Positions 1 to 64,000 of a DNA stretch of 64,000 nt are shown piece by piece. Within the stretch, counting starts at the first letter, position 1. Each line of letters starts with the position of its first letter. The stretch is from the IMG/VR virus record IMGVR_UViG_3300001765_000054, positions 1 to 64,000 of that record, one strand, 5' to 3'. This stretch comes from an uncultured virus (IMG/VR IMGVR_UViG_3300001765_000054). Taxonomy: Duplodnaviria > Heunggongvirae > Uroviricota > Caudoviricetes. The notes under the pieces are model-generated. The model saw only the letters and a program-made list of their open reading frames with translations, did no database searches and was not told the origin of the DNA. The translations under genes and the position numbers were made by a program.

Positions 1-1023
1 TCGGCATCTACAGCGTATGGCGGAGATGTTTCTGGCGTTGTGGTATTGGCTACTGTCACATCTGCCAATCAAAGGTTATATGCTGGCTCGCTTAAAACTG
101 GAGTTACCTTACAAGGAAGCGCTAGTTTTACAGGAGCTTTAAGCTCAACGACCACTTCTAGGATTGCCGTAGGAGAGCCATTAAACGCCAGAAACCCACA
201 AGCCGGATGCGCAGTAATGCTAATCTGGAATCGCGCCCTCTCAGATGCAGAAATCAAATCCATCGGCAACAACCCCTGGAAAATCTTCGAGCCAGAAGAA
301 CAGTGGATTTGGATACCTGATGAAGCGGGTACAGGCGGTGATCACCTTGTCACAGCAAGTGGCAGCACCCAAGGCAATACATCAAGCGCTGGTGCAATAA
401 ACCAGACGCATCAAACGACTGCTGCATCCAGCACTCAAGCCAACACAACCAGTGCAGCATCAGTCAATCAGACACACCTGGTTACGAGTGCAAATAGCCA
501 GCAAGCCAACGCCAGCACGGCAGCAAGCGTATCTCAATCTGCGCAGGTGGCAGTAGCAAGCAGCACTCAAGCCAATACCAGCACAACGACAAGCGTAAAC
601 CAGACGCACCTTGTCAGCGCAAGCGCATCGACGCAGCCTGTTGCCACATCAGCGATCAGCGCATCGCAAAGTGCAACTGTGTTTGTGAGCATTGCGGATA
701 GCGTACAGCCAATCGCTAGTAGTTCAGCATCAATCAGCCAGACGCACCAACTTATCTGCGCCCCTGTAGCTGTTGACAACATCGCTAGTGCATCAAGCAT
801 CGTCCAGACGCATCTTGTAGGTGCCAGCGCATTAGTGCAGGGCAACACGGCCAGCAGTGGCGCAATTGCTGTCCCAGGCGCTGCCGTTTATCCTCAACCG
901 GCCCAAGTGCTGTTGGGCGTGCAGTATGGCCCTACAGGCGCAGACTACACCGGCACGGCTACGGGCGGCACCGGCCCATCAGCCGCAGACATCGCCGCAG
1001 CAGTCTGGAGCTACACGCAATGA
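1..1023 (+). CDS. Virion/tail-associated protein, 5'-partial: LamG/concanavalin-like domain end followed by ~20-aa Ser/Thr/Ala/Gln repeats
   Basis: Frame is open from base 1; IWNRALSDAEI is a typical LamG C-terminal motif; repeated Q.N.S.A..(I/V).QTH.V units. Confidence 0.55.
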   Translation, partial: SASTAYGGDVSGVVVLATVTSANQRLYAGSLKTGVTLQGSASFTGALSSTTTSRIAVGEPLNARNPQAGCAVMLIWNRALSDAEIKSIGNNPWKIFEPEEQWIWIPDEAGTGGDHLVTASGSTQGNTSSAGAINQTHQTTAASSTQANTTSAASVNQTHLVTSANSQQANASTAASVSQSAQVAVASSTQANTSTTTSVNQTHLVSASASTQPVATSAISASQSATVFVSIADSVQPIASSSASISQTHQLICAPVAVDNIASASSIVQTHLVGASALVQGNTASSGAIAVPGAAVYPQPAQVLLGVQYGPTGADYTGTATGGTGPSAADIAAAVWSYTQ

Positions 1024-1301
1024 ACGCATGGCAACGCCTGCTCGCAGCATCAAGCCTGGCACTTGGCACAGCATGGCAACTGATAAGCAGCCCGCGCACT
1101 GGTGGCTCTGGCGTAACCGTCAACAATGGCGCGACCGTGGTTATCGCTGACAACGCTCTGACTGTTGCGCTCGCTGACACAAACCGCATCGTCACGCTCG
1201 CAGATAGCCCGGTGTCCGTTGTGCTGGTTGACAGCAGCATCATCGCAGCCATTCAGCCGGGCATCACTGTGCAGATTACAACGCAACCCATTACCGTATA
1301 G
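1020..1301 (+). CDS. Hypothetical virion-associated protein
   Basis: ATGA overlap with upstream ORF; V/I/T-rich beta-type sequence. Confidence 0.6.
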   Translation: MNAWQRLLAASSLALGTAWQLISSPRTGGSGVTVNNGATVVIADNALTVALADTNRIVTLADSPVSVVLVDSSIIAAIQPGITVQITTQPITV

Positions 1302-1309
1302 GCATCATC

Positions 1310-1615
1310 ATGGCATCCATCAAACGCAGACGCACAAACACTTATGCCGACGAACTCACGGTAACAAGCGAATCTGGCGCGATTATCGACATCACTGACT
1401 GCACTTTCGTGATGCACGTCACGACAGACAAGGCCCCGGACGCACTCACCACAAACCTTCTCTACACGGTGACGGGCACCATCATCGGCAGTCCGACCCT
1501 TGGCCGCGTCGAATTTGCCCCAACGCTGCAACAGGCCACCCAGGACGACGGCACCTATTACTATGAGGTTGTGATGACAGACACGGCTTCGCGCACCCCG
1601 AACGATTGCGCTTGA
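1310..1615 (+). CDS. Ig/BppU-like small structural protein, C-terminus possibly frameshifted
   Basis: IDITDCTF...G.V.F.PT..Q....GTYYYEVVMTD pattern. Confidence 0.5.
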   Translation: MASIKRRRTNTYADELTVTSESGAIIDITDCTFVMHVTTDKAPDALTTNLLYTVTGTIIGSPTLGRVEFAPTLQQATQDDGTYYYEVVMTDTASRTPNDCA

Positions 1616-1796
1616 TAAGTACGTCTATTATTGACCCAGATATAAATCTCTTGACATCTACGATCTAATTTAGATGTAAAATCCAACCACGTCAGAAACA
1701 CGATACGTTTCAACTTCGTTGGCTGCGACGACATTGCGGCAAAGAGGCTCGGAAGAGCAATTTGTTCTATGTCTTTTCAGTGAAAGGAAGCCCATC

Positions 1797-2918
1797 ATGG
1801 CGCTTACCAATTTCGGTCTATTGACCAACGAAGTAAAAACAATCTGGGGGATGGACCTCTGGAAAAATGCCCGGAACCAAAGCTTCATCTCGAAGTTCCT
1901 CGGCGAAGGCACCAACTCGATGATCCAGCACATCACCACGCTGAAGTCGAGCCAAAAAGGCGCACGCGCCGTCATCACACTTCTGGCTGACTTGCAGGGC
2001 GACGGCGTAGCCGGTGACCGCACGCTGGTCGGTAACGAAGAAGGTATGCAGACCTTCGAGCAGGTGATCCGCATCGACCAACTACGTCATGCGAACCGCC
2101 ACGAAGGTCGTATGGCCGATCAAAAATCGATCGTCAGCTTCCGCGACAACAGCAAGAACGTGCTGGCCTACTGGCTCGCTGATCGTATCGATCAGATGGC
2201 GTTCCAGACCCTCGCCGGTATCGGCTACCAGTACAAGCCCAACGGTGCGCTTCGTGTCGGCTCTGACCTCCAGTACCTGGAGTTCGCTGCTGACGTGTCC
2301 GTCCCATCTCCTCGGCGTCGGTGCCGCTGGGACCAGACAAACGGCGTGCTCAAGACCAGTATCACTGGCAGCAACACCTCCTCTGCCGTAGTCGCCACTG
2401 ACTTCCCCAGTTGGAAGATGTTTGTGCAGCTCAAAGCTTATTGCAAAGACCGCTATATCCGTGGCACCGGTGGCGAAGGCGGTCAAGAGACCTACCACGC
2501 TTTCTTGACTCCGCAGGCTATGGCCAAGCTGAAACAAGACACTGACTACAACGCCAATCTGCGTTACAGCCAGAACAGCGGTGTCAATGACAAGCTGTTC
2601 ACTGGTGACACGGTGAAGATCGATGGCATCTACCTGCACGAATTCCGCCATGTGCCCAACACCTCCGGCCTCAGTTCCGGCAAGTACGGCGCAGGCGGTG
2701 ACGTCGATGGTTGCCAGGTACTGTTCTGTGGCGCTCAAGCACTCGGTATGGCCGACCTCGGCGCTCCTGAGTGGAACGAAGAGAACTTCGACTTCGGCAA
2801 CAGCCAGGCCATTGCCACCGGCAAGATTCTCGGCTTCCTGAAACCGAAGTTCGGCAACATCTATGAGTCGAACGCGGTCGAAGACTTCGGTGTGGTTTCT
2901 TGCTACGTCGCTCAGTAG
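1797..2918 (+). CDS. Major capsid protein (N4-gp56/DUF4043-like)
   Basis: Start at MALTNFG after GAAAGGAAG SD; L.G.GV.GD..L.GNEE and IDQLRHA motifs; highly biased codons. Confidence 0.85.
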   Translation: MALTNFGLLTNEVKTIWGMDLWKNARNQSFISKFLGEGTNSMIQHITTLKSSQKGARAVITLLADLQGDGVAGDRTLVGNEEGMQTFEQVIRIDQLRHANRHEGRMADQKSIVSFRDNSKNVLAYWLADRIDQMAFQTLAGIGYQYKPNGALRVGSDLQYLEFAADVSVPSPRRRCRWDQTNGVLKTSITGSNTSSAVVATDFPSWKMFVQLKAYCKDRYIRGTGGEGGQETYHAFLTPQAMAKLKQDTDYNANLRYSQNSGVNDKLFTGDTVKIDGIYLHEFRHVPNTSGLSSGKYGAGGDVDGCQVLFCGAQALGMADLGAPEWNEENFDFGNSQAIATGKILGFLKPKFGNIYESNAVEDFGVVSCYVAQ

Positions 2919-2943
2919 TTCTAACATCTAAGGAAGAATCACC

Positions 2944-3447
2944 ATGAAGAAACTTGCCTCGCGCACCGCGCAATACCCTCTGATCGCCGAGTTCGCCTTC
3001 TCCTGGAACGAGTTCGTTGTTGACTCCGCAGACTTCGTCAAGAAGACCCTCGGTTCGACCGTGGCGCTCTCCACTGACCCGGCGGAAGCTGGCCTGACCG
3101 GCCCCGTCGCCAACACCATCACCTTCGACTGCATCCCGTTGCCGGTCGGTGCTGTGCTGGTGGGTGGCGAGCTGATCATCGAGACCGCTTACGCTGGCTG
3201 CACCGCTGCCACCATTACCCTGGGCATCACCGGAGCGCTGACCACGATCCTGGGTTCCACCTCCCTGATGGCTGCTGCCAACACACGTACTGCTTTGCTG
3301 TTGACAACTGCGCTCCAGAGCAACGCTGCCGGCAACAACGTACGCGCCACCATCGCCTACACCGTGGCCAACGCTACGGCTGGCAAAGCGCGTGTGCGGC
3401 TGATGTACACGATCGATGGCCGTACCAACGAAATCCAGATCAGCTAA
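2944..3447 (+). CDS. Capsid decoration/cement-like protein
   Basis: Directly after capsid gene and before a terminator; LP.GA....G...I.TA pattern. Confidence 0.55.
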   Translation: MKKLASRTAQYPLIAEFAFSWNEFVVDSADFVKKTLGSTVALSTDPAEAGLTGPVANTITFDCIPLPVGAVLVGGELIIETAYAGCTAATITLGITGALTTILGSTSLMAAANTRTALLLTTALQSNAAGNNVRATIAYTVANATAGKARVRLMYTIDGRTNEIQIS

Positions 3448-3468
3448 ACCTGAGACGGAGTAATAAAG

Positions 3469-3492
3469 GCGGGGTCCACGAGACCCCGTTTT
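3469..3492 (+). terminator. Rho-independent terminator
   Basis: GCGGGGTC-cacga-GACCCCGT followed by T-run. Confidence 0.7.
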
Positions 3493-3519
3493 CCTATCAA
3501 CCTACATACCTATGGCACT

Positions 3520-3891
3520 ATGAACTACATCGCACCCCGAGACATGACCGTGGCTTCCAAGTCAGGTCGATCTGTCGAATTCAAGAAAGGCGTACCCATC
3601 TACGCCCCCGACCAGATGCACGCAGAGCTGATCGCCTGCGGCATCGTCCCCGCTGAAGAAATTCCCGAGCCGCCCGACGACGGTGGTCCGAAAGAACCGA
3701 CCGTTGCCGCCGAGCGCGAGTTTGAAGTGTTCCTCGCTTTCGAGAAGCTCATCCTGCGCAACAAGCGCGGCGACTTCGCTGGCACCGGTGCGCCCCACGC
3801 GGCTGTACTCAGTAAAGAGCTCGGCTGGAGCATCGACGCCAAGGAGCGCGACGTGCTCTGGCAAAAGTATCAAGCTGACAAGGCTGTGTAA
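3520..3891 (+). CDS. Hypothetical protein (head module)
   Basis: Good codon bias, coupled to next ORF. Confidence 0.7.
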   Translation: MNYIAPRDMTVASKSGRSVEFKKGVPIYAPDQMHAELIACGIVPAEEIPEPPDDGGPKEPTVAAEREFEVFLAFEKLILRNKRGDFAGTGAPHAAVLSKELGWSIDAKERDVLWQKYQADKAV

Positions 3892-4529
3892 TGACTACCA
3901 CCGAGCTGCTCGCCCTGTTCCGCATCGAGGTCTTCGACCTCGAACTACCCTACCTCTGGTCTGACGCCTGGGTGTATGGGGCCATCGACGCGGCGCAGAA
4001 GCAGTTCTGCCGCGACACGTTCGGTATCGCCGACGCCCGCAGCTACACAGTCGCCATCGTGCCCGGCACGCAGTGGTACACCACCAACCCGAGCATCCTG
4101 AAGATTCGTGACGCTATCGACGCCTCCACTGGGCGGGCTATGCCGATCATCTCCGCTGAGAAGATGCATGAGAACAGCATGAAGTTCGACGGCACCACAG
4201 GCCCGTGCAGGGCGCTGATCTCCGGGCTCGAAGAGAACACCCTGCGTGCTTGGCCCGTGCCATCAGAGGCTGCGACCATCGAGCTGCGCGTGTTCCGGCT
4301 GCCGGTCACGGTCGAGGCTGGTGACGACTTTGAAATCCCCGAACAGCACCACCGCTACCTGCTGCACTGGGTCAAGCACCTGGCGTATGGTGTGCAGGAC
4401 ACAGAAGCCTACAACAAGAGCGCTTACGAGATGTACGCAGGACTACACGCAGCGTACTGCGCGAAGGCGAAAGCCGAGCAGACCCGCGCCCGCAGGCCGG
4501 TCGGAACCGTCACATACGGTGGAATTTGA
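3891..4529 (+). CDS. Head-tail adaptor protein
   Basis: Position; R....D...PYLWSD N-terminus and IPE.HH..L..W C-terminal pattern. Confidence 0.65.
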   Translation: MTTTELLALFRIEVFDLELPYLWSDAWVYGAIDAAQKQFCRDTFGIADARSYTVAIVPGTQWYTTNPSILKIRDAIDASTGRAMPIISAEKMHENSMKFDGTTGPCRALISGLEENTLRAWPVPSEAATIELRVFRLPVTVEAGDDFEIPEQHHRYLLHWVKHLAYGVQDTEAYNKSAYEMYAGLHAAYCAKAKAEQTRARRPVGTVTYGGI

Positions 4530-4553
4530 CGGCCTCAGTTCAATCTGCCGCCA

Positions 4554-4610
4554 CCGGGAGGTGCGGAGGCCGCAACCGGTGTAGTGCCCGGAATCCAACC
4601 TCCCGGCATC
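4554..4610 (+). ncRNA. Candidate structured RNA, C4 antisense RNA-like
   Basis: CCGGGAGGT/ACCTCCCGG outer pairing; GGAGG-CCGCAA-CCGG..CCGG-AATCCAA-CCTCC layout. Confidence 0.35.
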
Positions 4611-4634
4611 TACCATCTAAGATAGAATCTAGCT

Positions 4635-5777
4635 ATGGAAACCATTTCGGCGTTCAAGGGCATCAATAACGTGTCCGACCCCATGCGGCTCGGGATGAAG
4701 TGGCTCGCCCAGGCCGATAACGTCAACATCAGCGACACAGGGGCCATCTCCAAGCGCGAAGGCTACGCCCTGAACCGCGCCGGAGCGTTCACCGGTGCCT
4801 ACAACACGCTCGATTTCAGCCGCTTGTATCTGGCAACAGACAGCACCATCCAGGATTTTGTGGGCACCATCATCTACACCATGTTAGCCCCAGGAAAGAC
4901 GGTTCATTGGTGCGAAATCAACGAGCAGGTGTTTTTCAACAATGGCGTTGATACTGGCATCATCCTGCCAGACAACAGCATCATCCCTTGGGGATGGACT
5001 GCGCCTACAGCACCGAGCGTAGCCGCTGTGACTGGCAACCTGCCAGCAGGCTTGTACCAAGTGCGCTGCACGGCCACATTGCCCGACGGGCGTGAGACTG
5101 GCGCAAGCGAAGCCGCAGAGATCACCCTGGCTGAAGGTCAATCGCTACAACTCAGCGGGCTTACACCAGGCAACAACATCTACATCACCCCAGCGAACTC
5201 CGAGGTGTATCAGCTCGCAGGACGCGCAACGTCATCAGCGTTCACCTTCAACGCTTCACCAGATGCGCTCGGGCGTGACCTGCTGAACAACTTCCTTGAC
5301 CCGTTGCCGTTCGGCTCTGACGTGATTCAGGCATGGCGCGGGCGTGTTTATGCATCGAGCTACATGGCCAGCGAAAACCAGTCAGTCGTTTGGTTCAGCG
5401 AGGCACTCGGGTATCACCTTTTCAATTTGAATCAGAACTACATCATCGTGCCCGGCAAGGTCGAGATGCTGGCCCCGCACGACAGTGCGCTGGTGATCGG
5501 CACAGATGCCAAGGTGTTTGCGTATGACGGCCAGAAGCTCGACACGCTGGCCGACTATGGCGTGGTGGCGGGCCAACATTGGGCGCGATACGACAGTTCA
5601 ATTCTCTTCTGGTCGTTGCGAGGGTTATGCGCCTTCGCTCCATTCGCAAATCTCACCGAAAAACAGATTTCAGTCGCTCCCGGCATTCGCGCTGGTGGGT
5701 GTTTAGTGCGCCAAGACGGTCAAGCCAGATACGTCGCGTCGCTGCAAACCGGGGGCACAGCCTTCAATTCTCTCTAG
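4635..5777 (+). CDS. Tail nozzle/stabilisation-like virion protein
   Basis: F.GINNV...A.NV.I...G...KR.G N-terminus; position after adaptor. Confidence 0.6.
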   Translation: METISAFKGINNVSDPMRLGMKWLAQADNVNISDTGAISKREGYALNRAGAFTGAYNTLDFSRLYLATDSTIQDFVGTIIYTMLAPGKTVHWCEINEQVFFNNGVDTGIILPDNSIIPWGWTAPTAPSVAAVTGNLPAGLYQVRCTATLPDGRETGASEAAEITLAEGQSLQLSGLTPGNNIYITPANSEVYQLAGRATSSAFTFNASPDALGRDLLNNFLDPLPFGSDVIQAWRGRVYASSYMASENQSVVWFSEALGYHLFNLNQNYIIVPGKVEMLAPHDSALVIGTDAKVFAYDGQKLDTLADYGVVAGQHWARYDSSILFWSLRGLCAFAPFANLTEKQISVAPGIRAGGCLVRQDGQARYVASLQTGGTAFNSL

Positions 5778-5787
5778 GAGTTATCCC

Positions 5788-6258
5788 ATGACCATCCGCC
5801 TCAGCAATAAATTACGCACCAATCTCGCCGGTTCTACCGGCTTCGCCGCCACCTTCGCCGACGGCATTATCGACATTTATTCTGGCACTCAGCCTGCCAG
5901 CGCAGACTTAGCTCCTACAGGCACGAAGCTCGGTCGGTTCACACTGGCCTCTGGCGCGTTCGTCGCCGGGGTTTCAACCAATGGCCTGACCTTCGCTACT
6001 GCCGCCGACGGCGCAGTGAGTAAGTCGGGTGTGTGGTCGTTCTCGGTGGGCCTGGCCGCTGGTACGGCTGGTTATTTCCGGCTCAAGACAAACGCAGGCG
6101 CTGATGTGGATACCGATCAGACATCGCTGAAGGCTGAAGCCCGGTTGGACGGCTCCATCGCTACGAGTGGCGCTGATATGAATCTGAGCAACACAGCCAT
6201 CACCACATCAAGCCCTGTAACGATAGACGTGTTTACTTGGACGCAAAGTGCTAGCTAG
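5788..6258 (+). CDS. Virion structural protein
   Basis: GGAG SD; IYSGTQPA.AD and AGTAGYFRL motifs common in phage structural proteins. Confidence 0.6.
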   Translation: MTIRLSNKLRTNLAGSTGFAATFADGIIDIYSGTQPASADLAPTGTKLGRFTLASGAFVAGVSTNGLTFATAADGAVSKSGVWSFSVGLAAGTAGYFRLKTNAGADVDTDQTSLKAEARLDGSIATSGADMNLSNTAITTSSPVTIDVFTWTQSAS

Positions 6259-6260
6259 TC

Positions 6261-7022
6261 ATGACGCGCACTGCTGGGGTATATGAAATCCGTAACACCT
6301 TGGATAACAAGGTGTATATCGGTTCGTCAATCAATGTAGGTGCCAGACTGAATGCACACAAAAACCACTTGAAACGCGGCGAACATGCGTCTGCACACCT
6401 ACAGGCCGCATGGGCGAAATACGGCCATGACGCGTTCAAGTTTAAACAGCTTATCGTATGTGCAGAGAAAGATATTCTGTTTTACGAGCAGCGAATCATG
6501 GATGGCTACAAGGCCAATCTGAGAGAGTTTGGATACAACAGACGAATCGTTGTTGAGACGTGTGCTGGAATGAAGTTGTCGGATGAGCACAAGGCAAAAA
6601 TTGCGGCGAAAGTCCCTCGCGGCAAAGATCACCAATACTATGGCGTTGGGTTGTGCGCCAAAGCGTACCAAATGGCGGCTGACCTGAAGCGAGGGAAGCC
6701 AATGCCCGCCGAACAACGGGCAAAGCTATCTGCGGCAACAAAAGGGAAAAAGAAACATCCTGGCTTCGGTGCAATACTGAGTGCAGCACGCAAGGGTGTC
6801 CCGTACAGCGAGCAAGCCCGCAGGAACATGAGCATTGCCAGAACCGGCATGGTTCAGACACGAGAAGCCAAAGAACACAAAGGTAAACTGACATATGAGA
6901 AAGTTGCAGAACTGCGTAAACTAGCATCCGATGGCGTTGGCCCGCATTCAAAACTCGCAGAAATGTTTGGCGTGTCGCGTGGCCGCATCAGCGCAATCCT
7001 GCGCGGCGAGTCCTGGACTTGA
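6261..7022 (+). CDS. Free-standing GIY-YIG homing endonuclease with NUMOD3-like repeats and C-terminal HTH
   Basis: GVYEIRN...KVYIGSS..R...H; GYN; LSDEHKAKIA repeats. Confidence 0.85.
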   Translation: MTRTAGVYEIRNTLDNKVYIGSSINVGARLNAHKNHLKRGEHASAHLQAAWAKYGHDAFKFKQLIVCAEKDILFYEQRIMDGYKANLREFGYNRRIVVETCAGMKLSDEHKAKIAAKVPRGKDHQYYGVGLCAKAYQMAADLKRGKPMPAEQRAKLSAATKGKKKHPGFGAILSAARKGVPYSEQARRNMSIARTGMVQTREAKEHKGKLTYEKVAELRKLASDGVGPHSKLAEMFGVSRGRISAILRGESWT

Positions 7023-7025
7023 AAA

Positions 7026-9287
7026 TTGGAGCACCGCATCATCCTCGGAGGGGAATCATTCCTCCCCTTCGCTCGTAGCTGTGTAGCCAAGCTCAAGAAG
7101 CTGGGGCTTGCCCACGCCAGTCAGTCATTCGAGATCGACGGTGTGTCAATCAAGGTGCGCATCGAACCTGGGCATGAGTACATCAGGATTGATGGCAACC
7201 CGCTGCTCCCTATCAGCATGGACAGCGGTATTGTTGACCTGCGCTGGGAATACGGCAACCCCGATGGTGTGCTGTACAAGACGACCGGATATGCCAACTA
7301 TGTTAGTGGGTACATAGTCAACGAAGTAGGTAACTGGAAGGAGCAACCCAGCGAACGCGCTCTTGGTACGTATGGACAACTCGCTGGCAGGGCGTGGGTT
7401 AGCAGAAGTAAAGCATACGGTCAGATTGAACTCGATAGCAGGGCCAAGTCGTATTCAGCCGGAGTAGAGCTCACAACCGATGACCCGCCGGTGTATGCCC
7501 GGATGAAGAACGACCTGGTGCTCAAGGATAAAAAACAGCAAACTCCAGCATCTCAGTTTACCGGACGCACCAGGCTCTACGTTCAGGCCATCTACGGGTC
7601 GCACCTGTATGAGTTTCAGAACTCACCTGGGACAAACTACAACAACACCTCTGGTAAGCCGGTGATAAAGGTTGGACAAGGAACGATCACACTCCCCACA
7701 TCGTATGCTGATGAGCGCAAAGATGAAGAGAACGCGATAACGGAGTTCACCCTGAGCACATCGTCTGGCGTATGGTTCGACCCGGAGACCGGTAAGCACT
7801 GGCTGTTTGAAGCGGCTACAGACGCGCTAACTGTGTTCCAAATGGCCGCCCCGAAGAAGCTAGAGTTCATTCATAAACTGTTGAGCAGCAGCAACCCGCG
7901 CCCACTCCCCCAAAGTGAGCGAGTCCGGCTAGAGACGTACTTGTTGTCAGTCAGCCTACCCATAGTTTCATCGAGACAGGTTATTCAGTTCGGGGAAACT
8001 ATAATCGGCGATTCTTTCGGCTATCGTTGGCACTGGAACTTCAGTGGAACAGCAGCAGACATTGTTGCGCTAGCCGGAGGCATCTTCGCTGAGACGAACA
8101 CTAATTATTACGACGCATCCCACTACCGAATCAACCCAACTAAGTCCGCTGATGATGTCTGGACGGTGAGCCTACAGGCAGTAGAGAAAAACAAACAATT
8201 TGTTCTAGACTATCACTACTGGTGTGTGCTTTTCCCGATCTGGGACAACCAGCACTCTCGTCGGCTAGGTAAGGGGTTCAACGTCATGATCGACTGCGAT
8301 GCGCCTTTGTACGTTTTCTACAAAGGCGACGATGTGCAGTTATGCAGGTTCAAAGGGCGATGGGTTGACCTCGGCCCTGGTGTCCGCGAGGTAACAAACG
8401 AGTTTGCACACAACACTGCCTACCAAGGTCAGCTGTTAGTCTACCAGTTCATGCCAACCACGCCGCTTGGGAAATACACTGACACGCTTCTATCCTCGCG
8501 CCACTTTGAAGGGACGTTTACTGTTGGCAGCGCAGAGATAACCAGCGTGGACTCCAAGCAAGAAACTGTAAATGAGGTAGGTGGATTTGGCACAGAAAGG
8601 GTTCCGTTCGGTGAGCCCGCAAACGGAGGGGCTATATACGGTGTCCAATACGTGCCGTACTCAAACCCACCGGAACCACAGCCCCACATTCTCGAGTCAG
8701 GGAGAGAGTCTGCTCGCGTAGGGGGTACGTTCGCAAAATCTACGCTGTACGGTAGGTATCAACTCTACTACGGCGGTGCTCAAGCAACTTTTATAACTAG
8801 GAACTACACGAAATACACTGCAGGCACCGCTCTATTTGTAGTTCCCCATTACGACGCAGAAGCTGTGTACATGTCGAAGAGGACATGGACTAGAGAAGTA
8901 GGGTCAGAGTCCGCCGGGACTCAGTCATGGACGGATACGCGCCAGTATCGCGGAATAGATTTCGGCGGGTCGGTAGTAACAAACACCTACTATGGGTTCT
9001 TCTATGCCGGAGAGGCTACCCCGCTACCAGATCAGTCAGGCCCGTTTGATATAGAGACTATCGAACACGGCCCTCTGAAAATATATGGAAAGACATCGGC
9101 GGATACTACGCTGGAGTGCGATGCTGCATACTTTGCTGGGATCGAAGAAGTTATATCGTTCATCGCCCCGACGCAATCCGGGGTATCCACAACAGACCCG
9201 GTGATATATGCGCCTAAGTTCGGCGTTATAAAAGGCTCACCCACGTTGCCGACTGACGCATCGGTAGCCATAGTCGGCTGGGTATAG
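7026..9287 (+). CDS. Large virion/tail protein
   Basis: 753-aa ORF in tail module; aromatic-rich, less GC3-biased body. Confidence 0.6.
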   Translation: MEHRIILGGESFLPFARSCVAKLKKLGLAHASQSFEIDGVSIKVRIEPGHEYIRIDGNPLLPISMDSGIVDLRWEYGNPDGVLYKTTGYANYVSGYIVNEVGNWKEQPSERALGTYGQLAGRAWVSRSKAYGQIELDSRAKSYSAGVELTTDDPPVYARMKNDLVLKDKKQQTPASQFTGRTRLYVQAIYGSHLYEFQNSPGTNYNNTSGKPVIKVGQGTITLPTSYADERKDEENAITEFTLSTSSGVWFDPETGKHWLFEAATDALTVFQMAAPKKLEFIHKLLSSSNPRPLPQSERVRLETYLLSVSLPIVSSRQVIQFGETIIGDSFGYRWHWNFSGTAADIVALAGGIFAETNTNYYDASHYRINPTKSADDVWTVSLQAVEKNKQFVLDYHYWCVLFPIWDNQHSRRLGKGFNVMIDCDAPLYVFYKGDDVQLCRFKGRWVDLGPGVREVTNEFAHNTAYQGQLLVYQFMPTTPLGKYTDTLLSSRHFEGTFTVGSAEITSVDSKQETVNEVGGFGTERVPFGEPANGGAIYGVQYVPYSNPPEPQPHILESGRESARVGGTFAKSTLYGRYQLYYGGAQATFITRNYTKYTAGTALFVVPHYDAEAVYMSKRTWTREVGSESAGTQSWTDTRQYRGIDFGGSVVTNTYYGFFYAGEATPLPDQSGPFDIETIEHGPLKIYGKTSADTTLECDAAYFAGIEEVISFIAPTQSGVSTTDPVIYAPKFGVIKGSPTLPTDASVAIVGWV

Positions 9288-9387
9288 CGGAGAAATGTTA
9301 TGGATATACAACAGGAACTTAACCATAGCGGTGCGCCAAAAGCTACACCGCTCAAAGCCAACTGCGGATTGATATAAGGAGTCACAA

Positions 9388-10956
9388 GTGGCAGCACATA
9401 GATATTGGAGGATACTACCCGTCACCTTGGATGGATATGGCATAGCCACAACGATCGCAGTCATTCAGATGCGAGAGACGGTTGATGGACCAAACTTGTC
9501 TATCACCGGGAATGGCACAGCAAGCGCCCAATCCAGCAACGCATCCTATCCTGCAGCCAATGCGTTCAGGGGAGATGTATATCTCCCGCCGACATACGAC
9601 GGGTGGTGGTCAAGTCCAACCGGGCTGAATTGGATCATGTGGGACTTTGGCGATGGTGCAGCCTACTCCATAAATTACTTAACTCTATGGTCTGGAAGTA
9701 GCTACCCCATCCCGACATCGTTCAAGCTCCAGCACTCCGACGATGGGACGACATGGACTGATCAGGGTGATGGCACAGCAGGTTCCGCGCTAAGCACTCA
9801 GTTTACATTCGCTATGGTTCGGGGAGAGGCATCAGTAAGCATATCGCCGCCCGCGCCCATATTGGCGGCATACGCCGGAGCAGATGCCTCGGTCACGGCC
9901 CCAAGTCCTTCGCTATTCGCCGCTACAGGCGCCAATTCCCAAACACTCACCGCCCCCAGCCCACGACTCGTCCTCCAAGCCCACGACAGCACAGGCGAGC
10001 AGGCCGCGAACCTGACAGCGCCAAGCCCGACGCTCACGTTCTACACTGGAGCGAATGCCAGGCTCACAGCACCGAAACCCACGCTGACCGCCACCGGCAC
10101 AGTCACCCGCATGGCGACCGCCAGCCTGACGGCACCGAAACCCACGCTACAAGCCGCTGGCACTGTGACCAAGTTGGCGACCGCCACCCTGTCAGCACCC
10201 AGCCCGAACCTCGTAGGCTACGGCGGTGCAGTGTGCAGTGTCAGCGTTACCGGCAAGCCCACACTCACGGCCACCGGCACGACAGGCGGTGTCGCAACCG
10301 TCGCAGTCACAGCCCCGCTGTTCGAGCTGACCTCCACGGCTACCATGCAGAACCACGGCTCTGCGAACCTCATTGCTCCAAGCCCGCGCATGGGCCAGAC
10401 CATACAGGCGTGGCTGGCAGCACCAAGCGCACGGCTGACAGCTATCGGCACCGCAGTCGTCACAGCGACTTACGAAGCCTACGCGGTGAACCTCGGCCAC
10501 AGGCCACGGGTGACGAACCAAGAGATACCCGTCAACGAGGTCACGCACTACACGAACTTCCCGTTCACCCATGTGGTGCGCTATCAGAACAGCTACTACG
10601 GCGCGAACAGCACCGGCCTGTACCTGCTTGAAGGCACGACAGACAACGGCACGGCGATACCGTGGGCAGTCAAGACAGCGATGGACGACTTCAAGACACC
10701 GACGAAGAAGACCGTGGCATCAGCCTATTTCGGTGGTCGGTTCGGCCCGGCCAGTACGGTTCAGCTTCATGCTGGCGAACAGGCACCGAACACTTACAGC
10801 TTCAGCACGCCACGCGATGCGCTGGCCCAGAACCATCGCCAAGTGTTCGGCAAGGGTGTACGCGAGCGGTATTTCGCCCTGGGTGCATCGGGCACTGGAG
10901 CATGCGAGATCGACACGATTGAGCTTGAAACTCACAACATGACGAGGAGAATTTAA
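9388..10956 (+). CDS. Tail protein with N-terminal discoidin/F5-8C-like domain and A.LTAP.PTL repeats
   Basis: RYWRI...ASAQSS...AF...W.S..W...DFG...PTSFKLQ.SDDG..W; GGAG SD before GTG. Confidence 0.6.
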   Translation: MAAHRYWRILPVTLDGYGIATTIAVIQMRETVDGPNLSITGNGTASAQSSNASYPAANAFRGDVYLPPTYDGWWSSPTGLNWIMWDFGDGAAYSINYLTLWSGSSYPIPTSFKLQHSDDGTTWTDQGDGTAGSALSTQFTFAMVRGEASVSISPPAPILAAYAGADASVTAPSPSLFAATGANSQTLTAPSPRLVLQAHDSTGEQAANLTAPSPTLTFYTGANARLTAPKPTLTATGTVTRMATASLTAPKPTLQAAGTVTKLATATLSAPSPNLVGYGGAVCSVSVTGKPTLTATGTTGGVATVAVTAPLFELTSTATMQNHGSANLIAPSPRMGQTIQAWLAAPSARLTAIGTAVVTATYEAYAVNLGHRPRVTNQEIPVNEVTHYTNFPFTHVVRYQNSYYGANSTGLYLLEGTTDNGTAIPWAVKTAMDDFKTPTKKTVASAYFGGRFGPASTVQLHAGEQAPNTYSFSTPRDALAQNHRQVFGKGVRERYFALGASGTGACEIDTIELETHNMTRRI

Positions 10957-12856
10957 TGGCAACTACACCTACGACGCCCACAGCGAAACAGCTAATAGAT
11001 GCGGCAAAGATTTATGCAGCAGGCATGGTTACTGCCTCAGACGTCGCAATTGGCGATGCACTGAAAGCGATAGAAAATATAGGGTACATCGCTGTCCTCC
11101 GTCCTTACCCAACGCCCCGCCCGCATCGGTAAACCTGACACCCCCGACGCTCACTGGAGTTACCCTCGACCTACCAATAGAACCGGGCGGGATGCCGACG
11201 TTCCAAGACATCTCGGAGATTGACACGTCTAATGCACCAGCGCCCCTGGATGCCGCTGCCCCCGACGTGACCGACCCGACGCAGCCCGCTCAACTAGCCG
11301 AGTTTGGCACCTCCTTGCCGAGTCTGAACCTCGAGGCCCAGTTCCCGAGTGCTCCATCGCTGCTCGTTCCAGCCCCGCCAAACGTCGGCGATCGCGAAGC
11401 ACCGCCCGCCCCGAACATTGTTCTGCCGGCATTCAGTGGGATTCGCCCAGAGGATGCAGTTGCGGCTCCAAACGATCTAGCGGCTGCGCTGGCTGGTGCG
11501 TACCAGGAGGCTGCGCCGAGGTTTGTCACGATGGCAGACGGGTACGTCGATGCACAGATGGCGAAGATCAACCCAAGGTATCATGAGCAACTCACGCGGA
11601 TTGAAGACCAACTGGCCAAGTACCTCGACGGCGGCACTGGCCTGAAACCCGAGGTTGAGGACGCGATCTACTCTCGCGCTCGTGGCAAGAACGACGCTGA
11701 GGCCCGCCGTGTGCGTGATCAGGCGCTCAACGATGCAGCTACTCGTGGCTTCACTCTGCCCACCGGTGCGCTGATGTCTGCCATGCAGCAGGCCCGGCAA
11801 GCAGGTGCTGATACGAACGCCCGCGCAGCATCTGAGATCGTGGCCATGCAGGCTGAGATGGAGCAGAAAAACCTCCAGTTCGCTGTGACCACTTCGACAG
11901 GGCTACGCACGGCGATGGTGAGCGCTACGCTCGGATACCTGCAAAGTGTTGTAGCCCTGAATGGCCAGGCCAGTGCCTACGCACAGAGCATGGTGAACGC
12001 GCTGGTCGAGACGTATAACGCATCCGTACGCTTGTACACAGCAAAGATCGAAGGGTACAAGGCAGATGCCCAGGTATATCAGACATTGGTCCAGTCGGCC
12101 CTCGTCGGTATCGAGGTGTACAAAGCCGAGATTCAGGCACTACAAGCCCTGACCCAGGTGGATATGTCCCGCGTGGCTGTGTACCGGGCGCGAATTGATG
12201 TGCTGACATCACTCACCACGATGTACAAAACTCAAGTGGATGCAACGGTCAGCAAAGCCTCCCTCGAGAGGTTGAAAGTCGATCTGTTCCAGGCGCAAGT
12301 GCAGGCTTATGGTGCCCAAGTCACTGCAAAAACTGCGGAGTGGCAGGGGTTCACGGCCCAAGTCGGCGGAAATGTCGCGAAGTTGAAAATGCGGGAGAGC
12401 GAGATCGGCGCATATTCGGCCCAAGTGGCTGGGTATAAGGCATCAATCGACGCGCAATCCGCCGCCACCCAAGCCCAGGCTATGACGAACGACGCACGGG
12501 CAAAGCAGTACATCGCTTCTGTTGAAGCCTACAAAGCGGTTGTAATGTCAAAGGGTGAGGTTGCCAGAACCCAGCTCGAGAACCAACGCCAGTCGGTCGT
12601 TGCATTTCAGGCACAGACCGCAGCAGCCGTAGCGGACGCGCAAGTGAGAACCGAGTTCTACAAGGCGACGTCTGACATATCCATTAAACAGGCCCAGTTG
12701 GGTATAGATGCGGCGCTGAAATCTTCTGACCTGACCCAGCAATATGGCAGAACCATTGCATCCTTGCACCAGTCCACAGCCACGGTTCACGCAAACTTGG
12801 CGGGGGCAGCTATGGCTGGAATGAACGCACTGGCTGTTGAGTATGCAGCTACCTAA
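10956..12856 (+). CDS. Coiled-coil virion protein, apparently frameshifted near 11095
   Basis: ATG at 10956 is coupled to the upstream stop but that frame ends near 11132; the frame of the 554-aa ORF is open and protein-like from about 11096. Confidence 0.6.
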
Positions 12857-12893
12857 GACTGCGATAATCATCTAAGCTCTTTGAAAGACAACT

Positions 12894-15638
12894 ATGCAGA
12901 AAAGCCCTCTACGCCAAGCCGAATCCCGTATCCACCGGTTCGGTCAGAATCAGCTCACGCTGCGGGCCCAGAGTGGGCTAGAACTATCTCCAGGCGACGG
13001 CAAAATAGATAGCGCGTCAATGCTCGGCACTGGAAGCTTCCAGATGGCCATGCCTCAGATAGGGATGAAGCACGGTGGTGAGATACACATGAAGCTCGGC
13101 GGCGGGATCGAAGGGTTTGTCAGCGACGTGCAAGGGTTGTTCGATAGTGAAGAACCCGCTCAAGCTCAAGCTGCACCTGGCGCGACGATAACTGCTGGCC
13201 AGTTCCCGTACCAGCGGGGGAAGATCGGTAGCATGTTCGACGCAGAGCGCGCTGCGTTCAAACAAAGGCTCACTGCACCTAAACAACCAGCGCCACTGTC
13301 GCCGCAACCCTCATCCTCCCCGGTGGGCCAGATTGTCCCAGGCCGCACTGCGGCAGAGCAGACAGCTCCTGACAGTATGGGCATCACGCACAACCTGAAC
13401 CCGAACCTCAGCACTATGTCAGGCAAACCCTCGCAACTGCGTGCCTACTCAGTAGCTGAGCCTGGTACGACATCAGCGCAGAACGACGCAAATGCGTGGA
13501 AGGGTGTCACACCCTTACAGGCCCCGAGCTTCGCAGAGGCGAACGCTGCGTTCTCAGCGCAGCAGTTGGGTGCAAGCGCAGCACCAGATGCCAATCAGCC
13601 ATGGAAGACGGTGACCACCATGCGCACGGATTCAGTAGGCGCGCCGATCCAGCAGAACCTCTATAAGCAGGGCAACAGCTACTCGGATAAACCGATGGGT
13701 TTGCGCACTGACAGCCCGCCACCTCAGCAGTCAATGCCAAGCTACTCTGGCAGTGTCGGCGGGCGGCCAGCTATCCCCGGCGGCAAGATGCCGATGAACA
13801 ACTTCGACATGACCCAGCTAGCGCCGCAGGAAGAGCCGTCGATCACCGTGTCGGCGAACCCGTCTTCTAACCCCCTGTACCGGGTGGGCATGCGCACCGG
13901 CGGCGAGTACGAGGACGGGGAGGGGGGACTTGTGCCCGGGCCAGCACGGGGAGACAAATTCAAAGCGAAGTACGAAGGCGGCGAGTTCGTTGTCAGCAAC
14001 GACATGCTCGACGCCGAGCCTGAGCTGCGGAGCCATCTGCGCGGGCTGCGCGAGGTGGTGCTAGCCGAGAAGGGCATGACGCCTGAGCAGGCAGACGCGA
14101 AGGCTTTGAACGGGGGGAAAGGGTTGAGAGCCGAAAGTTCGTTCGGCGGATACGACCCAAAAAGCCCGCTTGTTCAGCAGGAGCTGGCACGCGCCCAGGC
14201 TATGAAGATGGGGTTCGACCCCCGCAACCCAGCCATCAGCTCTCAGCTACGCGAAGCCGCTCCGGAGATACCCATCCCGGCAGACAGGGTGCGTACCGCC
14301 GAACGGCTCGAATCATTTAACAACCGAATGAACCGGCCCGGAGCGCCTGCGCCTATGCCGGAGGCTACCCCTACGCCTCCGAACTCAGGCCCGCCTAAGC
14401 CCCCCGGCGGATACCGCGCTGGGCAAAAAGCAGCCCTGCTCATGCGGGGTGCAGGCCGCGCAGTACCGGTGCTGGCCGGCGGGTACGAACTCGCCAGCGG
14501 TATGGATGAAGGTGACGGCTGGAAGATGGCGAAAGGTGCAGGCGACATGGCTGCTGGTGCTGCACTTGCCACGCCCGCTGCTCCCATTGCCGCAGGGTAT
14601 CTGGGCCTGCGTGGCGTGTATGAGGGAGCCAAAGCCGTCGCCCCGATGGTGTCTGACTACTTCATGCGTGACAAAGACAAGGCTGTCGCCGATATGCTGA
14701 ACCCGCCTCAGCAGAAGACCAACCTGCGCGAGGCTGGTGATCCATTCAAAGCCGCTAACGACGCCAAGCTGGCAAAGTTCAAAACTGAATGGGATAAGTA
14801 CAACGCCCCCGGAGAACTCGGTGCTACCCGCAACTTTGATCACAGCGGTAACCTGATGCCCAAGGGCCAGGAGATGTACTACACCGGCCCGAAGATGGGG
14901 TGGCAGCAGCGCACTACGGAGAAGGAACTCGCCAAGCTCAACGCAGACAAGGTTAAGTGGCAGCGCGAGATGAGTGGTCGCCCTGACCCAATGATGAACC
15001 CGGCAATGTTCGGGCACATGCTAAAGGCGCAGGAGATACAGCTCGCTCAGGCCAACGCAGACCGCAGCTACGGGCTCGATGTGGCTAAGCACGGGCAAGA
15101 AGTAGCGAGCAACAACGCCAGCCAGAAGATCGCCGCCAACAGAGACTGGGATGATCACGCGTCGAAGATATTCCAGACTAAAGACTCAGACGGGAAAATC
15201 GTGCCCGATGCCAAGCTCATCGCAGATTACACCCAGGCGACCGACGCCACCATCGGCAAAATGATCCCATCTTTGCTGAACTCAAAGGACCCTGAGAAAG
15301 TAGCCTACGGCAAGCTCCTCGCAGCTAAGGGGCGCACTGCGCTCGATGATCAGGATCGTGCGGATATGACCAAGCACTTCCAACGTATGGACCTAGCACG
15401 CAAATCCTACGGAATTTCGCCCCTAGCCGGAAGCGGCGGCACGACCAACGACCTACGCACTTACGCCGACAGGAATATGCGCGCCCAAAAAGGCAATATC
15501 TTCCAGGAACGAGTCGAGTTCGTCGATCCAGATACAGGGGAGCCAGTTGGCAGCACTCCCAGGGTAAACATGCAGCACGGACCTGATGCCAACCATATCT
15601 TTGGCAACTGGTCAAGTTCTAACAACTCACTTAGATAA
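12894..15638 (+). CDS. Putative internal virion/ejection protein
   Basis: 914 aa, low complexity with Gly/Ala hydrophobic stretch; directly before the giant ORF. Confidence 0.55.
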   Translation: MQKSPLRQAESRIHRFGQNQLTLRAQSGLELSPGDGKIDSASMLGTGSFQMAMPQIGMKHGGEIHMKLGGGIEGFVSDVQGLFDSEEPAQAQAAPGATITAGQFPYQRGKIGSMFDAERAAFKQRLTAPKQPAPLSPQPSSSPVGQIVPGRTAAEQTAPDSMGITHNLNPNLSTMSGKPSQLRAYSVAEPGTTSAQNDANAWKGVTPLQAPSFAEANAAFSAQQLGASAAPDANQPWKTVTTMRTDSVGAPIQQNLYKQGNSYSDKPMGLRTDSPPPQQSMPSYSGSVGGRPAIPGGKMPMNNFDMTQLAPQEEPSITVSANPSSNPLYRVGMRTGGEYEDGEGGLVPGPARGDKFKAKYEGGEFVVSNDMLDAEPELRSHLRGLREVVLAEKGMTPEQADAKALNGGKGLRAESSFGGYDPKSPLVQQELARAQAMKMGFDPRNPAISSQLREAAPEIPIPADRVRTAERLESFNNRMNRPGAPAPMPEATPTPPNSGPPKPPGGYRAGQKAALLMRGAGRAVPVLAGGYELASGMDEGDGWKMAKGAGDMAAGAALATPAAPIAAGYLGLRGVYEGAKAVAPMVSDYFMRDKDKAVADMLNPPQQKTNLREAGDPFKAANDAKLAKFKTEWDKYNAPGELGATRNFDHSGNLMPKGQEMYYTGPKMGWQQRTTEKELAKLNADKVKWQREMSGRPDPMMNPAMFGHMLKAQEIQLAQANADRSYGLDVAKHGQEVASNNASQKIAANRDWDDHASKIFQTKDSDGKIVPDAKLIADYTQATDATIGKMIPSLLNSKDPEKVAYGKLLAAKGRTALDDQDRADMTKHFQRMDLARKSYGISPLAGSGGTTNDLRTYADRNMRAQKGNIFQERVEFVDPDTGEPVGSTPRVNMQHGPDANHIFGNWSSSNNSLR

Positions 15639-15647
15639 GGGCACACC

Positions 15648-18600
15648 ATGGGAATGTTTTCTGAACTGCTGCAGGCACAAGACCCGCAAGCCATGGAGTT
15701 TGACGACACCGTCGGCACGGCGCTCAGCAAGGGCTGGAGTTCCGGCCTGCGCGGTGCTGGCTCTCAGCTCCAGTCCGTTGCGGGCATGGCTGGGGAGCTG
15801 GTCGGCGCCGACGACTTCGCCAAGGAGCGTTACACCGATTCTGATGCGCTTCGTCAGGAGGCGCAGCAGTACGCTCCACAAGTCGGCAGGTGGGATGACG
15901 TTCACGGCGGCAAAGACTTCCTGCGCTACGCTGCTGGTCTGGTCGGCGGCTCGGCCCCAGTCTCGTTGGCCGCGATGGGTGCCTCGGCGCTTACCGGTGG
16001 TGCAGCGATCCCTGGGCTGTTGGCTGCCACAGGAGCAATCGCTCCGTTCGAGATCGGCGACGCAATCCAGAAGCAGCAGGCTGATCCGACATCCGCAGAG
16101 CGCCCACTGGGTGAACGCGCCCTAGGTGTCGGGCTCGGCGGCTTGGGCTCGGCGGCGTTCCAGAGTATCGTGCCACACATGGCCGCGAGCAAGCTGCTGC
16201 GGGCCGGTGCCCCCGGCCTGGCTCAGCAGTCAGCACGCGGGCTGTACGGCAAGAACGTGGGTGGAGCCCTCGCCCTGGAGGGCGTGGCCGAAGGCGGTGG
16301 CGATGCGCTCAAACAGGTCGGTGCCAACCCGGATGCGCCGCTTGACTGGGCATCGATCAAGGAGAACACCATCGGCGGCGCGGTCGCTGGTGGTGCCATG
16401 GGCCACGTCGGGTTCGCTGGAGAGATGGCGCACCGTGTGGCCCCGCAGATCGGTGAGGCTTACGATTCAGCCAAGACGTCGATTAATGAGCGCCTGGCTG
16501 CGGCGAAGGCCGGCACAGAGGGTAAGCTCAACGAGCTCGGCGAGACTGCTCCAGGTAAGAAGGTCAAGTCAGCGTTCGAGGACATGGGCGAGCTGATGGG
16601 TAAGGCCCGGACAAAGATCGACGACACCCTTGGCAAGATGACCCGAGGCGAAGAGCTCGGCAGCCCACAGGATTGGCTCAACGCCACCACCGACGAAGCG
16701 AAGAAGCGGATGACAGAGCTCTCCGACAGTGAGAAGTACAAGGCCACGATGAAGTGGGGCAAGGAGATGCTCGACAGCGCTGGGCTCGATGAAGCCAAAC
16801 GCGCCGAGCTCATGGCTGCCATGGCCAACGCCAAGGACTCCGCCAGCCAGATGACGGTAGCTACCATGAAGAAAGCGTGGGACCTGGGCCAGGCGGCAGC
16901 CAAGCGGGTCAACGCATTCGCCGACGCGGTAAAAGAGAGCCACAACAAGTACAAGCGCAAGGATGTCGATGCCGAGACAAAATGGACTGACATCAATGAG
17001 GATGGCTCTCCGGTTACGCCCAACGACTGGGCGCGCCTGGACTTCAACGGCCCTACGGACGAGGCTGCGCCGCCCGAGGGGCCTGCGCCCAATAAGCCAG
17101 CGCCTGGCCCATGGGACGAGATCGATGACATCCTGAATGCGTCAGAAGCTCAACAGGATGTGCCTCCCCCTCCGAGGGTTGAGCCAAAAGCATGGACGAT
17201 CAACGACCGCAAGGAGTACATAGCCCAGAAGATGGCCGAGGGGATGACGAAGGATGAAGCCAAGGAGGCGTTCCGCGATGAGTATCTGGACCAGTCGAAG
17301 AAGTCTGAGGACTACTCCGGTGCTGACAAGGCGATCCACACTGCGCTGATCGAGTCCGGGCTGGCCCAGCGCCGTCCTGACCTGTTTGACAACAACGACT
17401 CTATCAACGAGATGGCAAGCGCTTTGCGCCTTATCGGCGAGATGGTCCCTAAAGGGCCGCTGAGCCCGAAGGTGATGGATCGGTTCACTGACGTGTTCGG
17501 TACAGACTCGCTCGACGTTCTGGAGACGGTACTGAATGCACTGAGCGGCAACAAGCTCGACTCGACTGCGGTCGAGAAGAAGTTCGCCGTCCTGAACCAG
17601 ATCGAAGCGTCTCGTGGGAACAAGGTCAAGATGCACGACAAGCTCGCCGCGATGCTCTCCCCCGATGCTCAGGACACTGAGGCTGTGCAGGACCCGGCAC
17701 GCATCCTCGAGGTCATGACCGCCCACGCACGAGGCGAAACAACCAAGGGCAAGGGTGCTGCAGAGACCCAGGCAATCAACACCCGGTTCGCCAACCTGAC
17801 CCAGCACCTGTTTGGTGACAACGCAGACCGAGCATACGAGTTCGTTGAGAAGCACGCCCGTCAGGTCAAGTCAGGGATGTACGACGAGGACGGCGGGCTG
17901 CGCGGCACCACAGACGGCGGGCCTGACAGAGCGTTCGCTGTCGAGGGCAACCAGGACGCTGAGTTCGATGAGAACGGCAACGACATCGACACCACCAGTA
18001 ACGAGGCCCAAGACTCCGAGGTCGGCTACACCCCGCTGGGCAGCACGGCGAAGTTCGACGACCAGGGCAACCGGATCGAAGGGGAGCAGCAGCATAGACT
18101 AGAGTACGGCCTGACCAAGCCGGATGTGAAAGGCAAGAGCAAGAGCAAACTCAACGGACGCGCCATGCCCGAGGGTAGCCAGTACGCGAACCAGCACCAG
18201 CTCGACCTGGAGCGCCAGTACAGCACGCTTGATGCCGACGGCAAGGTGGTGCGTACCGCCGCACAGAACGGCTACCACGTCTACTTCGAACGTCTAACTG
18301 GGACAGAGGCTCGTGACCACGGTGACACTACGGTGACCGACAAGGACGGGAACACCACGGTTGTGCCCGGCGCGAAGATGGGCCGCATCGTCGTGGAAGA
18401 TCGGCGCAACCCCGGCGAGTTCAGCGCTGAAGACCTCGATGGCATGAAGCTCGACACGACAGCGTTCCCGAACAGCCGCAGCCGGTTGGAGATCGGCGGG
18501 CATATTGTTGACGCGACTCGGATCGCATCAGTTGCACGCGAAAAGATACAGGGACGTACCGAGCGCGAAGTGCCGATGAACTATGTTCAGCGCATGATCG

Positions 18601-21600
18601 ACGGGTTCAAGCAGGGCATCGCCATGCTGAACCAGCAGTTCGGGGAGAAGGAGAAAATCTGGTCGAAGAACCCAGGGAACGTAGACCGCGACATCTCCAT
18701 CGCCCGGCTCACAGAGCTGCGCGCCCAGCACCTGGCGGCGAAGAAAGCCGGGGCACACCCGGACGTGCTGAAGGCCATCGTCGCCGAGGCCAACGGCATC
18801 AAAGAGGGCAAGGGCGGGATGATCGTCCCGGACTCGACGGTGATTGGGTTCGTGACGGCGAACGGTCGGCGCAAACCGATGACCTGGGGGGAAGCGAAGA
18901 AGCTCGACTTCCGCACCCCAGGTGAGAAGAACAGTGACAAAATACATAGCAATATCAACGACTTACGCAAGCAGTACCAGTTGGCTCGTAGAGCTGGAGA
19001 GCCGAAGGAAGTGCTCGCCGCGATCAAGGAAGACATCAAGGACGCTCAGAGCGACCTGGATTGGATGCGCAACAAAGACCTCGCCGCTGGGGACGACATC
19101 GTTGGGTCCGAGCGCCCGCGTCTGCCGCCGACTGAGCGCAAGCGCAACGCTGACGGCAGCCCGGTCAGCTACGACGACTCCGTCACGAAGTTCGACGGCA
19201 ACTGGATTGAGCCGGACTACCATGAGATCAACCGCGCAGTCGATGCAGGGGCGACGATCATCACCGACACGTTCACCAACCGCAAACGCATCTACAACCT
19301 GGGCGAGCGCAAGGTCGCCAAGCACCTCAAGTCTCAAGGGTATGCCGAGATCGAGCCGGGCCTCTGGACGCCGGGCGGGCAGGAGCCGGCAAGCGACGGC
19401 GGCACGGGGTTCAAGCTGACCCCACGCAACGAGTACACCGGCAAGGATCAGCACAAAGCAAACCGGGCGACGCACTTCATCGGCAGGGGTCATGCAAAGT
19501 CTTCGACCGCAGCCTACGCACGAGACGCGAAGAGCCAGGGGGTTCCGGTCAACGCTGGGAAGTACGGGCCAGAGGACTATGTGTTCGTCAGCTCGAACGG
19601 GTCAAGCTCGGCGAGCAAGAACCCCAAATACGTGCCAGACAGCAAAGACCCGAGGGAACAGGAGTACGTCGCCAACGACAGCAACACGTTCTTCCCCGAG
19701 GCCAACACTGGTCGAGACACCCGGTTCGACAAAGACACCGGGATGCTGAACAAGACAGGCGCGAACGAGGTGCTGCAGGGGAACTACCACGGGGGGATTA
19801 ACTTGGCCGAGCACAGGAACGAGGCCACCGAAAACGCTGACGGCAAGACGCTCCCGATCATAGGGGCAGCGCGTTTGGCTGCTGTCGGCGACGTAGGCTT
19901 CAACGCAGGCCAGGGCCAGGGCCGGCGCGAGATCGGCAAAGACGAGAACATCCACCTGACCGCTGCGCTGCAGGGCGAGCGCGACGGGCCGTTGTACGGC
20001 AGCCAGACTGACGGGAAGCTCAAGACCGGTGCAGAGCTGATGAAAGACCCCCGCACTACCTCCGGCGGGATGGATCGTGGGCGCTCGAACATGGACGGCA
20101 GCGGTCACTGGGTCGGTGTCGGGTCACGACTGCTGTACAACAACCTCGTCGATACCGTCCACTCGTGGGACGCTACGGCCAGCGCCGCAGCGGCGAAGAT
20201 CAAGAGCCGGGCGCTGACGCTGCTGGCGAGCATGAGCAGCATGAGCGAGGTCGATCAGCGCAGGCTCATCGCCCTGGCCCCGGAGCCCGAGAAGAGCAAG
20301 GTCAAGAGCACCGTCAACTACGGGGACAAGGGCATCGCCAACTCGACGCTGAAGTCCACCATCGACCAGATGACCGAGCGCCAGGTGGTCATGGAGCTCA
20401 ACCGCAGGCAGGCGATGATGGAGACCATGCCAGAGGATGCCAGTTGGAACTGGCGCAACATGATCAGCAACGAGATCAAGCTGCTGGAGGCCCAGCTCGA
20501 CAGCGGCAAGTTCGGCAAGGGCATGGCACGCTCTGACCTGGACGTGACCCCGGCAGAAGCCTCGAAGCTGATCAACGAGCTGAGCCGGAAGTACAAGGAC
20601 GTGATCATGGCGCCTGGGGTGAATGGCGAGAGCCTGGTAGTGAAGAAGGGCGCGATTGCGAAGAACCCTGTGCGGTTCAACAAGGGTACTGCCGTTGGCG
20701 CAGAGCGACCAGCCAATGCGACCATCTCAGACCCTTACACCCACCTCGACCTCGAACGCGACGAGAAGGCCAACCAGGCCAACGCCAACCGTGGCTCATC
20801 AGGGGCGAGCACCCAGAGCGGAGTGACCCTGAAGGCAGACAAGGCTCGTGCTGCGCGGCAGGATGATCTAGAGGCAGCCTTCGTCGGTACTCAGCACGAA
20901 CCAGTGCCCCGTTCCACAGACGGCGGGCGGGTGCCGGATCAGCGCGACGCCCCCGGCAAGGACGCGGTGGATGCGCGTAGGAATATGACCAAGGCCACGC
21001 CGGAGCAGCTCGCTGCGCTGGTGGCAGCTCGCGGAGGGCCAACAAACCCAAAAGCCGTAGCCGCCAAGAAGGCGGCGTTCGTGGAGAGAGCAGCCTCTGG
21101 TGACAAGGCACTGATCGAGGAACTCAGCACCTCGGACGACGCCAAGGGGCTACAGCGGGCGGCTGAGCTGCTGGCCGAGCAGCCGGCGACTGAGAACATC
21201 ATGGCTGTGACTGACGCCATCAACGACCGGTTGAGCTTCCTGATGGGGGACCCGGACGTGGCGTACAGCATGGAGACCACCAACCCGAACACCAACGCCA
21301 AGAACCCTCAGACCAGCAAGGACATCCGCGAGTACATCGAGAAAGTCCTGGGCCACTCGGTCAAGCTGGCCTGGGCCAAGTTCACCCACGCAGGCGAGTT
21401 CCGGCGCACGTCTGCGGGCGACATCATCCGCCTGTCAGTCCACGCGCTGAACCCGATGTCCACGGCGTACCACGAGAGCCTGCACGCTTTCTTCGCCCAA
21501 CTGCGTGATGCTGGTGCCCACGACATCATCCGGGTCGTTGAGGCTGCGGCGCGGTCGCCCCACATCATGAAGCAGATTCGGGAGTTCTACAAGAACCAGC

Positions 21601-23816
21601 CCGACGTTCTGAATCAGCTCAAGGACCCCGAGGAGCGTGCTGCCTACATGTACCAGCTCTGGGCTGCCGGCCACCTGGACGTGAACCCGCAGGTCACGAC
21701 AGTGTTCCAGAAGATCGCCAAGTTCATCCGTCAAGTCCTGGGCACCTGGAGCAACGACGAGCGGGCGCTGCACATCATGAAGCACTTCAACGATGGCTCC
21801 TACGCTCAGGCGATGGGCACCCCCAACGCCATGAAGCGTGCCATGATGGAGCCTGGCCGAAACAGGGTTCTTGAGACTGCCAAGTCATTTACTGAACCGC
21901 TCGGTCGCCTGGCAGACGCGGTGATCGGCACCGGGGCGGGGCGGCTGCGCGACACCGGCATCCCGGCGCTGGCTGATCTGGCCAAAATGATCAAAAAAGA
22001 CGCTCTGGAGACCGGTTTGGACCATGGATATCTCCCAGCAGCCCGGATCGAGGCCACAAAGCGCCTGGGCGGCATGGTGGACGTTCTAGGGGGGTATGCA
22101 CCAGAGACGCTCAAAGAGGCCCTGGAGGCCCTGGAATCGGGCTCTGTGGCGGCTTCTGCGGAGGGTAGGCTGGCGGTGGATCACGTAAAGGGCATTTTGA
22201 AGGTCACACGCGACTATATGGTCTCCGCAGGGGTCAAAATTGGCAATCTGGGCAAGGACTACTTTCCACGGGTCTGGGACGTCCACTACATCAGCAAAAA
22301 CGAGCAGGCGTTCAGGGACATGCTGGAGCCATACGTGCGCTCAGGCCAGTTCAAGGGCAACGTCACAGACTTCCTCCAGAGCCTGACCTCCAGAGACGGC
22401 AACGAGTTCGGCATCGAGGCCAGCTCGCCGGGCATGCAGTTCAAGAAAAAGCGCGAACTGGCCTTCCTGAAGGCTGAGGACGTGGCGCCTTTCCTGAACA
22501 AGGACCTGATGGGCACGATGGCCTCATACATCACCCAGGCCACCAGGAAAGCCGAGTGGGAGCGCCGGTTCGGCTACAACGCCAATGACCCCGACGTGAC
22601 CAAGCTCGAAGCCCTGTTCAACCAGGCCAAGCAGCAGGGCGCGACCAAGGAGCACCTGGAGCTGGCCGAGCAGTACATCAAGGGCATTGACGGCACCCTG
22701 GGCGACACCCTCAACCCGACGGCACGCAGGCTGATCGGCAACCTCGTGGTGTATCAGAACATCAGGCTGCTGCCGATGGCTGCGTTCAGCATGGTCATCG
22801 ACCCGCTGGGCGTGATGGTGCGCGGCGGCAACCTCGCGCAGGCATACGACACACTCAAGCGGGGCGTGGCGTCGATCCGCGAAACGTATGGCGGCAAGGC
22901 AATCAACGATGAGGCCACACGTCTGGCCGAGATGGTGGGTGTCGTGGACAAGGCCATACTGGGCAGCATCGTGGGCGACGTGTACACCCAGGGCATGGTG
23001 GGTGGTGTGATGAAGAAGGCCAACGACGCGTTCTTCAAGTACAACATGGTCGAGGGGCTCAACCGGGCGTTCAGGGTTGGTGCCTCTGAGGCAGCCATGA
23101 GCTTCATGGCCAAGCACGCCGGACTGACGGCGTCGCCGCACAGCGAGCGCTGGATGGGCGAACTGGGCATCCGCCCGGGCGACATCAAGCTGATGCCCAA
23201 CGGGCGCATCGCATTGAGCGGATACGACGGGCTGACCAAGCGCCAGGAGAAACGGGTCCATGCTGCCATCAACCAGTGGGTGGATGGTGCGGTGCTGCGG
23301 CCCAACGCGGCAGACAAGCCGATATGGATGAACGACCCACACTTCGCGCTACTGGCACACCTGAAGCAGTTCATATTCGCGTTCCAGCAGACGATCCTCA
23401 CCCGCGTCGTGCATGAGTTCAAGCACGGTAACTACGCCCCAGCGATGGCGCTCGGCGCTTACGTGCCGGTGATGATTGCCGCCGACACCGTGAAGGGGAT
23501 TCTGCAGGGCGGTGGCGACACGCCGGAATGGAAGAAGAACTGGGACGTTGCCGATTACATTGGGTACGGTGTACAACGTGCTGGGCTGCTCGGGGTCGGA
23601 CAGTTCGGTCTGGACGTCGCCACTGATGTTGGCCGGGGCGGCACTGGCGTCGGCGCACTGTCTGGCCCTACGATTGAGCAGCTTGGCGATGCCCTACAGA
23701 CTGCGGGCGGGCGCAAACAGTTTGGGTCTACACTGATTGACGCCATGCCAGCCAATGCCCTCTACAAGGAAGTCTTCACTGGTGGGTCAGCGAAAGAGGT
23801 GATGTTTGAGGATTAA
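15648..23816 (+). CDS. Giant (2722 aa) ejection/polyvalent-type virion protein with zincin-like HExxH motif
   Basis: Gly/Ala-rich N-terminus, STAYHESLHA motif, DYFPRVWD and helical C-terminal region typical of podophage ejection proteins. Confidence 0.7.
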   Translation: MGMFSELLQAQDPQAMEFDDTVGTALSKGWSSGLRGAGSQLQSVAGMAGELVGADDFAKERYTDSDALRQEAQQYAPQVGRWDDVHGGKDFLRYAAGLVGGSAPVSLAAMGASALTGGAAIPGLLAATGAIAPFEIGDAIQKQQADPTSAERPLGERALGVGLGGLGSAAFQSIVPHMAASKLLRAGAPGLAQQSARGLYGKNVGGALALEGVAEGGGDALKQVGANPDAPLDWASIKENTIGGAVAGGAMGHVGFAGEMAHRVAPQIGEAYDSAKTSINERLAAAKAGTEGKLNELGETAPGKKVKSAFEDMGELMGKARTKIDDTLGKMTRGEELGSPQDWLNATTDEAKKRMTELSDSEKYKATMKWGKEMLDSAGLDEAKRAELMAAMANAKDSASQMTVATMKKAWDLGQAAAKRVNAFADAVKESHNKYKRKDVDAETKWTDINEDGSPVTPNDWARLDFNGPTDEAAPPEGPAPNKPAPGPWDEIDDILNASEAQQDVPPPPRVEPKAWTINDRKEYIAQKMAEGMTKDEAKEAFRDEYLDQSKKSEDYSGADKAIHTALIESGLAQRRPDLFDNNDSINEMASALRLIGEMVPKGPLSPKVMDRFTDVFGTDSLDVLETVLNALSGNKLDSTAVEKKFAVLNQIEASRGNKVKMHDKLAAMLSPDAQDTEAVQDPARILEVMTAHARGETTKGKGAAETQAINTRFANLTQHLFGDNADRAYEFVEKHARQVKSGMYDEDGGLRGTTDGGPDRAFAVEGNQDAEFDENGNDIDTTSNEAQDSEVGYTPLGSTAKFDDQGNRIEGEQQHRLEYGLTKPDVKGKSKSKLNGRAMPEGSQYANQHQLDLERQYSTLDADGKVVRTAAQNGYHVYFERLTGTEARDHGDTTVTDKDGNTTVVPGAKMGRIVVEDRRNPGEFSAEDLDGMKLDTTAFPNSRSRLEIGGHIVDATRIASVAREKIQGRTEREVPMNYVQRMIDGFKQGIAMLNQQFGEKEKIWSKNPGNVDRDISIARLTELRAQHLAAKKAGAHPDVLKAIVAEANGIKEGKGGMIVPDSTVIGFVTANGRRKPMTWGEAKKLDFRTPGEKNSDKIHSNINDLRKQYQLARRAGEPKEVLAAIKEDIKDAQSDLDWMRNKDLAAGDDIVGSERPRLPPTERKRNADGSPVSYDDSVTKFDGNWIEPDYHEINRAVDAGATIITDTFTNRKRIYNLGERKVAKHLKSQGYAEIEPGLWTPGGQEPASDGGTGFKLTPRNEYTGKDQHKANRATHFIGRGHAKSSTAAYARDAKSQGVPVNAGKYGPEDYVFVSSNGSSSASKNPKYVPDSKDPREQEYVANDSNTFFPEANTGRDTRFDKDTGMLNKTGANEVLQGNYHGGINLAEHRNEATENADGKTLPIIGAARLAAVGDVGFNAGQGQGRREIGKDENIHLTAALQGERDGPLYGSQTDGKLKTGAELMKDPRTTSGGMDRGRSNMDGSGHWVGVGSRLLYNNLVDTVHSWDATASAAAAKIKSRALTLLASMSSMSEVDQRRLIALAPEPEKSKVKSTVNYGDKGIANSTLKSTIDQMTERQVVMELNRRQAMMETMPEDASWNWRNMISNEIKLLEAQLDSGKFGKGMARSDLDVTPAEASKLINELSRKYKDVIMAPGVNGESLVVKKGAIAKNPVRFNKGTAVGAERPANATISDPYTHLDLERDEKANQANANRGSSGASTQSGVTLKADKARAARQDDLEAAFVGTQHEPVPRSTDGGRVPDQRDAPGKDAVDARRNMTKATPEQLAALVAARGGPTNPKAVAAKKAAFVERAASGDKALIEELSTSDDAKGLQRAAELLAEQPATENIMAVTDAINDRLSFLMGDPDVAYSMETTNPNTNAKNPQTSKDIREYIEKVLGHSVKLAWAKFTHAGEFRRTSAGDIIRLSVHALNPMSTAYHESLHAFFAQLRDAGAHDIIRVVEAAARSPHIMKQIREFYKNQPDVLNQLKDPEERAAYMYQLWAAGHLDVNPQVTTVFQKIAKFIRQVLGTWSNDERALHIMKHFNDGSYAQAMGTPNAMKRAMMEPGRNRVLETAKSFTEPLGRLADAVIGTGAGRLRDTGIPALADLAKMIKKDALETGLDHGYLPAARIEATKRLGGMVDVLGGYAPETLKEALEALESGSVAASAEGRLAVDHVKGILKVTRDYMVSAGVKIGNLGKDYFPRVWDVHYISKNEQAFRDMLEPYVRSGQFKGNVTDFLQSLTSRDGNEFGIEASSPGMQFKKKRELAFLKAEDVAPFLNKDLMGTMASYITQATRKAEWERRFGYNANDPDVTKLEALFNQAKQQGATKEHLELAEQYIKGIDGTLGDTLNPTARRLIGNLVVYQNIRLLPMAAFSMVIDPLGVMVRGGNLAQAYDTLKRGVASIRETYGGKAINDEATRLAEMVGVVDKAILGSIVGDVYTQGMVGGVMKKANDAFFKYNMVEGLNRAFRVGASEAAMSFMAKHAGLTASPHSERWMGELGIRPGDIKLMPNGRIALSGYDGLTKRQEKRVHAAINQWVDGAVLRPNAADKPIWMNDPHFALLAHLKQFIFAFQQTILTRVVHEFKHGNYAPAMALGAYVPVMIAADTVKGILQGGGDTPEWKKNWDVADYIGYGVQRAGLLGVGQFGLDVATDVGRGGTGVGALSGPTIEQLGDALQTAGGRKQFGSTLIDAMPANALYKEVFTGGSAKEVMFED

Positions 23817-23844
23817 GGGTTTGACAGGTCATTACATCGATGCT

Positions 23845-23974
23845 CTGAAACCCTATATAGGAACATATTAGCTCTATCTTTTTATATACTACTTAATTTC
23901 TAACTTTAATTTAGAGTAGAGTAATATAGGAGAAGAGTAAGAAAGAGAGATAGAGGGGTTGTAGAGGGACTTTT
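23845..23974 (+). repeat. Long inverted repeat, left copy
   Basis: 23897-23974 matches the reverse complement of 53435-53512 at 75/78; 23845-23863 matches 53546-53564 at 19/19. Confidence 0.95.
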
Positions 23975-24064
23975 GCATTTCACTCATTACGCTGAAACTT
24001 TAGCTAAATTAGCCATTTGCTGGAAAGGCTCAAAACGGTGAAAGAAGCCTCGGAAAGCCAGAAT

Positions 24065-24084
24065 TACTGTATGCGCATCCAGTA
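24065..24084. promoter_or_regulatory. LexA (SOS) box
   Basis: TACTGTATGCGCATCCAGTA, a CTG-N10-CAG close to consensus, intergenic. Confidence 0.75.
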
Positions 24085-24187
24085 GTTAGTAGGCTTGACA
24101 ACTATCTGCAGGTGGCGCCCGCGCAAACGTGATTCCCTGTGGAAGCGGGAATAATTCGGGGCTATTCGCGGCGACTGAATGATGTCG

Positions 24188-24559
24188 CTAATGGTTGCCA
24201 CCGTGCGGACCCATCCACCCACCGTAGTTGGTGTCGTCCACATCGGGTGTGTCGGAGAGGTAAGTCTTGCGCCATTTCTCCCTGGCCTTGTCCAGCCCGT
24301 CTGGGTCATCAGGGTCAGTGTTCTCCTGAATAAACCGCTTTCGGTCTTCGGCGCTCTGTATGTGTGGGGCACTTATGGGGATAAATTCAGTGTCCTTCAC
24401 GCACGTGATGTAGTACCCGCCCTTCACGCTTAGTGAATGTTCGTAGCTGAACTCATCTACAAACCCCTCGTCTTCGTAGACTTCCCAGCGCTTACCTGTA
24501 GGCGGTTTATTTTTCCTGATGAACTCTTCGACCTCGTTGGAGTCTGAAAACCAAACCAT
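24188..24559 (-). CDS. Hypothetical protein
   Basis: Acidic 123-aa ORF at the end of the minus-strand block. Confidence 0.6.
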   Translation of the reverse strand: MVWFSDSNEVEEFIRKNKPPTGKRWEVYEDEGFVDEFSYEHSLSVKGGYYITCVKDTEFIPISAPHIQSAEDRKRFIQENTDPDDPDGLDKAREKWRKTYLSDTPDVDDTNYGGWMGPHGGNH

Positions 24560-24736
24560 AACCAGCCCCTAAATAATCAGGAGGCCAATCATACGCCTAC
24601 TTGTACCGCTCGTGACTGTCCCTCGGCGGTCGTCGTTCCTTGATGCGCTTGACCAGGTAGTACAGCAGTACGGTGGTCAGCAGTGTGCGGTACACCGCCG
24701 TGATCACACGTGATACTGTGAACAACACCGCGAAGT

Positions 24737-24928
24737 TCATGAGGTCACGTTCTCGTTGAGCCACTCGATCAGTGGGCCTTTGGCTGTTGGGATGTTAACA
24801 GTCACTGTCTCGGGCTTGAACCCAGCGCGTTTGAGCTCGCCGCGTTTCTTACTGGCTTCGGTCTGGCTGGCTTGCCAGGAGGTGTGCTTGGTAAGTGCAT
24901 CGGTGTGAATGGTTCGATAAATTTGCAT
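24737..24928 (-). CDS. Hypothetical protein
   Basis: AAGGA SD, 63 aa. Confidence 0.65.
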   Translation of the reverse strand: MQIYRTIHTDALTKHTSWQASQTEASKKRGELKRAGFKPETVTVNIPTAKGPLIEWLNENVTS

Positions 24929-25036
24929 GGAGTGATCCTTTAAGTTGCGGAGTTGAAAAATGCCGGCTGATGCCGGGCGGGTTGAAGGAACCTATTGTCC
25001 TATACTGATAGGCCCATATCAAACTAGGTTCCTAAA

Positions 25037-25669
25037 ATGAAAATCATCGCACTACTCAATGAGAAGGGCGGGTCGGGAAAAACGACCGTCAGTCTGAACC
25101 TCGCCACTGCCCTGCACCGCAGGGGTCAAAAAGTGATCCTGGTGGACGCTGATCCCCAAGGCACAGCAAGGGACTGGCGAGAGGCAAGCCCTGCGGGTGC
25201 GAACTTGCCGACAGTCGTGGCCATGGACAGGCCGCAGATGCTCACTGCCCTCGACGCACTCAATGCAGACATCGTGATCATCGACACACCGGCCAAAGCC
25301 GAGTCGATGAGTGCCGTTGCCATTCGGGTCGCCCAGGTAGCCATCGTTGTCATCCAGCCGTGTGCCGCTGACATCTGGGCGTGTGCTGCGACGATTTCAA
25401 TGATCCAGGCAAAGCTCGACCTGGGCGGCAAGATCGACGTCGCGTTCCTGACGAACCGAGTCGTCAAGCACACCAGGCTGACCAAAGAGATCGAAGGTGG
25501 TGGCTGGAACGAGTACGGATTCGACCAGCTCACCTCGACCATCGGAAACCGCACAGTGTTTGCCCAAGCGTTGTCCGATGGGCTGAGCGTTTACGATTAC
25601 TCAAACGCCGATGCTAAGGCTGACATCGACGCGCTGATCAAAGAACTGGAGGCCGCACGGTGGCTATAA
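25037..25669 (+). CDS. parA: Type Ib ParA/ParF partition ATPase
   Basis: Deviant Walker A NEKGGSGKTT, LVDADPQG, IIDTP; 210 aa with no N-terminal HTH. Confidence 0.92.
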   Translation: MKIIALLNEKGGSGKTTVSLNLATALHRRGQKVILVDADPQGTARDWREASPAGANLPTVVAMDRPQMLTALDALNADIVIIDTPAKAESMSAVAIRVAQVAIVVIQPCAADIWACAATISMIQAKLDLGGKIDVAFLTNRVVKHTRLTKEIEGGGWNEYGFDQLTSTIGNRTVFAQALSDGLSVYDYSNADAKADIDALIKELEAARWL

Positions 25670-25863
25670 AAACGAAACCTATCGCTGACCTGGTGCGCAA
25701 AGACATCCCGATACACCTGGTCGCTCCTGAAGACAAGGCAGTACAGTTGAACATCACCATCCCTGCCTCGGTGCGCAAGGCGTGGAAAGAGGAAGCGCTC
25801 AAGCGAGACACGACAATCGTGGCGCTGATCCTTGGCGCGATGGGTAGAGAGCTAGGAAGTTAG
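25660..25863 (+). CDS. Ribbon-helix-helix partition adaptor (ParG-like)
   Basis: Overlaps parA end; QLNITIPASVRKAWKEEA...TTIVALI RHH pattern. Confidence 0.75.
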   Translation: MAIKTKPIADLVRKDIPIHLVAPEDKAVQLNITIPASVRKAWKEEALKRDTTIVALILGAMGRELGS

Positions 25864-25880
25864 AGAACTAGGAAGCTACT

Positions 25881-26402
25881 ATGGATCATCAGCAATGGCA
25901 GGAAAAAGACGTGAAACACGTTTGGTTCCATGTCGTCAGCGAGTCGCTACAGTCCGGCCTGATTGCAAAAATCGGCGCAGTGCCATGGGCGGTGTACTGC
26001 GTCATCAAAAGTCACGCGGGACTTGAGACGGGCAACGCATGGCCCTCAAACGCTCGTATAGGCGAATTGGTGGGGGTCAGTGTGAACACGGTACAGCGAG
26101 CCATGAAGACGCTGCTGGAGGCTGATTTGATCAAGGCGGACAGAAGCCAAGGCCGAGTCAACCGTTACTCAGTCACAGAGTCAATCAAGATCGACGAAAA
26201 AGACGGAACGCCATGGAAGACAGGGGAGCGAAAGTACGTCCCCGTCGGGTTCGGAGATTTCGTTGACCAGCTAAAGCGTCTCGCAAAAACAGGGAACATG
26301 CCGACCGACAAAGAGATAACCATCAACATCACGATAGTCCAGGGTGACAACAACACTGTTCAATCCTATAACGTAGAGGCTGCCCCCTTGCCCCCCTCTT
26401 AG
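25881..26402 (+). CDS. Winged-HTH plasmid-type replication initiator
   Basis: VYCVIKSHA...AWPS...IGELVGVSVNTVQRAMKTL...LI; followed by iterons and DnaA boxes. Confidence 0.7.
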   Translation: MDHQQWQEKDVKHVWFHVVSESLQSGLIAKIGAVPWAVYCVIKSHAGLETGNAWPSNARIGELVGVSVNTVQRAMKTLLEADLIKADRSQGRVNRYSVTESIKIDEKDGTPWKTGERKYVPVGFGDFVDQLKRLAKTGNMPTDKEITINITIVQGDNNTVQSYNVEAAPLPPS

Positions 26403-26446
26403 AAAGCGGATGTTTGGATGTCCTGCCTAAAAAACAGGCAAAAAAC

Positions 26447-26648
26447 TTATCCACCGGGTTGTGCCTTCTAATGCAGTTAGTCTTAAAGTCTTGTTAGTCC
26501 CCCATGGGTGGGGGTGGTCGGGCATCAACCACCCTCATGAGTGGGGGTAGTTTATTCACAACCACCCCCATGGGTGGGGGTGGTCGTCTGGATATCCACA
26601 CCCAAGTTATCCACATGGCCCTAAGATAAGTGCAATTATCTAAGGGCC
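26447..26648. promoter_or_regulatory. Putative plasmid-type origin: 3 iterons at 33-bp period plus 4 DnaA-like boxes
   Basis: CCC(C/T)CATG(G/A)GTGGGGGT(G/A)GT x3; TTATCCACC 26447, TTATTCACA 26552, ATATCCACA 26592, perfect TTATCCACA 26607; inverted repeat 26617-26648. Confidence 0.75.
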
Positions 26649-27329
26649 AGATTTCCCCGCGAAAAACACCCGCTGAGCTTTTGCCTGTCCGCTGCCGTGG
26701 GCGGGAAACCCAATGATCGCCTTCCTGGTAGGGTGCGCACAGATGCCGCAGGACGCGCACTGGACGTCGTCGCGCACCGCAGCAGGGCAGATGGACACAT
26801 GCCGCCCTGCCGGGGTCTTCAGGGGCTTCGTGGTGCCAATGGGCAGCACCACGACCACCGGGCCTATATCTGCGTCTGCCAGCGCGTCAGCGTGCTCCAG
26901 GTTGTTGGCTGACAGGTTGACCGTGAACCCGTTGGTGTTTGCCGCCAGGATGGCAGCCGCGTTGTCCCCGATGCCGGGGTCGTAGTGCGTGAAGGCGAAC
27001 CCGTCGCGGTTGGCGTTGGCCCCGATGATCTGGTTCAGACCAGCCTCATCAATCTCGTGGCCGTTGCCGGGCAGGTCACCCGCCTGGCCCCATCGCCAGA
27101 GCTGGTGTTTGGGCAGCTTGCGGATGCTGTCGCAGACTTCGCTCAGGGTGATGCCCCGGTTGCCAATCGACAACTGGTTCCAGTGGAGCCCCATCGGTCC
27201 GTATTCGGCGTAACAGCCCTGGCCTTTGAGTGGGCAGCAGACTGGGCAGGTAGATTTGCTGGCGGTGGTAACGGGAATAGGTCCGCACTTCGTGTTCCCA
27301 CTGACGCGGGTAAAGTGGTAAGTGTGCAT
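26640..27329 (-). CDS. Cys-rich Gp88-like/putative Fe-S protein
   Basis: GN.K.G...CP..CP....CYA, R....GD, C..CG.C motifs. Confidence 0.55.
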   Translation of the reverse strand: MHTYHFTRVSGNTKCGPIPVTTASKSTCPVCCPLKGQGCYAEYGPMGLHWNQLSIGNRGITLSEVCDSIRKLPKHQLWRWGQAGDLPGNGHEIDEAGLNQIIGANANRDGFAFTHYDPGIGDNAAAILAANTNGFTVNLSANNLEHADALADADIGPVVVVLPIGTTKPLKTPAGRHVSICPAAVRDDVQCASCGICAHPTRKAIIGFPAHGSGQAKAQRVFFAGKSGP

Positions 27330-27346
27330 AAGGAGCCCAGAAGTAG

Positions 27347-27369
27347 AAAACCCGCCGGGTGGCGGGTTT
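27347..27369 (-). terminator. Rho-independent terminator after thyX
   Basis: AAACCCGCC-gggt-GGCGGGTTT hairpin, T-run on minus strand. Confidence 0.7.
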
Positions 27370-27387
27370 GTGGGGAGTGCGTCGGGG

Positions 27388-28065
27388 TCACGCCTGGTTG
27401 TGTTTCTTCCACGCAGCCACCGCCACCGGCACGATGGGCTCGATCAACGTCAGCATGGCCTCAGCGTACACGCGGATTTCCATCTGAGCGTGCTCATGCA
27501 GCCGCAGCTTGAGGAAGTGGAACAGGTTGTGCAAATCAACCGTGGCAAACATCCGGCTGAACGTGTTCATCGGCAGCACACCACGAGCGAGCTCGCGGGG
27601 GCAGCCGCGTTCAATCATCGCGTGGTACAACCTGAACGAGTCGTGACAGTGGCTGGCGATCTGATCCTGGAGCATGATCGAATCGGGATGCTCAACGTCG
27701 GTGCGCATCTGTTTGTTCGACTTGCTCTGCATCGTGATATGGCTCACCTCTGGAACATAGTATTCGTTGGGCAGCTCTGAGTATCGAGCACTGATCTCGT
27801 TAAAGCTCCAAGTCCGGTGACGGTGCCACTGACGGAACACAAAGATCGGAGCCTTCACCTCAAAGGTGAACTGCACACATTCGAAGGGCGAAGTGTGGCG
27901 ATGCTTCATCAAATAGTCGATGAGCTTGGCGTCATCACCACCTTCTCGCCAGTCTGCGTTATATGAGACTCGCGCTGATCTGACGATCGAGAGATCAGAC
28001 CCCATGTGCTCAAGTAATGCCACTGATCCGTGGTTCAAAACTTCAATCCGTTCAGAAGACATCAT
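27388..28065 (-). CDS. thyX: Flavin-dependent thymidylate synthase
   Basis: AR.SY, H.SPFE, RQWHRHRTWSFNEISARY, AQ.EIR. Confidence 0.95.
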   Translation of the reverse strand: MMSSERIEVLNHGSVALLEHMGSDLSIVRSARVSYNADWREGGDDAKLIDYLMKHRHTSPFECVQFTFEVKAPIFVFRQWHRHRTWSFNEISARYSELPNEYYVPEVSHITMQSKSNKQMRTDVEHPDSIMLQDQIASHCHDSFRLYHAMIERGCPRELARGVLPMNTFSRMFATVDLHNLFHFLKLRLHEHAQMEIRVYAEAMLTLIEPIVPVAVAAWKKHNQA

Positions 28066-28324
28066 TTTCCTCTTCTTTCCTTAGTTCATGAAGCTCCTGC
28101 TTCATCCTGCTCACCTTTGCTGCCAAGAGTTTGAGTTTGTAGCGCTCGTCGCTACGCTGGGCGATGAGTGATACGCGTTCGACATAAGGCGCACGTATGC
28201 CATCACGAGCAAGCACGAGCGTCTGATCGTCCAGAGTCTTTGTGATCAGCGCAATCTCGATCTCGTGGCGGTGCATGGCAGCCACAGCTTCAATGTAGGG
28301 GGGATGATCTCGCATGTACATCAT
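28052..28324 (-). CDS. Hypothetical protein
   Basis: Start moved to MMYMRD, coupled with neighbours. Confidence 0.55.
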   Translation of the reverse strand: MMYMRDHPPYIEAVAAMHRHEIEIALITKTLDDQTLVLARDGIRAPYVERVSLIAQRSDERYKLKLLAAKVSRMKQELHELRKEEENDVF

Positions 28325-28527
28325 TAATCCTTGAAGGTGGGTAGCGGTCGCCAGTGGGTGCAGTAGGCTTCGATCATGGAAGGACGGTACACACCGATGT
28401 GCATCATTCCCGACGGTCTGTGAGTCAGCAGTATCCTGATACCTATAGGGGTGTGCTGGTCGATGGGGCGCCACTTCGTATCTGGGTCGACACAAGTAGT
28501 GCCGTCTTCGTTGAGCTTATAGCGCAT
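28324..28527 (-). CDS. Small DUF551/Eaa-like protein
   Basis: WRPI...P.G..IL...THWRPLP. Confidence 0.6.
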   Translation of the reverse strand: MRYKLNEDGTTCVDPDTKWRPIDQHTPIGIRILLTHRPSGMMHIGVYRPSMIEAYCTHWRPLPTFKD

Positions 28528-28777
28528 CGTTTATGTCCTCAGATTCGACGGTATAGGGGATGGTGGTTTCGGCGAGGTAGCTTGTCCGTGCTCGAGCATA
28601 TTCAGCGTCGAAACTTTTATCGTGCCGGTCACACCAGTGCATCAGGTTGGTCAGAAGATCAGCGGGGGCGTCTTCGAAATCGACGTTCGTTGCCCGTATC
28701 AACGCACGCAGGGCCAGCCCTGCAGACATGCTCCGCTGCTCGTTGTATGTGTCAGGGTCTGGTGGTAAGGGCTTCAT
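28517..28777 (-). CDS. Hypothetical protein
   Basis: DLL.NLMHWCD....F motif common in small phage proteins. Confidence 0.6.
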   Translation of the reverse strand: MKPLPPDPDTYNEQRSMSAGLALRALIRATNVDFEDAPADLLTNLMHWCDRHDKSFDAEYARARTSYLAETTIPYTVESEDINDAL

Positions 28778-28962
28778 GCTGCCGACCAGTCTGTTGCACA
28801 TTCCCCGCGTGGAGGTGCGTTATCTGGCGGCGAGGCCGGTAGCGGCGAGTTCGGCACCTGCAACCATTCTCCTGACGGGAGGCACACCCAAGGTCCTTTA
28901 AGTTGACAGATTAGATGCACAGGTTCCGTGCTTGATACGTTTGAGTTTGTTGGTTGATCCAT

Positions 28963-29910
28963 TTACATATCCTGTGGTAAGCGATGTGACACATAGGTCG
29001 GGAATCTCGGCAAGTCTTTAACCCCATGGGTCATAGTTTTAATCTTGGCGATATGTCCGACGACCTTGCCGGGATTGGCGAAATAATCGAGTGCCTCAGC
29101 GACTGACATCTCACCGCTGCCCGCCGTAACTGGTAGACCTTTCGGGAACAAGAGCTTGCCTGTTACCGGGTCATGGAAATCGGCCAGCATCGTCCCATGG
29201 ATAGAACCGACTTGGCCGTTCGGCACCATGCCCGCCTTTGCGCTGCTACGCTCTGTGCGCCCGAGGGTGTTTTTCTTAGCCTCGTTGGCATTTATCTGCC
29301 CCTCCGTAATGCCGGTGACTAGAATCTCGAAGTCAGCCCAAGGCTTCACGCGCCACAATTCCTGGCCTTTGAGCGTCGCTCGGCCAGTTTTATATGGCGC
29401 ATGTGGGTTGCGGATGATCGTGCCTTCGTACCCTGCAGCCGCAAACTGTGCGATGTTGTGGGCTAAGTGTGCAGGTGTATCCACAACGTAAGAGGGCACG
29501 AGATGCACCCGTGGATGACCCAGTTTGATGACCCGACGCGACAGTGCAGCATGTCGGTCTTCGTACCGAAGACCGACCGTCTCAGGTGTGACCAGGTCAA
29601 AAACCCACCAGTGAAGATCAGGCATTTCAGTCACGCCCTTGAACCGGCCCATCGCGCCTGTGGTCAGGCTGCATAGCCGTTCGCTGCAGTTTGGCTTGTC
29701 ACCGAGGGTCATCTCGCCATCGAACCCGAGGAATTTGGGGTGGCTAAAATAATCTGTAATGCCAAACCCCTTGAACGGGTCGAGGCTGCGGCCAGTCAAT
29801 GTGCCCTGAAGGTTTATTGCGCGGACGCCGTCAATTTTGGTCTGTACGATACAGGGAAACTGCACCTGGTCGAGGACTGCGTCTTCGGCCAGTTGAGGTT
29901 TGATTTTCAT
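28963..29910 (-). CDS. ATP-dependent DNA ligase
   Basis: KIDGVR motif I, FDGEM, WVFD, YEGTIIR, RVKP, PRFP. Confidence 0.92.
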   Translation of the reverse strand: MKIKPQLAEDAVLDQVQFPCIVQTKIDGVRAINLQGTLTGRSLDPFKGFGITDYFSHPKFLGFDGEMTLGDKPNCSERLCSLTTGAMGRFKGVTEMPDLHWWVFDLVTPETVGLRYEDRHAALSRRVIKLGHPRVHLVPSYVVDTPAHLAHNIAQFAAAGYEGTIIRNPHAPYKTGRATLKGQELWRVKPWADFEILVTGITEGQINANEAKKNTLGRTERSSAKAGMVPNGQVGSIHGTMLADFHDPVTGKLLFPKGLPVTAGSGEMSVAEALDYFANPGKVVGHIAKIKTMTHGVKDLPRFPTYVSHRLPQDM

Positions 29911-30365
29911 ACGTGCCTCCATGCTTGGTTATTTCTGATCTTGCATACAGTGGATTTAGATACTTCAAAATTTTTTGACAGCTCGCCAAGGGTTAGCAAC
30001 GAGCTGCGAATCGCCTGGACCGTTGAGGGACTGAGCTTCGAGCGAGCGTGGTTCTCGCCGGCCAAGTTCACACTTCGCCCTCTAGTTACCCTGTCGTCTA
30101 CGTTGTCCTGGGTCGTACCGAGAGATAGATGAGAAGGGTCTACACACCGAGGGTTGTCACAAGAGTGGCGAACCAGTAATCCTTCCGGGACTGGCCCGTT
30201 TGCTAACTCGTAGGACACACGGTGGGCTGAACGCTTACCACCAGATGTGGCGATCATCCCGTACCCGGCTGGATTGGTATGGCCAATCCAAAGCCAACAC
30301 CCGTCGGACTTAGTGACTTTTGCCCAGAACCGGGCAACTAGCGTATTGTTATTTGAACAACTCAT
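29907..30365 (-). CDS. Free-standing HNH endonuclease
   Basis: RFWAKV..CWLW.G...AHRVSY...VRHSCDNPRCVDP.HL..GT..DN. Confidence 0.9.
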   Translation of the reverse strand: MSCSNNNTLVARFWAKVTKSDGCWLWIGHTNPAGYGMIATSGGKRSAHRVSYELANGPVPEGLLVRHSCDNPRCVDPSHLSLGTTQDNVDDRVTRGRSVNLAGENHARSKLSPSTVQAIRSSLLTLGELSKNFEVSKSTVCKIRNNQAWRHV

Positions 30366-30402
30366 TTCATATTTCCAAGTTAGATCATAGATTCAATAGG
30401 CG

Positions 30403-30425
30403 TAAAAATGCCCGCGAACGGGCAG
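30403..30425 (-). terminator. Rho-independent terminator
   Basis: Minus strand TGCCCG-TTCG-CGGGCA followed by T-run. Confidence 0.7.
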
Positions 30426-30429
30426 TAAT

Positions 30430-30813
30430 TTATTTTCCTGGTTTCTGTCGAATAGTTATCACAAGGTTCTCAAACTCAAGGACGATGTCCCTTCCTTCTT
30501 CGGTAATCAGCATAGCTGGACGGTCGGCCAGAATCCTTGGGGTGTACTCGATAGCGTCAAGATACTTAGGCCCCTTCTGGCCTTTCCACTGGTACATCCA
30601 GCGGGGTTTGCCACGCCCTTCGCCTGCGGCGGGTAGTCGGGTCACGACGCCTTTGCGCCACATGTTGCCAAGGTAATCAGAGACCCTGGCTGCTGAGGCT
30701 GCGTGCTCCTTGACTGAGGCCATATCGAATAATTCTTGGGCATCGAGAGGTTTGTCTGACGCACGTAGAACTGCTTCTAGCGCAGGGAATAACCCTGCTT
30801 CATTGTTTCTCAT
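30430..30813 (-). CDS. Putative winged-helix DNA-binding protein
   Basis: PL.A.EL...VSDYLG.MWRKG.V.R...W.Y. Confidence 0.5.
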   Translation of the reverse strand: MRNNEAGLFPALEAVLRASDKPLDAQELFDMASVKEHAASAARVSDYLGNMWRKGVVTRLPAAGEGRGKPRWMYQWKGQKGPKYLDAIEYTPRILADRPAMLITEEGRDIVLEFENLVITIRQKPGK

Positions 30814-30850
30814 GATGATTTCCCAGTAAAAAAAAAAATAGATCGTTCGG

Positions 30851-31243
30851 TTACCCGACACGCTCTTGAATTTTTTTTGCGAGCGCGTCGCGTGGTTCAA
30901 TCAATCGTCGAAAATCATTGGCGGTATAGTCTTGATCCCATGACAATCCGTCAAAGTACACCCCTCCCTCGGTACACCCAACAACAACAGCAACCTGACG
31001 CCCTTCAGCATGTCTATTGCGCAGCCAATTTTTCTGGAGTTCGGATAGGTTAATCTTGATTAAAGTATAGGGCCTTTTAGGCACCGCAAGGTACTTAAAT
31101 TCAACCCAAAGCTCGGATTTCCTACCGCTGTACCAAACGTCGGGAATACCCGAGTTGTACTGGTTGTTGTTCTTCATCCTGTACAACTGTGCCGGCAGAT
31201 GCCGGTGGACTGACTGGATGAACGTGTTCTCAGGTGTGGCCAT
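30851..31243 (-). CDS. VRR-NUC-like nuclease/resolvase
   Basis: GIPD....WVEFK...LSELQKNWL. Confidence 0.8.
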   Translation of the reverse strand: MATPENTFIQSVHRHLPAQLYRMKNNNQYNSGIPDVWYSGRKSELWVEFKYLAVPKRPYTLIKINLSELQKNWLRNRHAEGRQVAVVVGCTEGGVYFDGLSWDQDYTANDFRRLIEPRDALAKKIQERVG

Positions 31244-31611
31244 TAGTCGGTCTGGCGTAGCACTCCGGCGTCGCACAAAGTGCCCACGGCCTTCATGAGC
31301 TCATCGAACGACGGTACTGCTCTCTTAGCCTTTGGCAGCTTGGGCTCAGCTTCAGCAATCAGCCGTTTTTCAACCAGCCGGGCATACCCAATAATGTCCG
31401 TCCAGGAGTCGACGTACTCAGGGTCTCCATTCAGAATTCTGCCCACTTTGTGTGCGAGCATCTCCAGGCACTCCTTCATATCGTCGGCCAGGCTCTCCCA
31501 GTTGTCGCCGAAGCGCATGGCTTCTTTGATCAACTGGGTCACTTCAGCGTGGTCCACGAACTCGCCGTAGCGGCTGCCGCGTTCCGCCAGAGTTTCATCA
31601 ATATTACTCAT
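31243..31611 (-). CDS. DUF6378-like protein
   Basis: L.ERG..YG...K..RI.NG...DSW.DI.GYA. Confidence 0.7.
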   Translation of the reverse strand: MSNIDETLAERGSRYGEFVDHAEVTQLIKEAMRFGDNWESLADDMKECLEMLAHKVGRILNGDPEYVDSWTDIIGYARLVEKRLIAEAEPKLPKAKRAVPSFDELMKAVGTLCDAGVLRQTD

Positions 31612-32179
31612 TGGTTGTTCCTACTTTGGATTTGGCACGCGCCGCGTTCACCGGGGGGAACAGCGCTGCTTGAATGGCTTGAACAGTACGCGCCTGGTGG
31701 ACGGCGTCGAACAATGCATTGTGTTTGGTGCCCTGGAATGGCAGCTTGATAGCCTTCGCACCTGGTAGGTTCTTGTAGGTCCTGAAGCACCGGCTGTTGT
31801 AGTACAGCCAGGGTACTTCGATGCTGAGCTGAGCGCATGCATGGGACAACATGGGGATGTCGAAATCCGCCCCGTTGCTCCACACTGTGTACTGGCCATT
31901 GCCCATCCAGTCGATGAGCCCCGCGACAGCGTTGCGCAGGGTCTGTTTTTCCTCATGGAATACGCCCTGGGCATTCGGCCCTTGCTTCATCCACCAGATC
32001 AAAGTATCTTCGCTGACCCGACGCTTGAGTTCCAGGTTGGAATCGATACTGATCGATGCGTAAAAACCGAGATCATCAAGCGCGGTTGAGTCGAGGTCGA
32101 ACTTCACCGCTCCAATGCTCATAATGCAGGCGTCTGCGGTAGTCGCTAAGGATTCCATGTCAATCATTAAATGTTTCAT
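31604..32179 (-). CDS. DEDDh 3'-5' exonuclease (RNase AS/ExoVIII-like)
   Basis: HLMIDMES, WSNGADFD, HNALFDA. Confidence 0.85.
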   Translation of the reverse strand: MKHLMIDMESLATTADACIMSIGAVKFDLDSTALDDLGFYASISIDSNLELKRRVSEDTLIWWMKQGPNAQGVFHEEKQTLRNAVAGLIDWMGNGQYTVWSNGADFDIPMLSHACAQLSIEVPWLYYNSRCFRTYKNLPGAKAIKLPFQGTKHNALFDAVHQARTVQAIQAALFPPVNAARAKSKVGTTNE

Positions 32180-32233
32180 ATTTCTCCGAAGTTGATGGCA
32201 TCGCCCACCGAGTCGTTCGGCGGGTCGGCACGA

Positions 32234-32641
32234 TTACTCAGCAGTGGCGGCTTCTTTCGTAGCCTTCGTCGCTTTGGCTTTCACCTCGACGGCCACAGAA
32301 GCGGCTTCGATCTCGGCGCGACGCTTTTCGAGCTTCTCGGCACCGGCTACGGCTCCAGCCTGAAGCCGTGCTGCTTTGGCCGCAGCGGCTTCATGAGCTT
32401 TCGTAGCCCCTGCAAGAACCTTTTCTGCTGATTTACGAGCAGTTTCTGCCTGTTTTTCAGCAGCCGCGACCGCTGCATCAGAACTTTTCTTGGCCTCAGC
32501 CAGAGCCTTTTCTGCTTCCTTCAGCGCGGCGCTGATGCTCTTGGTGTTGACGGTGTGCGATGCCACTGCGAGCTTGAGGTCAGCCAGGGCTGTTTTCTTC
32601 TCGGCGGGGGTGGCGAATTTGAGGGCTTTTGGACGGGGCAT
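32234..32641 (-). CDS. Ala/Lys-rich hypothetical protein
   Basis: AGGAG SD, helical low-complexity sequence. Confidence 0.7.
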   Translation of the reverse strand: MPRPKALKFATPAEKKTALADLKLAVASHTVNTKSISAALKEAEKALAEAKKSSDAAVAAAEKQAETARKSAEKVLAGATKAHEAAAAKAARLQAGAVAGAEKLEKRRAEIEAASVAVEVKAKATKATKEAATAE

Positions 32642-32849
32642 GGAATTTCTCCTGTAGGCTATTACTGAAAGCGATCTCGTTGAGCCGAACTGCTCGCGAG
32701 ATCAGCCGGGTCAAAACGGACCGGCGACGTTGGGTACTTGCCTCGAGTTCGAGGCAGGCGATGATTTCTTCTGGGGTCAGCTTGCCCAGGACTTCGTTGA
32801 GCCTCTTGAACGAGTCAAGCGCAGTGGCGATGTACCAGGAGCGGGTCAT
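32580..32849 (-). CDS. Hypothetical protein
   Basis: 89-aa ORF within the operon. Confidence 0.6.
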   Translation of the reverse strand: MTRSWYIATALDSFKRLNEVLGKLTPEEIIACLELEASTQRRRSVLTRLISRAVRLNEIAFSNSLQEKFHAPSKSPQIRHPRREENSPG

Positions 32850-32913
32850 GTTAGAACGTAATTAGGTTTTAGACCATCACCCGAAAGGGTGATTCTGGTC
32901 TAGGGGTTTACCC

Positions 32914-33699
32914 TTAGCGGCGAGCCGTTACCGGTTTGCCGCGAGCAGGGGCTTTCTTCTCTTCAGGCGTCGGGGCGGATACTGCGGTTTCCTCAGCCAG
33001 CATGGCTTTGGCCTCAGCACGACGAGCGAAACAGGCTTCCAGGTCTTCGTTGCGCACTGGGTTGTTGTAGGTCACGTAGTCCCACTTGCTCTCGTGAGCG
33101 ATGTTCAGCTCGACCGTCACGCCGACCGGCGGCACCTGGAACACGGCAGCCACGGTCTTGACGAACGCGTCGAACACCTTGTTCGCGGTCACGTTGGTCT
33201 GCATCAGGTAGATCGGGCCGGTAGGGTCAATGACGCCTTCAGCGTCCTCAACCAGTACGGCCATGGTACGCACCTGTTTGCACGCTTTGCCCTTGCCGGC
33301 ACTGGCTGACTCGAACTCATTGGCCCAGCAGCCGGTGCAGGTGCCACACTGTGGGTCTTTGATCGACGCGTAGGGCACCATCTCCTTCGGATTTTCACCG
33401 TTGGCTGCGCAGATGATCGGGCTGACTTTGCCCTGCACATACGAGCCTTCATACAGTGTGTGCTGGGTGTTGAAGTCGAGCACGACCACCTTCATTGGGG
33501 ACTGGAACATCGCGCCCGAGGGCAGCGTGAACTTGTCGCCCTCGTATTTGATCTTCTTGGGTGAACCGTCGGTGCGTGAGGCCAGGCTGGCCAGCTCAGC
33601 GGCCATCTGCTCCTTGATGGAGACCAGGTTGCCACCGGTGGGTTTTACAACCGCGACCTCGGTGGATTTAGAAACAGCAGCTTTGGATTTTGTAGCCAT
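32914..33699 (-). CDS. Putative ssDNA-binding/annealing protein
   Basis: Downstream of polymerase; C..C..N.F.S..GKGKACK motif. Confidence 0.55.
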   Translation of the reverse strand: MATKSKAAVSKSTEVAVVKPTGGNLVSIKEQMAAELASLASRTDGSPKKIKYEGDKFTLPSGAMFQSPMKVVVLDFNTQHTLYEGSYVQGKVSPIICAANGENPKEMVPYASIKDPQCGTCTGCWANEFESASAGKGKACKQVRTMAVLVEDAEGVIDPTGPIYLMQTNVTANKVFDAFVKTVAAVFQVPPVGVTVELNIAHESKWDYVTYNNPVRNEDLEACFARRAEAKAMLAEETAVSAPTPEEKKAPARGKPVTARR

Positions 33700-33724
33700 G
33701 AAAAACTTTCGTAGAACTTAGAAT

Positions 33725-34153
33725 TTAGAGAGACCGAATTGCCAATGTGCGTTTTGTGAAGGGCTGCACGCCCGGAATCGTCTTGCCGAGAGCCCAGAGC
33801 TCGCGCATACCTGGGTCAGAGACCCGTTTCTGCACGAGGTGGAAGTTTTTGGCCTTGGCGAGCCAAGGCCAGAAAGCATCCCAGTTCTCGACGTTTGCAA
33901 CGACCGACTCGTTGATGCTGACCGAAGCAGACTTGCCCTCGGCTTTCCTGGTGTCTTGGCCATCGAGCAGGCCGAAGACGGTGCCTTCCAGCTCCTTCAT
34001 CTCCGTCTCGATGACTTTGACCTGAGCCTCAAGGGCTCGTTTGTCCTCGCGCAGTTTCCACATCCGGTCGGTGGCTGCACCGATGGTTAGCGCCGGACCG
34101 GGTTTCGCAGCCTTAACGGTGCGTGCGCGGGGTTTGTCGATAACTTCTGACAT
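33725..34153 (-). CDS. Conserved replication-module protein
   Basis: Coiled coil followed by V.NWDAF..W...L.QKRV....PGV. Confidence 0.6.
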   Translation of the reverse strand: MSEVIDKPRARTVKAAKPGPALTIGAATDRMWKLREDKRALEAQVKVIETEMKELEGTVFGLLDGQDTRKAEGKSASVSINESVVANVENWDAFWPWLAKAKNFHLVQKRVSDPGMRELWALGKTIPGVQPFTKRTLAIRSL

Positions 34154-34217
34154 GTAGTGCCTTTCAGGTTGGTGATTCTAACTTAGATATAAGATTCTTG
34201 AACAAATCATTCAAGAA

Positions 34218-34532
34218 TCATGTATGGATGCTCCACCCGTGCTTGGAGCTGTCAATGCCGATGCCGACTGTCAGCGCTGGGGCTGAACCGTCGAGCGGTT
34301 GGCCAGGGCCTGAATAGATCAGCCCGCCGTGGAACCAGTGGGTGCCGTCCGGGCGGACCACCGCGAACGCGAAACTGTTGGGAGCCCAGTCGGCATGGAG
34401 CTCACAGACGTTGTCGCCCTCTCCGTAGTTCATCAGGTATTTCAGTTCCTCGGTGAGTTTGTCAAACGCGCCGACGGATACGGCAAATTCAGATACCTTG
34501 ATAAAGTGCTCGGGGTTGGTAATTTTTAGCAT
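34218..34532 (-). CDS. DUF4120-like protein
   Basis: D.AP.SF.F...GGLIY.G...WSIHT C-terminus. Confidence 0.6.
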   Translation of the reverse strand: MLKITNPEHFIKVSEFAVSVGAFDKLTEELKYLMNYGEGDNVCELHADWAPNSFAFAVVRPDGTHWFHGGLIYSGPGQPLDGSAPALTVGIGIDSSKHGWSIHT

Positions 34533-34541
34533 GGTAGTTTC

Positions 34542-34766
34542 CTAGGTTGATAGTCGTTGTGTCATGAGCATCAGTTTGAGCTCTTGGTCTGCTTCGATGA
34601 AAGTGCCTTCGAATCGAGCGATGAAGTCCCTTCGGTTGTCCCAATAAATTAGCCAGTTATTGATGCTGTCCTGGCGAATAATGAAGTCGTTGTACTTTGG
34701 CGCATGCCGTGGGTCTCGCGTCGGACCGAACAGCGCTCGACCGTAGCTGTTAAGCACCATCTTCAT
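34542..34766 (-). CDS. Hypothetical protein
   Basis: ATGA-coupled to the polymerase stop. Confidence 0.6.
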   Translation of the reverse strand: MKMVLNSYGRALFGPTRDPRHAPKYNDFIIRQDSINNWLIYWDNRRDFIARFEGTFIEADQELKLMLMTQRLST

Positions 34767-37700
34767 TTCGAGTAGTTCTCAGCGATTCCCCCTTCGGACG
34801 CCAAGGGGAGATCAGGGCACCAGTCGGGTGCCGTCTGCATCCACTTGGTCATAAGCTCAAAGCACTTCTGTGCCTGGGCTTTCGTGACGCAGCAGACGAA
34901 TTCGTCGTGTGTCATCATCACGGCACGGTATTTCTTGGCTACCTGGAGCATCTGCCAACCCACGATGATCCGCGCCAGGGACTGAGCCAGGTTCTCCGCG
35001 AGGATGCCTGAGTACAGTTTCTTGCGCATGTTCTTCGACTGGTACGACCACTCCATCCAGCCCTTTTCACCGAGCGTTTGACGCATGTCTGGATACTTGA
35101 GGGCCATGCCGTTGGGCAGCCAGATGGTTTCTTTCTCCCAGTGGATCGGCCCGTGTGTGCCTTTACGGCCAGCAGCCATGTCCTCGATGATCCGCTCGCA
35201 GACTTTCCAGCCGCGCACGATCATGTGATTCTTGCTGCGGTAGATGTTGACGATCTTCTTACACGTGTCAAGATCGAAGTACGTCGGGATCGCCCCTTTG
35301 GCCAGCGTTGCCTGGAACTTGAGCGGGCCCATCATAAAACTTAATCCCAAAATACAATTAAGTACGAGTTTGCCCGAAACGGTGAACCTTAATCGCGGTC
35401 CGGCGTTGGCTATGTCATAGCATCTAACTTGGTGAGTATTCCTCGCCAGTTCTTGCATTTCGCCACTACCTGTATGCGCGCCATAGCTACTATCTGCTCT
35501 CCGGTAAATCCTTCCTTCGTGTACCGAAAGGTCGGCCCCCACACGTACGGAGAGCCTTTTACGCGGTGTATCTGCGACGACGTGATCGTCACAGAACCGA
35601 ATACCTTGCCCTTCAATTCCGGTATTCTGGAGCCGAGCCATCTCGGATGCTGCTTGCCCGAACGGAATAATCCGTCCGTCTTCGGTGAAGACTTCATGAT
35701 CGGATGTTGCGGTGAGTCCGTCATAGGTAATTACCTCCTTAATACCTTGGTCAATAACCCCGTCATGGGGCACCCATTCTACTCCATCCCATAACCAATC
35801 TTCTTTAGATATTAGATTTATTGGGACGAGTCCACGAGTCGTTAATACGAGCTCTCCTTCTGCAATGCAGGTCTTGGCCACAAAACGTTCGACCTTGTTC
35901 TCCTTCGTAATCGTGCGGCCATAGATGTGGTCGCCGAACTTACAGTACACATCTCGGTCTGTGCCGTTGTCTGTGTTCCTGAAGTCTTCAACCATATCGT
36001 CCTGCCTCCACAGCCAGGCACCGACGCGGGCTTCGATCTGACCACTATCAGCCACCGCGAGCATGTGGCCCTTCGGTGCCAGGATCGACAGGCGCAGCTC
36101 ACCTCCTCGGACGAGGTTCTGGCAGTTCCCGGTTACATGGATAGTTCCGTTGTGCCTCATCATGAACCACCCAGTAGGTGTAGTGAGGCAATACACGTTA
36201 CCTTCGAAGTACGCAACGAGCGTAAGAGGAGTTCGATCCTTTTCGTTAATTACGTAGCTTCTAGGTTTCACATTAACGACCCAGAGCTTGGCGTCGGGAT
36301 CGGTGTTCCACCCTTTGAAGTTGTTTATTTCTTGCATCTGCGCTGACCTGCCAACTAAATGCGCTGCGGTCTGTAGCCATTCAGCATTCTGTTTGGTCGC
36401 GGATGAATACAAGTAGCTATCGTTTCGGACGTGTCCATCCCAATAGGCAGCTTCATCAACCAACGCCTCCAATGCTTCGCCCGATAGCCCCAACAACCAC
36501 GAGTTGAAATATTTGAACATGGCTAAAGGGGCTTGCCCGTGGTTGACATAGAACTTGGTGTACTCGCCTGCGATCGTTTCGGTGTACCTCAATCCGGCGG
36601 CATCGAATATCTGGCGGAACCGAGCTATTTTCCGGGGCTTCGTGAACCCAAACTGTGCCGCGTTAGACCCTGGGCTGTTAGGCACTATGCCTCCGTCTGC
36701 CTGCATCGCCGCAGCGACTCTGGCCATCTCTGGCGATACCGTGAACCGAGGTGCAGGATTGTCATACTCGCCTGATACAGGTAACAGCCAATCCGAACTA
36801 TTTATCAGCTCTTGCGCGGTACGCCTGACTACGGTATTTTTGTTTCGGTAGTAGGTCACCGGAATTCCGTGGTCGGGGGTGTACATCGCGTCATGTGTAC
36901 CTGAGTGGGTTCTGGCTTGGACCATGGGGCCGGAATACCCGAATATCACCTTACCTACTCGGGCGAACGTAATCTGCTTGCTTACCGCATTCCACACCGC
37001 TACAGGAGTAGCGTCATCGAACTTATTCAGGGGCACCCAACCTTCGGGGGTAAGTACCTCAGATTCGCCTGGTAAACAATTCATTTTGTTTGCCCCTCCC
37101 CATCTTCCTGTGTGTGCGGCATAATAATTTAGCCCCACCGGCAGCGGCATGCCGTTGGCGCCAGCGGTCAAGAACCTCTCAGCACGGGTAATGTTCGTCG
37201 TGCTCTTGACTGCCAGGCGCACATCGACCAGAGCCTGAATGCGCTCCTGTTTGGCGATCATCAGCTTGACCTGTTCAGGGTCGTTTAGGTCGAGCCCCCA
37301 CTCATCGACCATGTTCGGCAGCTCGGTGAACTTGGCATCGTCCTTGGCGAACGCGTAGGCATACTTCTTCAGCTCGCCTTCTGGACTCTCACGGGTCTCC
37401 TTGTCGAGCTTCATCCATGCTGGGCTGATCTTTATGGGCGGCTCGATGCCCTCAGCCTTCAGCAGCCCAACGAACTTGTCGTTGCTGCCGATGACTTTCT
37501 TGATGATCATCATGTCGCGCTCTTTACCTTCGAGCAGCTTGTCCTTGCCCTTGAGTACGCTCTGCCACTCCTCTGGATCGACGGCTGCATACATGAGCTG
37601 CTCGCGTTTGAGCAGCTCGCGCTCTAGCTCGCGCTCAACGCGTGGAATGTCCACCCTGAGCACCGGGCTGGTGAACATCCGGCATGTCAGATCGATGAGC

Positions 37701-38245
37701 CTGATCTCGTCGTCTGGCATCTTGGGTAGCATCAGCGTGAAGATACGGAACATCTCATCAACGTCGTTCGCGCAATACGCAGCGGTCTTGGCGAACAGCT
37801 CCTTGTTCCACTTCAGGACACCTTTCGTGTCCTCCAGACCTTCGAGCTTGCCCTTACCGCCATAGAAAACAGATACCTCGTCCAGGCCGGCGCCAATGTC
37901 ATTGCTATGCAAACCGCGTGCCATGCTGAGAGTATCGTAAAGAAAAGCAGGGTGAACACCATAGTGACAAGACAGGATAAAACCGTCGAACTGCGTGTTA
38001 TGACAGAGTAGGCTATGCGTAGCCCAGTTGATTTTTGCCAGTTCTGTTTGGATGCGCGCATGGGGGATGATCCTTGTTTTGCCGTTGCCGATCTTTATGC
38101 CCATCATTTGGGCCTTAAAGCGCGGATCACGGATGTACTCAGAAGTGCTGAGCTTTGAGAGGGTGTAGTCTTGGTCGTAGTACGTTTCAAAATCGATGCT
38201 GACCAGGCGGGACCAGTCGGGGATGTGTTGGGGGTGGTTGTTCAT
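34763..38245 (-). CDS. polA: Family A DNA polymerase with two inteins (spliced product about 671 aa)
   Basis: Exo DFET; HTGRW; motif A ADSGQIEARV; motif B R..AKT|CILG; motif C THDE. Confidence 0.93.
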   Translation of the reverse strand: MNNHPQHIPDWSRLVSIDFETYYDQDYTLSKLSTSEYIRDPRFKAQMMGIKIGNGKTRIIPHARIQTELAKINWATHSLLCHNTQFDGFILSCHYGVHPAFLYDTLSMARGLHSNDIGAGLDEVSVFYGGKGKLEGLEDTKGVLKWNKELFAKTAAYCANDVDEMFRIFTLMLPKMPDDEIRLIDLTCRMFTSPVLRVDIPRVERELERELLKREQLMYAAVDPEEWQSVLKGKDKLLEGKERDMMIIKKVIGSNDKFVGLLKAEGIEPPIKISPAWMKLDKETRESPEGELKKYAYAFAKDDAKFTELPNMVDEWGLDLNDPEQVKLMIAKQERIQALVDVRLAVKSTTNITRAERFLTAGANGMPLPVGLNYYAAHTGRWGGANKMNCLPGESEVLTPEGWVPLNKFDDATPVAVWNAVSKQITFARVGKVIFGYSGPMVQARTHSGTHDAMYTPDHGIPVTYYRNKNTVVRRTAQELINSSDWLLPVSGEYDNPAPRFTVSPEMARVAAAMQADGGIVPNSPGSNAAQFGFTKPRKIARFRQIFDAAGLRYTETIAGEYTKFYVNHGQAPLAMFKYFNSWLLGLSGEALEALVDEAAYWDGHVRNDSYLYSSATKQNAEWLQTAAHLVGRSAQMQEINNFKGWNTDPDAKLWVVNVKPRSYVINEKDRTPLTLVAYFEGNVYCLTTPTGWFMMRHNGTIHVTGNCQNLVRGGELRLSILAPKGHMLAVADSGQIEARVGAWLWRQDDMVEDFRNTDNGTDRDVYCKFGDHIYGRTITKENKVERFVAKTCIAEGELVLTTRGLVPINLISKEDWLWDGVEWVPHDGVIDQGIKEVITYDGLTATSDHEVFTEDGRIIPFGQAASEMARLQNTGIEGQGIRFCDDHVVADTPRKRLSVRVGADLSVHEGRIYRRADSSYGAHTGSGEMQELARNTHQVRCYDIANAGPRLRFTVSGKLVLNCILGLSFMMGPLKFQATLAKGAIPTYFDLDTCKKIVNIYRSKNHMIVRGWKVCERIIEDMAAGRKGTHGPIHWEKETIWLPNGMALKYPDMRQTLGEKGWMEWSYQSKNMRKKLYSGILAENLAQSLARIIVGWQMLQVAKKYRAVMMTHDEFVCCVTKAQAQKCFELMTKWMQTAPDWCPDLPLASEGGIAENYSK
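35357..35869 (-). mobile_element. Intein 2 of DNA polymerase (171 aa, in motif B)
   Basis: AKT|CIAEG...ATSDHEV...YDI...RFTVSGKLVLN|C. Confidence 0.9.
35410..35724 (-). CDS. Nested +1-frame ORF in polymerase intein 2; probable internally deleted HNH endonuclease
   Basis: TAAGGAGGT SD 8 nt before ATG; SGKQHPRW and PELKGKVFGSVTI resemble HNH N-termini; no catalytic core. Confidence 0.6.
   Translation of the reverse strand: MTDSPQHPIMKSSPKTDGLFRSGKQHPRWLGSRIPELKGKVFGSVTITSSQIHRVKGSPYVWGPTFRYTKEGFTGEQIVAMARIQVVAKCKNWRGILTKLDAMT
36125..37078 (-). mobile_element. Intein 1 of DNA polymerase (318 aa, LAGLIDADG type)
   Basis: KMN|CLPGESEVLTPEGW...TPDH...AAMQADG...WDG...RHNGTIHVTGN|CQN. Confidence 0.92.
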
Positions 38246-38481
38246 GCTTCCTCACTGCACCGCTGAGCGGTCACGGCCAAGTCCATAACGAAGTCAGACA
38301 CATCTGCTTCGCACATGAGATCAAACGGTCTACGCTCATCAATTCCATATTGCGAGAACACCCCGTCGGTGTCGTTGTAGTCCGCTCCGTCCATAGCGTC
38401 ATACACTTCCTCGGGCGTGCCGGTATGCGACTCAATCACATGACTTACGGCAAACCTTTTCCACTTGTCTAGCACTATCAT
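38242..38481 (-). CDS. Hypothetical acidic protein
   Basis: Start moved to MIVLDK; ATGA overlaps at both ends. Confidence 0.6.
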   Translation of the reverse strand: MIVLDKWKRFAVSHVIESHTGTPEEVYDAMDGADYNDTDGVFSQYGIDERRPFDLMCEADVSDFVMDLAVTAQRCSEEA

Positions 38482-41400
38482 GCTGTTTCCTTTTCTTTCT
38501 TGCGTTTCGTTTCTACTTCCGGCGTCAACGTACCGAACAAGTCGAGCAAAGTTGTCATCCGTTTGTCCTTCGCGTTGAGCATGTCCCAGACCTTCTCTTC
38601 GAGCGTGCCCTTTGCCAGAACGACGATGGTCTCTGTCTTTTCTGTCTGTCCGATGCGGTGCTGGCGGGAACTGCCCTGTTTGAATATCTCCAGGTCGTAG
38701 GTCGGCGATGCCCAAATCGTCGCGGTTCCTCTCGTCAGCGTCAGGCCATGCGCAGCGCTCTTCGGATGCGCGAAGATCGTCCGGTAGGCGCCCTCCTGGT
38801 AGGCTGCGACGATGTCGGCACGCTCCTTGTCTGACGTATGCCCATCGATGACGGCGAAGCTGATACCGCGTCGTTCTGCCTCTTTGATCAGAGCGTCACG
38901 TTGATGAGTCCAGAGGAAGAACACCAGACTGTGCTTGCGCTGCTCGACCAGGTCCAGTACCATCTCGTAGCGGGCGTTGTCCACCACCTGATAGCTGCCC
39001 ATGCCGTCGTAGACCGCGCCAGAATTATGTACTATGAAAGGCTCGCCGGAGTTGCCCCGTACAGTAAAACGATGTCTCGGGAGGACATCCAAGATGTCGT
39101 ATACCGCTATTTTTTCACTGGGCGTAGCAAATCCAAGTTCCCCCGCTCCATTCTTTTGCGAATGGTTATCGGTTTTAGGTTGAACGCTTTCGCCGCCTGA
39201 GCAACCGTCATTACCCCCTGGGGGGTTGAGATATGTACGTTGAACCGTGTGTTGTTTCCCTGCTCCGACGGTGTGCTCCATTTGCAGTTGCTTTTGGAGT
39301 ACCCGAGGTTGTTGTCTATTCGGTCTAGGCTGGTCCCCGGAACATACGAGGGGCTCATATCCTCGAAGAAAGTCTCGAATGAATCTGTCCACTCCTCGCA
39401 CATAGTGATACCCCTCCCCCCATAGTTTTTGTAGTCCTTGTCTGAGGGAGATAAGCAACGACTTTTTATCTTGGTCCACCGGTTGAACATTGGGGTATCT
39501 GACATCCCGTGTTTCCCGATCACAGTAAGCATGATTTCCTTCCGGTTGCATCCACATGACTTGGGGGTGGGGCGGTTGGGGTTCTTTAAGTTCGACCCGA
39601 TTCGGATCACACTCTTCCCACAGACGCACTTCAGTTCCCACAGGATGTTTTTTCTTGGGTTGGCTCCAATCGGTCTGATTGCTGTCAGGAGTCCGAACTT
39701 TTTCCCGGTTAAATCGTCCATCGGCATTGCCATCTAATATCTCCTGAGCTGAAACCCACCCAGATAGGGTGAGTATTTTGTGATCTGGGGTCATTCGCAC
39801 CCCTTCAAAATTTACAATCTCCGCAAGTCCTGACAGAGCTACTCCCGAACAAGCGCACCACTGGACTCCATCCCAGACTAAATCGAATTTGGTTATCTGC
39901 TCTATGGGCTTCCAACCAGAATTGGTTAGCACCTCTGTATCCCCGGAAAGGCAAGCCACCTGCAGGAGCTTCGTGGCCACCGCCGCCGCATTGATGGCCA
40001 GGACGGCTGGCTTCTTGCCACGCAGGGTCAGCATCTGGGTCTGTTCCAGCTCCAGGTAGGCCCGCATCTGCTTCGGGGTCAGCGCATAGTCGAAGCTGTA
40101 GATGTGGTTGTCTGGAATGTCAACACAATCATCAAACTTATGACGAATCACGATGTCTGTGAGCAGCCCGAAGACTGATTCCTCAGCGCCTTCCTTATCT
40201 GTCCACTTCATGGCGTTAGCATTTGGGCCAACTTGTTTCGGGACGCATACCGCGTCGCGGAACCGATGAAAGCTGTTGCCCAGACGCTTGCCGCTATCGA
40301 GGATATAGACCTGGTGCCAGATGTCGGTGATGCTGTTGCTATTCGGCGTGCCGGTCATCAGGCACCGGTGGGTGAAGTATTTGGCGATTTTGGCAGCCGC
40401 TTTGCTGCGCATACTGGTGTGATGCTTCACCGTGGATGATTCATCGATGACCAGATCGCTGAACTTTTTGAAGAACGCAGGTTTCTGGTTGGCGATCCAG
40501 CGTACCGCGTCGATGTTCGTAACGTAGACGTCAGCTTCTTCGTCGAAAGCTACTGCTCGGTTGGCGGCATCCGCCACAGAGACGACAAGTCCGGGGGCGA
40601 ACTTTCTGAAGTCGTTGACCCAAACTGAGCGCAAGAGAGTTCTAGGGGCCAGGACGAGTAAAGCTCCCGAACCTTGTCTTCTACGCTCATTGAAGCTGGC
40701 AATGCGGACAAAAGTTTTGCCCGTGTTTCCCGTAGCGAATATGTATCCATTGTGTCTAAGTAGTAAGAATGATGAGGGGACTTCAAAACAGTATTTGAAT
40801 CCCTCGGGGTTGGAGACTATAAAAACTGATTCAGCTCGCCCAGGGCCTATAAACTTATCAGATGCTTGTGCGTGAACGACGTATTCAACCATTACTCCCC
40901 GGTTTTCATTACGTCTGTCCCTTACGCTCACAGCTATTGAAGCAGGATGCCCTGCTGCCGAAAAGGCGTATTGGGCGAAGATAGCTGATGCTTCTATGAA
41001 TGAGCTGAATCGAATCCCTTTGGAAGGGCGATCACTGATGGAACTATCCCAATATGGTAGCTCCGAAGCCACAGTGCTTAGCTGTTCCTGCGAAGCTGCC
41101 CACCAGTAATTACCAAACTCTTTATCGTGCCTGGGAGCATTAAATGTAAACACAAAGAAATTTGGATCGCCCCCACACATACGTTCGCTATAGGTAATAT
41201 TGGCTGATTCGAGCAGTACACGTAACCGTTGAATCTTTCTAAACTTTTTAAGTCTTACGACACACCGTAAAGATTCGTTGGGGAAATGGCCGTCAGCAAT
41301 AACAGCCACCTGAACTCGTATCTGCTCTAGGGGTAAGTTAATCGTTGTATGGCCGCGTACCGAGAATGTAGTGCAGAATTTTTTATCGAAGCTTCCTGTG

Positions 41401-41768
41401 CCTCGTTGATGCAACTCATCCATATATTCCTGCGCGGAGCAAACATCGTATTGGCCTTCTCGGTCGTAGTAGAGAACGCGATGTTCTGGCGAAAGTCTTT
41501 GTGATGTGCCCCGCGTAGGGGATATGGCGACCATTTTGTCGCACGGTTTTTTGATGTATTGCTGGGGTAGCACAAATTCAATCTCTCTAGTGTCGGGGTG
41601 GAACTGAGCCACGTGATCGCCACGCGTATATTTATCGAATCGTTTCCAACCCGTGGGAGTCAGATACTCAGTATCCGCAGATACACAGCCTGGGTCGCTG
41701 CAATCGAAGACGATGGGGGTTGTTTTGTTGTGCTCAATGGATACTTTCTGATGTGCGAAGGCTTTCAT
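38478..41768 (-). CDS. SNF2-family helicase with two inteins (spliced product about 465 aa)
   Basis: DPG|TGKT after splicing, VIDES, MTGTP, AHGLTL, RQHRIGQ. Confidence 0.92.
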   Translation of the reverse strand: MKAFAHQKVSIEHNKTTPIVFDCSDPGCVSADTEYLTPTGWKRFDKYTRGDHVAQFHPDTREIEFVLPQQYIKKPCDKMVAISPTRGTSQRLSPEHRVLYYDREGQYDVCSAQEYMDELHQRGTGSFDKKFCTTFSVRGHTTINLPLEQIRVQVAVIADGHFPNESLRCVVRLKKFRKIQRLRVLLESANITYSERMCGGDPNFFVFTFNAPRHDKEFGNYWWAASQEQLSTVASELPYWDSSISDRPSKGIRFSSFIEASAIFAQYAFSAAGHPASIAVSVRDRRNENRGVMVEYVVHAQASDKFIGPGRAESVFIVSNPEGFKYCFEVPSSFLLLRHNGYIFATGNTGKTFVRIASFNERRRQGSGALLVLAPRTLLRSVWVNDFRKFAPGLVVSVADAANRAVAFDEEADVYVTNIDAVRWIANQKPAFFKKFSDLVIDESSTVKHHTSMRSKAAAKIAKYFTHRCLMTGTPNSNSITDIWHQVYILDSGKRLGNSFHRFRDAVCVPKQVGPNANAMKWTDKEGAEESVFGLLTDIVIRHKFDDCVDIPDNHIYSFDYALTPKQMRAYLELEQTQMLTLRGKKPAVLAINAAAVATKLLQVACLSGDTEVLTNSGWKPIEQITKFDLVWDGVQWCACSGVALSGLAEIVNFEGVRMTPDHKILTLSGWVSAQEILDGNADGRFNREKVRTPDSNQTDWSQPKKKHPVGTEVRLWEECDPNRVELKEPQPPHPQVMWMQPEGNHAYCDRETRDVRYPNVQPVDQDKKSLLISLRQGLQKLWGEGYHYVRGVDRFIRDFLRGYEPLVCSGDQPRPNRQQPRVLQKQLQMEHTVGAGKQHTVQRTYLNPPGGNDGCSGGESVQPKTDNHSQKNGAGELGFATPSEKIAVYDILDVLPRHRFTVRGNSGEPFIVHNSGAVYDGMGSYQVVDNARYEMVLDLVEQRKHSLVFFLWTHQRDALIKEAERRGISFAVIDGHTSDKERADIVAAYQEGAYRTIFAHPKSAAHGLTLTRGTATIWASPTYDLEIFKQGSSRQHRIGQTEKTETIVVLAKGTLEEKVWDMLNAKDKRMTTLLDLFGTLTPEVETKRKKEKETA
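39024..39953 (-). mobile_element. Intein 2 of helicase (310 aa) carrying an alternate-frame HNH gene
   Basis: LLQVA|CLSGDTEVLT...TPDHKI...VYDI...RFTV...IVHN|SGAVY. Confidence 0.92.
39107..39733 (-). CDS. HNH homing endonuclease nested in the +1 frame of helicase intein 2
   Basis: DLTGKKFG.LT, C.CG, SCGC, HG.S, YGGRGI..C.EW, SLDRIDNN.GY...NCKW.T..EQ.NN; AGGAG SD 7 nt before ATG. Confidence 0.92.
   Translation of the reverse strand: MAMPMDDLTGKKFGLLTAIRPIGANPRKNILWELKCVCGKSVIRIGSNLKNPNRPTPKSCGCNRKEIMLTVIGKHGMSDTPMFNRWTKIKSRCLSPSDKDYKNYGGRGITMCEEWTDSFETFFEDMSPSYVPGTSLDRIDNNLGYSKSNCKWSTPSEQGNNTRFNVHISTPQGVMTVAQAAKAFNLKPITIRKRMERGNLDLLRPVKK
40725..41687 (-). mobile_element. Intein 1 of helicase (321 aa, LAGLIDADG type, in Walker A)
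   Basis: SDPG|CVSADTEYLTPTGW...SPEHRV...AVIADG...RHNGYIFATGN|TGKT. Confidence 0.92.
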
Positions 41769-41959
41769 TCTTTATCCCTGAATGTTGGTAATGGGGAGTA
41801 GTGCGTCCATCCGTGATTCAGCGTGTACGGACGTAGATAGGCGATGCCTTGTTTCTTGTCGATCACGAGGCACTTCACACCAATCGGTGTGTCTGCGTCG
41901 ATAGGTATCCAGGTGATCGATTGGCTTACAAGTGCGCTTTGCGTAGAGTCGAGCTTCAT
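41765..41959 (-). CDS. Small DUF551/Eaa-like protein, paralog of 28324-28527
   Basis: WIPID..TPIG...WTHY.PLPTF. Confidence 0.6.
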   Translation of the reverse strand: MKLDSTQSALVSQSITWIPIDADTPIGVKCLVIDKKQGIAYLRPYTLNHGWTHYSPLPTFRDKE

Positions 41960-42147
41960 GCTTGGCTCTCCTCGATTCGGGCGAAGCACGCAATGATGAG
42001 CTGGGCTATTTTTAGGAGCGTATGCCTGTCGTTAAACGATGGGCCGTTGTTGGCTTGATCTACGGCGAGGCGCTGAATCTCGGCCAGAGTGGCGGAGTAT
42101 TCATCCGCGAGCATCGCGGTTTCTAAGAGTTCGGATGCAGTTATCAT
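41956..42147 (-). CDS. Hypothetical protein
   Basis: Translationally coupled at both ends. Confidence 0.55.
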   Translation of the reverse strand: MITASELLETAMLADEYSATLAEIQRLAVDQANNGPSFNDRHTLLKIAQLIIACFARIEESQA

Positions 42148-42590
42148 GATCCGCTTCCTCCGAAGCCTGACGTGCCACGCTCGGTTTGGGAGAGCTGATC
42201 AACAAGCTCAAATTCGATGCATGTCGTGGGAATGATCATCGCCTGTGCGACACGGTCACCAACTTTAATTAGAGGCATGTTTGGTTCGTCGCACGTGAGT
42301 CTGACTTTCACCTCGCCCCGATACGACGAGTCGATGACCCCAACGCAATTGGCGAGGCGAACGCCATGCTTAAACCCATGACCTGATCGGCTGAATATCA
42401 GCATGACGAAGTTCACAGGTATCTCGAATGCAAGCCCTGTGCCGCAAATAAGTGGAAAACCTTCGCGCAGAAAGTGGTAGTCGTTTTCGATTTCGAATGT
42501 AGCTGCCGTCAGGTCGAAGCAGGCATCGCCCCAATGGGCGTAGGTTGGGACTACTGCGTTAGGGTGCAGCTTCTTGATTTTGAGTTTCAT
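42144..42590 (-). CDS. dut: Trimeric dUTPase
   Basis: ACFDL, SRSG, GVIDSSYRGE, GDRVAQ, RG..GFG. Confidence 0.95.
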   Translation of the reverse strand: MKLKIKKLHPNAVVPTYAHWGDACFDLTAATFEIENDYHFLREGFPLICGTGLAFEIPVNFVMLIFSRSGHGFKHGVRLANCVGVIDSSYRGEVKVRLTCDEPNMPLIKVGDRVAQAMIIPTTCIEFELVDQLSQTERGTSGFGGSGS

Positions 42591-42910
42591 AAGTAGTAAT
42601 AATTAGATTTATCGAATTTTGTGCAGTGCAAAGTTCCACCTTTAACCAACGAATAGAGCGCTGTGACAGTTTGAGCGTTGTCAATAGACAATGCTGCGGC
42701 TATCTCTTTGGCAGTATGGTTTGGATTCTCAGTTACATACTCAACTATCGAGGCGCGATAGTTAAAGCATTCTTGCTCCTTAGCAGACATAGCTCTTGTG
42801 CCGTTAGGCCCACGAGCTGTGGACTTATATATCCGTACCCTCTTAGGCTTGTACGAGCCAGGAGGCCCGCCTACCCAACACGTTTTAACTAATACGTCCT
42901 GACTGTTCAT
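42587..42910 (-). CDS. Putative winged-helix protein
   Basis: I.EYV..NP..TAKEIAAAL....V..AL..LV..G. Confidence 0.55.
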   Translation of the reverse strand: MNSQDVLVKTCWVGGPPGSYKPKRVRIYKSTARGPNGTRAMSAKEQECFNYRASIVEYVTENPNHTAKEIAAALSIDNAQTVTALYSLVKGGTLHCTKFDKSNYYYL

Positions 42911-43620
42911 GCCTTCCTTACTCCTACGGTGCAGTGCCCGGTGTGTTCAGGGCCATACGCACACCACTGGCAACTAAACCGGTTGGGGTTTGCTGGAAAT
43001 TCAGTACACCGGGTGATGTCCTTACCCTGCTTGTCGAAGGTGCGTTTGTAGCGCAGCGCTTCGGTACGTGTGAACTTGCGCTCGGTCTTAACTCCGTGAT
43101 CGATGTAGTAATCAGCCACGGTGATTTCTTCGAGCTCAGGGTGACGCAGGAACGTGGCTACTGCGTAGAGGTTGAGCTGATTTGCGTGTTGGACTTCTAC
43201 CCCAAAATGTCGGCCCGTTTTCCAATCCAAAACAACGGCTTGCGTCGGGGATAAACGAACTAACGCATCAAGTTTTAAGCGGAGCCAGCCCGTCTGCCAG
43301 TCTGCTACTTCCCAAGATTCGTTGAACGCCCAGGTGCCCTCCATCTCGACCATGCCATCGGCATACAGGGTACGAAGGAAATCGATGAGTATGCCGAAAT
43401 GCCTCTCAGCTTCGGGGCAAAGCGCGTCGTGGTCGCCTCGGATGTAGGTTTCGATGTTGTCGTGAATACGACTACCGCGATCATTCGCGTGCTCATCTTT
43501 ACCCTTCGGTAAGGGTCTTTCAGGCTCGGGTACGCGATCGATGTGCTTGATCTTGAAAGCGAGTTTACATCGGGTGAAGTCTTGGAGTTTGGAGAAACTC
43601 CAACTGGCTGCTTGGGTCAT
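42907..43620 (-). CDS. PD-(D/E)xK (Cas4/RecB-like) exonuclease
   Basis: SFS.L..F..C, RG..IH, KLD...DWKTG, QL.LY, C.WC...C. Confidence 0.85.
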   Translation of the reverse strand: MTQAASWSFSKLQDFTRCKLAFKIKHIDRVPEPERPLPKGKDEHANDRGSRIHDNIETYIRGDHDALCPEAERHFGILIDFLRTLYADGMVEMEGTWAFNESWEVADWQTGWLRLKLDALVRLSPTQAVVLDWKTGRHFGVEVQHANQLNLYAVATFLRHPELEEITVADYYIDHGVKTERKFTRTEALRYKRTFDKQGKDITRCTEFPANPNRFSCQWCAYGPEHTGHCTVGVRKA

Positions 43621-43643
43621 CGTAGTGCTTTCGTTGTTAGACC

Positions 43644-44285
43644 TTAGATTTTAGAGCCGAATTCATCGTACTCATCATCAAGGTCATTGAGCTGCTCGTC
43701 GACGCACTCGTTTGAGTACAGGCAGTCGTTCTGCGCTTCAAGCTGCTTGTAAATCCAGTCAGCGAAATCACGCATGAGCTGAGTGATTTGTTTCTCGATT
43801 TCGGCGTAGTATTGGTTAGGGTCATCATCTTCGTCGACGCCCCAACCACTGAGACTAACGTCCATCGTGCATGAATGACATCCGCGTCCTGACCTTGTGA
43901 TCGTCGCGCTGAAGGGTTTGTATCCTTTTATTCGCCCTGTGACCTGGAGCAGAGTCAACTCCTGAGCGATACGGATCAGCTCTTCGTCGTTGGTTTCAGC
44001 TTGTACCTTCACCACTGCATCTGGTACACATCGGTAGGAACCTTCGAAACTAGCTCCATCGCCTTGGCTGTAGAACCCTGAAAAATAGATGTTGGTGTCC
44101 TTCCGCTTCCCGCATATCGGTCTACTAATCTCGATCCCCAAGAGCGCACCCATGTGGACAGCATCTTCGTAGACGCCGTCCCACCACTCATAGTCGAGGT
44201 ATCCGTCCGAGGTGAACTCTTCTCGGGCATTCTGCTTAGCACTCTCGCTTAGGTCAGAGAACTTATAGGTGGTGTCGGTACACAT
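43644..44285 (-). CDS. Conserved hypothetical protein
   Basis: Y.F..LS..AK..ARE, IYFSGF.SQGDGASF motif. Confidence 0.6.
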   Translation of the reverse strand: MCTDTTYKFSDLSESAKQNAREEFTSDGYLDYEWWDGVYEDAVHMGALLGIEISRPICGKRKDTNIYFSGFYSQGDGASFEGSYRCVPDAVVKVQAETNDEELIRIAQELTLLQVTGRIKGYKPFSATITRSGRGCHSCTMDVSLSGWGVDEDDDPNQYYAEIEKQITQLMRDFADWIYKQLEAQNDCLYSNECVDEQLNDLDDEYDEFGSKI

Positions 44286-44698
44286 AGCTTCTCCAAAGGA
44301 ATGGTTTCGTCATAGCTCAAATCCATGTAAATGCTTCGCTCGAACGTGAGCATATCGTGGGGGTCTTGACCGAAGTATTCTTCGTCGACGTCCGCGTTAT
44401 CCTCCCCGATTCGGATGAACTTTCCGTTGAACTTTCCTTCGGTTTCATCCTCAGCATTCTGGAATATCTCGAACAACTCAGTGAGAGCTCTTACATCTGG
44501 GAAACCGTCGTACCATTTCGTGCAATCGTTTTTGTATATCAGGGTTACGAACTCTCCACTTTCCGCGAAGCAGCAAGCGTTCAGAGCTGTGGTCGCTTCT
44601 ACTGGGTCTGAATACGTCGTGCGGTAGGTGACGAGCATCGTGATCATGTCTTCGCGCTTGCCCTCAATGGCGAACGCGACGTTTGAGTAGTAGCCCAT
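44249..44698 (-). CDS. Conserved hypothetical protein
   Basis: MGY.S.V...KWY...FIRIGED..D. Confidence 0.6.
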   Translation of the reverse strand: MGYYSNVAFAIEGKREDMITMLVTYRTTYSDPVEATTALNACCFAESGEFVTLIYKNDCTKWYDGFPDVRALTELFEIFQNAEDETEGKFNGKFIRIGEDNADVDEEYFGQDPHDMLTFERSIYMDLSYDETIPLEKLCVPTPPISSLT

Positions 44699-44702
44699 GG
44701 GT

Positions 44703-44942
44703 TTATCCTTCTAATCTTTCAGTTATTCGTTTCAGCACATTGAGCTCGTTGACGTGTGGTGTGGCAAAGTTGTTTGCAGCCACCTTGCCTGCCTTGGTTA
44801 AGCACTCGGAAAACGCCGTGTGGTGAATAGTCCATTGCCCTCTGTGTACACTGAGCTGCAGCACTTCAAGTTTCACCCACTTGTCTACCAGGTAGATGGA
44901 TTTGTACATGGTCGGGCCACGATCAAAATACTCGAATTTCAC
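44703..44942 (-). CDS. Hypothetical protein
   Basis: GTGA-coupled to the VWA gene. Confidence 0.5.
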   Translation of the reverse strand: MKFEYFDRGPTMYKSIYLVDKWVKLEVLQLSVHRGQWTIHHTAFSECLTKAGKVAANNFATPHVNELNVLKRITERLEG

Positions 44943-46027
44943 AGCTCGAGTTTCACAGTTTCACCAAACGGAGCAACCACGTCCGTCGTGCAGCACCAGA
45001 GCACCGGGTAATCAGGTGGGGCGAAGCTCAGGTCACCATAAAGATCGGTCAAATAGACGAGGCACACTGGTTTGATGCCGTGCTCGTCCACGTAGGTGAA
45101 TGGTGGGGCGAAGTTTGTGCCACCACCGCCGTGCATTTCGAAGTGGAGCTCATCGTTCGGGCCGAACTCATCGACATGGTTAACATCTGCGTCGCAATAT
45201 ATGGTGTACGTCTTGCTCGGACGGACACTCTGAACGATGGCTTTGATCTCCGAGCCAAACGCGTTGAGCGTGTCCTGATCGATTGAGCCCGAGGTGTCTA
45301 TAGCGACCACGATCTCGCCCATACTCTCACTATATATAGTAGGCAGCATCAGTCCCTGTGCCATGAACCTGCGGTTGGGGCGCATCCAGGAGTAGTCGTT
45401 CTTGCTCGTCTCGACAACGAACCGGCGCAGGATGGCCCGCCAGTCCACTTTGCTCGCAGTCAGCGCGTCGACGAACCGCGCCATGCTCGCTGGCAGTTTA
45501 CCCATGGCGCGTGCAGCGTTGGCTGCCTGGATCGTAGCGACCTTCCATTCAGATGCATTCATCTCGCAGTCAGTAGGATCACCGTCCCGGCAATCGTCCA
45601 GCGGGTCTTTGCCGGGGTCGTTGTCTTCGGGCAGCAGGTTATACACCTCGTCAGAGGACATACCGTCATACTTCGGGTCACGCAGCCAGCCCTTGATAGG
45701 AGCGAACCCGGCTTTGTCCAGGGTTTCGTTGATGATGTAATCACCAGCCTGGTTGTGGCGCCGAGGGTCACGATCTCCGCGCCGACCGACATGGTCGAAC
45801 ACGCAGTGAAACACTTCGTGCCCGATGAGGGTCATAGTTTCGCCCGGAGTAAGTTTGGCGATGAATGTCGGGTTGTAGCGTATGCATTTACCGTCGACAG
45901 CGGCAGTTGGGATAGTTTCGTCTTCGACGATCTTCAAGCGAAGTGCGAGCACTCCGATAAAGGGCTGGTCCAGTACGAGAGCGGTACGTGCTCGTGTGAT
46001 CTGGTCAGCTACGGTTTGGTTTTTCAT
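44939..46027 (-). CDS. Metallopeptidase-like plus VWA protein (DUF2201-like)
   Basis: HEVFH; MIDAS DTSGS, GGGT.F, YLTD. Confidence 0.88.
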   Translation of the reverse strand: MKNQTVADQITRARTALVLDQPFIGVLALRLKIVEDETIPTAAVDGKCIRYNPTFIAKLTPGETMTLIGHEVFHCVFDHVGRRGDRDPRRHNQAGDYIINETLDKAGFAPIKGWLRDPKYDGMSSDEVYNLLPEDNDPGKDPLDDCRDGDPTDCEMNASEWKVATIQAANAARAMGKLPASMARFVDALTASKVDWRAILRRFVVETSKNDYSWMRPNRRFMAQGLMLPTIYSESMGEIVVAIDTSGSIDQDTLNAFGSEIKAIVQSVRPSKTYTIYCDADVNHVDEFGPNDELHFEMHGGGGTNFAPPFTYVDEHGIKPVCLVYLTDLYGDLSFAPPDYPVLWCCTTDVVAPFGETVKLEL

Positions 46028-46770
46028 CTTGTTACCCTCGGTAGGCAGGTTATGGGGATAGGTCTGTGCTTATATGCACCGCAAATGTCATACGCTACAG
46101 ACAACAATCTCTTATCCACAGGCCCAAGGTCTTGGATAAACGCTGCATGGAATAGCTCAGTGTTTTCTGGGCTTATGATCAACTCAGTGATCAACTGTTT
46201 GGACGGATATGGGTAGGGATATCGCTTAGCGCCTATCAGCTTCGTCGTTATCTCATACCAGCGCTTGTAATGGCTCAGTTTTTTACGCACCGCTGCAGCT
46301 TCCTTCAGATCTAAAACAAACTCGAAGTCCTGGGCGGGTTCATTGAGTAGGGCGAATATGCCCTGCTTGATCGGGCTGATCCGAAGAGGTTCGTGCGCAT
46401 CACGCACAAAAAGCTCCTCTTTTTCGCCCCCAGTGAATTGCCAGTACATTCTGCCGTTTCGGCTAACAATATTTGTCCCGGTAGGGCGCACCTTCCATGC
46501 GAACTGGTGACTCATATTGCTGTTGTGGGTGCTTAGCTCGATCTGCCCATCTCGATGGTATTTAACAAGAGGCGTGCTGTATAACACACACATGTATCCA
46601 TCACCATCATTAATACGAACGATGCGCTTGTTCTTATCACGCCTGGCGGCGAGTGGGCGCCAAGTAGTGAGTTCGTCTTTCCACGGTTTTGCATCATTCC
46701 AGACACGTTCTGCTTCATCGAAGCAGCTAATACGTGCTACCTCGTTACAGTTCCCACTATGCCATCCCAT
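46024..46770 (-). CDS. Hypothetical protein
   Basis: 248-aa ORF within the operon. Confidence 0.65.
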   Translation of the reverse strand: MGWHSGNCNEVARISCFDEAERVWNDAKPWKDELTTWRPLAARRDKNKRIVRINDGDGYMCVLYSTPLVKYHRDGQIELSTHNSNMSHQFAWKVRPTGTNIVSRNGRMYWQFTGGEKEELFVRDAHEPLRISPIKQGIFALLNEPAQDFEFVLDLKEAAAVRKKLSHYKRWYEITTKLIGAKRYPYPYPSKQLITELIISPENTELFHAAFIQDLGPVDKRLLSVAYDICGAYKHRPIPITCLPRVTR

Positions 46771-47602
46771 TTGGTATTCCTTTCAAAATATCCCTCGCTG
46801 CTTGGGCAGTGAGGGCGCGGATGTCGAGACGAGTGCGTAGGACGCTCGGGGGCATCAGCAGCTTGCCGCGCATTTCGCGAATGATGTGCCAGATGCCGAT
46901 GTCATCTGTTAGGTTGAGCGCGTCGAGGATTCGACAGAGCTCGACAGCGTTCGTGATCAGGCTGTCCTTGAAGATCGCATCAGGGTCGCTTAGTCTTTCT
47001 TCGATCTTCGATACAACGTCAAAGATGCGCGAGTAACACGCTTTGACTGCGTCCGCCTGGCGGTCAGCTACGGCCTGGGTGACTGACGCCCGGAGCTCGT
47101 CCTGAGCTTCAGCGGGTAGGTCTACCCGGAAGTCTTCGGCTGCGGGTATTGGCGTGAACTCGAGCTTGATAGCGAAACGCTTGGCCAGATCATCAGGGTC
47201 AGGATAATCACCTGGATCGTACATCGTGCCCAGCCGGTTTCGAGCCGCTTGAACTTCGGTTGGATAGGACGCCAGCATGTCTGTCACCAGCATTGAAAAT
47301 TGAGTTTTGTACTGGCGCATCATCGCGCTGTAGTCCATAAACAGAGCGTTCGGCAGTAGGCGTGCTCCGCTATCTGCCCAGGAATACGTGTTGAAGTAGT
47401 GGCTCTCACGGATGCGTGCTACCAGCTTGTTGATAGGCTCAAGCAAGCTCTTGGCGACGAGTGCTTTGTTGAACTTGCCAGAGTCATGTGCGTTGTGGGT
47501 GGATTCCACTTCGCGTGTGACCTTAGCGTCTTGCTTGCGTGCTGTCCATTGGGAAATAGATAGGGTGGCGAGCATAGCTTTCTCTTGAAGTATGTAGCTC
47601 AT
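46757..47602 (-). CDS. DUF3150-like protein
   Basis: L.IS.W...K.D...W...G.RLLP...DYP...DFRV; neighbour of AAA/VWA genes. Confidence 0.6.
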   Translation of the reverse strand: MSYILQEKAMLATLSISQWTARKQDAKVTREVESTHNAHDSGKFNKALVAKSLLEPINKLVARIRESHYFNTYSWADSGARLLPNALFMDYSAMMRQYKTQFSMLVTDMLASYPTEVQAARNRLGTMYDPGDYPDPDDLAKRFAIKLEFTPIPAAEDFRVDLPAEAQDELRASVTQAVADRQADAVKACYSRIFDVVSKIEERLSDPDAIFKDSLITNAVELCRILDALNLTDDIGIWHIIREMRGKLLMPPSVLRTRLDIRALTAQAARDILKGIPNGMA

Positions 47603-47780
47603 GGTTTTCCTTTATGTGTTTCATAAGTTCGGCCACGCTCTCAGCACGAAGCTCAAGGGTGCAGACGGCGTGGTACTGGAACGTGGCGATATAGTCTTCA
47701 GGCTTACCACCGAACTTCCGCACTCGCTCGGCGACGGAAGGTATGAGGACTATGGGTTTATGACAGTGAAGGCAGTTCAT
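47523..47780 (-). CDS. Hypothetical protein with CxxC
   Basis: MNCLHCHKP; coupled start. Confidence 0.5.
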   Translation of the reverse strand: MNCLHCHKPIVLIPSVAERVRKFGGKPEDYIATFQYHAVCTLELRAESVAELMKHIKENHELHTSRESYARHPIYFPMDSTQARR

Positions 47781-47941
47781 AATCCTCTTCTTTTTCTGGA
47801 TATGAGCGTTTCAAGGTGATGCACAGTTCGCCTCGTTACTTCGCGTAGTAACGAAACGTTAATGCCCAACAAACGGGCTTCGATTATCCTGGCAGTGTGA
47901 AGCTCGATGAGCTCAGCGTGCTTCTGGGTCTTGGATTTCAT
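47777..47941 (-). CDS. 54-aa protein not in the ORF track, paralog of the upstream ORF
   Basis: MKSKTQKHAELIELHTARIIEARLLG versus MKSALWKRKQFLELYASKLIEARMLG. Confidence 0.55.
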   Translation of the reverse strand: MKSKTQKHAELIELHTARIIEARLLGINVSLLREVTRRTVHHLETLISRKRRGL

Positions 47942-48113
47942 AATCGCCCCGCCTTTTAAACTCTATGAACCGTCTGAGGTTTTCGAGGTTCTTTTTAGTC
48001 GGCTTGCTCATGGAGATCATCCATTGAGGGTGAGCTCCTAGCATGCGCGCTTCGATCAGTTTGCTCGCGTATAGCTCGAGGAACTGTTTGCGTTTCCAGA
48101 GAGCGCTTTTCAT
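47913..48113 (-). CDS. Hypothetical protein
   Basis: ATGA overlap with the HNH stop. Confidence 0.55.
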   Translation of the reverse strand: MKSALWKRKQFLELYASKLIEARMLGAHPQWMISMSKPTKKNLENLRRFIEFKRRGDYEIQDPEAR

Positions 48114-48718
48114 TTGTGATAGCATTTTCTTTTCTGCCCTTTGGGGATGAGACAAGCTTCTTCCTCAGTCCAACCGTATTTCAGTCGGTTTAGGATGAGC
48201 GTACTTTCTCCTCCAAGTTCTCTGACCCATGCACTTATGCACATCGTTCTACCTCCTGCAGTTAAAAGCCGTGTTCGAGTTGTGTTTTGAGCCTGCTGGA
48301 GGTCAGTAGCCCAGTAGCAGTTGCTCGGTTCGTAGTTACCATTGTTGTTGCGTCGCTCGATACTGCATCCCTCCGGGCGAGCTCCCATATCTTTTAGGAA
48401 TGATTCGAAGTTGTTCCACCTTTCACATACCCTAATTCCGCGAGCGCCGTAGTGCATGTACGATTTAGCTTTTGGGTTGCTACATCGTTCACGCATCGAG
48501 GTCCACACTTTATGTAGCGGGGTGCCAGACAAACCATGAATGGTTCGAACACACCCGCATGACGATGTGTTTCCTTCTTGCAGTGCTTTGTTGTTGGTGA
48601 TCTTGAAACCACCACAGCTACATGCGCAATACCAAGAAGAGCGACTTTTTTCGTTGGGCAGCCTGGTAAGGACGGTAAGCTGGCCAAATGTTTTACCTGT
48701 AATGTCTGGAGTCTTCAT
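48110..48718 (-). CDS. Free-standing HNH endonuclease, same family as the nested one
   Basis: DITGKTFGQLT, C.CSCG, SCGC, YGARGI.VCERW, SIER.NNNGNYEP.NC.WAT. Confidence 0.9.
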   Translation of the reverse strand: MKTPDITGKTFGQLTVLTRLPNEKSRSSWYCACSCGGFKITNNKALQEGNTSSCGCVRTIHGLSGTPLHKVWTSMRERCSNPKAKSYMHYGARGIRVCERWNNFESFLKDMGARPEGCSIERRNNNGNYEPSNCYWATDLQQAQNTTRTRLLTAGGRTMCISAWVRELGGESTLILNRLKYGWTEEEACLIPKGQKRKCYHK

Positions 48719-48775
48719 AAAATGCCTTTAATCTAAGTTAGATTATAGTAGTTTAGGAAGATCAACAAAAGGACA

Positions 48776-49762
48776 TCACAATAAAATTGACTGGTTCTTC
48801 ACGCACCAATCCCGATACGATTTCGTACCCGTCAGCTTCCCGTCCCGGCGGATCGCGCTGCGCACGAACACGGCCTGGAACTCGACAGGCAGTCGAGCGG
48901 TGTACTTCATGATCCGCTCCAGGTTCCCGGTGGTGGCCTTCGCGTCAAGGGCTGTGACCATGGCGTACATCGAGGCTGGATTGGCCGGCACTTTGACACT
49001 ATCAGGGTCAATCAGCACCTGGTTGATGTCTGGTAAGTCCTTGATAAGGTTCACGAAGCTCGTAAACTCGGCTGTGGTGCCCTCACCGACAGCACCTTTG
49101 ATGAGTTCGAACTCGATGTCTCGGGGCAGGTTCTTTTTGTACTGTTTGTTGACGAAGCTCCAGGAACGTGGGCTGGGGAAGGCACGCGGGTTGTTGGCCA
49201 CGTCGAAGTTAAACAGCAGGTTCGGACGGAACTGGATGAAGGCACGGAGATCATCGTGCATCTCGTTCTCCATCGCCCAGAAGTTCCAGTCGTCGACGCT
49301 GACCTCGAAGTCCAGGTGTACAAACCGGTTGGCCAGTGCTGCGGGCATGGCGTGAACAACTGAGCGGTCAGAGGCACGATTACCAGCGGCGATGACGCTC
49401 CAACCATCAGGCAGGTGGTACTCACCGATACGGCGGTTGAGGATGAGCTGGTACGCAGCGGCCTGCACGGACTGAGGGGCAGCGTTGAGCTCGTCGAGGA
49501 ACAGGATGCCCTTGCCCTTCTTGGGCAGGAAGTCAGCGGGCAGCCATTCCATCTGCTTCTTGACTGTGTTGATCGTAGGAAACCCACGAAGATCGATCGG
49601 GTCCATGAGGGACAGCCGCACGTCGCGCAGCTCGAGCTTCATCGACTCAGCAACTTGTGCGATCACGTCGGATTTACCGACTCCAGGTGCGCCCCAGATA
49701 AAGACCGGAGACTGCTCGTGGATCATATGAGGAAGGGCAACTTTGAGGGCGGAAGGTTTCAT
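48776..49762 (-). CDS. MoxR/dynein-related AAA+ ATPase
   Basis: GAPGVGKS, LFLDELN, AAGNR, LANRF, SPRSW. Confidence 0.9.
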   Translation of the reverse strand: MKPSALKVALPHMIHEQSPVFIWGAPGVGKSDVIAQVAESMKLELRDVRLSLMDPIDLRGFPTINTVKKQMEWLPADFLPKKGKGILFLDELNAAPQSVQAAAYQLILNRRIGEYHLPDGWSVIAAGNRASDRSVVHAMPAALANRFVHLDFEVSVDDWNFWAMENEMHDDLRAFIQFRPNLLFNFDVANNPRAFPSPRSWSFVNKQYKKNLPRDIEFELIKGAVGEGTTAEFTSFVNLIKDLPDINQVLIDPDSVKVPANPASMYAMVTALDAKATTGNLERIMKYTARLPVEFQAVFVRSAIRRDGKLTGTKSYRDWCVKNQSILL

Positions 49763-49810
49763 TTTGGATACTCCTGGTTTGAATGTAGAACTTAGAACTT
49801 AGAAGTTTGG

Positions 49811-50062
49811 TCAGACTGTTTCGGCCTCTCCGGTCAGTCTGTAGGTGATAGCGTTTTGTGGTGTCATCCAGATGATGCTGTGGTTAATGCAGCGGACATC
49901 TCCTGGGAAAGTGCAACGGTGGCGATCTATGCGTTTTTCAGCAAATTCGCATCCTGTGCAAAAGACCCCATCTGTTTTTACTGCGAACAACGTCCTGAAC
50001 TGGTGGACCATCGTTTCACCTGGTCGTGCTTGTTTCATATCGATACGATCGTTAGTAGACAT
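49811..50062 (-). CDS. Hypothetical Cys-containing protein
   Basis: C.GC.F...C...C pattern. Confidence 0.55.
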   Translation of the reverse strand: MSTNDRIDMKQARPGETMVHQFRTLFAVKTDGVFCTGCEFAEKRIDRHRCTFPGDVRCINHSIIWMTPQNAITYRLTGEAETV

Positions 50063-50307
50063 ACAACAACTACAAGGAACACGAACACATCATTCAGGAT
50101 GCAGGATATGAGCAAATCGAAGTGCAAGTCGTCTTCGATTCTGTCCAGGTGGCTGAATGGATTGATCATCATGTCGGGGGTAGGTCGATGGCGGCGGTCT
50201 GCCAGCTTCCACTTATCACCAAGGAACTCGACACTGCGCAGCCAGGCTTGCTGGTTGTGCTCGCTGTTCGGGTAGTGGTGTTGGGCACGCTCTTCGAGGG
50301 TTAACAT
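50035..50307 (-). CDS. Hypothetical membrane protein
   Basis: C-terminal hydrophobic segment. Confidence 0.5.
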   Translation of the reverse strand: MLTLEERAQHHYPNSEHNQQAWLRSVEFLGDKWKLADRRHRPTPDMMINPFSHLDRIEDDLHFDLLISCILNDVFVFLVVVVCLLTIVSI

Positions 50308-50467
50308 GGTCGGCGTCCGTGATGAGGTTCGAGAGCATCCGGGTGGAATGCTTTGGGGTTTTCGTTTTTGAGCCGATCGACCATGTCGTCGATGGCATCA
50401 ATCTTGTCTTTGGCCGTTATGTATTTCATTTTGGCTACAGCACGGAGCCGTTCACGTTGTTGGTCGG

Positions 50468-50776
50468 TCAGCATAGGGTTCCCGCAGATTTAAGGTGCGA
50501 ATGATCAGAGCCTGGGCGGCGGATACTTAAGGTGTCACCGTCGCCCGTAGCGTATGGTCGGAGGTGGTAAGTGACATAGTCGCGAGAGTTGGCCTCATCG
50601 GGTTTAGGGGTACGTGCTTCCCAAGGAGCACCGTTTAGGCCATTCGCGTACTTAGGCTTGCCCGCTTGAGAAGGACGGACTCGTACTTGTTTGCGCGCCT
50701 CGATATGTCTGGGTGGGACGACTGTTGACTGATAGTCGTTGGACTTTTGACTGAGGTTGAAGAGTTGGTTTGCCAT
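50468..50776 (-). CDS. Hypothetical protein
   Basis: 102-aa ORF after the primase. Confidence 0.55.
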   Translation of the reverse strand: MANQLFNLSQKSNDYQSTVVPPRHIEARKQVRVRPSQAGKPKYANGLNGAPWEARTPKPDEANSRDYVTYHLRPYATGDGDTLSIRRPGSDHSHLKSAGTLC

Positions 50777-50831
50777 GATCTGTGTTCGATCTTAGATGGT
50801 TAGATGAGGCGTTTCATTTGATTTCTCCTAT

Positions 50832-53270
50832 TTAGACTGATGTACTGATAGTCGTTTTGATGTCTGTGAAGTATGTCTTCAGCAGGTCGGGGAATGTTTC
50901 TGGGCGCTGCCAGGTCACTGTCAGCCCCTTCTGGGTCTTGCCGTCGATGAACACCGGCTTTATGGCGAGCTGGCGGTGGCCAAGGAAACGCGTGAAGCTG
51001 GCAGGGCTTGGGTTCATCTTGCCGACGGTGTAGTCGAACAGCACAAACAGCTCATCACGATGCACGTGGCACCACCCTGCAGCACGAGTGCGTGCAATGA
51101 TATCTGCGAGCGTCCTGCGGTAGTTGCTGACTGAGGTGAGCTTTTCGAGATCGAGCTTGTAGCGGTCATCTGTCGGGAGCTGGTCGATGAAGAAGTCGAT
51201 GTTGCCTTCAGTAATGGCTGAAGCGGTTGATTCAGCAGTGGTTTGGGACAACTCAATCAGATGATCACGTGCTTTGGACTTCAGTGGTGTGCTTGCGATC
51301 TGAGTGTCCACAGCGTAGCTCAACAGGTAATGGTAGAACGCTTGAAGGTCGCCTTCGATGGCATCGACTTCGGCATCGGTTGGGCGGGGATATTCAGCAC
51401 CTTGGTAAAAGCCAATGTTGAACCGTCGATCATTTTTGTCAACGGTGACAGGGTCAGGTTTGTTGCTTGCAAAAATCCAGTTGGTGAAATTGGCTACAGC
51501 GTAGCTGTTCTTGTTCATGATTCGAATCATCGCAGTTGGTTCTGTGATCAGGTTTTTCATGTTGGCAATAACCCCTGCTTCATCTTTGAGAGCAGAAGTT
51601 TGGATTTCGTCGATAAACACAATGAGTTTGCCTTCCACGAAGTCCGTCCACTTTTCAGTCAGCTCCCCAGCGCGTTTGATAACGGCTTGGTTCACACCGA
51701 ATAGGGGCTGCAGAATCTTGTTGAACAGCAGGCCCTTCCCTGTACCAGGTACGCCTTGAAATACCCAGGCTGTACGGGTACGGTCAAGGTTCTGGGCGAT
51801 ACATGCGAGCCAGTTCATGAAATGCTCGATGCTGTCGAAGTCATCGGCTAAGATATGGCTGATGATGCGTAGTATCCGAGGAGGAATCTTTGTAACTCGT
51901 TTGGCTTCCGCCTTCATGTACTTGGTACGCTCGAATGTGTTGATGCTTCGATTGTCAAAGTCCACACGAACGCCATCCATTGGGTTGAAGGTCATATCCC
52001 ATTCAGGAATGTTTTCACCAAGACGTAATCCATTAGCTGATGCAAATTGACGCACCATCGATTCGTTCTTGGCTTGGAACAATTCAAGTTTGTCTTCTGA
52101 CTGGTTATACGTGCCACGGTAATAGGTGGACGTGCTTCGCTCTAAAAAGGCTAGGTAGGTCAAGCCTGTTGAGCTAACACGATAGGCTTGGTGGGAGAGG
52201 GTCTCCCAATACGCTGGTAAGAGTTCTTTGGTGAGGTAGACAGGTTCACCCTTAAAGTTGAAGATGTAATCGGGGTTGTTTTCAGGATGAAAGTAGGCCC
52301 AGGAATCTCCACCATTAAGGTTGAAGTAGACAAACCCCCGATCAGTCTTAATTTCTGTGGCGATGCACTCGCCTGGTTTCACGAGAATCTCGTGACCACC
52401 CACAAACTTGTAGGCAAGCTTGCGCTTGGGCAGTCCAGCGACATCACGTAATTCGAGAACACGTGTATCGGTAAGAGCACGGTTTTGGTCGGTTGAATTG
52501 ATGCGTTCATTGAGATCGAAGGTTGCTTCTGACTTAGATATTATAGATATTCGCGGGGTTCTCCCGAGCGGATTCTTGATCCCTTTTAGGGTAGGAGGCG
52601 CGATGTAGATGAGCTTGTCTGATTGGCATGCTGTGATGTCCAAGCCCCATAATAATGAGTTGCCTGTTTTCGTCAGTTGCTGATGAGCTCTGAGCACAGA
52701 TACTTCATGGTTCTTTTGGATTAACCACTGTTTGATGAGCGGGGCAGACACAGGTTTGGTGAGCATCACGAAGATGTGGCAGCGCAACGAATTGTTGCTG
52801 ATCCCCATAGAGCCTGACCATTGCACTATATAAGATGTGTTCTTAATACCGAGAGCGTCGAGTACAGCATTTGGGGTGATAGCGAGAGTCGTTTTCACTT
52901 GAGTAATTACTTCTTCCAATAGCCCCGTGCTCAAGTTAGTTTGTTTAGTTGTGACTGATGAAGTTGTATCGAATGTTGGGGGGATACCGTCGATGTCGAG
53001 GCACAACCAGTCGGTGGGCGCGTTGCGGTCAGTCGAATCTTTTCGTGACTCCTTTGTTAACGGCTTTAACACATTGCCTTTCAGCAGACAATTTCCAAGG
53101 GCTGCATGTTTAACGATTGCGGATTCAAACGATTTCAAATCGTTCACATCCTCAGTTATCGAGCTGACTTTCCACACGTTGGGGTAGCTGGACTTCTCAA
53201 TTGATCCGTCTGGGAGTTTGGTGTACGACTTGGTCAGGGGCACTGACGAATTCAAAAAGGTTAGTTTCAT
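50832..53270 (-). CDS. Primase-helicase (PrimPol-like N-terminus plus SF3/DUF5906 helicase)
   Basis: LCLDID, S.S...RCHIF; GVPGTGKG, VFIDE, FASN, DRRF. Confidence 0.85.
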   Translation of the reverse strand: MKLTFLNSSVPLTKSYTKLPDGSIEKSSYPNVWKVSSITEDVNDLKSFESAIVKHAALGNCLLKGNVLKPLTKESRKDSTDRNAPTDWLCLDIDGIPPTFDTTSSVTTKQTNLSTGLLEEVITQVKTTLAITPNAVLDALGIKNTSYIVQWSGSMGISNNSLRCHIFVMLTKPVSAPLIKQWLIQKNHEVSVLRAHQQLTKTGNSLLWGLDITACQSDKLIYIAPPTLKGIKNPLGRTPRISIISKSEATFDLNERINSTDQNRALTDTRVLELRDVAGLPKRKLAYKFVGGHEILVKPGECIATEIKTDRGFVYFNLNGGDSWAYFHPENNPDYIFNFKGEPVYLTKELLPAYWETLSHQAYRVSSTGLTYLAFLERSTSTYYRGTYNQSEDKLELFQAKNESMVRQFASANGLRLGENIPEWDMTFNPMDGVRVDFDNRSINTFERTKYMKAEAKRVTKIPPRILRIISHILADDFDSIEHFMNWLACIAQNLDRTRTAWVFQGVPGTGKGLLFNKILQPLFGVNQAVIKRAGELTEKWTDFVEGKLIVFIDEIQTSALKDEAGVIANMKNLITEPTAMIRIMNKNSYAVANFTNWIFASNKPDPVTVDKNDRRFNIGFYQGAEYPRPTDAEVDAIEGDLQAFYHYLLSYAVDTQIASTPLKSKARDHLIELSQTTAESTASAITEGNIDFFIDQLPTDDRYKLDLEKLTSVSNYRRTLADIIARTRAAGWCHVHRDELFVLFDYTVGKMNPSPASFTRFLGHRQLAIKPVFIDGKTQKGLTVTWQRPETFPDLLKTYFTDIKTTISTSV

Positions 53271-53325
53271 GGCGGTTTTAGAGGTTGATGGGAGGGTGAT
53301 TCTAAGCACGAATTTAGATCAAAAC

Positions 53326-53345
53326 CACTGTTCATTTGTACAGTT
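53326..53345. promoter_or_regulatory. LexA (SOS) box upstream of primase-helicase
   Basis: CACTGTTCATTTGTACAGTT = CTGT-N8-ACAG; TAGAAT -10-like hexamer at 53304-53299 on minus strand. Confidence 0.65.
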
Positions 53346-53434
53346 GTTTCGTGTTTTCGCGTCTTCTTAGTGATTTTTCCAACTTTTCGACAAAGCACCA
53401 TTTTGGTGCATTTTTCAGTGTAATAGCGTAATGA

Positions 53435-53564
53435 AAAAGTCCCTCTATAACCCCTCTATCCCTCTTTCTTACTCTTCTTCTATATTACTCTACTCTAAAT
53501 TAAAGTTAGAAAAGAGAAGTAGTAGTATAGGTAGGGTATATATGATTCCTATATAGGGTTTCAG
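53435..53564 (-). repeat. Long inverted repeat, right copy
   Basis: Reverse complement of the blocks in 23845-23974 (75/78 and 19/19). Confidence 0.95.
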
Positions 53565-53645
53565 GCTCTGGTGTAACGGCATTTGCTAGTCCGTCTCACT
53601 TGGGGCAGGAGAAAACAGTGGTGCTCACACTTGAGTGCAGACGCA

Positions 53646-53678
53646 TAAAAATAAAACGAAACCCTTGCGGGTCTCGTT
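53646..53678 (-). terminator. Rho-independent terminator ending the early block
   Basis: AACGAAACCC-ttgc-GGGTCTCGTT hairpin, then TTTTATTTTT on minus strand. Confidence 0.7.
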
Positions 53679-53690
53679 GAGCTCTAATCT

Positions 53691-54842
53691 TTAGTCGATG
53701 GAGCAAGCTTTACGTTTTTGGCCACGCTCATGCTCGATGGAACCTTGGGTCCGAACCAGCTCAAGTTCGCAACTGGAGTTGTACTTAACTCGGATGACGT
53801 CGTTGAGTTTCTGGGTGCAGAGGTATGCAGCTTCAGCGATGTGTGCGAAGGCGATTGGTTGACGGGCATACTTTTTTGCCACGTCTACTTTGCATCGTTC
53901 AATTACTCCAACCGCGAAGGTTGTAAGTTGTTTCTGTTTGACCTCGGGGAGGTCGTTGAATTTGGCTGAAGCAGGTGCGTGCTTTGAGGCAGCGCGAAGG
54001 ATTTCGAGGATGGTGGGCATGAGTCTCTTATTAGACTCTATACGCTGTGTGGATGCAGCAGTGTCTGCTTCCATATACGCATCGTAAAAACGTTGCTCCT
54101 TGTTTTCGATGGTGGTGTTGTACTCGAGTTCGGCCTGCTCGACTTTAGCTTTCGCTGATACCCATGCGGCGTTGAGATTAGAGAATTCATCTGCGTAAAT
54201 AAGAGCTGCGTTATCTCCTGTGTAAATAGGGTCGTGCTCGTCTGGCAGATTATCAAGTGCCTTTGCTGCTTTGTCCAACGCGCCGCGTGCCTTGACCAAC
54301 GTGTTCATGAGTCCATCGGTTAACGTGCTACGCCCCGCAGCTTCGAGCTGAGCCATCTTGCGATAATTGGCACGTGTGCCTACGTTGGGCTTTTGCGCCT
54401 TTTCTTGCTCCATTTGCTCGCGTAGTGATTTTGACTTGTAGTCGCGATCGTCTGCGCCTGCTGCTGCATACGCATCGTCGTGCCATTGTGTGCGCAGGGC
54501 TAACAACGTAGCTAATGTTTTTTCATCGCCATCGAAATCGAAATGGCTTGAGCGTGAGAGTTCCTCGCCAATGTCCTGACAGAAGCCATCGAAGTCGGTG
54601 ACTTCTTCGGGATCGATATCCTTCCAGCGTTCGAACAAGACTGTTCGAGCTTGGCTAATGCACGAGCTGTCGATCATCCAGCACATGCTTTCGAGAACTC
54701 TCGAATGCAGCGCAGGCTGTTCGGCCATGGTCTCGTCAAGGAGGTCAATGATGTCGAACATTGTGTAGCTGGTCGCGACTTGTTTGACTGCAGCCTCGAT
54801 GGTGCCAGTTGCAAGTTTGTGGGTTTTGGTTTTGGTAGCCAT
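53691..54842 (-). CDS. Hypothetical helical early protein
   Basis: 383 aa, AGGAAA SD. Confidence 0.75.
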   Translation of the reverse strand: MATKTKTHKLATGTIEAAVKQVATSYTMFDIIDLLDETMAEQPALHSRVLESMCWMIDSSCISQARTVLFERWKDIDPEEVTDFDGFCQDIGEELSRSSHFDFDGDEKTLATLLALRTQWHDDAYAAAGADDRDYKSKSLREQMEQEKAQKPNVGTRANYRKMAQLEAAGRSTLTDGLMNTLVKARGALDKAAKALDNLPDEHDPIYTGDNAALIYADEFSNLNAAWVSAKAKVEQAELEYNTTIENKEQRFYDAYMEADTAASTQRIESNKRLMPTILEILRAASKHAPASAKFNDLPEVKQKQLTTFAVGVIERCKVDVAKKYARQPIAFAHIAEAAYLCTQKLNDVIRVKYNSSCELELVRTQGSIEHERGQKRKACSID

Positions 54843-54922
54843 GGTAGTTTCCTAGGTTAGGGTTATGAAGCGCGAGACGCTTCCCGATGAGCACTGAGAT
54901 CAATGCCCATCAGGAATCGAAC

Positions 54923-55171
54923 TTAGACGTTAGATTCATCCGTTGAGAAAAAGCTGTACTCTTCAGCGAGGTAACGTTGCCGAGATTGAGGTTTAGGGAT
55001 TTTGTGCTGAGGCACGTCTTGTTCAGGAAGAGCTTTAAACAGATCGCGATGCTTTTGCATAAAGCTGTAAGCCTCTGCTGCTTTGGCTGCATCGGTGACG
55101 TTGGGGAAGCAGGGGAATTCGTAGTATTTGGACATGGTGGTGTTTAAGGTTGTAGAAGCAAAGCGCTTCAT
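54923..55171 (-). CDS. Hypothetical protein
   Basis: Short ORF in the early block; start uncertain. Confidence 0.4.
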   Translation of the reverse strand: MKRFASTTLNTTMSKYYEFPCFPNVTDAAKAAEAYSFMQKHRDLFKALPEQDVPQHKIPKPQSRQRYLAEEYSFFSTDESNV

Positions 55172-55269
55172 ACTGCTGTCTCATAACCAACAGTGTTGAA
55201 GAGTTTTGGCACAGATAGTGCTTGTATGCACCATAACAGTGCATACTACAGTTTCGATAGCAAATCGAT

Positions 55270-55554
55270 TTAAACGAGCTTAGAGCTCATATCGTAGTAT
55301 CCGGCTACATAGGTGCCATCCTCGACGTGGCCGACCAGCCAGCGGGCCGCTGATAGCGTCAGTGAGCACGTTAAAGCGCTGATGCTCGCGATCATCAAAC
55401 CAGAAAAGGAACCCCAGTGAATGAGAATCATTCCTATTAAGATAATCGTGTCGATGAGCACCGGATTTGACAGGATGTGCATACGCCAAGACCAAGGCAA
55501 TTTGGTCAATGTCCATAGCAGGCCAGCGCCTACTATGATGCCCATCTCAATCAC
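55270..55554 (-). CDS. Hypothetical membrane protein
   Basis: GTGA-coupled; several hydrophobic segments. Confidence 0.6.
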   Translation of the reverse strand: MIEMGIIVGAGLLWTLTKLPWSWRMHILSNPVLIDTIILIGMILIHWGSFSGLMIASISALTCSLTLSAARWLVGHVEDGTYVAGYYDMSSKLV

Positions 55555-55991
55555 GCTACGCTCAAAGTTGGAGTTACGAAGCGCGAAGCTACCCAGCCGT
55601 AGCCCATGATCGACAGCGTAGTTGCGAAGTGCGCAGCGATAAGCGAGATGAGCCAACCAACGATGGTTATGACCCAGTGCATAAACGCCCAGCCGGTAAA
55701 CGTAACCGCAGCGGCAGAAGCCGAAGCGATAAGCGGTGCAGCAAGAACGCCAGCACCGACAGCGATGGCGATAGTTGCAAGACCTTTGATCACAGGTTTG
55801 ACCCAAGCGTGCTCAGGCGTAGGTGTAGCTGCAACAGGTGCAGCTTTTTTCTCGGCTTTCTTTTCAGCCTTGCGAGCTTTGTGCTCAGCACGAGCTTGCT
55901 CGAGTTTTTGCTCAGTAGTGAGTTCAGCCTCGACAGCCTCAACGTCGATAACGGTTTCGGCTGCGGTGGATTTGTTGGTACGAGTTGCCAT
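55551..55991 (-). CDS. Hypothetical membrane protein
   Basis: AAGGA SD; charged N-terminus, hydrophobic C-terminus. Confidence 0.7.
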   Translation of the reverse strand: MATRTNKSTAAETVIDVEAVEAELTTEQKLEQARAEHKARKAEKKAEKKAAPVAATPTPEHAWVKPVIKGLATIAIAVGAGVLAAPLIASASAAAVTFTGWAFMHWVITIVGWLISLIAAHFATTLSIMGYGWVASRFVTPTLSVA

Positions 55992-56186
55992 GATGTTTCC
56001 TTAGAAAGGTTAAGTTGTTTGAAGCGGACGCTTCGCTCTGAACACGGAGAACCATGCTCAGAGCGAAACTCGCAAAGGGGGACTGACTTAGGGCCGGTAC
56101 TCCGGCCCTAATGTTCCTAACCCCGATACGCGAGGAGGGCACCGATAAATGCATAGACGACGAGCGTTGCTATGACTTCGATAGCG

Positions 56187-56585
56187 TTACGCATGTGCCA
56201 CCTCGGCAGCAGGTGTTACGCAGACTGACGTGAACTGGTTGAAGCCAGTACAACGCTTCTCCCAGACGCTGCCGTCGCGCTTTGTGAATTGCGTGACGCG
56301 CGATGCGCTTGCAGATTTGCGGATGGTTTTAACCGGTACGCGGACATCGGCGCCGCACATGAACGCGTACTCGTCGATCGCGGCGTTGCGCGCTTCACCG
56401 ACTACACGTGCGTGGTCGTTAGCCTCGACCACGGAGTCTTCAAGTGTTGGCGCAGGTGCTGCCGCTGTCGCTGCTACTGTTGCTTCAGCGAGCTGACGCT
56501 TAAGCTCGACAATGTGTGCATTCAGCACGTCGATGGTGGTGTTGGCTGCAGCGAGCTGAGCGGTGAGGGTGAGAGGCTTGGCCAT
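56187..56585 (-). CDS. Hypothetical early protein
   Basis: AGGAG SD. Confidence 0.7.
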   Translation of the reverse strand: MAKPLTLTAQLAAANTTIDVLNAHIVELKRQLAEATVAATAAAPAPTLEDSVVEANDHARVVGEARNAAIDEYAFMCGADVRVPVKTIRKSASASRVTQFTKRDGSVWEKRCTGFNQFTSVCVTPAAEVAHA

Positions 56586-56663
56586 GATAGGCTCCTAAGT
56601 TAGATGAACGAACCACAAGGGGTGACTGACCTAGCCCCGGTACTCCGGGGCTGGTGTGCGTGC

Positions 56664-56978
56664 TTATGCAGCTTTGGCTTTGGGGATGAAGGACGATGCC
56701 CAGCCGGTGAAGGCGCCGACCTTGGCGCCGAGCGCTGCGAACGTAGACTCGTCAAGCTTGAAGCTGAGGAAGATGTGGATGCACAGCATGAGGATGGCGA
56801 CAGCAAGGGCTACAGCGATGAACATGCAGATACCGCCGAACACAGAGGCACAGCCCCAGGCAGCGGCGATGCCGCAGCCCCACGAGATGAGCCGACCGCA
56901 CCAGGCGATGACCTTGTGACCACGCTCGACGTCAGCGTCGTGGGTTGTGGATGCGTCGATAGTTGAAGAGAAAGACAT
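56664..56978 (-). CDS. Hypothetical membrane protein, first gene of the minus block
   Basis: Start moved to MSFSST after AGGAG; hydrophobic segments. Confidence 0.7.
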   Translation of the reverse strand: MSFSSTIDASTTHDADVERGHKVIAWCGRLISWGCGIAAAWGCASVFGGICMFIAVALAVAILMLCIHIFLSFKLDESTFAALGAKVGAFTGWASSFIPKAKAA

Positions 56979-57116
56979 GAGATAACTCCTGAGTTGATTG
57001 AACGAACCACAGAAGATGACTGATGCAGGCGCGGTACTCCGCGCCTGCCCTGCACGGGTGGGACCCCTACTACGGGTTGAATGCCGAATCCGAAGTGGGT
57101 GGCTCTTACCGAGGAG

Positions 57117-57240
57117 CCCGGGGGAGGGACCCACGCCCCCGATTCTCAGAAAAAATTCTAAATTTTTAGCCCTCAGCTCTTAACCCCAGCCCTACGTGAT
57201 TAACCCAACGCCCTTAGAAAATTTTCTAAATTTTTACCCC
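57117..57240. other. Probable packaging-initiation/genome-end region
   Basis: G/C runs, then two copies of AGAAAA(AA/TT)TTCTAAATTTTTA at the divergence point upstream of terS. Confidence 0.45.
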
Positions 57241-57277
57241 AAAACTATCGTCTAACCTCTAAGTTAGAATCACGACC

Positions 57278-57931
57278 ATGACCGCCCGAATGAAAAATCC
57301 GTCGCCAATGGCGCTAAAGAAGCGCGACCTCGCCCCCACCCCGCCTACCCGAGAGAATAAAAAGCGCGGCGCACAAGCCGTACCTGCTATAGCCGAAGCC
57401 CGCAAGTACATCGACACCAGCACCAACGCGGGAGCTGCCTCGATCAGCCCGGATAAGCCTCTCACCGAGAAGCAGAAACAGTTTGTGAAGTTCTGGGCAC
57501 AAGGTGAGTCGATCCAGACCGCTTCGCTCAGAGCGGGGTACAACGATGGAGCATCGATTGCCTACCGCATGACTATGATGCCCAACATCCTCAAGCTCAA
57601 AGCTCAGTACGAAGCGGAATGGATTGAAGAGAACCAGATGACGCGCAAGCGGGTGATGGACGGGATGCTTGAAGCTATCGAGATGGCCAAGCTGATGAGC
57701 GAACCCGCGACGATGGTTGCTGGGTGGCGTGAAGTGGGCAAACTCTGCGGTTACTACGCACCCGTCGAGTCCCGTGTGAGGGTCGATGTGACCGGCAACG
57801 TGGTCATTGACAAGATGAACAGCATGACCGACGCCGAGCTGCTGAAGATCATCACAACAGGCACCACCAGAGCACTTGAGTATGTCGAAGACATCACCAA
57901 CGAAGCCGACCAAGGCACCGACGCCGGCTGA
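57278..57931 (+). CDS. terS: Terminase small subunit
   Basis: LTEKQKQFV......ASLRAGY; directly upstream of terL. Confidence 0.85.
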   Translation: MTARMKNPSPMALKKRDLAPTPPTRENKKRGAQAVPAIAEARKYIDTSTNAGAASISPDKPLTEKQKQFVKFWAQGESIQTASLRAGYNDGASIAYRMTMMPNILKLKAQYEAEWIEENQMTRKRVMDGMLEAIEMAKLMSEPATMVAGWREVGKLCGYYAPVESRVRVDVTGNVVIDKMNSMTDAELLKIITTGTTRALEYVEDITNEADQGTDAG

Positions 57932-59447
57932 AGTCGAGCTGGCCAGCCGGCTGCTCGCCCGCCGTCGCCTCCTGCCCTTCGTGCAGAGGATCAACCCGCT
58001 CTATGAAGCAGGGTGGGTCCACCAGGACATCTGTCGGCGACTGGAGAAGTTCAGTCAGGACGTGGCCGACAAGAAGAGCCCGAGGCTGATGCTGCTGATG
58101 CCTCCCCGAAGCGGAAAGTCAGAGCTCGGCAGCCGGATGTTTCCGGCCTGGCACCTGGGCCGCTTCCCGGATCATGAGGTGATCGCCTGCTCATATAACG
58201 TGGGCCTGGCCATGTCTTTCAGTCGGAAGGTCAAGGAGGTGATCAACGACCCGGCCTATACGCCGGTGTTTGAAACCCGGCTGAACCCAGACTTCCAGGG
58301 CGCTGAGGAATGGGGTATCCAGGGCCGTAAAGGTGGGTACGTGGCTGCCGGCGTTGGGGGTGGGATAAATGGCAAGGGCGCACATGTGCTGACAATCGAC
58401 GATCCAATTAAGAATGCCGAAGAAGCGGACAGCGCTGATCTGCGCGAGAAGATCAAGGAGTGGTACGACTCGACGGCCTATACCCGGCTCGCACCTGGGG
58501 GTGGTGTACTGGTGGTGCAGACTTTTTGGCACGACGACGACCTCGCGGGTCGGCTCCAGGTGGCCATGGCTTCTGACCCTCTGGCTGATCAGTTTGTGGT
58601 CGTTAAGTACCCGGCCATTGCGGAGTTCGACGAGTATCTGGACTTCGACACTGACCTGATAGTTGACTCCCCGCCTGTCAACGGAGTCCTAAAGCGCCTC
58701 AAAGGCGAGGCCCTTCACCCAGCGCGTTTTGATTTGGCCAAGCTCACCCAGATCAAGCGCACGATCAGCCCACGGTTCTGGTCAGCTCTCTACCAGCAGA
58801 ACCCGGTGCCCGACGACGGTGCCTACTTCCTCAAGGAGCACTTCAGGCGTGCCCCGCCCCCGCACCCGGCCCGATCGAACATTTTCATCGCCTGGGACTT
58901 CGCCATCAGTGAAAAGAAGCAGAACGACTACACCGTGGGCACGGTTTTGATGCAGGATGAGGACGATGTGCTGCACGTGGCCGATCAGGTGAGGTTTAAG
59001 TCAGGAGACGCGATGTTCATTTGCGACGCCATCTTAAATCTAAGTAAGAAGTGGGATAATGGAGGGGTGGTGGTCGGGTTTGAAGATGGCCAGATATACC
59101 GCGCAGTCGAACAACTCCTGAAGAAACGCATGAAAGAACGCAAGCAGTACCTCTCGGTCCAAGCGCTTAAGGCGATTACTGACAAATTAGCCCGTGCCAG
59201 ACCCCTCCAGGGCCGGATGCAGCAGGGGATGGTCAGTTTTACGGATAAGTGCGACTGGTACGACGGCTGCAGGACGGAAATGCTGCGCTTTCCCGCCGGA
59301 GCGCATGACGATATGGTCGATAGCCTGGCGCACGCGGTAAATATGGCCGTCGGGCGCCAACCGCCGAGAAAAATCAAACACAAGGAACCCGATTCATGGC
59401 TGAAACGACTCACCAGCAGCCCAAACGGCTCGTTCATGGCGGCATAA
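57876..59447 (+). CDS. terL: Terminase large subunit
   Basis: MPPRSGKS, IDDP.K, LYQQNP, AWDFA, FP.G.HDD.VDS. Confidence 0.95.
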   Translation: MSMSKTSPTKPTKAPTPAEVELASRLLARRRLLPFVQRINPLYEAGWVHQDICRRLEKFSQDVADKKSPRLMLLMPPRSGKSELGSRMFPAWHLGRFPDHEVIACSYNVGLAMSFSRKVKEVINDPAYTPVFETRLNPDFQGAEEWGIQGRKGGYVAAGVGGGINGKGAHVLTIDDPIKNAEEADSADLREKIKEWYDSTAYTRLAPGGGVLVVQTFWHDDDLAGRLQVAMASDPLADQFVVVKYPAIAEFDEYLDFDTDLIVDSPPVNGVLKRLKGEALHPARFDLAKLTQIKRTISPRFWSALYQQNPVPDDGAYFLKEHFRRAPPPHPARSNIFIAWDFAISEKKQNDYTVGTVLMQDEDDVLHVADQVRFKSGDAMFICDAILNLSKKWDNGGVVVGFEDGQIYRAVEQLLKKRMKERKQYLSVQALKAITDKLARARPLQGRMQQGMVSFTDKCDWYDGCRTEMLRFPAGAHDDMVDSLAHAVNMAVGRQPPRKIKHKEPDSWLKRLTSSPNGSFMAA

Positions 59448-59451
59448 CTTC

Positions 59452-59805
59452 ATGAGCTGCCCCCACTTCATCGCCAGCTCCCTCGCCCTGCGCACGGCGA
59501 CCCACCTGGCACACCTCAGCACGAAGTCCTACGCGCAGCACATGGCTCTTGGCGACTTCTACAGCGGCCTTGAGGGCCTCATCGACAAGTACGCCGAGGT
59601 CTACATGGGCCTTGAGAGCCAGATCACGTCGTTCCCCACTGTCAAGCTGCCCTCTGGCACCCCGGTTGCCCTCCTGGAGGAGTACCTGGACGCCATCAGT
59701 GCTGAGGTCGAGGAAGACCACGGCTCTGAAGCCCTGAAGAACATCCTGGCTGGGCTCGAAGAGCTGACGGCTCAGACCCTGTACAAGCTCCGAAACCTTA
59801 AGTAG
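59452..59805 (+). CDS. Ferritin/Dps-like protein (DUF5856-like)
   Basis: H..HL.T.SYA.H.AL..FY..L...D..AE...G and Y.L..L terminus. Confidence 0.7.
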   Translation: MSCPHFIASSLALRTATHLAHLSTKSYAQHMALGDFYSGLEGLIDKYAEVYMGLESQITSFPTVKLPSGTPVALLEEYLDAISAEVEEDHGSEALKNILAGLEELTAQTLYKLRNLK

Positions 59806-59813
59806 GCCGCACC

Positions 59814-62021
59814 ATGCCCATAGATTCAGAGCTCAGCTTCAAAACATGGTCCCGTTACGCGAGGGTCCGTGATGACGGTCACAGCAAGTACGTCCTCAAG
59901 GCTGACAAGTGCGAGCGCTTCTTCAGCGGCGACCAGTGGGACCCAGCAGATCGCGCTGTGCTCGAAGCCACCCGCCGACCGGTGTTGACGATCAACAAGA
60001 TACTCAGCACTCTGTCCAACGTGATGGGCGAGCAGATCAACAACCGGGCAGAGATCAGCTTCAGGCCGAAGTCCGGCGCACCTGCCGAGACTGCTGACAT
60101 CCTCAACAAGGTGTTCCGCCAGATCAGCGACAACAATCAGCTCCCCTGGAAGCGCAGCGATATGTTTGCTGACGGCATCATCAGTTCGCGTGGCTATCTT
60201 GACATCCGCCTCGACATGAGCGACAGCTCGCAGGGCGAGGTGCGCATCGAGAACGTCAACAGGAAGAACGTGCTGATCGACCCCGACGCCGACGAGTACG
60301 ACCCAGACAAGTGGTCAGAGGTGTTCGTGACGAAGTGGGTCACCGCAGATGATATTGCTGTGCTGTACGGCAAGGCCGACGCGGAGCTGCTGAGGAACCG
60401 TGACAACGGCAGCTTCCCCTACGGTTACGACAGCGTCCAGATGAACCGCGACCGGTTCGGGGAATCCCGCACCGCTCAGTACAACACTGGGTTTGACCAG
60501 ACGAATGTGATCAGGAACATCCGGGTGCTGGACCGTCAGTTCCGGGAGCTCGACAAGCAGAAGTTTTTCCTTGATCCACGTACCGGCGACCAGCGCGCCG
60601 TGCCCGAAGATTTCGACCGGGACAAGATCGCATACTTCACTGAGAACTACGGGTTCCAGGTCATCAGCAAGCTGGTGCGCAGGATCAAGTGGGTGGTGGT
60701 CGCCGACAACGTCGTGCTCCACAACGACTGGTCTCCTTACAAGCACTTCACGATCGTGCCGTACTTTCCGTACTTCAGGTACGGTCACACCATGGGGCTG
60801 GTCGAGAACCTGCTCGGCCCCCAGGAGCTGCTCAACAAGGTCACCAGCCAGGAGCTGCACGTGGTCAACACCACGGCGAACTCAGGCTACATCGTCAAGA
60901 ACGGTTCCCTGAGCAACATGACTCCGGAGGAGCTCGAAGAGAAGGGCGCCCAGACCGGGCTCGTCATCGAGGTAAATGACAATGTCGCCGACGCCATTAC
61001 GAAGATCAGCCCAAATCAAGTCCCACAGGGCCTGGACCGCATCAGCTACAAAGCTGAAGAAAGTATCAAGACTATCTCCGGCGTATCGGATTCGATGCAA
61101 GGAATGGACCGCGCCGATGTGGCTGCTAAGGCTATACAAGCCAAGCGCCAGGCAGGCAGCACGAATCTCGTTAAGCCGCTCGACAACCTGACCCGTACCG
61201 ACTACATCATCGCCCGCAACGTGCTCGACCTCGTCCAGGAGTTCTACACTGAAGAGAGGCTGATGACGATCACCCACGACCACGCCACCGGTGAGGCTGA
61301 GACGTTCGCAGTCAACCAGCCGAACCCTGAGCAGGAGACCGGCGAGGAGCCACCAGAATCCCCGTACCAGGAGATCATCAACGATCTGACCCTGGGCGAG
61401 TACGACGTGGTGGTCACATCTGTGCCGCAGCGCGAGACCCTTGAGGACAGCCAGTTTGAACAGATCATGGCCATGAAGGAGGCGGGCATCCAGATACCAG
61501 ACTCCGTGGTTATCGACGCCTCCAGACTCATGAACAAAAAGGACATCATCAAGCAGATGCAGGGTGACCAGACCAGCCCCGAGGCCCAGGCCCAGAAGGA
61601 GCTCCAGCAGCGCGCCCAGAACGCAGAGGTCAGCAAGCTCGAAGGCGAGGCAGCCTCGAAGCACGCAGACGCCGGGCTCAAGCAGGCGAAGACCCAAGAG
61701 ACCCTGAACCCCGAGACCGGCGACGGTAGCGCCCAGGCGAAGATGGCAGAGGTTCAGGTGAAGGCCCAGACCGCTGAGCACAAGATGGGGCTCGATGAGC
61801 GCCTGGCCCAGCAGAAGATGTCCCTGGCCGAGCGCGAGCACCAGCTCGAACGTGAGAAGCTCGATGCTGAGCTTCAGATCAAACAGCAGGACATGGCGCA
61901 GAAGCGCATGGACGCCCGCGTCCAGGCAGCGCAACAGGCCGCACAGGCCGCAGCAAAACCCCCGAGCAACGACAAATCACAGGTCGCGAATCGTTCGCGG
62001 CTCCCAACATCGAAGCTCTAA
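59814..62021 (+). CDS. Portal protein (P22-like)
   Basis: F..GDQW...RP.LTINKI; L..PQ...NK; long C-terminal coiled coil. Confidence 0.9.
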   Translation: MPIDSELSFKTWSRYARVRDDGHSKYVLKADKCERFFSGDQWDPADRAVLEATRRPVLTINKILSTLSNVMGEQINNRAEISFRPKSGAPAETADILNKVFRQISDNNQLPWKRSDMFADGIISSRGYLDIRLDMSDSSQGEVRIENVNRKNVLIDPDADEYDPDKWSEVFVTKWVTADDIAVLYGKADAELLRNRDNGSFPYGYDSVQMNRDRFGESRTAQYNTGFDQTNVIRNIRVLDRQFRELDKQKFFLDPRTGDQRAVPEDFDRDKIAYFTENYGFQVISKLVRRIKWVVVADNVVLHNDWSPYKHFTIVPYFPYFRYGHTMGLVENLLGPQELLNKVTSQELHVVNTTANSGYIVKNGSLSNMTPEELEEKGAQTGLVIEVNDNVADAITKISPNQVPQGLDRISYKAEESIKTISGVSDSMQGMDRADVAAKAIQAKRQAGSTNLVKPLDNLTRTDYIIARNVLDLVQEFYTEERLMTITHDHATGEAETFAVNQPNPEQETGEEPPESPYQEIINDLTLGEYDVVVTSVPQRETLEDSQFEQIMAMKEAGIQIPDSVVIDASRLMNKKDIIKQMQGDQTSPEAQAQKELQQRAQNAEVSKLEGEAASKHADAGLKQAKTQETLNPETGDGSAQAKMAEVQVKAQTAEHKMGLDERLAQQKMSLAEREHQLEREKLDAELQIKQQDMAQKRMDARVQAAQQAAQAAAKPPSNDKSQVANRSRLPTSKL

Positions 62022-62036
62022 TTTAGAAAGCACTAC

Positions 62037-63002
62037 ATGAACCTCAAACACTTCCGCCTCTACGCCCCCGAGCCCGACACTGCAGGCTCTGGCCCTACCC
62101 CAGAAGAACGGGGTGACCTGCTCGAAGACGACGCCCTTGCCCAGGCAGCGCAAACAGGCATGGACTCCTTAGTGTCGACGAACATCAAAGACGACCCTGC
62201 CGTCAAAGCGCTCGAAGACGATCTAACATCTAAAGAAGATTCTCCAAAGAAGGACAGCCGCATCCCGCTGGCCCGGCACAAAGAAATTCTGGAGAAAGAG
62301 CGTGAGCAGCGTGCCAGCCTCGAACGCCAGCTCGCCCAGTACCAGAAGGGCAACGAGCTGGCTGACATGAACGCCGAGCTCACCGCTGCCGAGAACAACA
62401 TCATGAAGCTGGAGAAGGAGTACGCCTCCCTCCTGACCGATGGCGAGATCGACAAGGCCACCGCGCTGATGGCGCAGATCAGGAAGACCGAGCGCGAGAT
62501 GGCTGAAGCGAAGAGCGACATGAAGATTCATGCTGCCGAAGTCCGGGCCACTGAGCGCGCACGCTACAACACCGCCATCGAGCGCGTCGAGGCAGCATTC
62601 CCCGAACTCAACCCCGACAGCGACGAGTACAACGAGACGTCTGCAGCCGAGGTGCTCGACCTGCTCGAAGCATACAAGAGCCGGGGCATGACCCCCACCG
62701 CTGCGCTCCAGAAGGCGGTCAAGATGATCGTCGAGCCCCGCACTGCACGTCAAGAGAACGCCGTCACCGCTACCCCACGCGTGAGCGACAAAGACGTGGC
62801 TGCCGAGCGCAAGCAGGACGCCATCGCGAAGACGCTGAAGGCTACGTCGAAAACCCCAGCCTCTCTAGGGCGTGCTGGCGTCAACAGTGACCGGCTTGGC
62901 GGCGGAGAGCTCGACGCTCGCGCCGTCATGAACATGAGTCAGAAAGAATTCGCAGCCCTGAGCGACGCTCAGATCAAGAAGATGCGCGGCGACGAGCTGT
63001 AA
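62037..63002 (+). CDS. Capsid scaffolding protein
   Basis: After portal; RIP..R..E, coiled coil, MS..EF..L C-terminus. Confidence 0.75.
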   Translation: MNLKHFRLYAPEPDTAGSGPTPEERGDLLEDDALAQAAQTGMDSLVSTNIKDDPAVKALEDDLTSKEDSPKKDSRIPLARHKEILEKEREQRASLERQLAQYQKGNELADMNAELTAAENNIMKLEKEYASLLTDGEIDKATALMAQIRKTEREMAEAKSDMKIHAAEVRATERARYNTAIERVEAAFPELNPDSDEYNETSAAEVLDLLEAYKSRGMTPTAALQKAVKMIVEPRTARQENAVTATPRVSDKDVAAERKQDAIAKTLKATSKTPASLGRAGVNSDRLGGGELDARAVMNMSQKEFAALSDAQIKKMRGDEL

Positions 63003-63058
63003 CCTCACACCTACCAGCGGTCAACTGCCCGGCGTAACTGAAAACTGAAAGACACCCA

Positions 63059-63514
63059 ATGACCGATACCCCCCTGCGCCGCTACGTTGACACCCCTGAA
63101 GGTCTAAGACGTGCCACCGACAAACTGTTGCCCCACCCACACGATGCTACTGAAGCGTGTCCCGGTGGCTGTGAGGATATTCTGGTTATGGAAGACGCAG
63201 TATGCAAATCCCGTGCTGAAGTCAAAGCACTGGATGACAGTGTTAAAAAAAGCCAAGAAAAAGTAGAGTACAACATCGAGCATCAGATCGACGCTAACTT
63301 TGTCCGCCTTGGTCGTGTTGAGGAACTACTTGCTATTAACAGCGCAAAGATCGACACCAACAGCCGTGAAACCAGCGAGATTCTTTCGCTGATGCGCGAG
63401 GGTGAGGCATTCTTCAAATTCAGCAAAAAAATTGGTGACGTGCTCAAGTGGACGCTGGGTCTTGCCTCAGCCGTTGCAGTATTTTGGGCATCAGTGAAAG
63501 GATGGAAACTATGA
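63059..63514 (+). CDS. Membrane-anchored hypothetical protein (lysis region)
   Basis: Coiled coil plus C-terminal TM segment. Confidence 0.6.
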   Translation: MTDTPLRRYVDTPEGLRRATDKLLPHPHDATEACPGGCEDILVMEDAVCKSRAEVKALDDSVKKSQEKVEYNIEHQIDANFVRLGRVEELLAINSAKIDTNSRETSEILSLMREGEAFFKFSKKIGDVLKWTLGLASAVAVFWASVKGWKL

Positions 63515-63717
63515 CCTTGATCGACAACGCAGGCCAAATCCTGCGTAAAGCATGGAGCGTCAAGATGGCTTTGCTTACTACGCTTTTTGCAACGCTTGAA
63601 GTGTTGCTGCCAGCGCTCAATACCGCTATCCCTCCGGGTACTATGGCCGGGCTTGCGGCATTTACAAGTGTTGGTACAGCCGTGGTTCGTGTGCTCAAAC
63701 AAAATGGGATTGAGTGA
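63511..63717 (+). CDS. Putative holin
   Basis: M.LIDN......AWSV...R...Q, two TM segments, upstream of endolysin. Confidence 0.7.
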   Translation: MTLIDNAGQILRKAWSVKMALLTTLFATLEVLLPALNTAIPPGTMAGLAAFTSVGTAVVRVLKQNGIE

Positions 63718-63799
63718 AAAATGAGCGGGATAGAAGCACTAATTCTTTTCTGCGTTTGTTTGATGGCTATTGCTATTTGGCTTTGGGTGTGGAATTCTC

Positions 63800-64000
63800 A
63801 TGAATAACAAACAACGTATCGCAGTCACAGCACTGGTTTTGAGTGCAGGCGCATTTGTCAAGCTGTTGGTAAGCGAAGGCTACACAGATCACGCTGTTAT
63901 CCCAACTAAAGGCGACAGGCCAACAATTGATTTTGGTATGACGCAACGCCCCGATGGTTCACCCGTTCGTTTGGGAGATACCTCAAATCCAGTGCAGGGG
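63800..64000 (+). CDS. SAR endolysin (GH24 lysozyme), 3'-partial
   Basis: MNNKQRIAVTALVLSAGAFVKLLVSEGY....IPTKGDRPTI.FG. Confidence 0.8.
   Translation, partial: MNNKQRIAVTALVLSAGAFVKLLVSEGYTDHAVIPTKGDRPTIDFGMTQRPDGSPVRLGDTSNPVQG

Follow-up and report, generated by a model that had tools for sequence, protein, structure and literature searches.

A duplicated, repeat-flanked element in a KPP25-like podophage as a candidate replication origin read by a primase-helicase

The element pair and its anatomy

The window, meaning the whole 64,000-nt stretch of DNA analysed here, is a near-complete genome of a KPP25-like podophage; the full genome is 65.9 kb and encodes its own virion genes. Gene set and gene order are shared with Kochitakasuvirus (compared as Pseudomonas phages KPP25, phiR18, CRPAP1904 and YMC17/07/R4900a), and the identities of the primase (39%) and the major capsid protein (58%) mark the window phage as a distant relative outside the genus. 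Two copies of one element lie in the window, copy V and copy P (Table 1).

Table 1. Features of the window that bear on the element pair; for parts of a copy or module, the strand is that of the whole copy or module.
Feature	Position	Strand	Remarks
Giant virion protein gene	15648..23816	+	final gene of the late block; in relatives, the landmark for where copy V lies
Copy V, origin-like element	23832..23997	+	just past the giant virion gene, at the convergence of late and replication transcription; 27 kb beyond the primase-helicase gene end
Copy V, reverse repeat TTACAT	23832	+
Copy V, 19-bp block	23845-23863	+
Copy V, pyrimidine/A+T core	~23864-23912	+
Copy V, forward repeats GAGTA(G/A)	23914, 23919, 23935	+
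Copy V, reverse repeat TTACGC	23987	+
Plasmid-type module	25037..26649	+	beside copy V; separate from the element pair
ParA	25037-25669	+	plasmid-type module
Rep-like HTH_36 protein	25881-26402	+	plasmid-type module
Three 22-nt repeats	26499-26586	+	33-nt spacing; plasmid-type module
Primase-helicase gene	50832..53270	-	812 aa from ATG 53270; SF3/DUF5906 helicase; predicted winged helix ~residues 708-800
Codons for wing residues 772-774	50949..50957	-	P-V-F in the window; identity tracks repeat bases 2 and 5
Copy P, same element	53413..53576	-	precedes the primase-helicase ATG by ~140-300 nt; the early/late divergence is 3.7 kb away
Copy P, reverse repeats	53431, 53423	-
Copy P, forward repeats	53495, 53490, 53474	-
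Copy P, 19-bp block	53546-53564
Copy P, reverse repeat TTACAC	53576	-
Terminator-like hairpin	53655..53678	-	closes off the early gene immediately ahead of copy P; consensus match only

The two elements (23845-23997 and 53413-53564) are inverted copies of each other, with a gapped alignment of 157 columns at 85% identity (E 7e-41) and inverted arms of 88 nt at 93% identity (23897-23984 and 53425-53512). This alignment confirmed the original prediction of an inverted pair sharing a 78-bp core with exactly three mismatches (23897-23974; longest exact run 33 bp) and a perfect 19-bp block, which contains CCTATATAGG; the predicted placement of both copies and their intergenic, non-coding status were likewise borne out. 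Homology extends further than previously described, from 23832 to approximately 24070 with falling identity. Within the 65.9-kb genome, the second-ranked minus-strand self-match (E 2e-4) is a palindrome of local extent, and no other long-range match does better than E 0.3. Record G001 also holds both copies and is 100% identical to the window over 41.8 kb; it is not counted as independent because it possibly represents the same data as the window record.

Across 75 aligned elements, a shared layout was observed in which opposed short repeats flank a G-free core. Reverse repeats are concentrated at -100 to -80 and at +40 to +65, and forward repeats at 0 to +30, with 8 nt as the most frequent spacing; at least two opposed repeats per side are clear family-wide in these 75 elements, and the window copies show only one clear left-hand repeat each. 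The element is further marked by a strong pyrimidine-then-purine split. What had been called a diverged spacer is present, and corresponds to a pyrimidine-rich, easily melted core: among all 60-bp windows of the genome, duplex stability is lowest in the one beginning at 23854, in copy V, and second-lowest at 53469, in copy P. The two copies are the two weakest such windows in all 23 two-copy records tested, a ranking based on nearest-neighbour values and partly circular, A+T content having helped to locate the copies.

Single-strand folding of the four strands against shuffles (z 0.24, 0.41, -1.99 and -0.27) gave no stable fold, and a hairpin mechanism was rejected, folding being no better than shuffles for three of the four strands. 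GC and AT skew at fourfold sites of 15 near-complete records showed coding strands that are C-rich throughout, more weakly towards copy V, with the sign of the GC skew unchanged at either copy. Across the window, no Rfam match and no tRNA was found, and a DNA search of the element against 50,697 phage records returned seven records, all at chance level. The end of the virion gene, used as a protein query in viral contigs, recovered one locus.

Duplication, flipping and loss across one phage family

Of the 33 records that cover both sites, 26 have two copies: one is in the early region or ahead of the primase-helicase gene, and the other follows the giant virion gene. The pair is also present in KPP25, where the copies lie 31,860 bp apart in a genome of 63,687 bp and the first copy is 12 kb from the primase gene; the other cultured Kochitakasuvirus members match the KPP25 element at four to five places each. 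The distance between the copies amounts to 0.37-0.50 of the circle in 16 near-complete records. Although the sites are equivalent, the element sequences are unrelated between clades, and the best argument against one copy being an assembly artefact is that 25 of 32 other records have a pair of their own, each of its own sequence. Single-copy relatives, held by the original prediction to speak against it, do occur (G032, G036, G038, G042, G043, G044 and phiA008); because these make up 7 of the 33 records, the second copy is dispensable in some lineages. Eleven of the two-copy records carry inverted pairs and 15 carry direct pairs, with at least five orientation changes on two trees and at least three changes between two copies and one on a tree. 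Overall, this distribution shows duplication, flipping and loss of a candidate PriRep-type origin across one phage family.

Orientation and copy number also bear on the strand-specific role first proposed, in which the pair would provide priming sites, one per strand. The inverted pair of the window fits such a role, as does the single recognition site per strand of NrS-1, the closest solved homologue (PMC7102993). As a family-wide rule, however, it is contradicted by the direct pairs in 15 of 26 two-copy records and the single copies in 7 of 33, and the four strands lack a stable single-strand fold, leaving this explanation very improbable.

In an alternative reading, recombination between the pair would flip the 29.5-kb replication block. 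The 88-nt arms with their 33-bp exact run could allow occasional homologous exchange, and the greater likeness of inverted than of direct pairs (8 vs 13 records, p 0.027, a signal driven by one clade) hints at exchange between copies. However, the gene block between the sites keeps one orientation in 33 of 33 spanning records, including the 11 with inverted pairs, and exchange between direct copies would delete half of the genome. Neither integrase nor resolvase tracks the pair: resolvase was found in 0 of 32 records and integrase with every pair state. The window genome gave no match to tyrosine integrase PF00589 or resolvase PF00239, in agreement with the original observation, in which no site-specific recombinase was seen. 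Block inversion is therefore scarcely credible. Among the contigs of four runs on 22500-25500, none spans that stretch, and such contigs cannot phase the 33-bp shared run.

Two further candidates were rejected. A second copy tracking the mode of lysogeny is at odds with integrase occurring alike with inverted, direct and single states, and G050, a Variovorax brevis contig considered as the product of excision between P and V, has intact early genes upstream of P.

The primase-helicase and its covariation with the repeats

The primase-helicase matches DUF5906 (E 1e-18). Its closest solved structure for helicase and tail is the NrS-1 polymerase (sequence E 1e-48; structural Z 26.4 over residues 356-786), and SaPI5 PriRep is also structurally similar (Z 16.2). 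At the N-terminus, an AEP-like domain with invariant D92, D94 and H165 may be taken as a lead, as may look-alikes in the Atlas (RepB_primase and AEP-TOTE, 0.88-0.89); a direct PDB sequence match for this region was not found. A C-terminal winged-helix domain is predicted from the modelled tail, which follows an alpha-beta-alpha-alpha-beta-beta order at a pLDDT of ~80-92 and has DUF3874 (0.93) and Pox_D5 (0.90) as look-alikes in the Atlas; a prediction of the isolated domain without alignment (pLDDT 41) was discarded. No DnaB-type helicase was matched among the 59 proteins scanned, and a search of the primase-helicase against plasmids gave four matches, weak and partial.

Two wing residues covary with the repeat. 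K or R at residue 772 occurs with G at repeat base 2 in 32 of 33 rows, and other residues occur with T in 41 of 41 (together 73 of 74); R or K at residue 774 goes with C at repeat base 5 in 6 of 6 rows, against 1 of 62 otherwise. These two columns rank at the top of all 812 by adjusted mutual information (0.83, next 0.41; and 0.59, next 0.47). The rule was chosen after the data had been seen and the classifier was refined once, the first version having fitted 69 of 73 rows with tree pairs of 4:1 and ~5:0. Tree-independent pairs now stand at 5:0 (p 0.06) and 4:0 (p 0.125), so that neither site alone reaches p 0.05; pooled, the 9:0 pairs do, with the two sites assumed to be independent. Sequences outside the setting of the rule also fit it, namely KPP25 (S/R, GTAAC), L336, L338, L340 and L341, as well as L344 by eye, all of them without K or R at 772 and thus confined to the T branch. 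The exceptions are L140 (R772 with T) and G044/L185 (Q772, repeat GGTAC), the latter dropped by the score filter, and L116, L119 and L174 carry other repeat types.

The repeat type switches jointly at both sites, as displayed by the sister records G008 (R772/W774; GGAAG at P and V) and G028 (Y772/W774; GTAAG at both), and the same type is likewise found at P and V in G030 (K/R at these residues; GGAAC) and KPP25 (GTAAC). On the strength of these sequence patterns, the primase-helicase is the likely, predicted binder of both elements.

It is very improbable that the elements instead have a regulatory role, for example as promoters or arrays of transcription-factor sites, or that their binder is a different protein. 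Copy P does directly precede the primase gene, and a TCTAAnTTAGA box with one mismatch occurs in each core; this motif has 13 occurrences in the window, where 0.67 would be expected. However, neither element contains a sigma-70-like promoter, copy V faces either way and in most records lacks a sense gene that it could drive, the first KPP25 copy is far from the primase gene, and the bases of the repeat covary with two primase-helicase residues. Autoregulation could still be a side role of copy P.

An origin model and its relation to known systems

Combined, these results make it reasonably probable that both elements derive from a single easily melted module flanked by repeats, now diverged, and serve as bidirectional lytic origins read by the primase-helicase. 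Of the strand-specific paired lytic origins tied to this protein in the original prediction, the pairing and the tie are supported by anatomy, conservation and protein-DNA covariation, and the strand specificity is not, given the direct pairs. In the proposed mechanism, the winged-helix tail would bind the element repeats, on which hexamers may self-load by analogy with SaPI PriRep5 and then melt the core. SF3 helicases move with 3'-5' polarity, and the pyrimidine-rich half of each strand may serve as loading site and priming template for one outward fork; firing in both directions would leave the second copy free to face either way. Forks from copy P would run with transcription because of its position near the early/late divergence, and copy V, located at the convergence at a distance of 37-50% of the circle, would likely be a second site of initiation. 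Gene conversion or re-duplication may keep the copies alike in some lineages. Several observations count against the origin model: forks from copy V would meet transcription head-on on both sides, V is not essential in view of the seven single-copy records, the left flank of each window copy has only one clear repeat, the fourfold-site GC skew keeps its sign at either copy, and SaPI origins lie downstream of rep, whereas copy P lies upstream.

Alternatively, P could be the sole firing origin, with V acting as a primase-helicase-bound fork barrier that triggers concatemer synthesis, or helping in cis or titrating the protein in the manner of P4 crr. This is a serious but rather unlikely alternative. 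The location of copy V is the expected meeting point of forks from P and also the transcription convergence, a barrier model has been proposed for SPP1 oriR (PMC3485210 and PMC6316719), and all of the covariation evidence fits equally well. A pure barrier would not obviously need the whole anatomy that V keeps, with a core as meltable as that of P in 23 of 23 records, and a polar barrier would be expected to hold its orientation, which varies at V.

The proposed origins most resemble those of SaPI/PICI elements, in which opposed 5-6-nt repeats flank an A+T region and one side has an additional inverted repeat (PMC9371898; bioRxiv 10.64898/2026.10.17.759575). The SaPI/PICI protein likewise combines a primase and an SF3 helicase in one chain that ends in a winged helix, the wing of PriRep5 reading repeat bases in the major groove (bioRxiv 10.64898/2026.10.17.759575). 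SaPIs differ in being helper-dependent satellites with the origin immediately downstream of rep, whereas the present elements belong to full 60-70-kb phages, lie upstream of or far from the gene, are duplicated about half a genome away and show the pyrimidine-then-purine split.

SPP1 oriL and oriR (PMC6316719, PMC3485210) likewise provide two similarly built sites, with repeats and an A+T unwinding element, for one phage protein (binding is inferred here), one near the replication genes and the other in the late region. In SPP1, initiation, loading and unwinding fall to distinct proteins (gp38, gp39 and a DnaB-type helicase), where one fused protein likely does all in the present case; furthermore, oriL lies inside gene 38 and the SPP1 sites are ~12-13 kb apart, whereas both present copies are intergenic and orientation and copy number vary in the KPP25-like family. 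NrS-1 polymerase is known to prime at an 8-nt sequence in single-stranded DNA, of which each strand has one (PMC7102993), and origin recognition by its tail had not yet been addressed according to PMC9371898.

In satellite phage P4, the alpha primase-helicase binds ori1 and crr, two separated repeat-bearing A+T sites that are both needed in cis and differ in layout. The likeness lies in two separated sites and one primase-helicase; the present elements differ in being full copies, one of them absent in 7 of 33 records, which argues against strict need.

Cultured phages of Pseudomonas aeruginosa belong to this group, for which the elements provide candidate replication origins, and none was found described before: a word search of Kochitakasuvirus papers other than the original KPP25 paper (Virus Res 2014) gave no mention of a replication origin or these repeats, literature searches at the level of titles and abstract starts showed nothing on these elements, and one on winged-helix/iteron specificity found nothing. 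Covariation across ~75 natural protein-origin pairs complements the PriRep5 structure with its base-reading wing, and natural sister pairs make origin specificity directly testable. The role of a second phage origin (second start, barrier or helper) is a proposal even for SPP1, and the family offers natural inverted, direct and single-copy states for comparison. It is possible, if doubtful, that the large and mostly uncultured KPP25-like family runs a two-origin chromosome, with the second origin, next to the lysogeny slot where forks would meet, as a concatemer switch, and a simple, repeatedly rewritten two-residue/two-base wing code predicting the origin from the protein alone.

As a separate observation, the plasmid-type module occupies the slot where many relatives have an integrase, and it carries DnaA-box-like 9-mers at ~26447, 26552 and 26607.

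Distribution and orientation of the repeat pair

The two origin-like elements of the window, copy P and copy V, were both intergenic as originally predicted, with copy P upstream of the primase-helicase gene (ATG at 53270, minus strand) and copy V immediately behind the gene for the 2722-aa virion protein, at the meeting point of the convergent late and replication genes. A repeat search of the window recovered the predicted long inverted repeat (arms of 88 nt, 93% identity); the perfect 19-bp block and the three mismatches of the 78-bp core were also confirmed, the longest exact run being 33 bp. In the self-comparison, the full gapped match between the copies (85% over 157 columns, E 7e-41) stood well above every other long-range self-hit.

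In total, 43 other records were rebuilt, whole or in large part; the spanning count leaves out G001 (the same phage as the window) and 10 records not spanning both sites (G010, G012, G013, G015-G019, G039, G050), and G020-G027, G046, G047 and G052 are also outside the survey sample. Counting the window, 33 records span both sites: 26 of them carry two copies and seven carry one (G032, G036, G038, a 91% fragment, G042, G043, G044 and phage phiA008). The pair is inverted in 11 records (the window or G000, G003, G004, G005, G006, G008, G028, G041, G048, G049, G051). In another 15 it is direct (G002, with V truncated at the contig end, G007, G009 and G014, which are the same strain, G011, G029, G030, G031, G033, G034, G035, G037, G040, G045 and phage KPP25). 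On the primase and virion-protein trees (29 rows), orientation changed at least five times and copy number, between two and single, at least three times. The original prediction had read the pair as strand-specific lytic origins or primase-loading sites; for strand-specific priming NrS-1 offers a comparison (PMC7102993), but as a rule for the family this reading is contradicted by the direct pairs (15/26) and the single-copy relatives (7/33). Programmed inversion of the replication block, the second reading proposed, is not supported by the same relatives.

The replication block (~29.5 kb between V and P in the window) is oriented towards the virion genes in each of the 33 spanning records, and for 16 near-complete records the P-V distance is 0.37-0.50 of the circle. 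The first KPP25 copy belongs to the early region; it is 12 kb away from the primase gene, nearly exactly opposite V, and is followed by two to three extra partial repeats of the right-hand flank in 41-nt units, a repeat array amplified locally.

For 16 of 23 records, the best match to P was the V of the same genome. P-V identity in the clade of the window is 85-96% and matches between genomes are much weaker, suggesting conversion or re-duplication; in the G029/G034 and G033/G040 clades, P and V descend separately. Inverted pairs were somewhat more alike than direct pairs (8 vs. 13 records, p 0.027, a signal driven by one clade), and there is a hint that exchange between copies may be tolerated only when they are inverted.

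Element anatomy and the primase-helicase tail

Each of the upstream regions listed from the 43 first-scan loci contains an A+T element that is pyrimidine-rich at first and purine-rich further on and has short tandem repeats. In an alignment of 75 P elements, the reverse repeats form two groups, at -100 to -80 and at +40 to +65; a pyrimidine/A+T core free of G occupies about -70 to 0, and the forward repeats are found from 0 to +30 with an 8-nt spacing peak. A TATA-type palindrome occurs in 46/77, ~60 nt to the left of the first repeat. P and V took the two lowest places for stability among 60-bp windows in all 23 two-copy records tested, a ranking that uses nearest-neighbour energies and is partly circular, A+T having helped locate the copies. 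Folding of the P and V single strands was no better than shuffles, save one strand at z -2, and neither a sigma-70-like promoter nor an Rfam match was detected in P or V.

The palindrome TCTAAnTTAGA has 13 sites in the window (at most one mismatch; 0.67 expected), mostly a short distance before gene starts and one within each putative origin core. Exact copies number 5-6 in G002, G003, G007 and G017 and are absent from some other relatives; the motif is probably a regulator box. Three hairpins share a GGTACTCC centre, while their stems differ in sequence yet remain paired. Each adjoins TGACTGA upstream of early genes, and this loop was absent from hairpins in the other records scanned.

A homologue profile of 26 full-length primase-helicases (4 of 30 intended rows were dropped for frame errors) matched NrS-1 polymerase at E 1e-48. 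The predicted structure (pLDDT 83) matched NrS-1 (Z 26.4, residues 356-786) and SaPI5 PriRep (Z 16.2), as well as D5-type helicases, and its tail follows the order of a winged helix, residues 771-786 forming a beta-hairpin; motifs give a lead only that the N-terminus may be AEP-like. Primases of loci L107, L124, L129, L140 and L219 are ~270 aa longer than usual. The SaPI winged helix is described as binding opposed 5-6-nt repeats on both sides of an A+T region (PMC9371898), and in the PriRep5-origin structure the wing is described as reading major-groove bases (bioRxiv 10.64898/2026.10.17.759575).

Covariation was scored from 160 loci, reduced to 146 that included the gene start and sufficient DNA before it, 120 full length, 84 non-redundant, 80 with a clear element and 78 with the wing motif. 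At wing residue 772, K/R pairs with G at repeat base 2 (32/33) and other residues with T (41/41; 74 rows callable). At residue 774, R/K pairs with C at base 5 (6/6; 68 rows callable) and W with G (49/54), C occurring in 1 of 62 rows lacking R/K774. Columns 772 and 774 ranked top for their bases among all 812 columns. When the tail was left out of the tree, independent pairs were 5:0 (p 0.06) and 4:0 (p 0.125), or 9:0 when pooled assuming independence of both sites. The rule was noticed before testing and the classifier refined once afterwards; an earlier, cruder classifier gave 69/73 rows and tree pairs of 4:1 and about 5:0. Sequences outside rule-setting also fit (KPP25, L336, L338, L340 and L341, with L344 judged by eye). 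K/R772 occurs in none of these held-out cases. Among the 12 further loci listed, L337 repeats an earlier row and six could not be scored. Exceptions are L140 and G044/L185, and other repeat types occur in L116, L119 and L174. L116 and L119, with L014, L017 and L018, form a clade nested among close relatives of the window in which the repeat upstream of the primase gene switched to a many-copy GTAGC/ATAGC type; the core there contains a long run of GTA, and the wing residues are S772/A774.

P and V share their repeat type, also across the G008/G028 switch, which argues that V is kept for predicted binding by the same protein as P.

Candidate origin function

Both copies are most likely lytic origins. 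The primase-helicase tail would bind the repeats, and hexamers would self-load and open the core, each strand's pyrimidine-rich half serving as template for one outward fork; with this two-fold symmetry of composition, a copy could work in either orientation. The main rival is that V may bind without firing, as a barrier like that proposed for SPP1 oriR (PMC3485210, PMC6316719), and skew analysis did not tell these readings apart. PriRep-type origins and the two origins of SPP1 are known already. No description of such elements in KPP25-like phages was found among the titles and abstracts listed by literature searches or by word search in the text of PMC13340246, PMC12870095 and PMC13730344. 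New here are the survey of orientation and loss across the family and the covariation between two residues and two bases.

Host and gene context

The window covers all but the end of a 65,901-base record (bases 1-64000), to which Pseudomonas phage KPP25 is a distant relative (primase 39%, capsid 58%). Contigs labelled Polaromonas, Verminephrobacter and Variovorax contain related primases, which makes a Comamonadaceae-like host plausible. Tyrosine integrase matches were found in 17 of 32 records searched (15 above cut-off), mostly close to V, where the replication block ends, and resolvase matches in none of the 32. The window has no tyrosine integrase match, the slot being occupied instead by a probable plasmid-type replicon, which suggests that the lysogen may be a phage-plasmid using a third origin unrelated to P and V. 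ParA and Rep-like genes both occur in G006, and a ParA match in G036.

Coordinates of features in the window and in related records
Feature	Record	Position	Detail
Copy P	window	53413-53576	minus strand
Copy V	window	23832-23997	plus strand
Inverted-repeat arms	window	23897-23984/53425-53512
19-bp block	window	23845-23863/53546-53564
Giant virion gene	window	15648-23816
DNA polymerase A	window	34763-38245	1160 aa
SNF2-like helicase	window	38478-41768	1096 aa
Homing-endonuclease genes	window	6261-7022, 29907-30365, 48110-48718	one GIY-YIG, two HNH
Probable plasmid-type replicon	window	25037-26649	ParA, Rep-like HTH protein, three 22-nt repeats (33-nt spacing), DnaA-box-like 9-mers
TCTAAnTTAGA sites	window	1664, 4616, 30374, 34177, 48732, 54917, 56594, 57258, 62017	and others
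Hairpins	window	56090-56109, 56633-56652, 57027-57046
Partial-repeat array	KPP25 (L001)	26390-26831
tRNA-3'-end-like sequences	G002, G043, G044	near 69700, 64950, 3450 respectively	read by eye
Prophage remnant	G050:C10 (L340)	about 26000-52300	Variovorax brevis contig

The tRNA-3'-end-like sequences sit just past the giant virion gene or the integrase and are probable attP sites, at most a few kb from the V position. The cryptic prophage remnant of G050, a genome with no capsid match, contains an integrase-like gene, one element, the replication block and the early genes as far as one resembling a small terminase. DNA polymerase A and the SNF2-like helicase are ~500-640 aa longer than the KPP25 versions, with split profile matches, and probably carry inteins.
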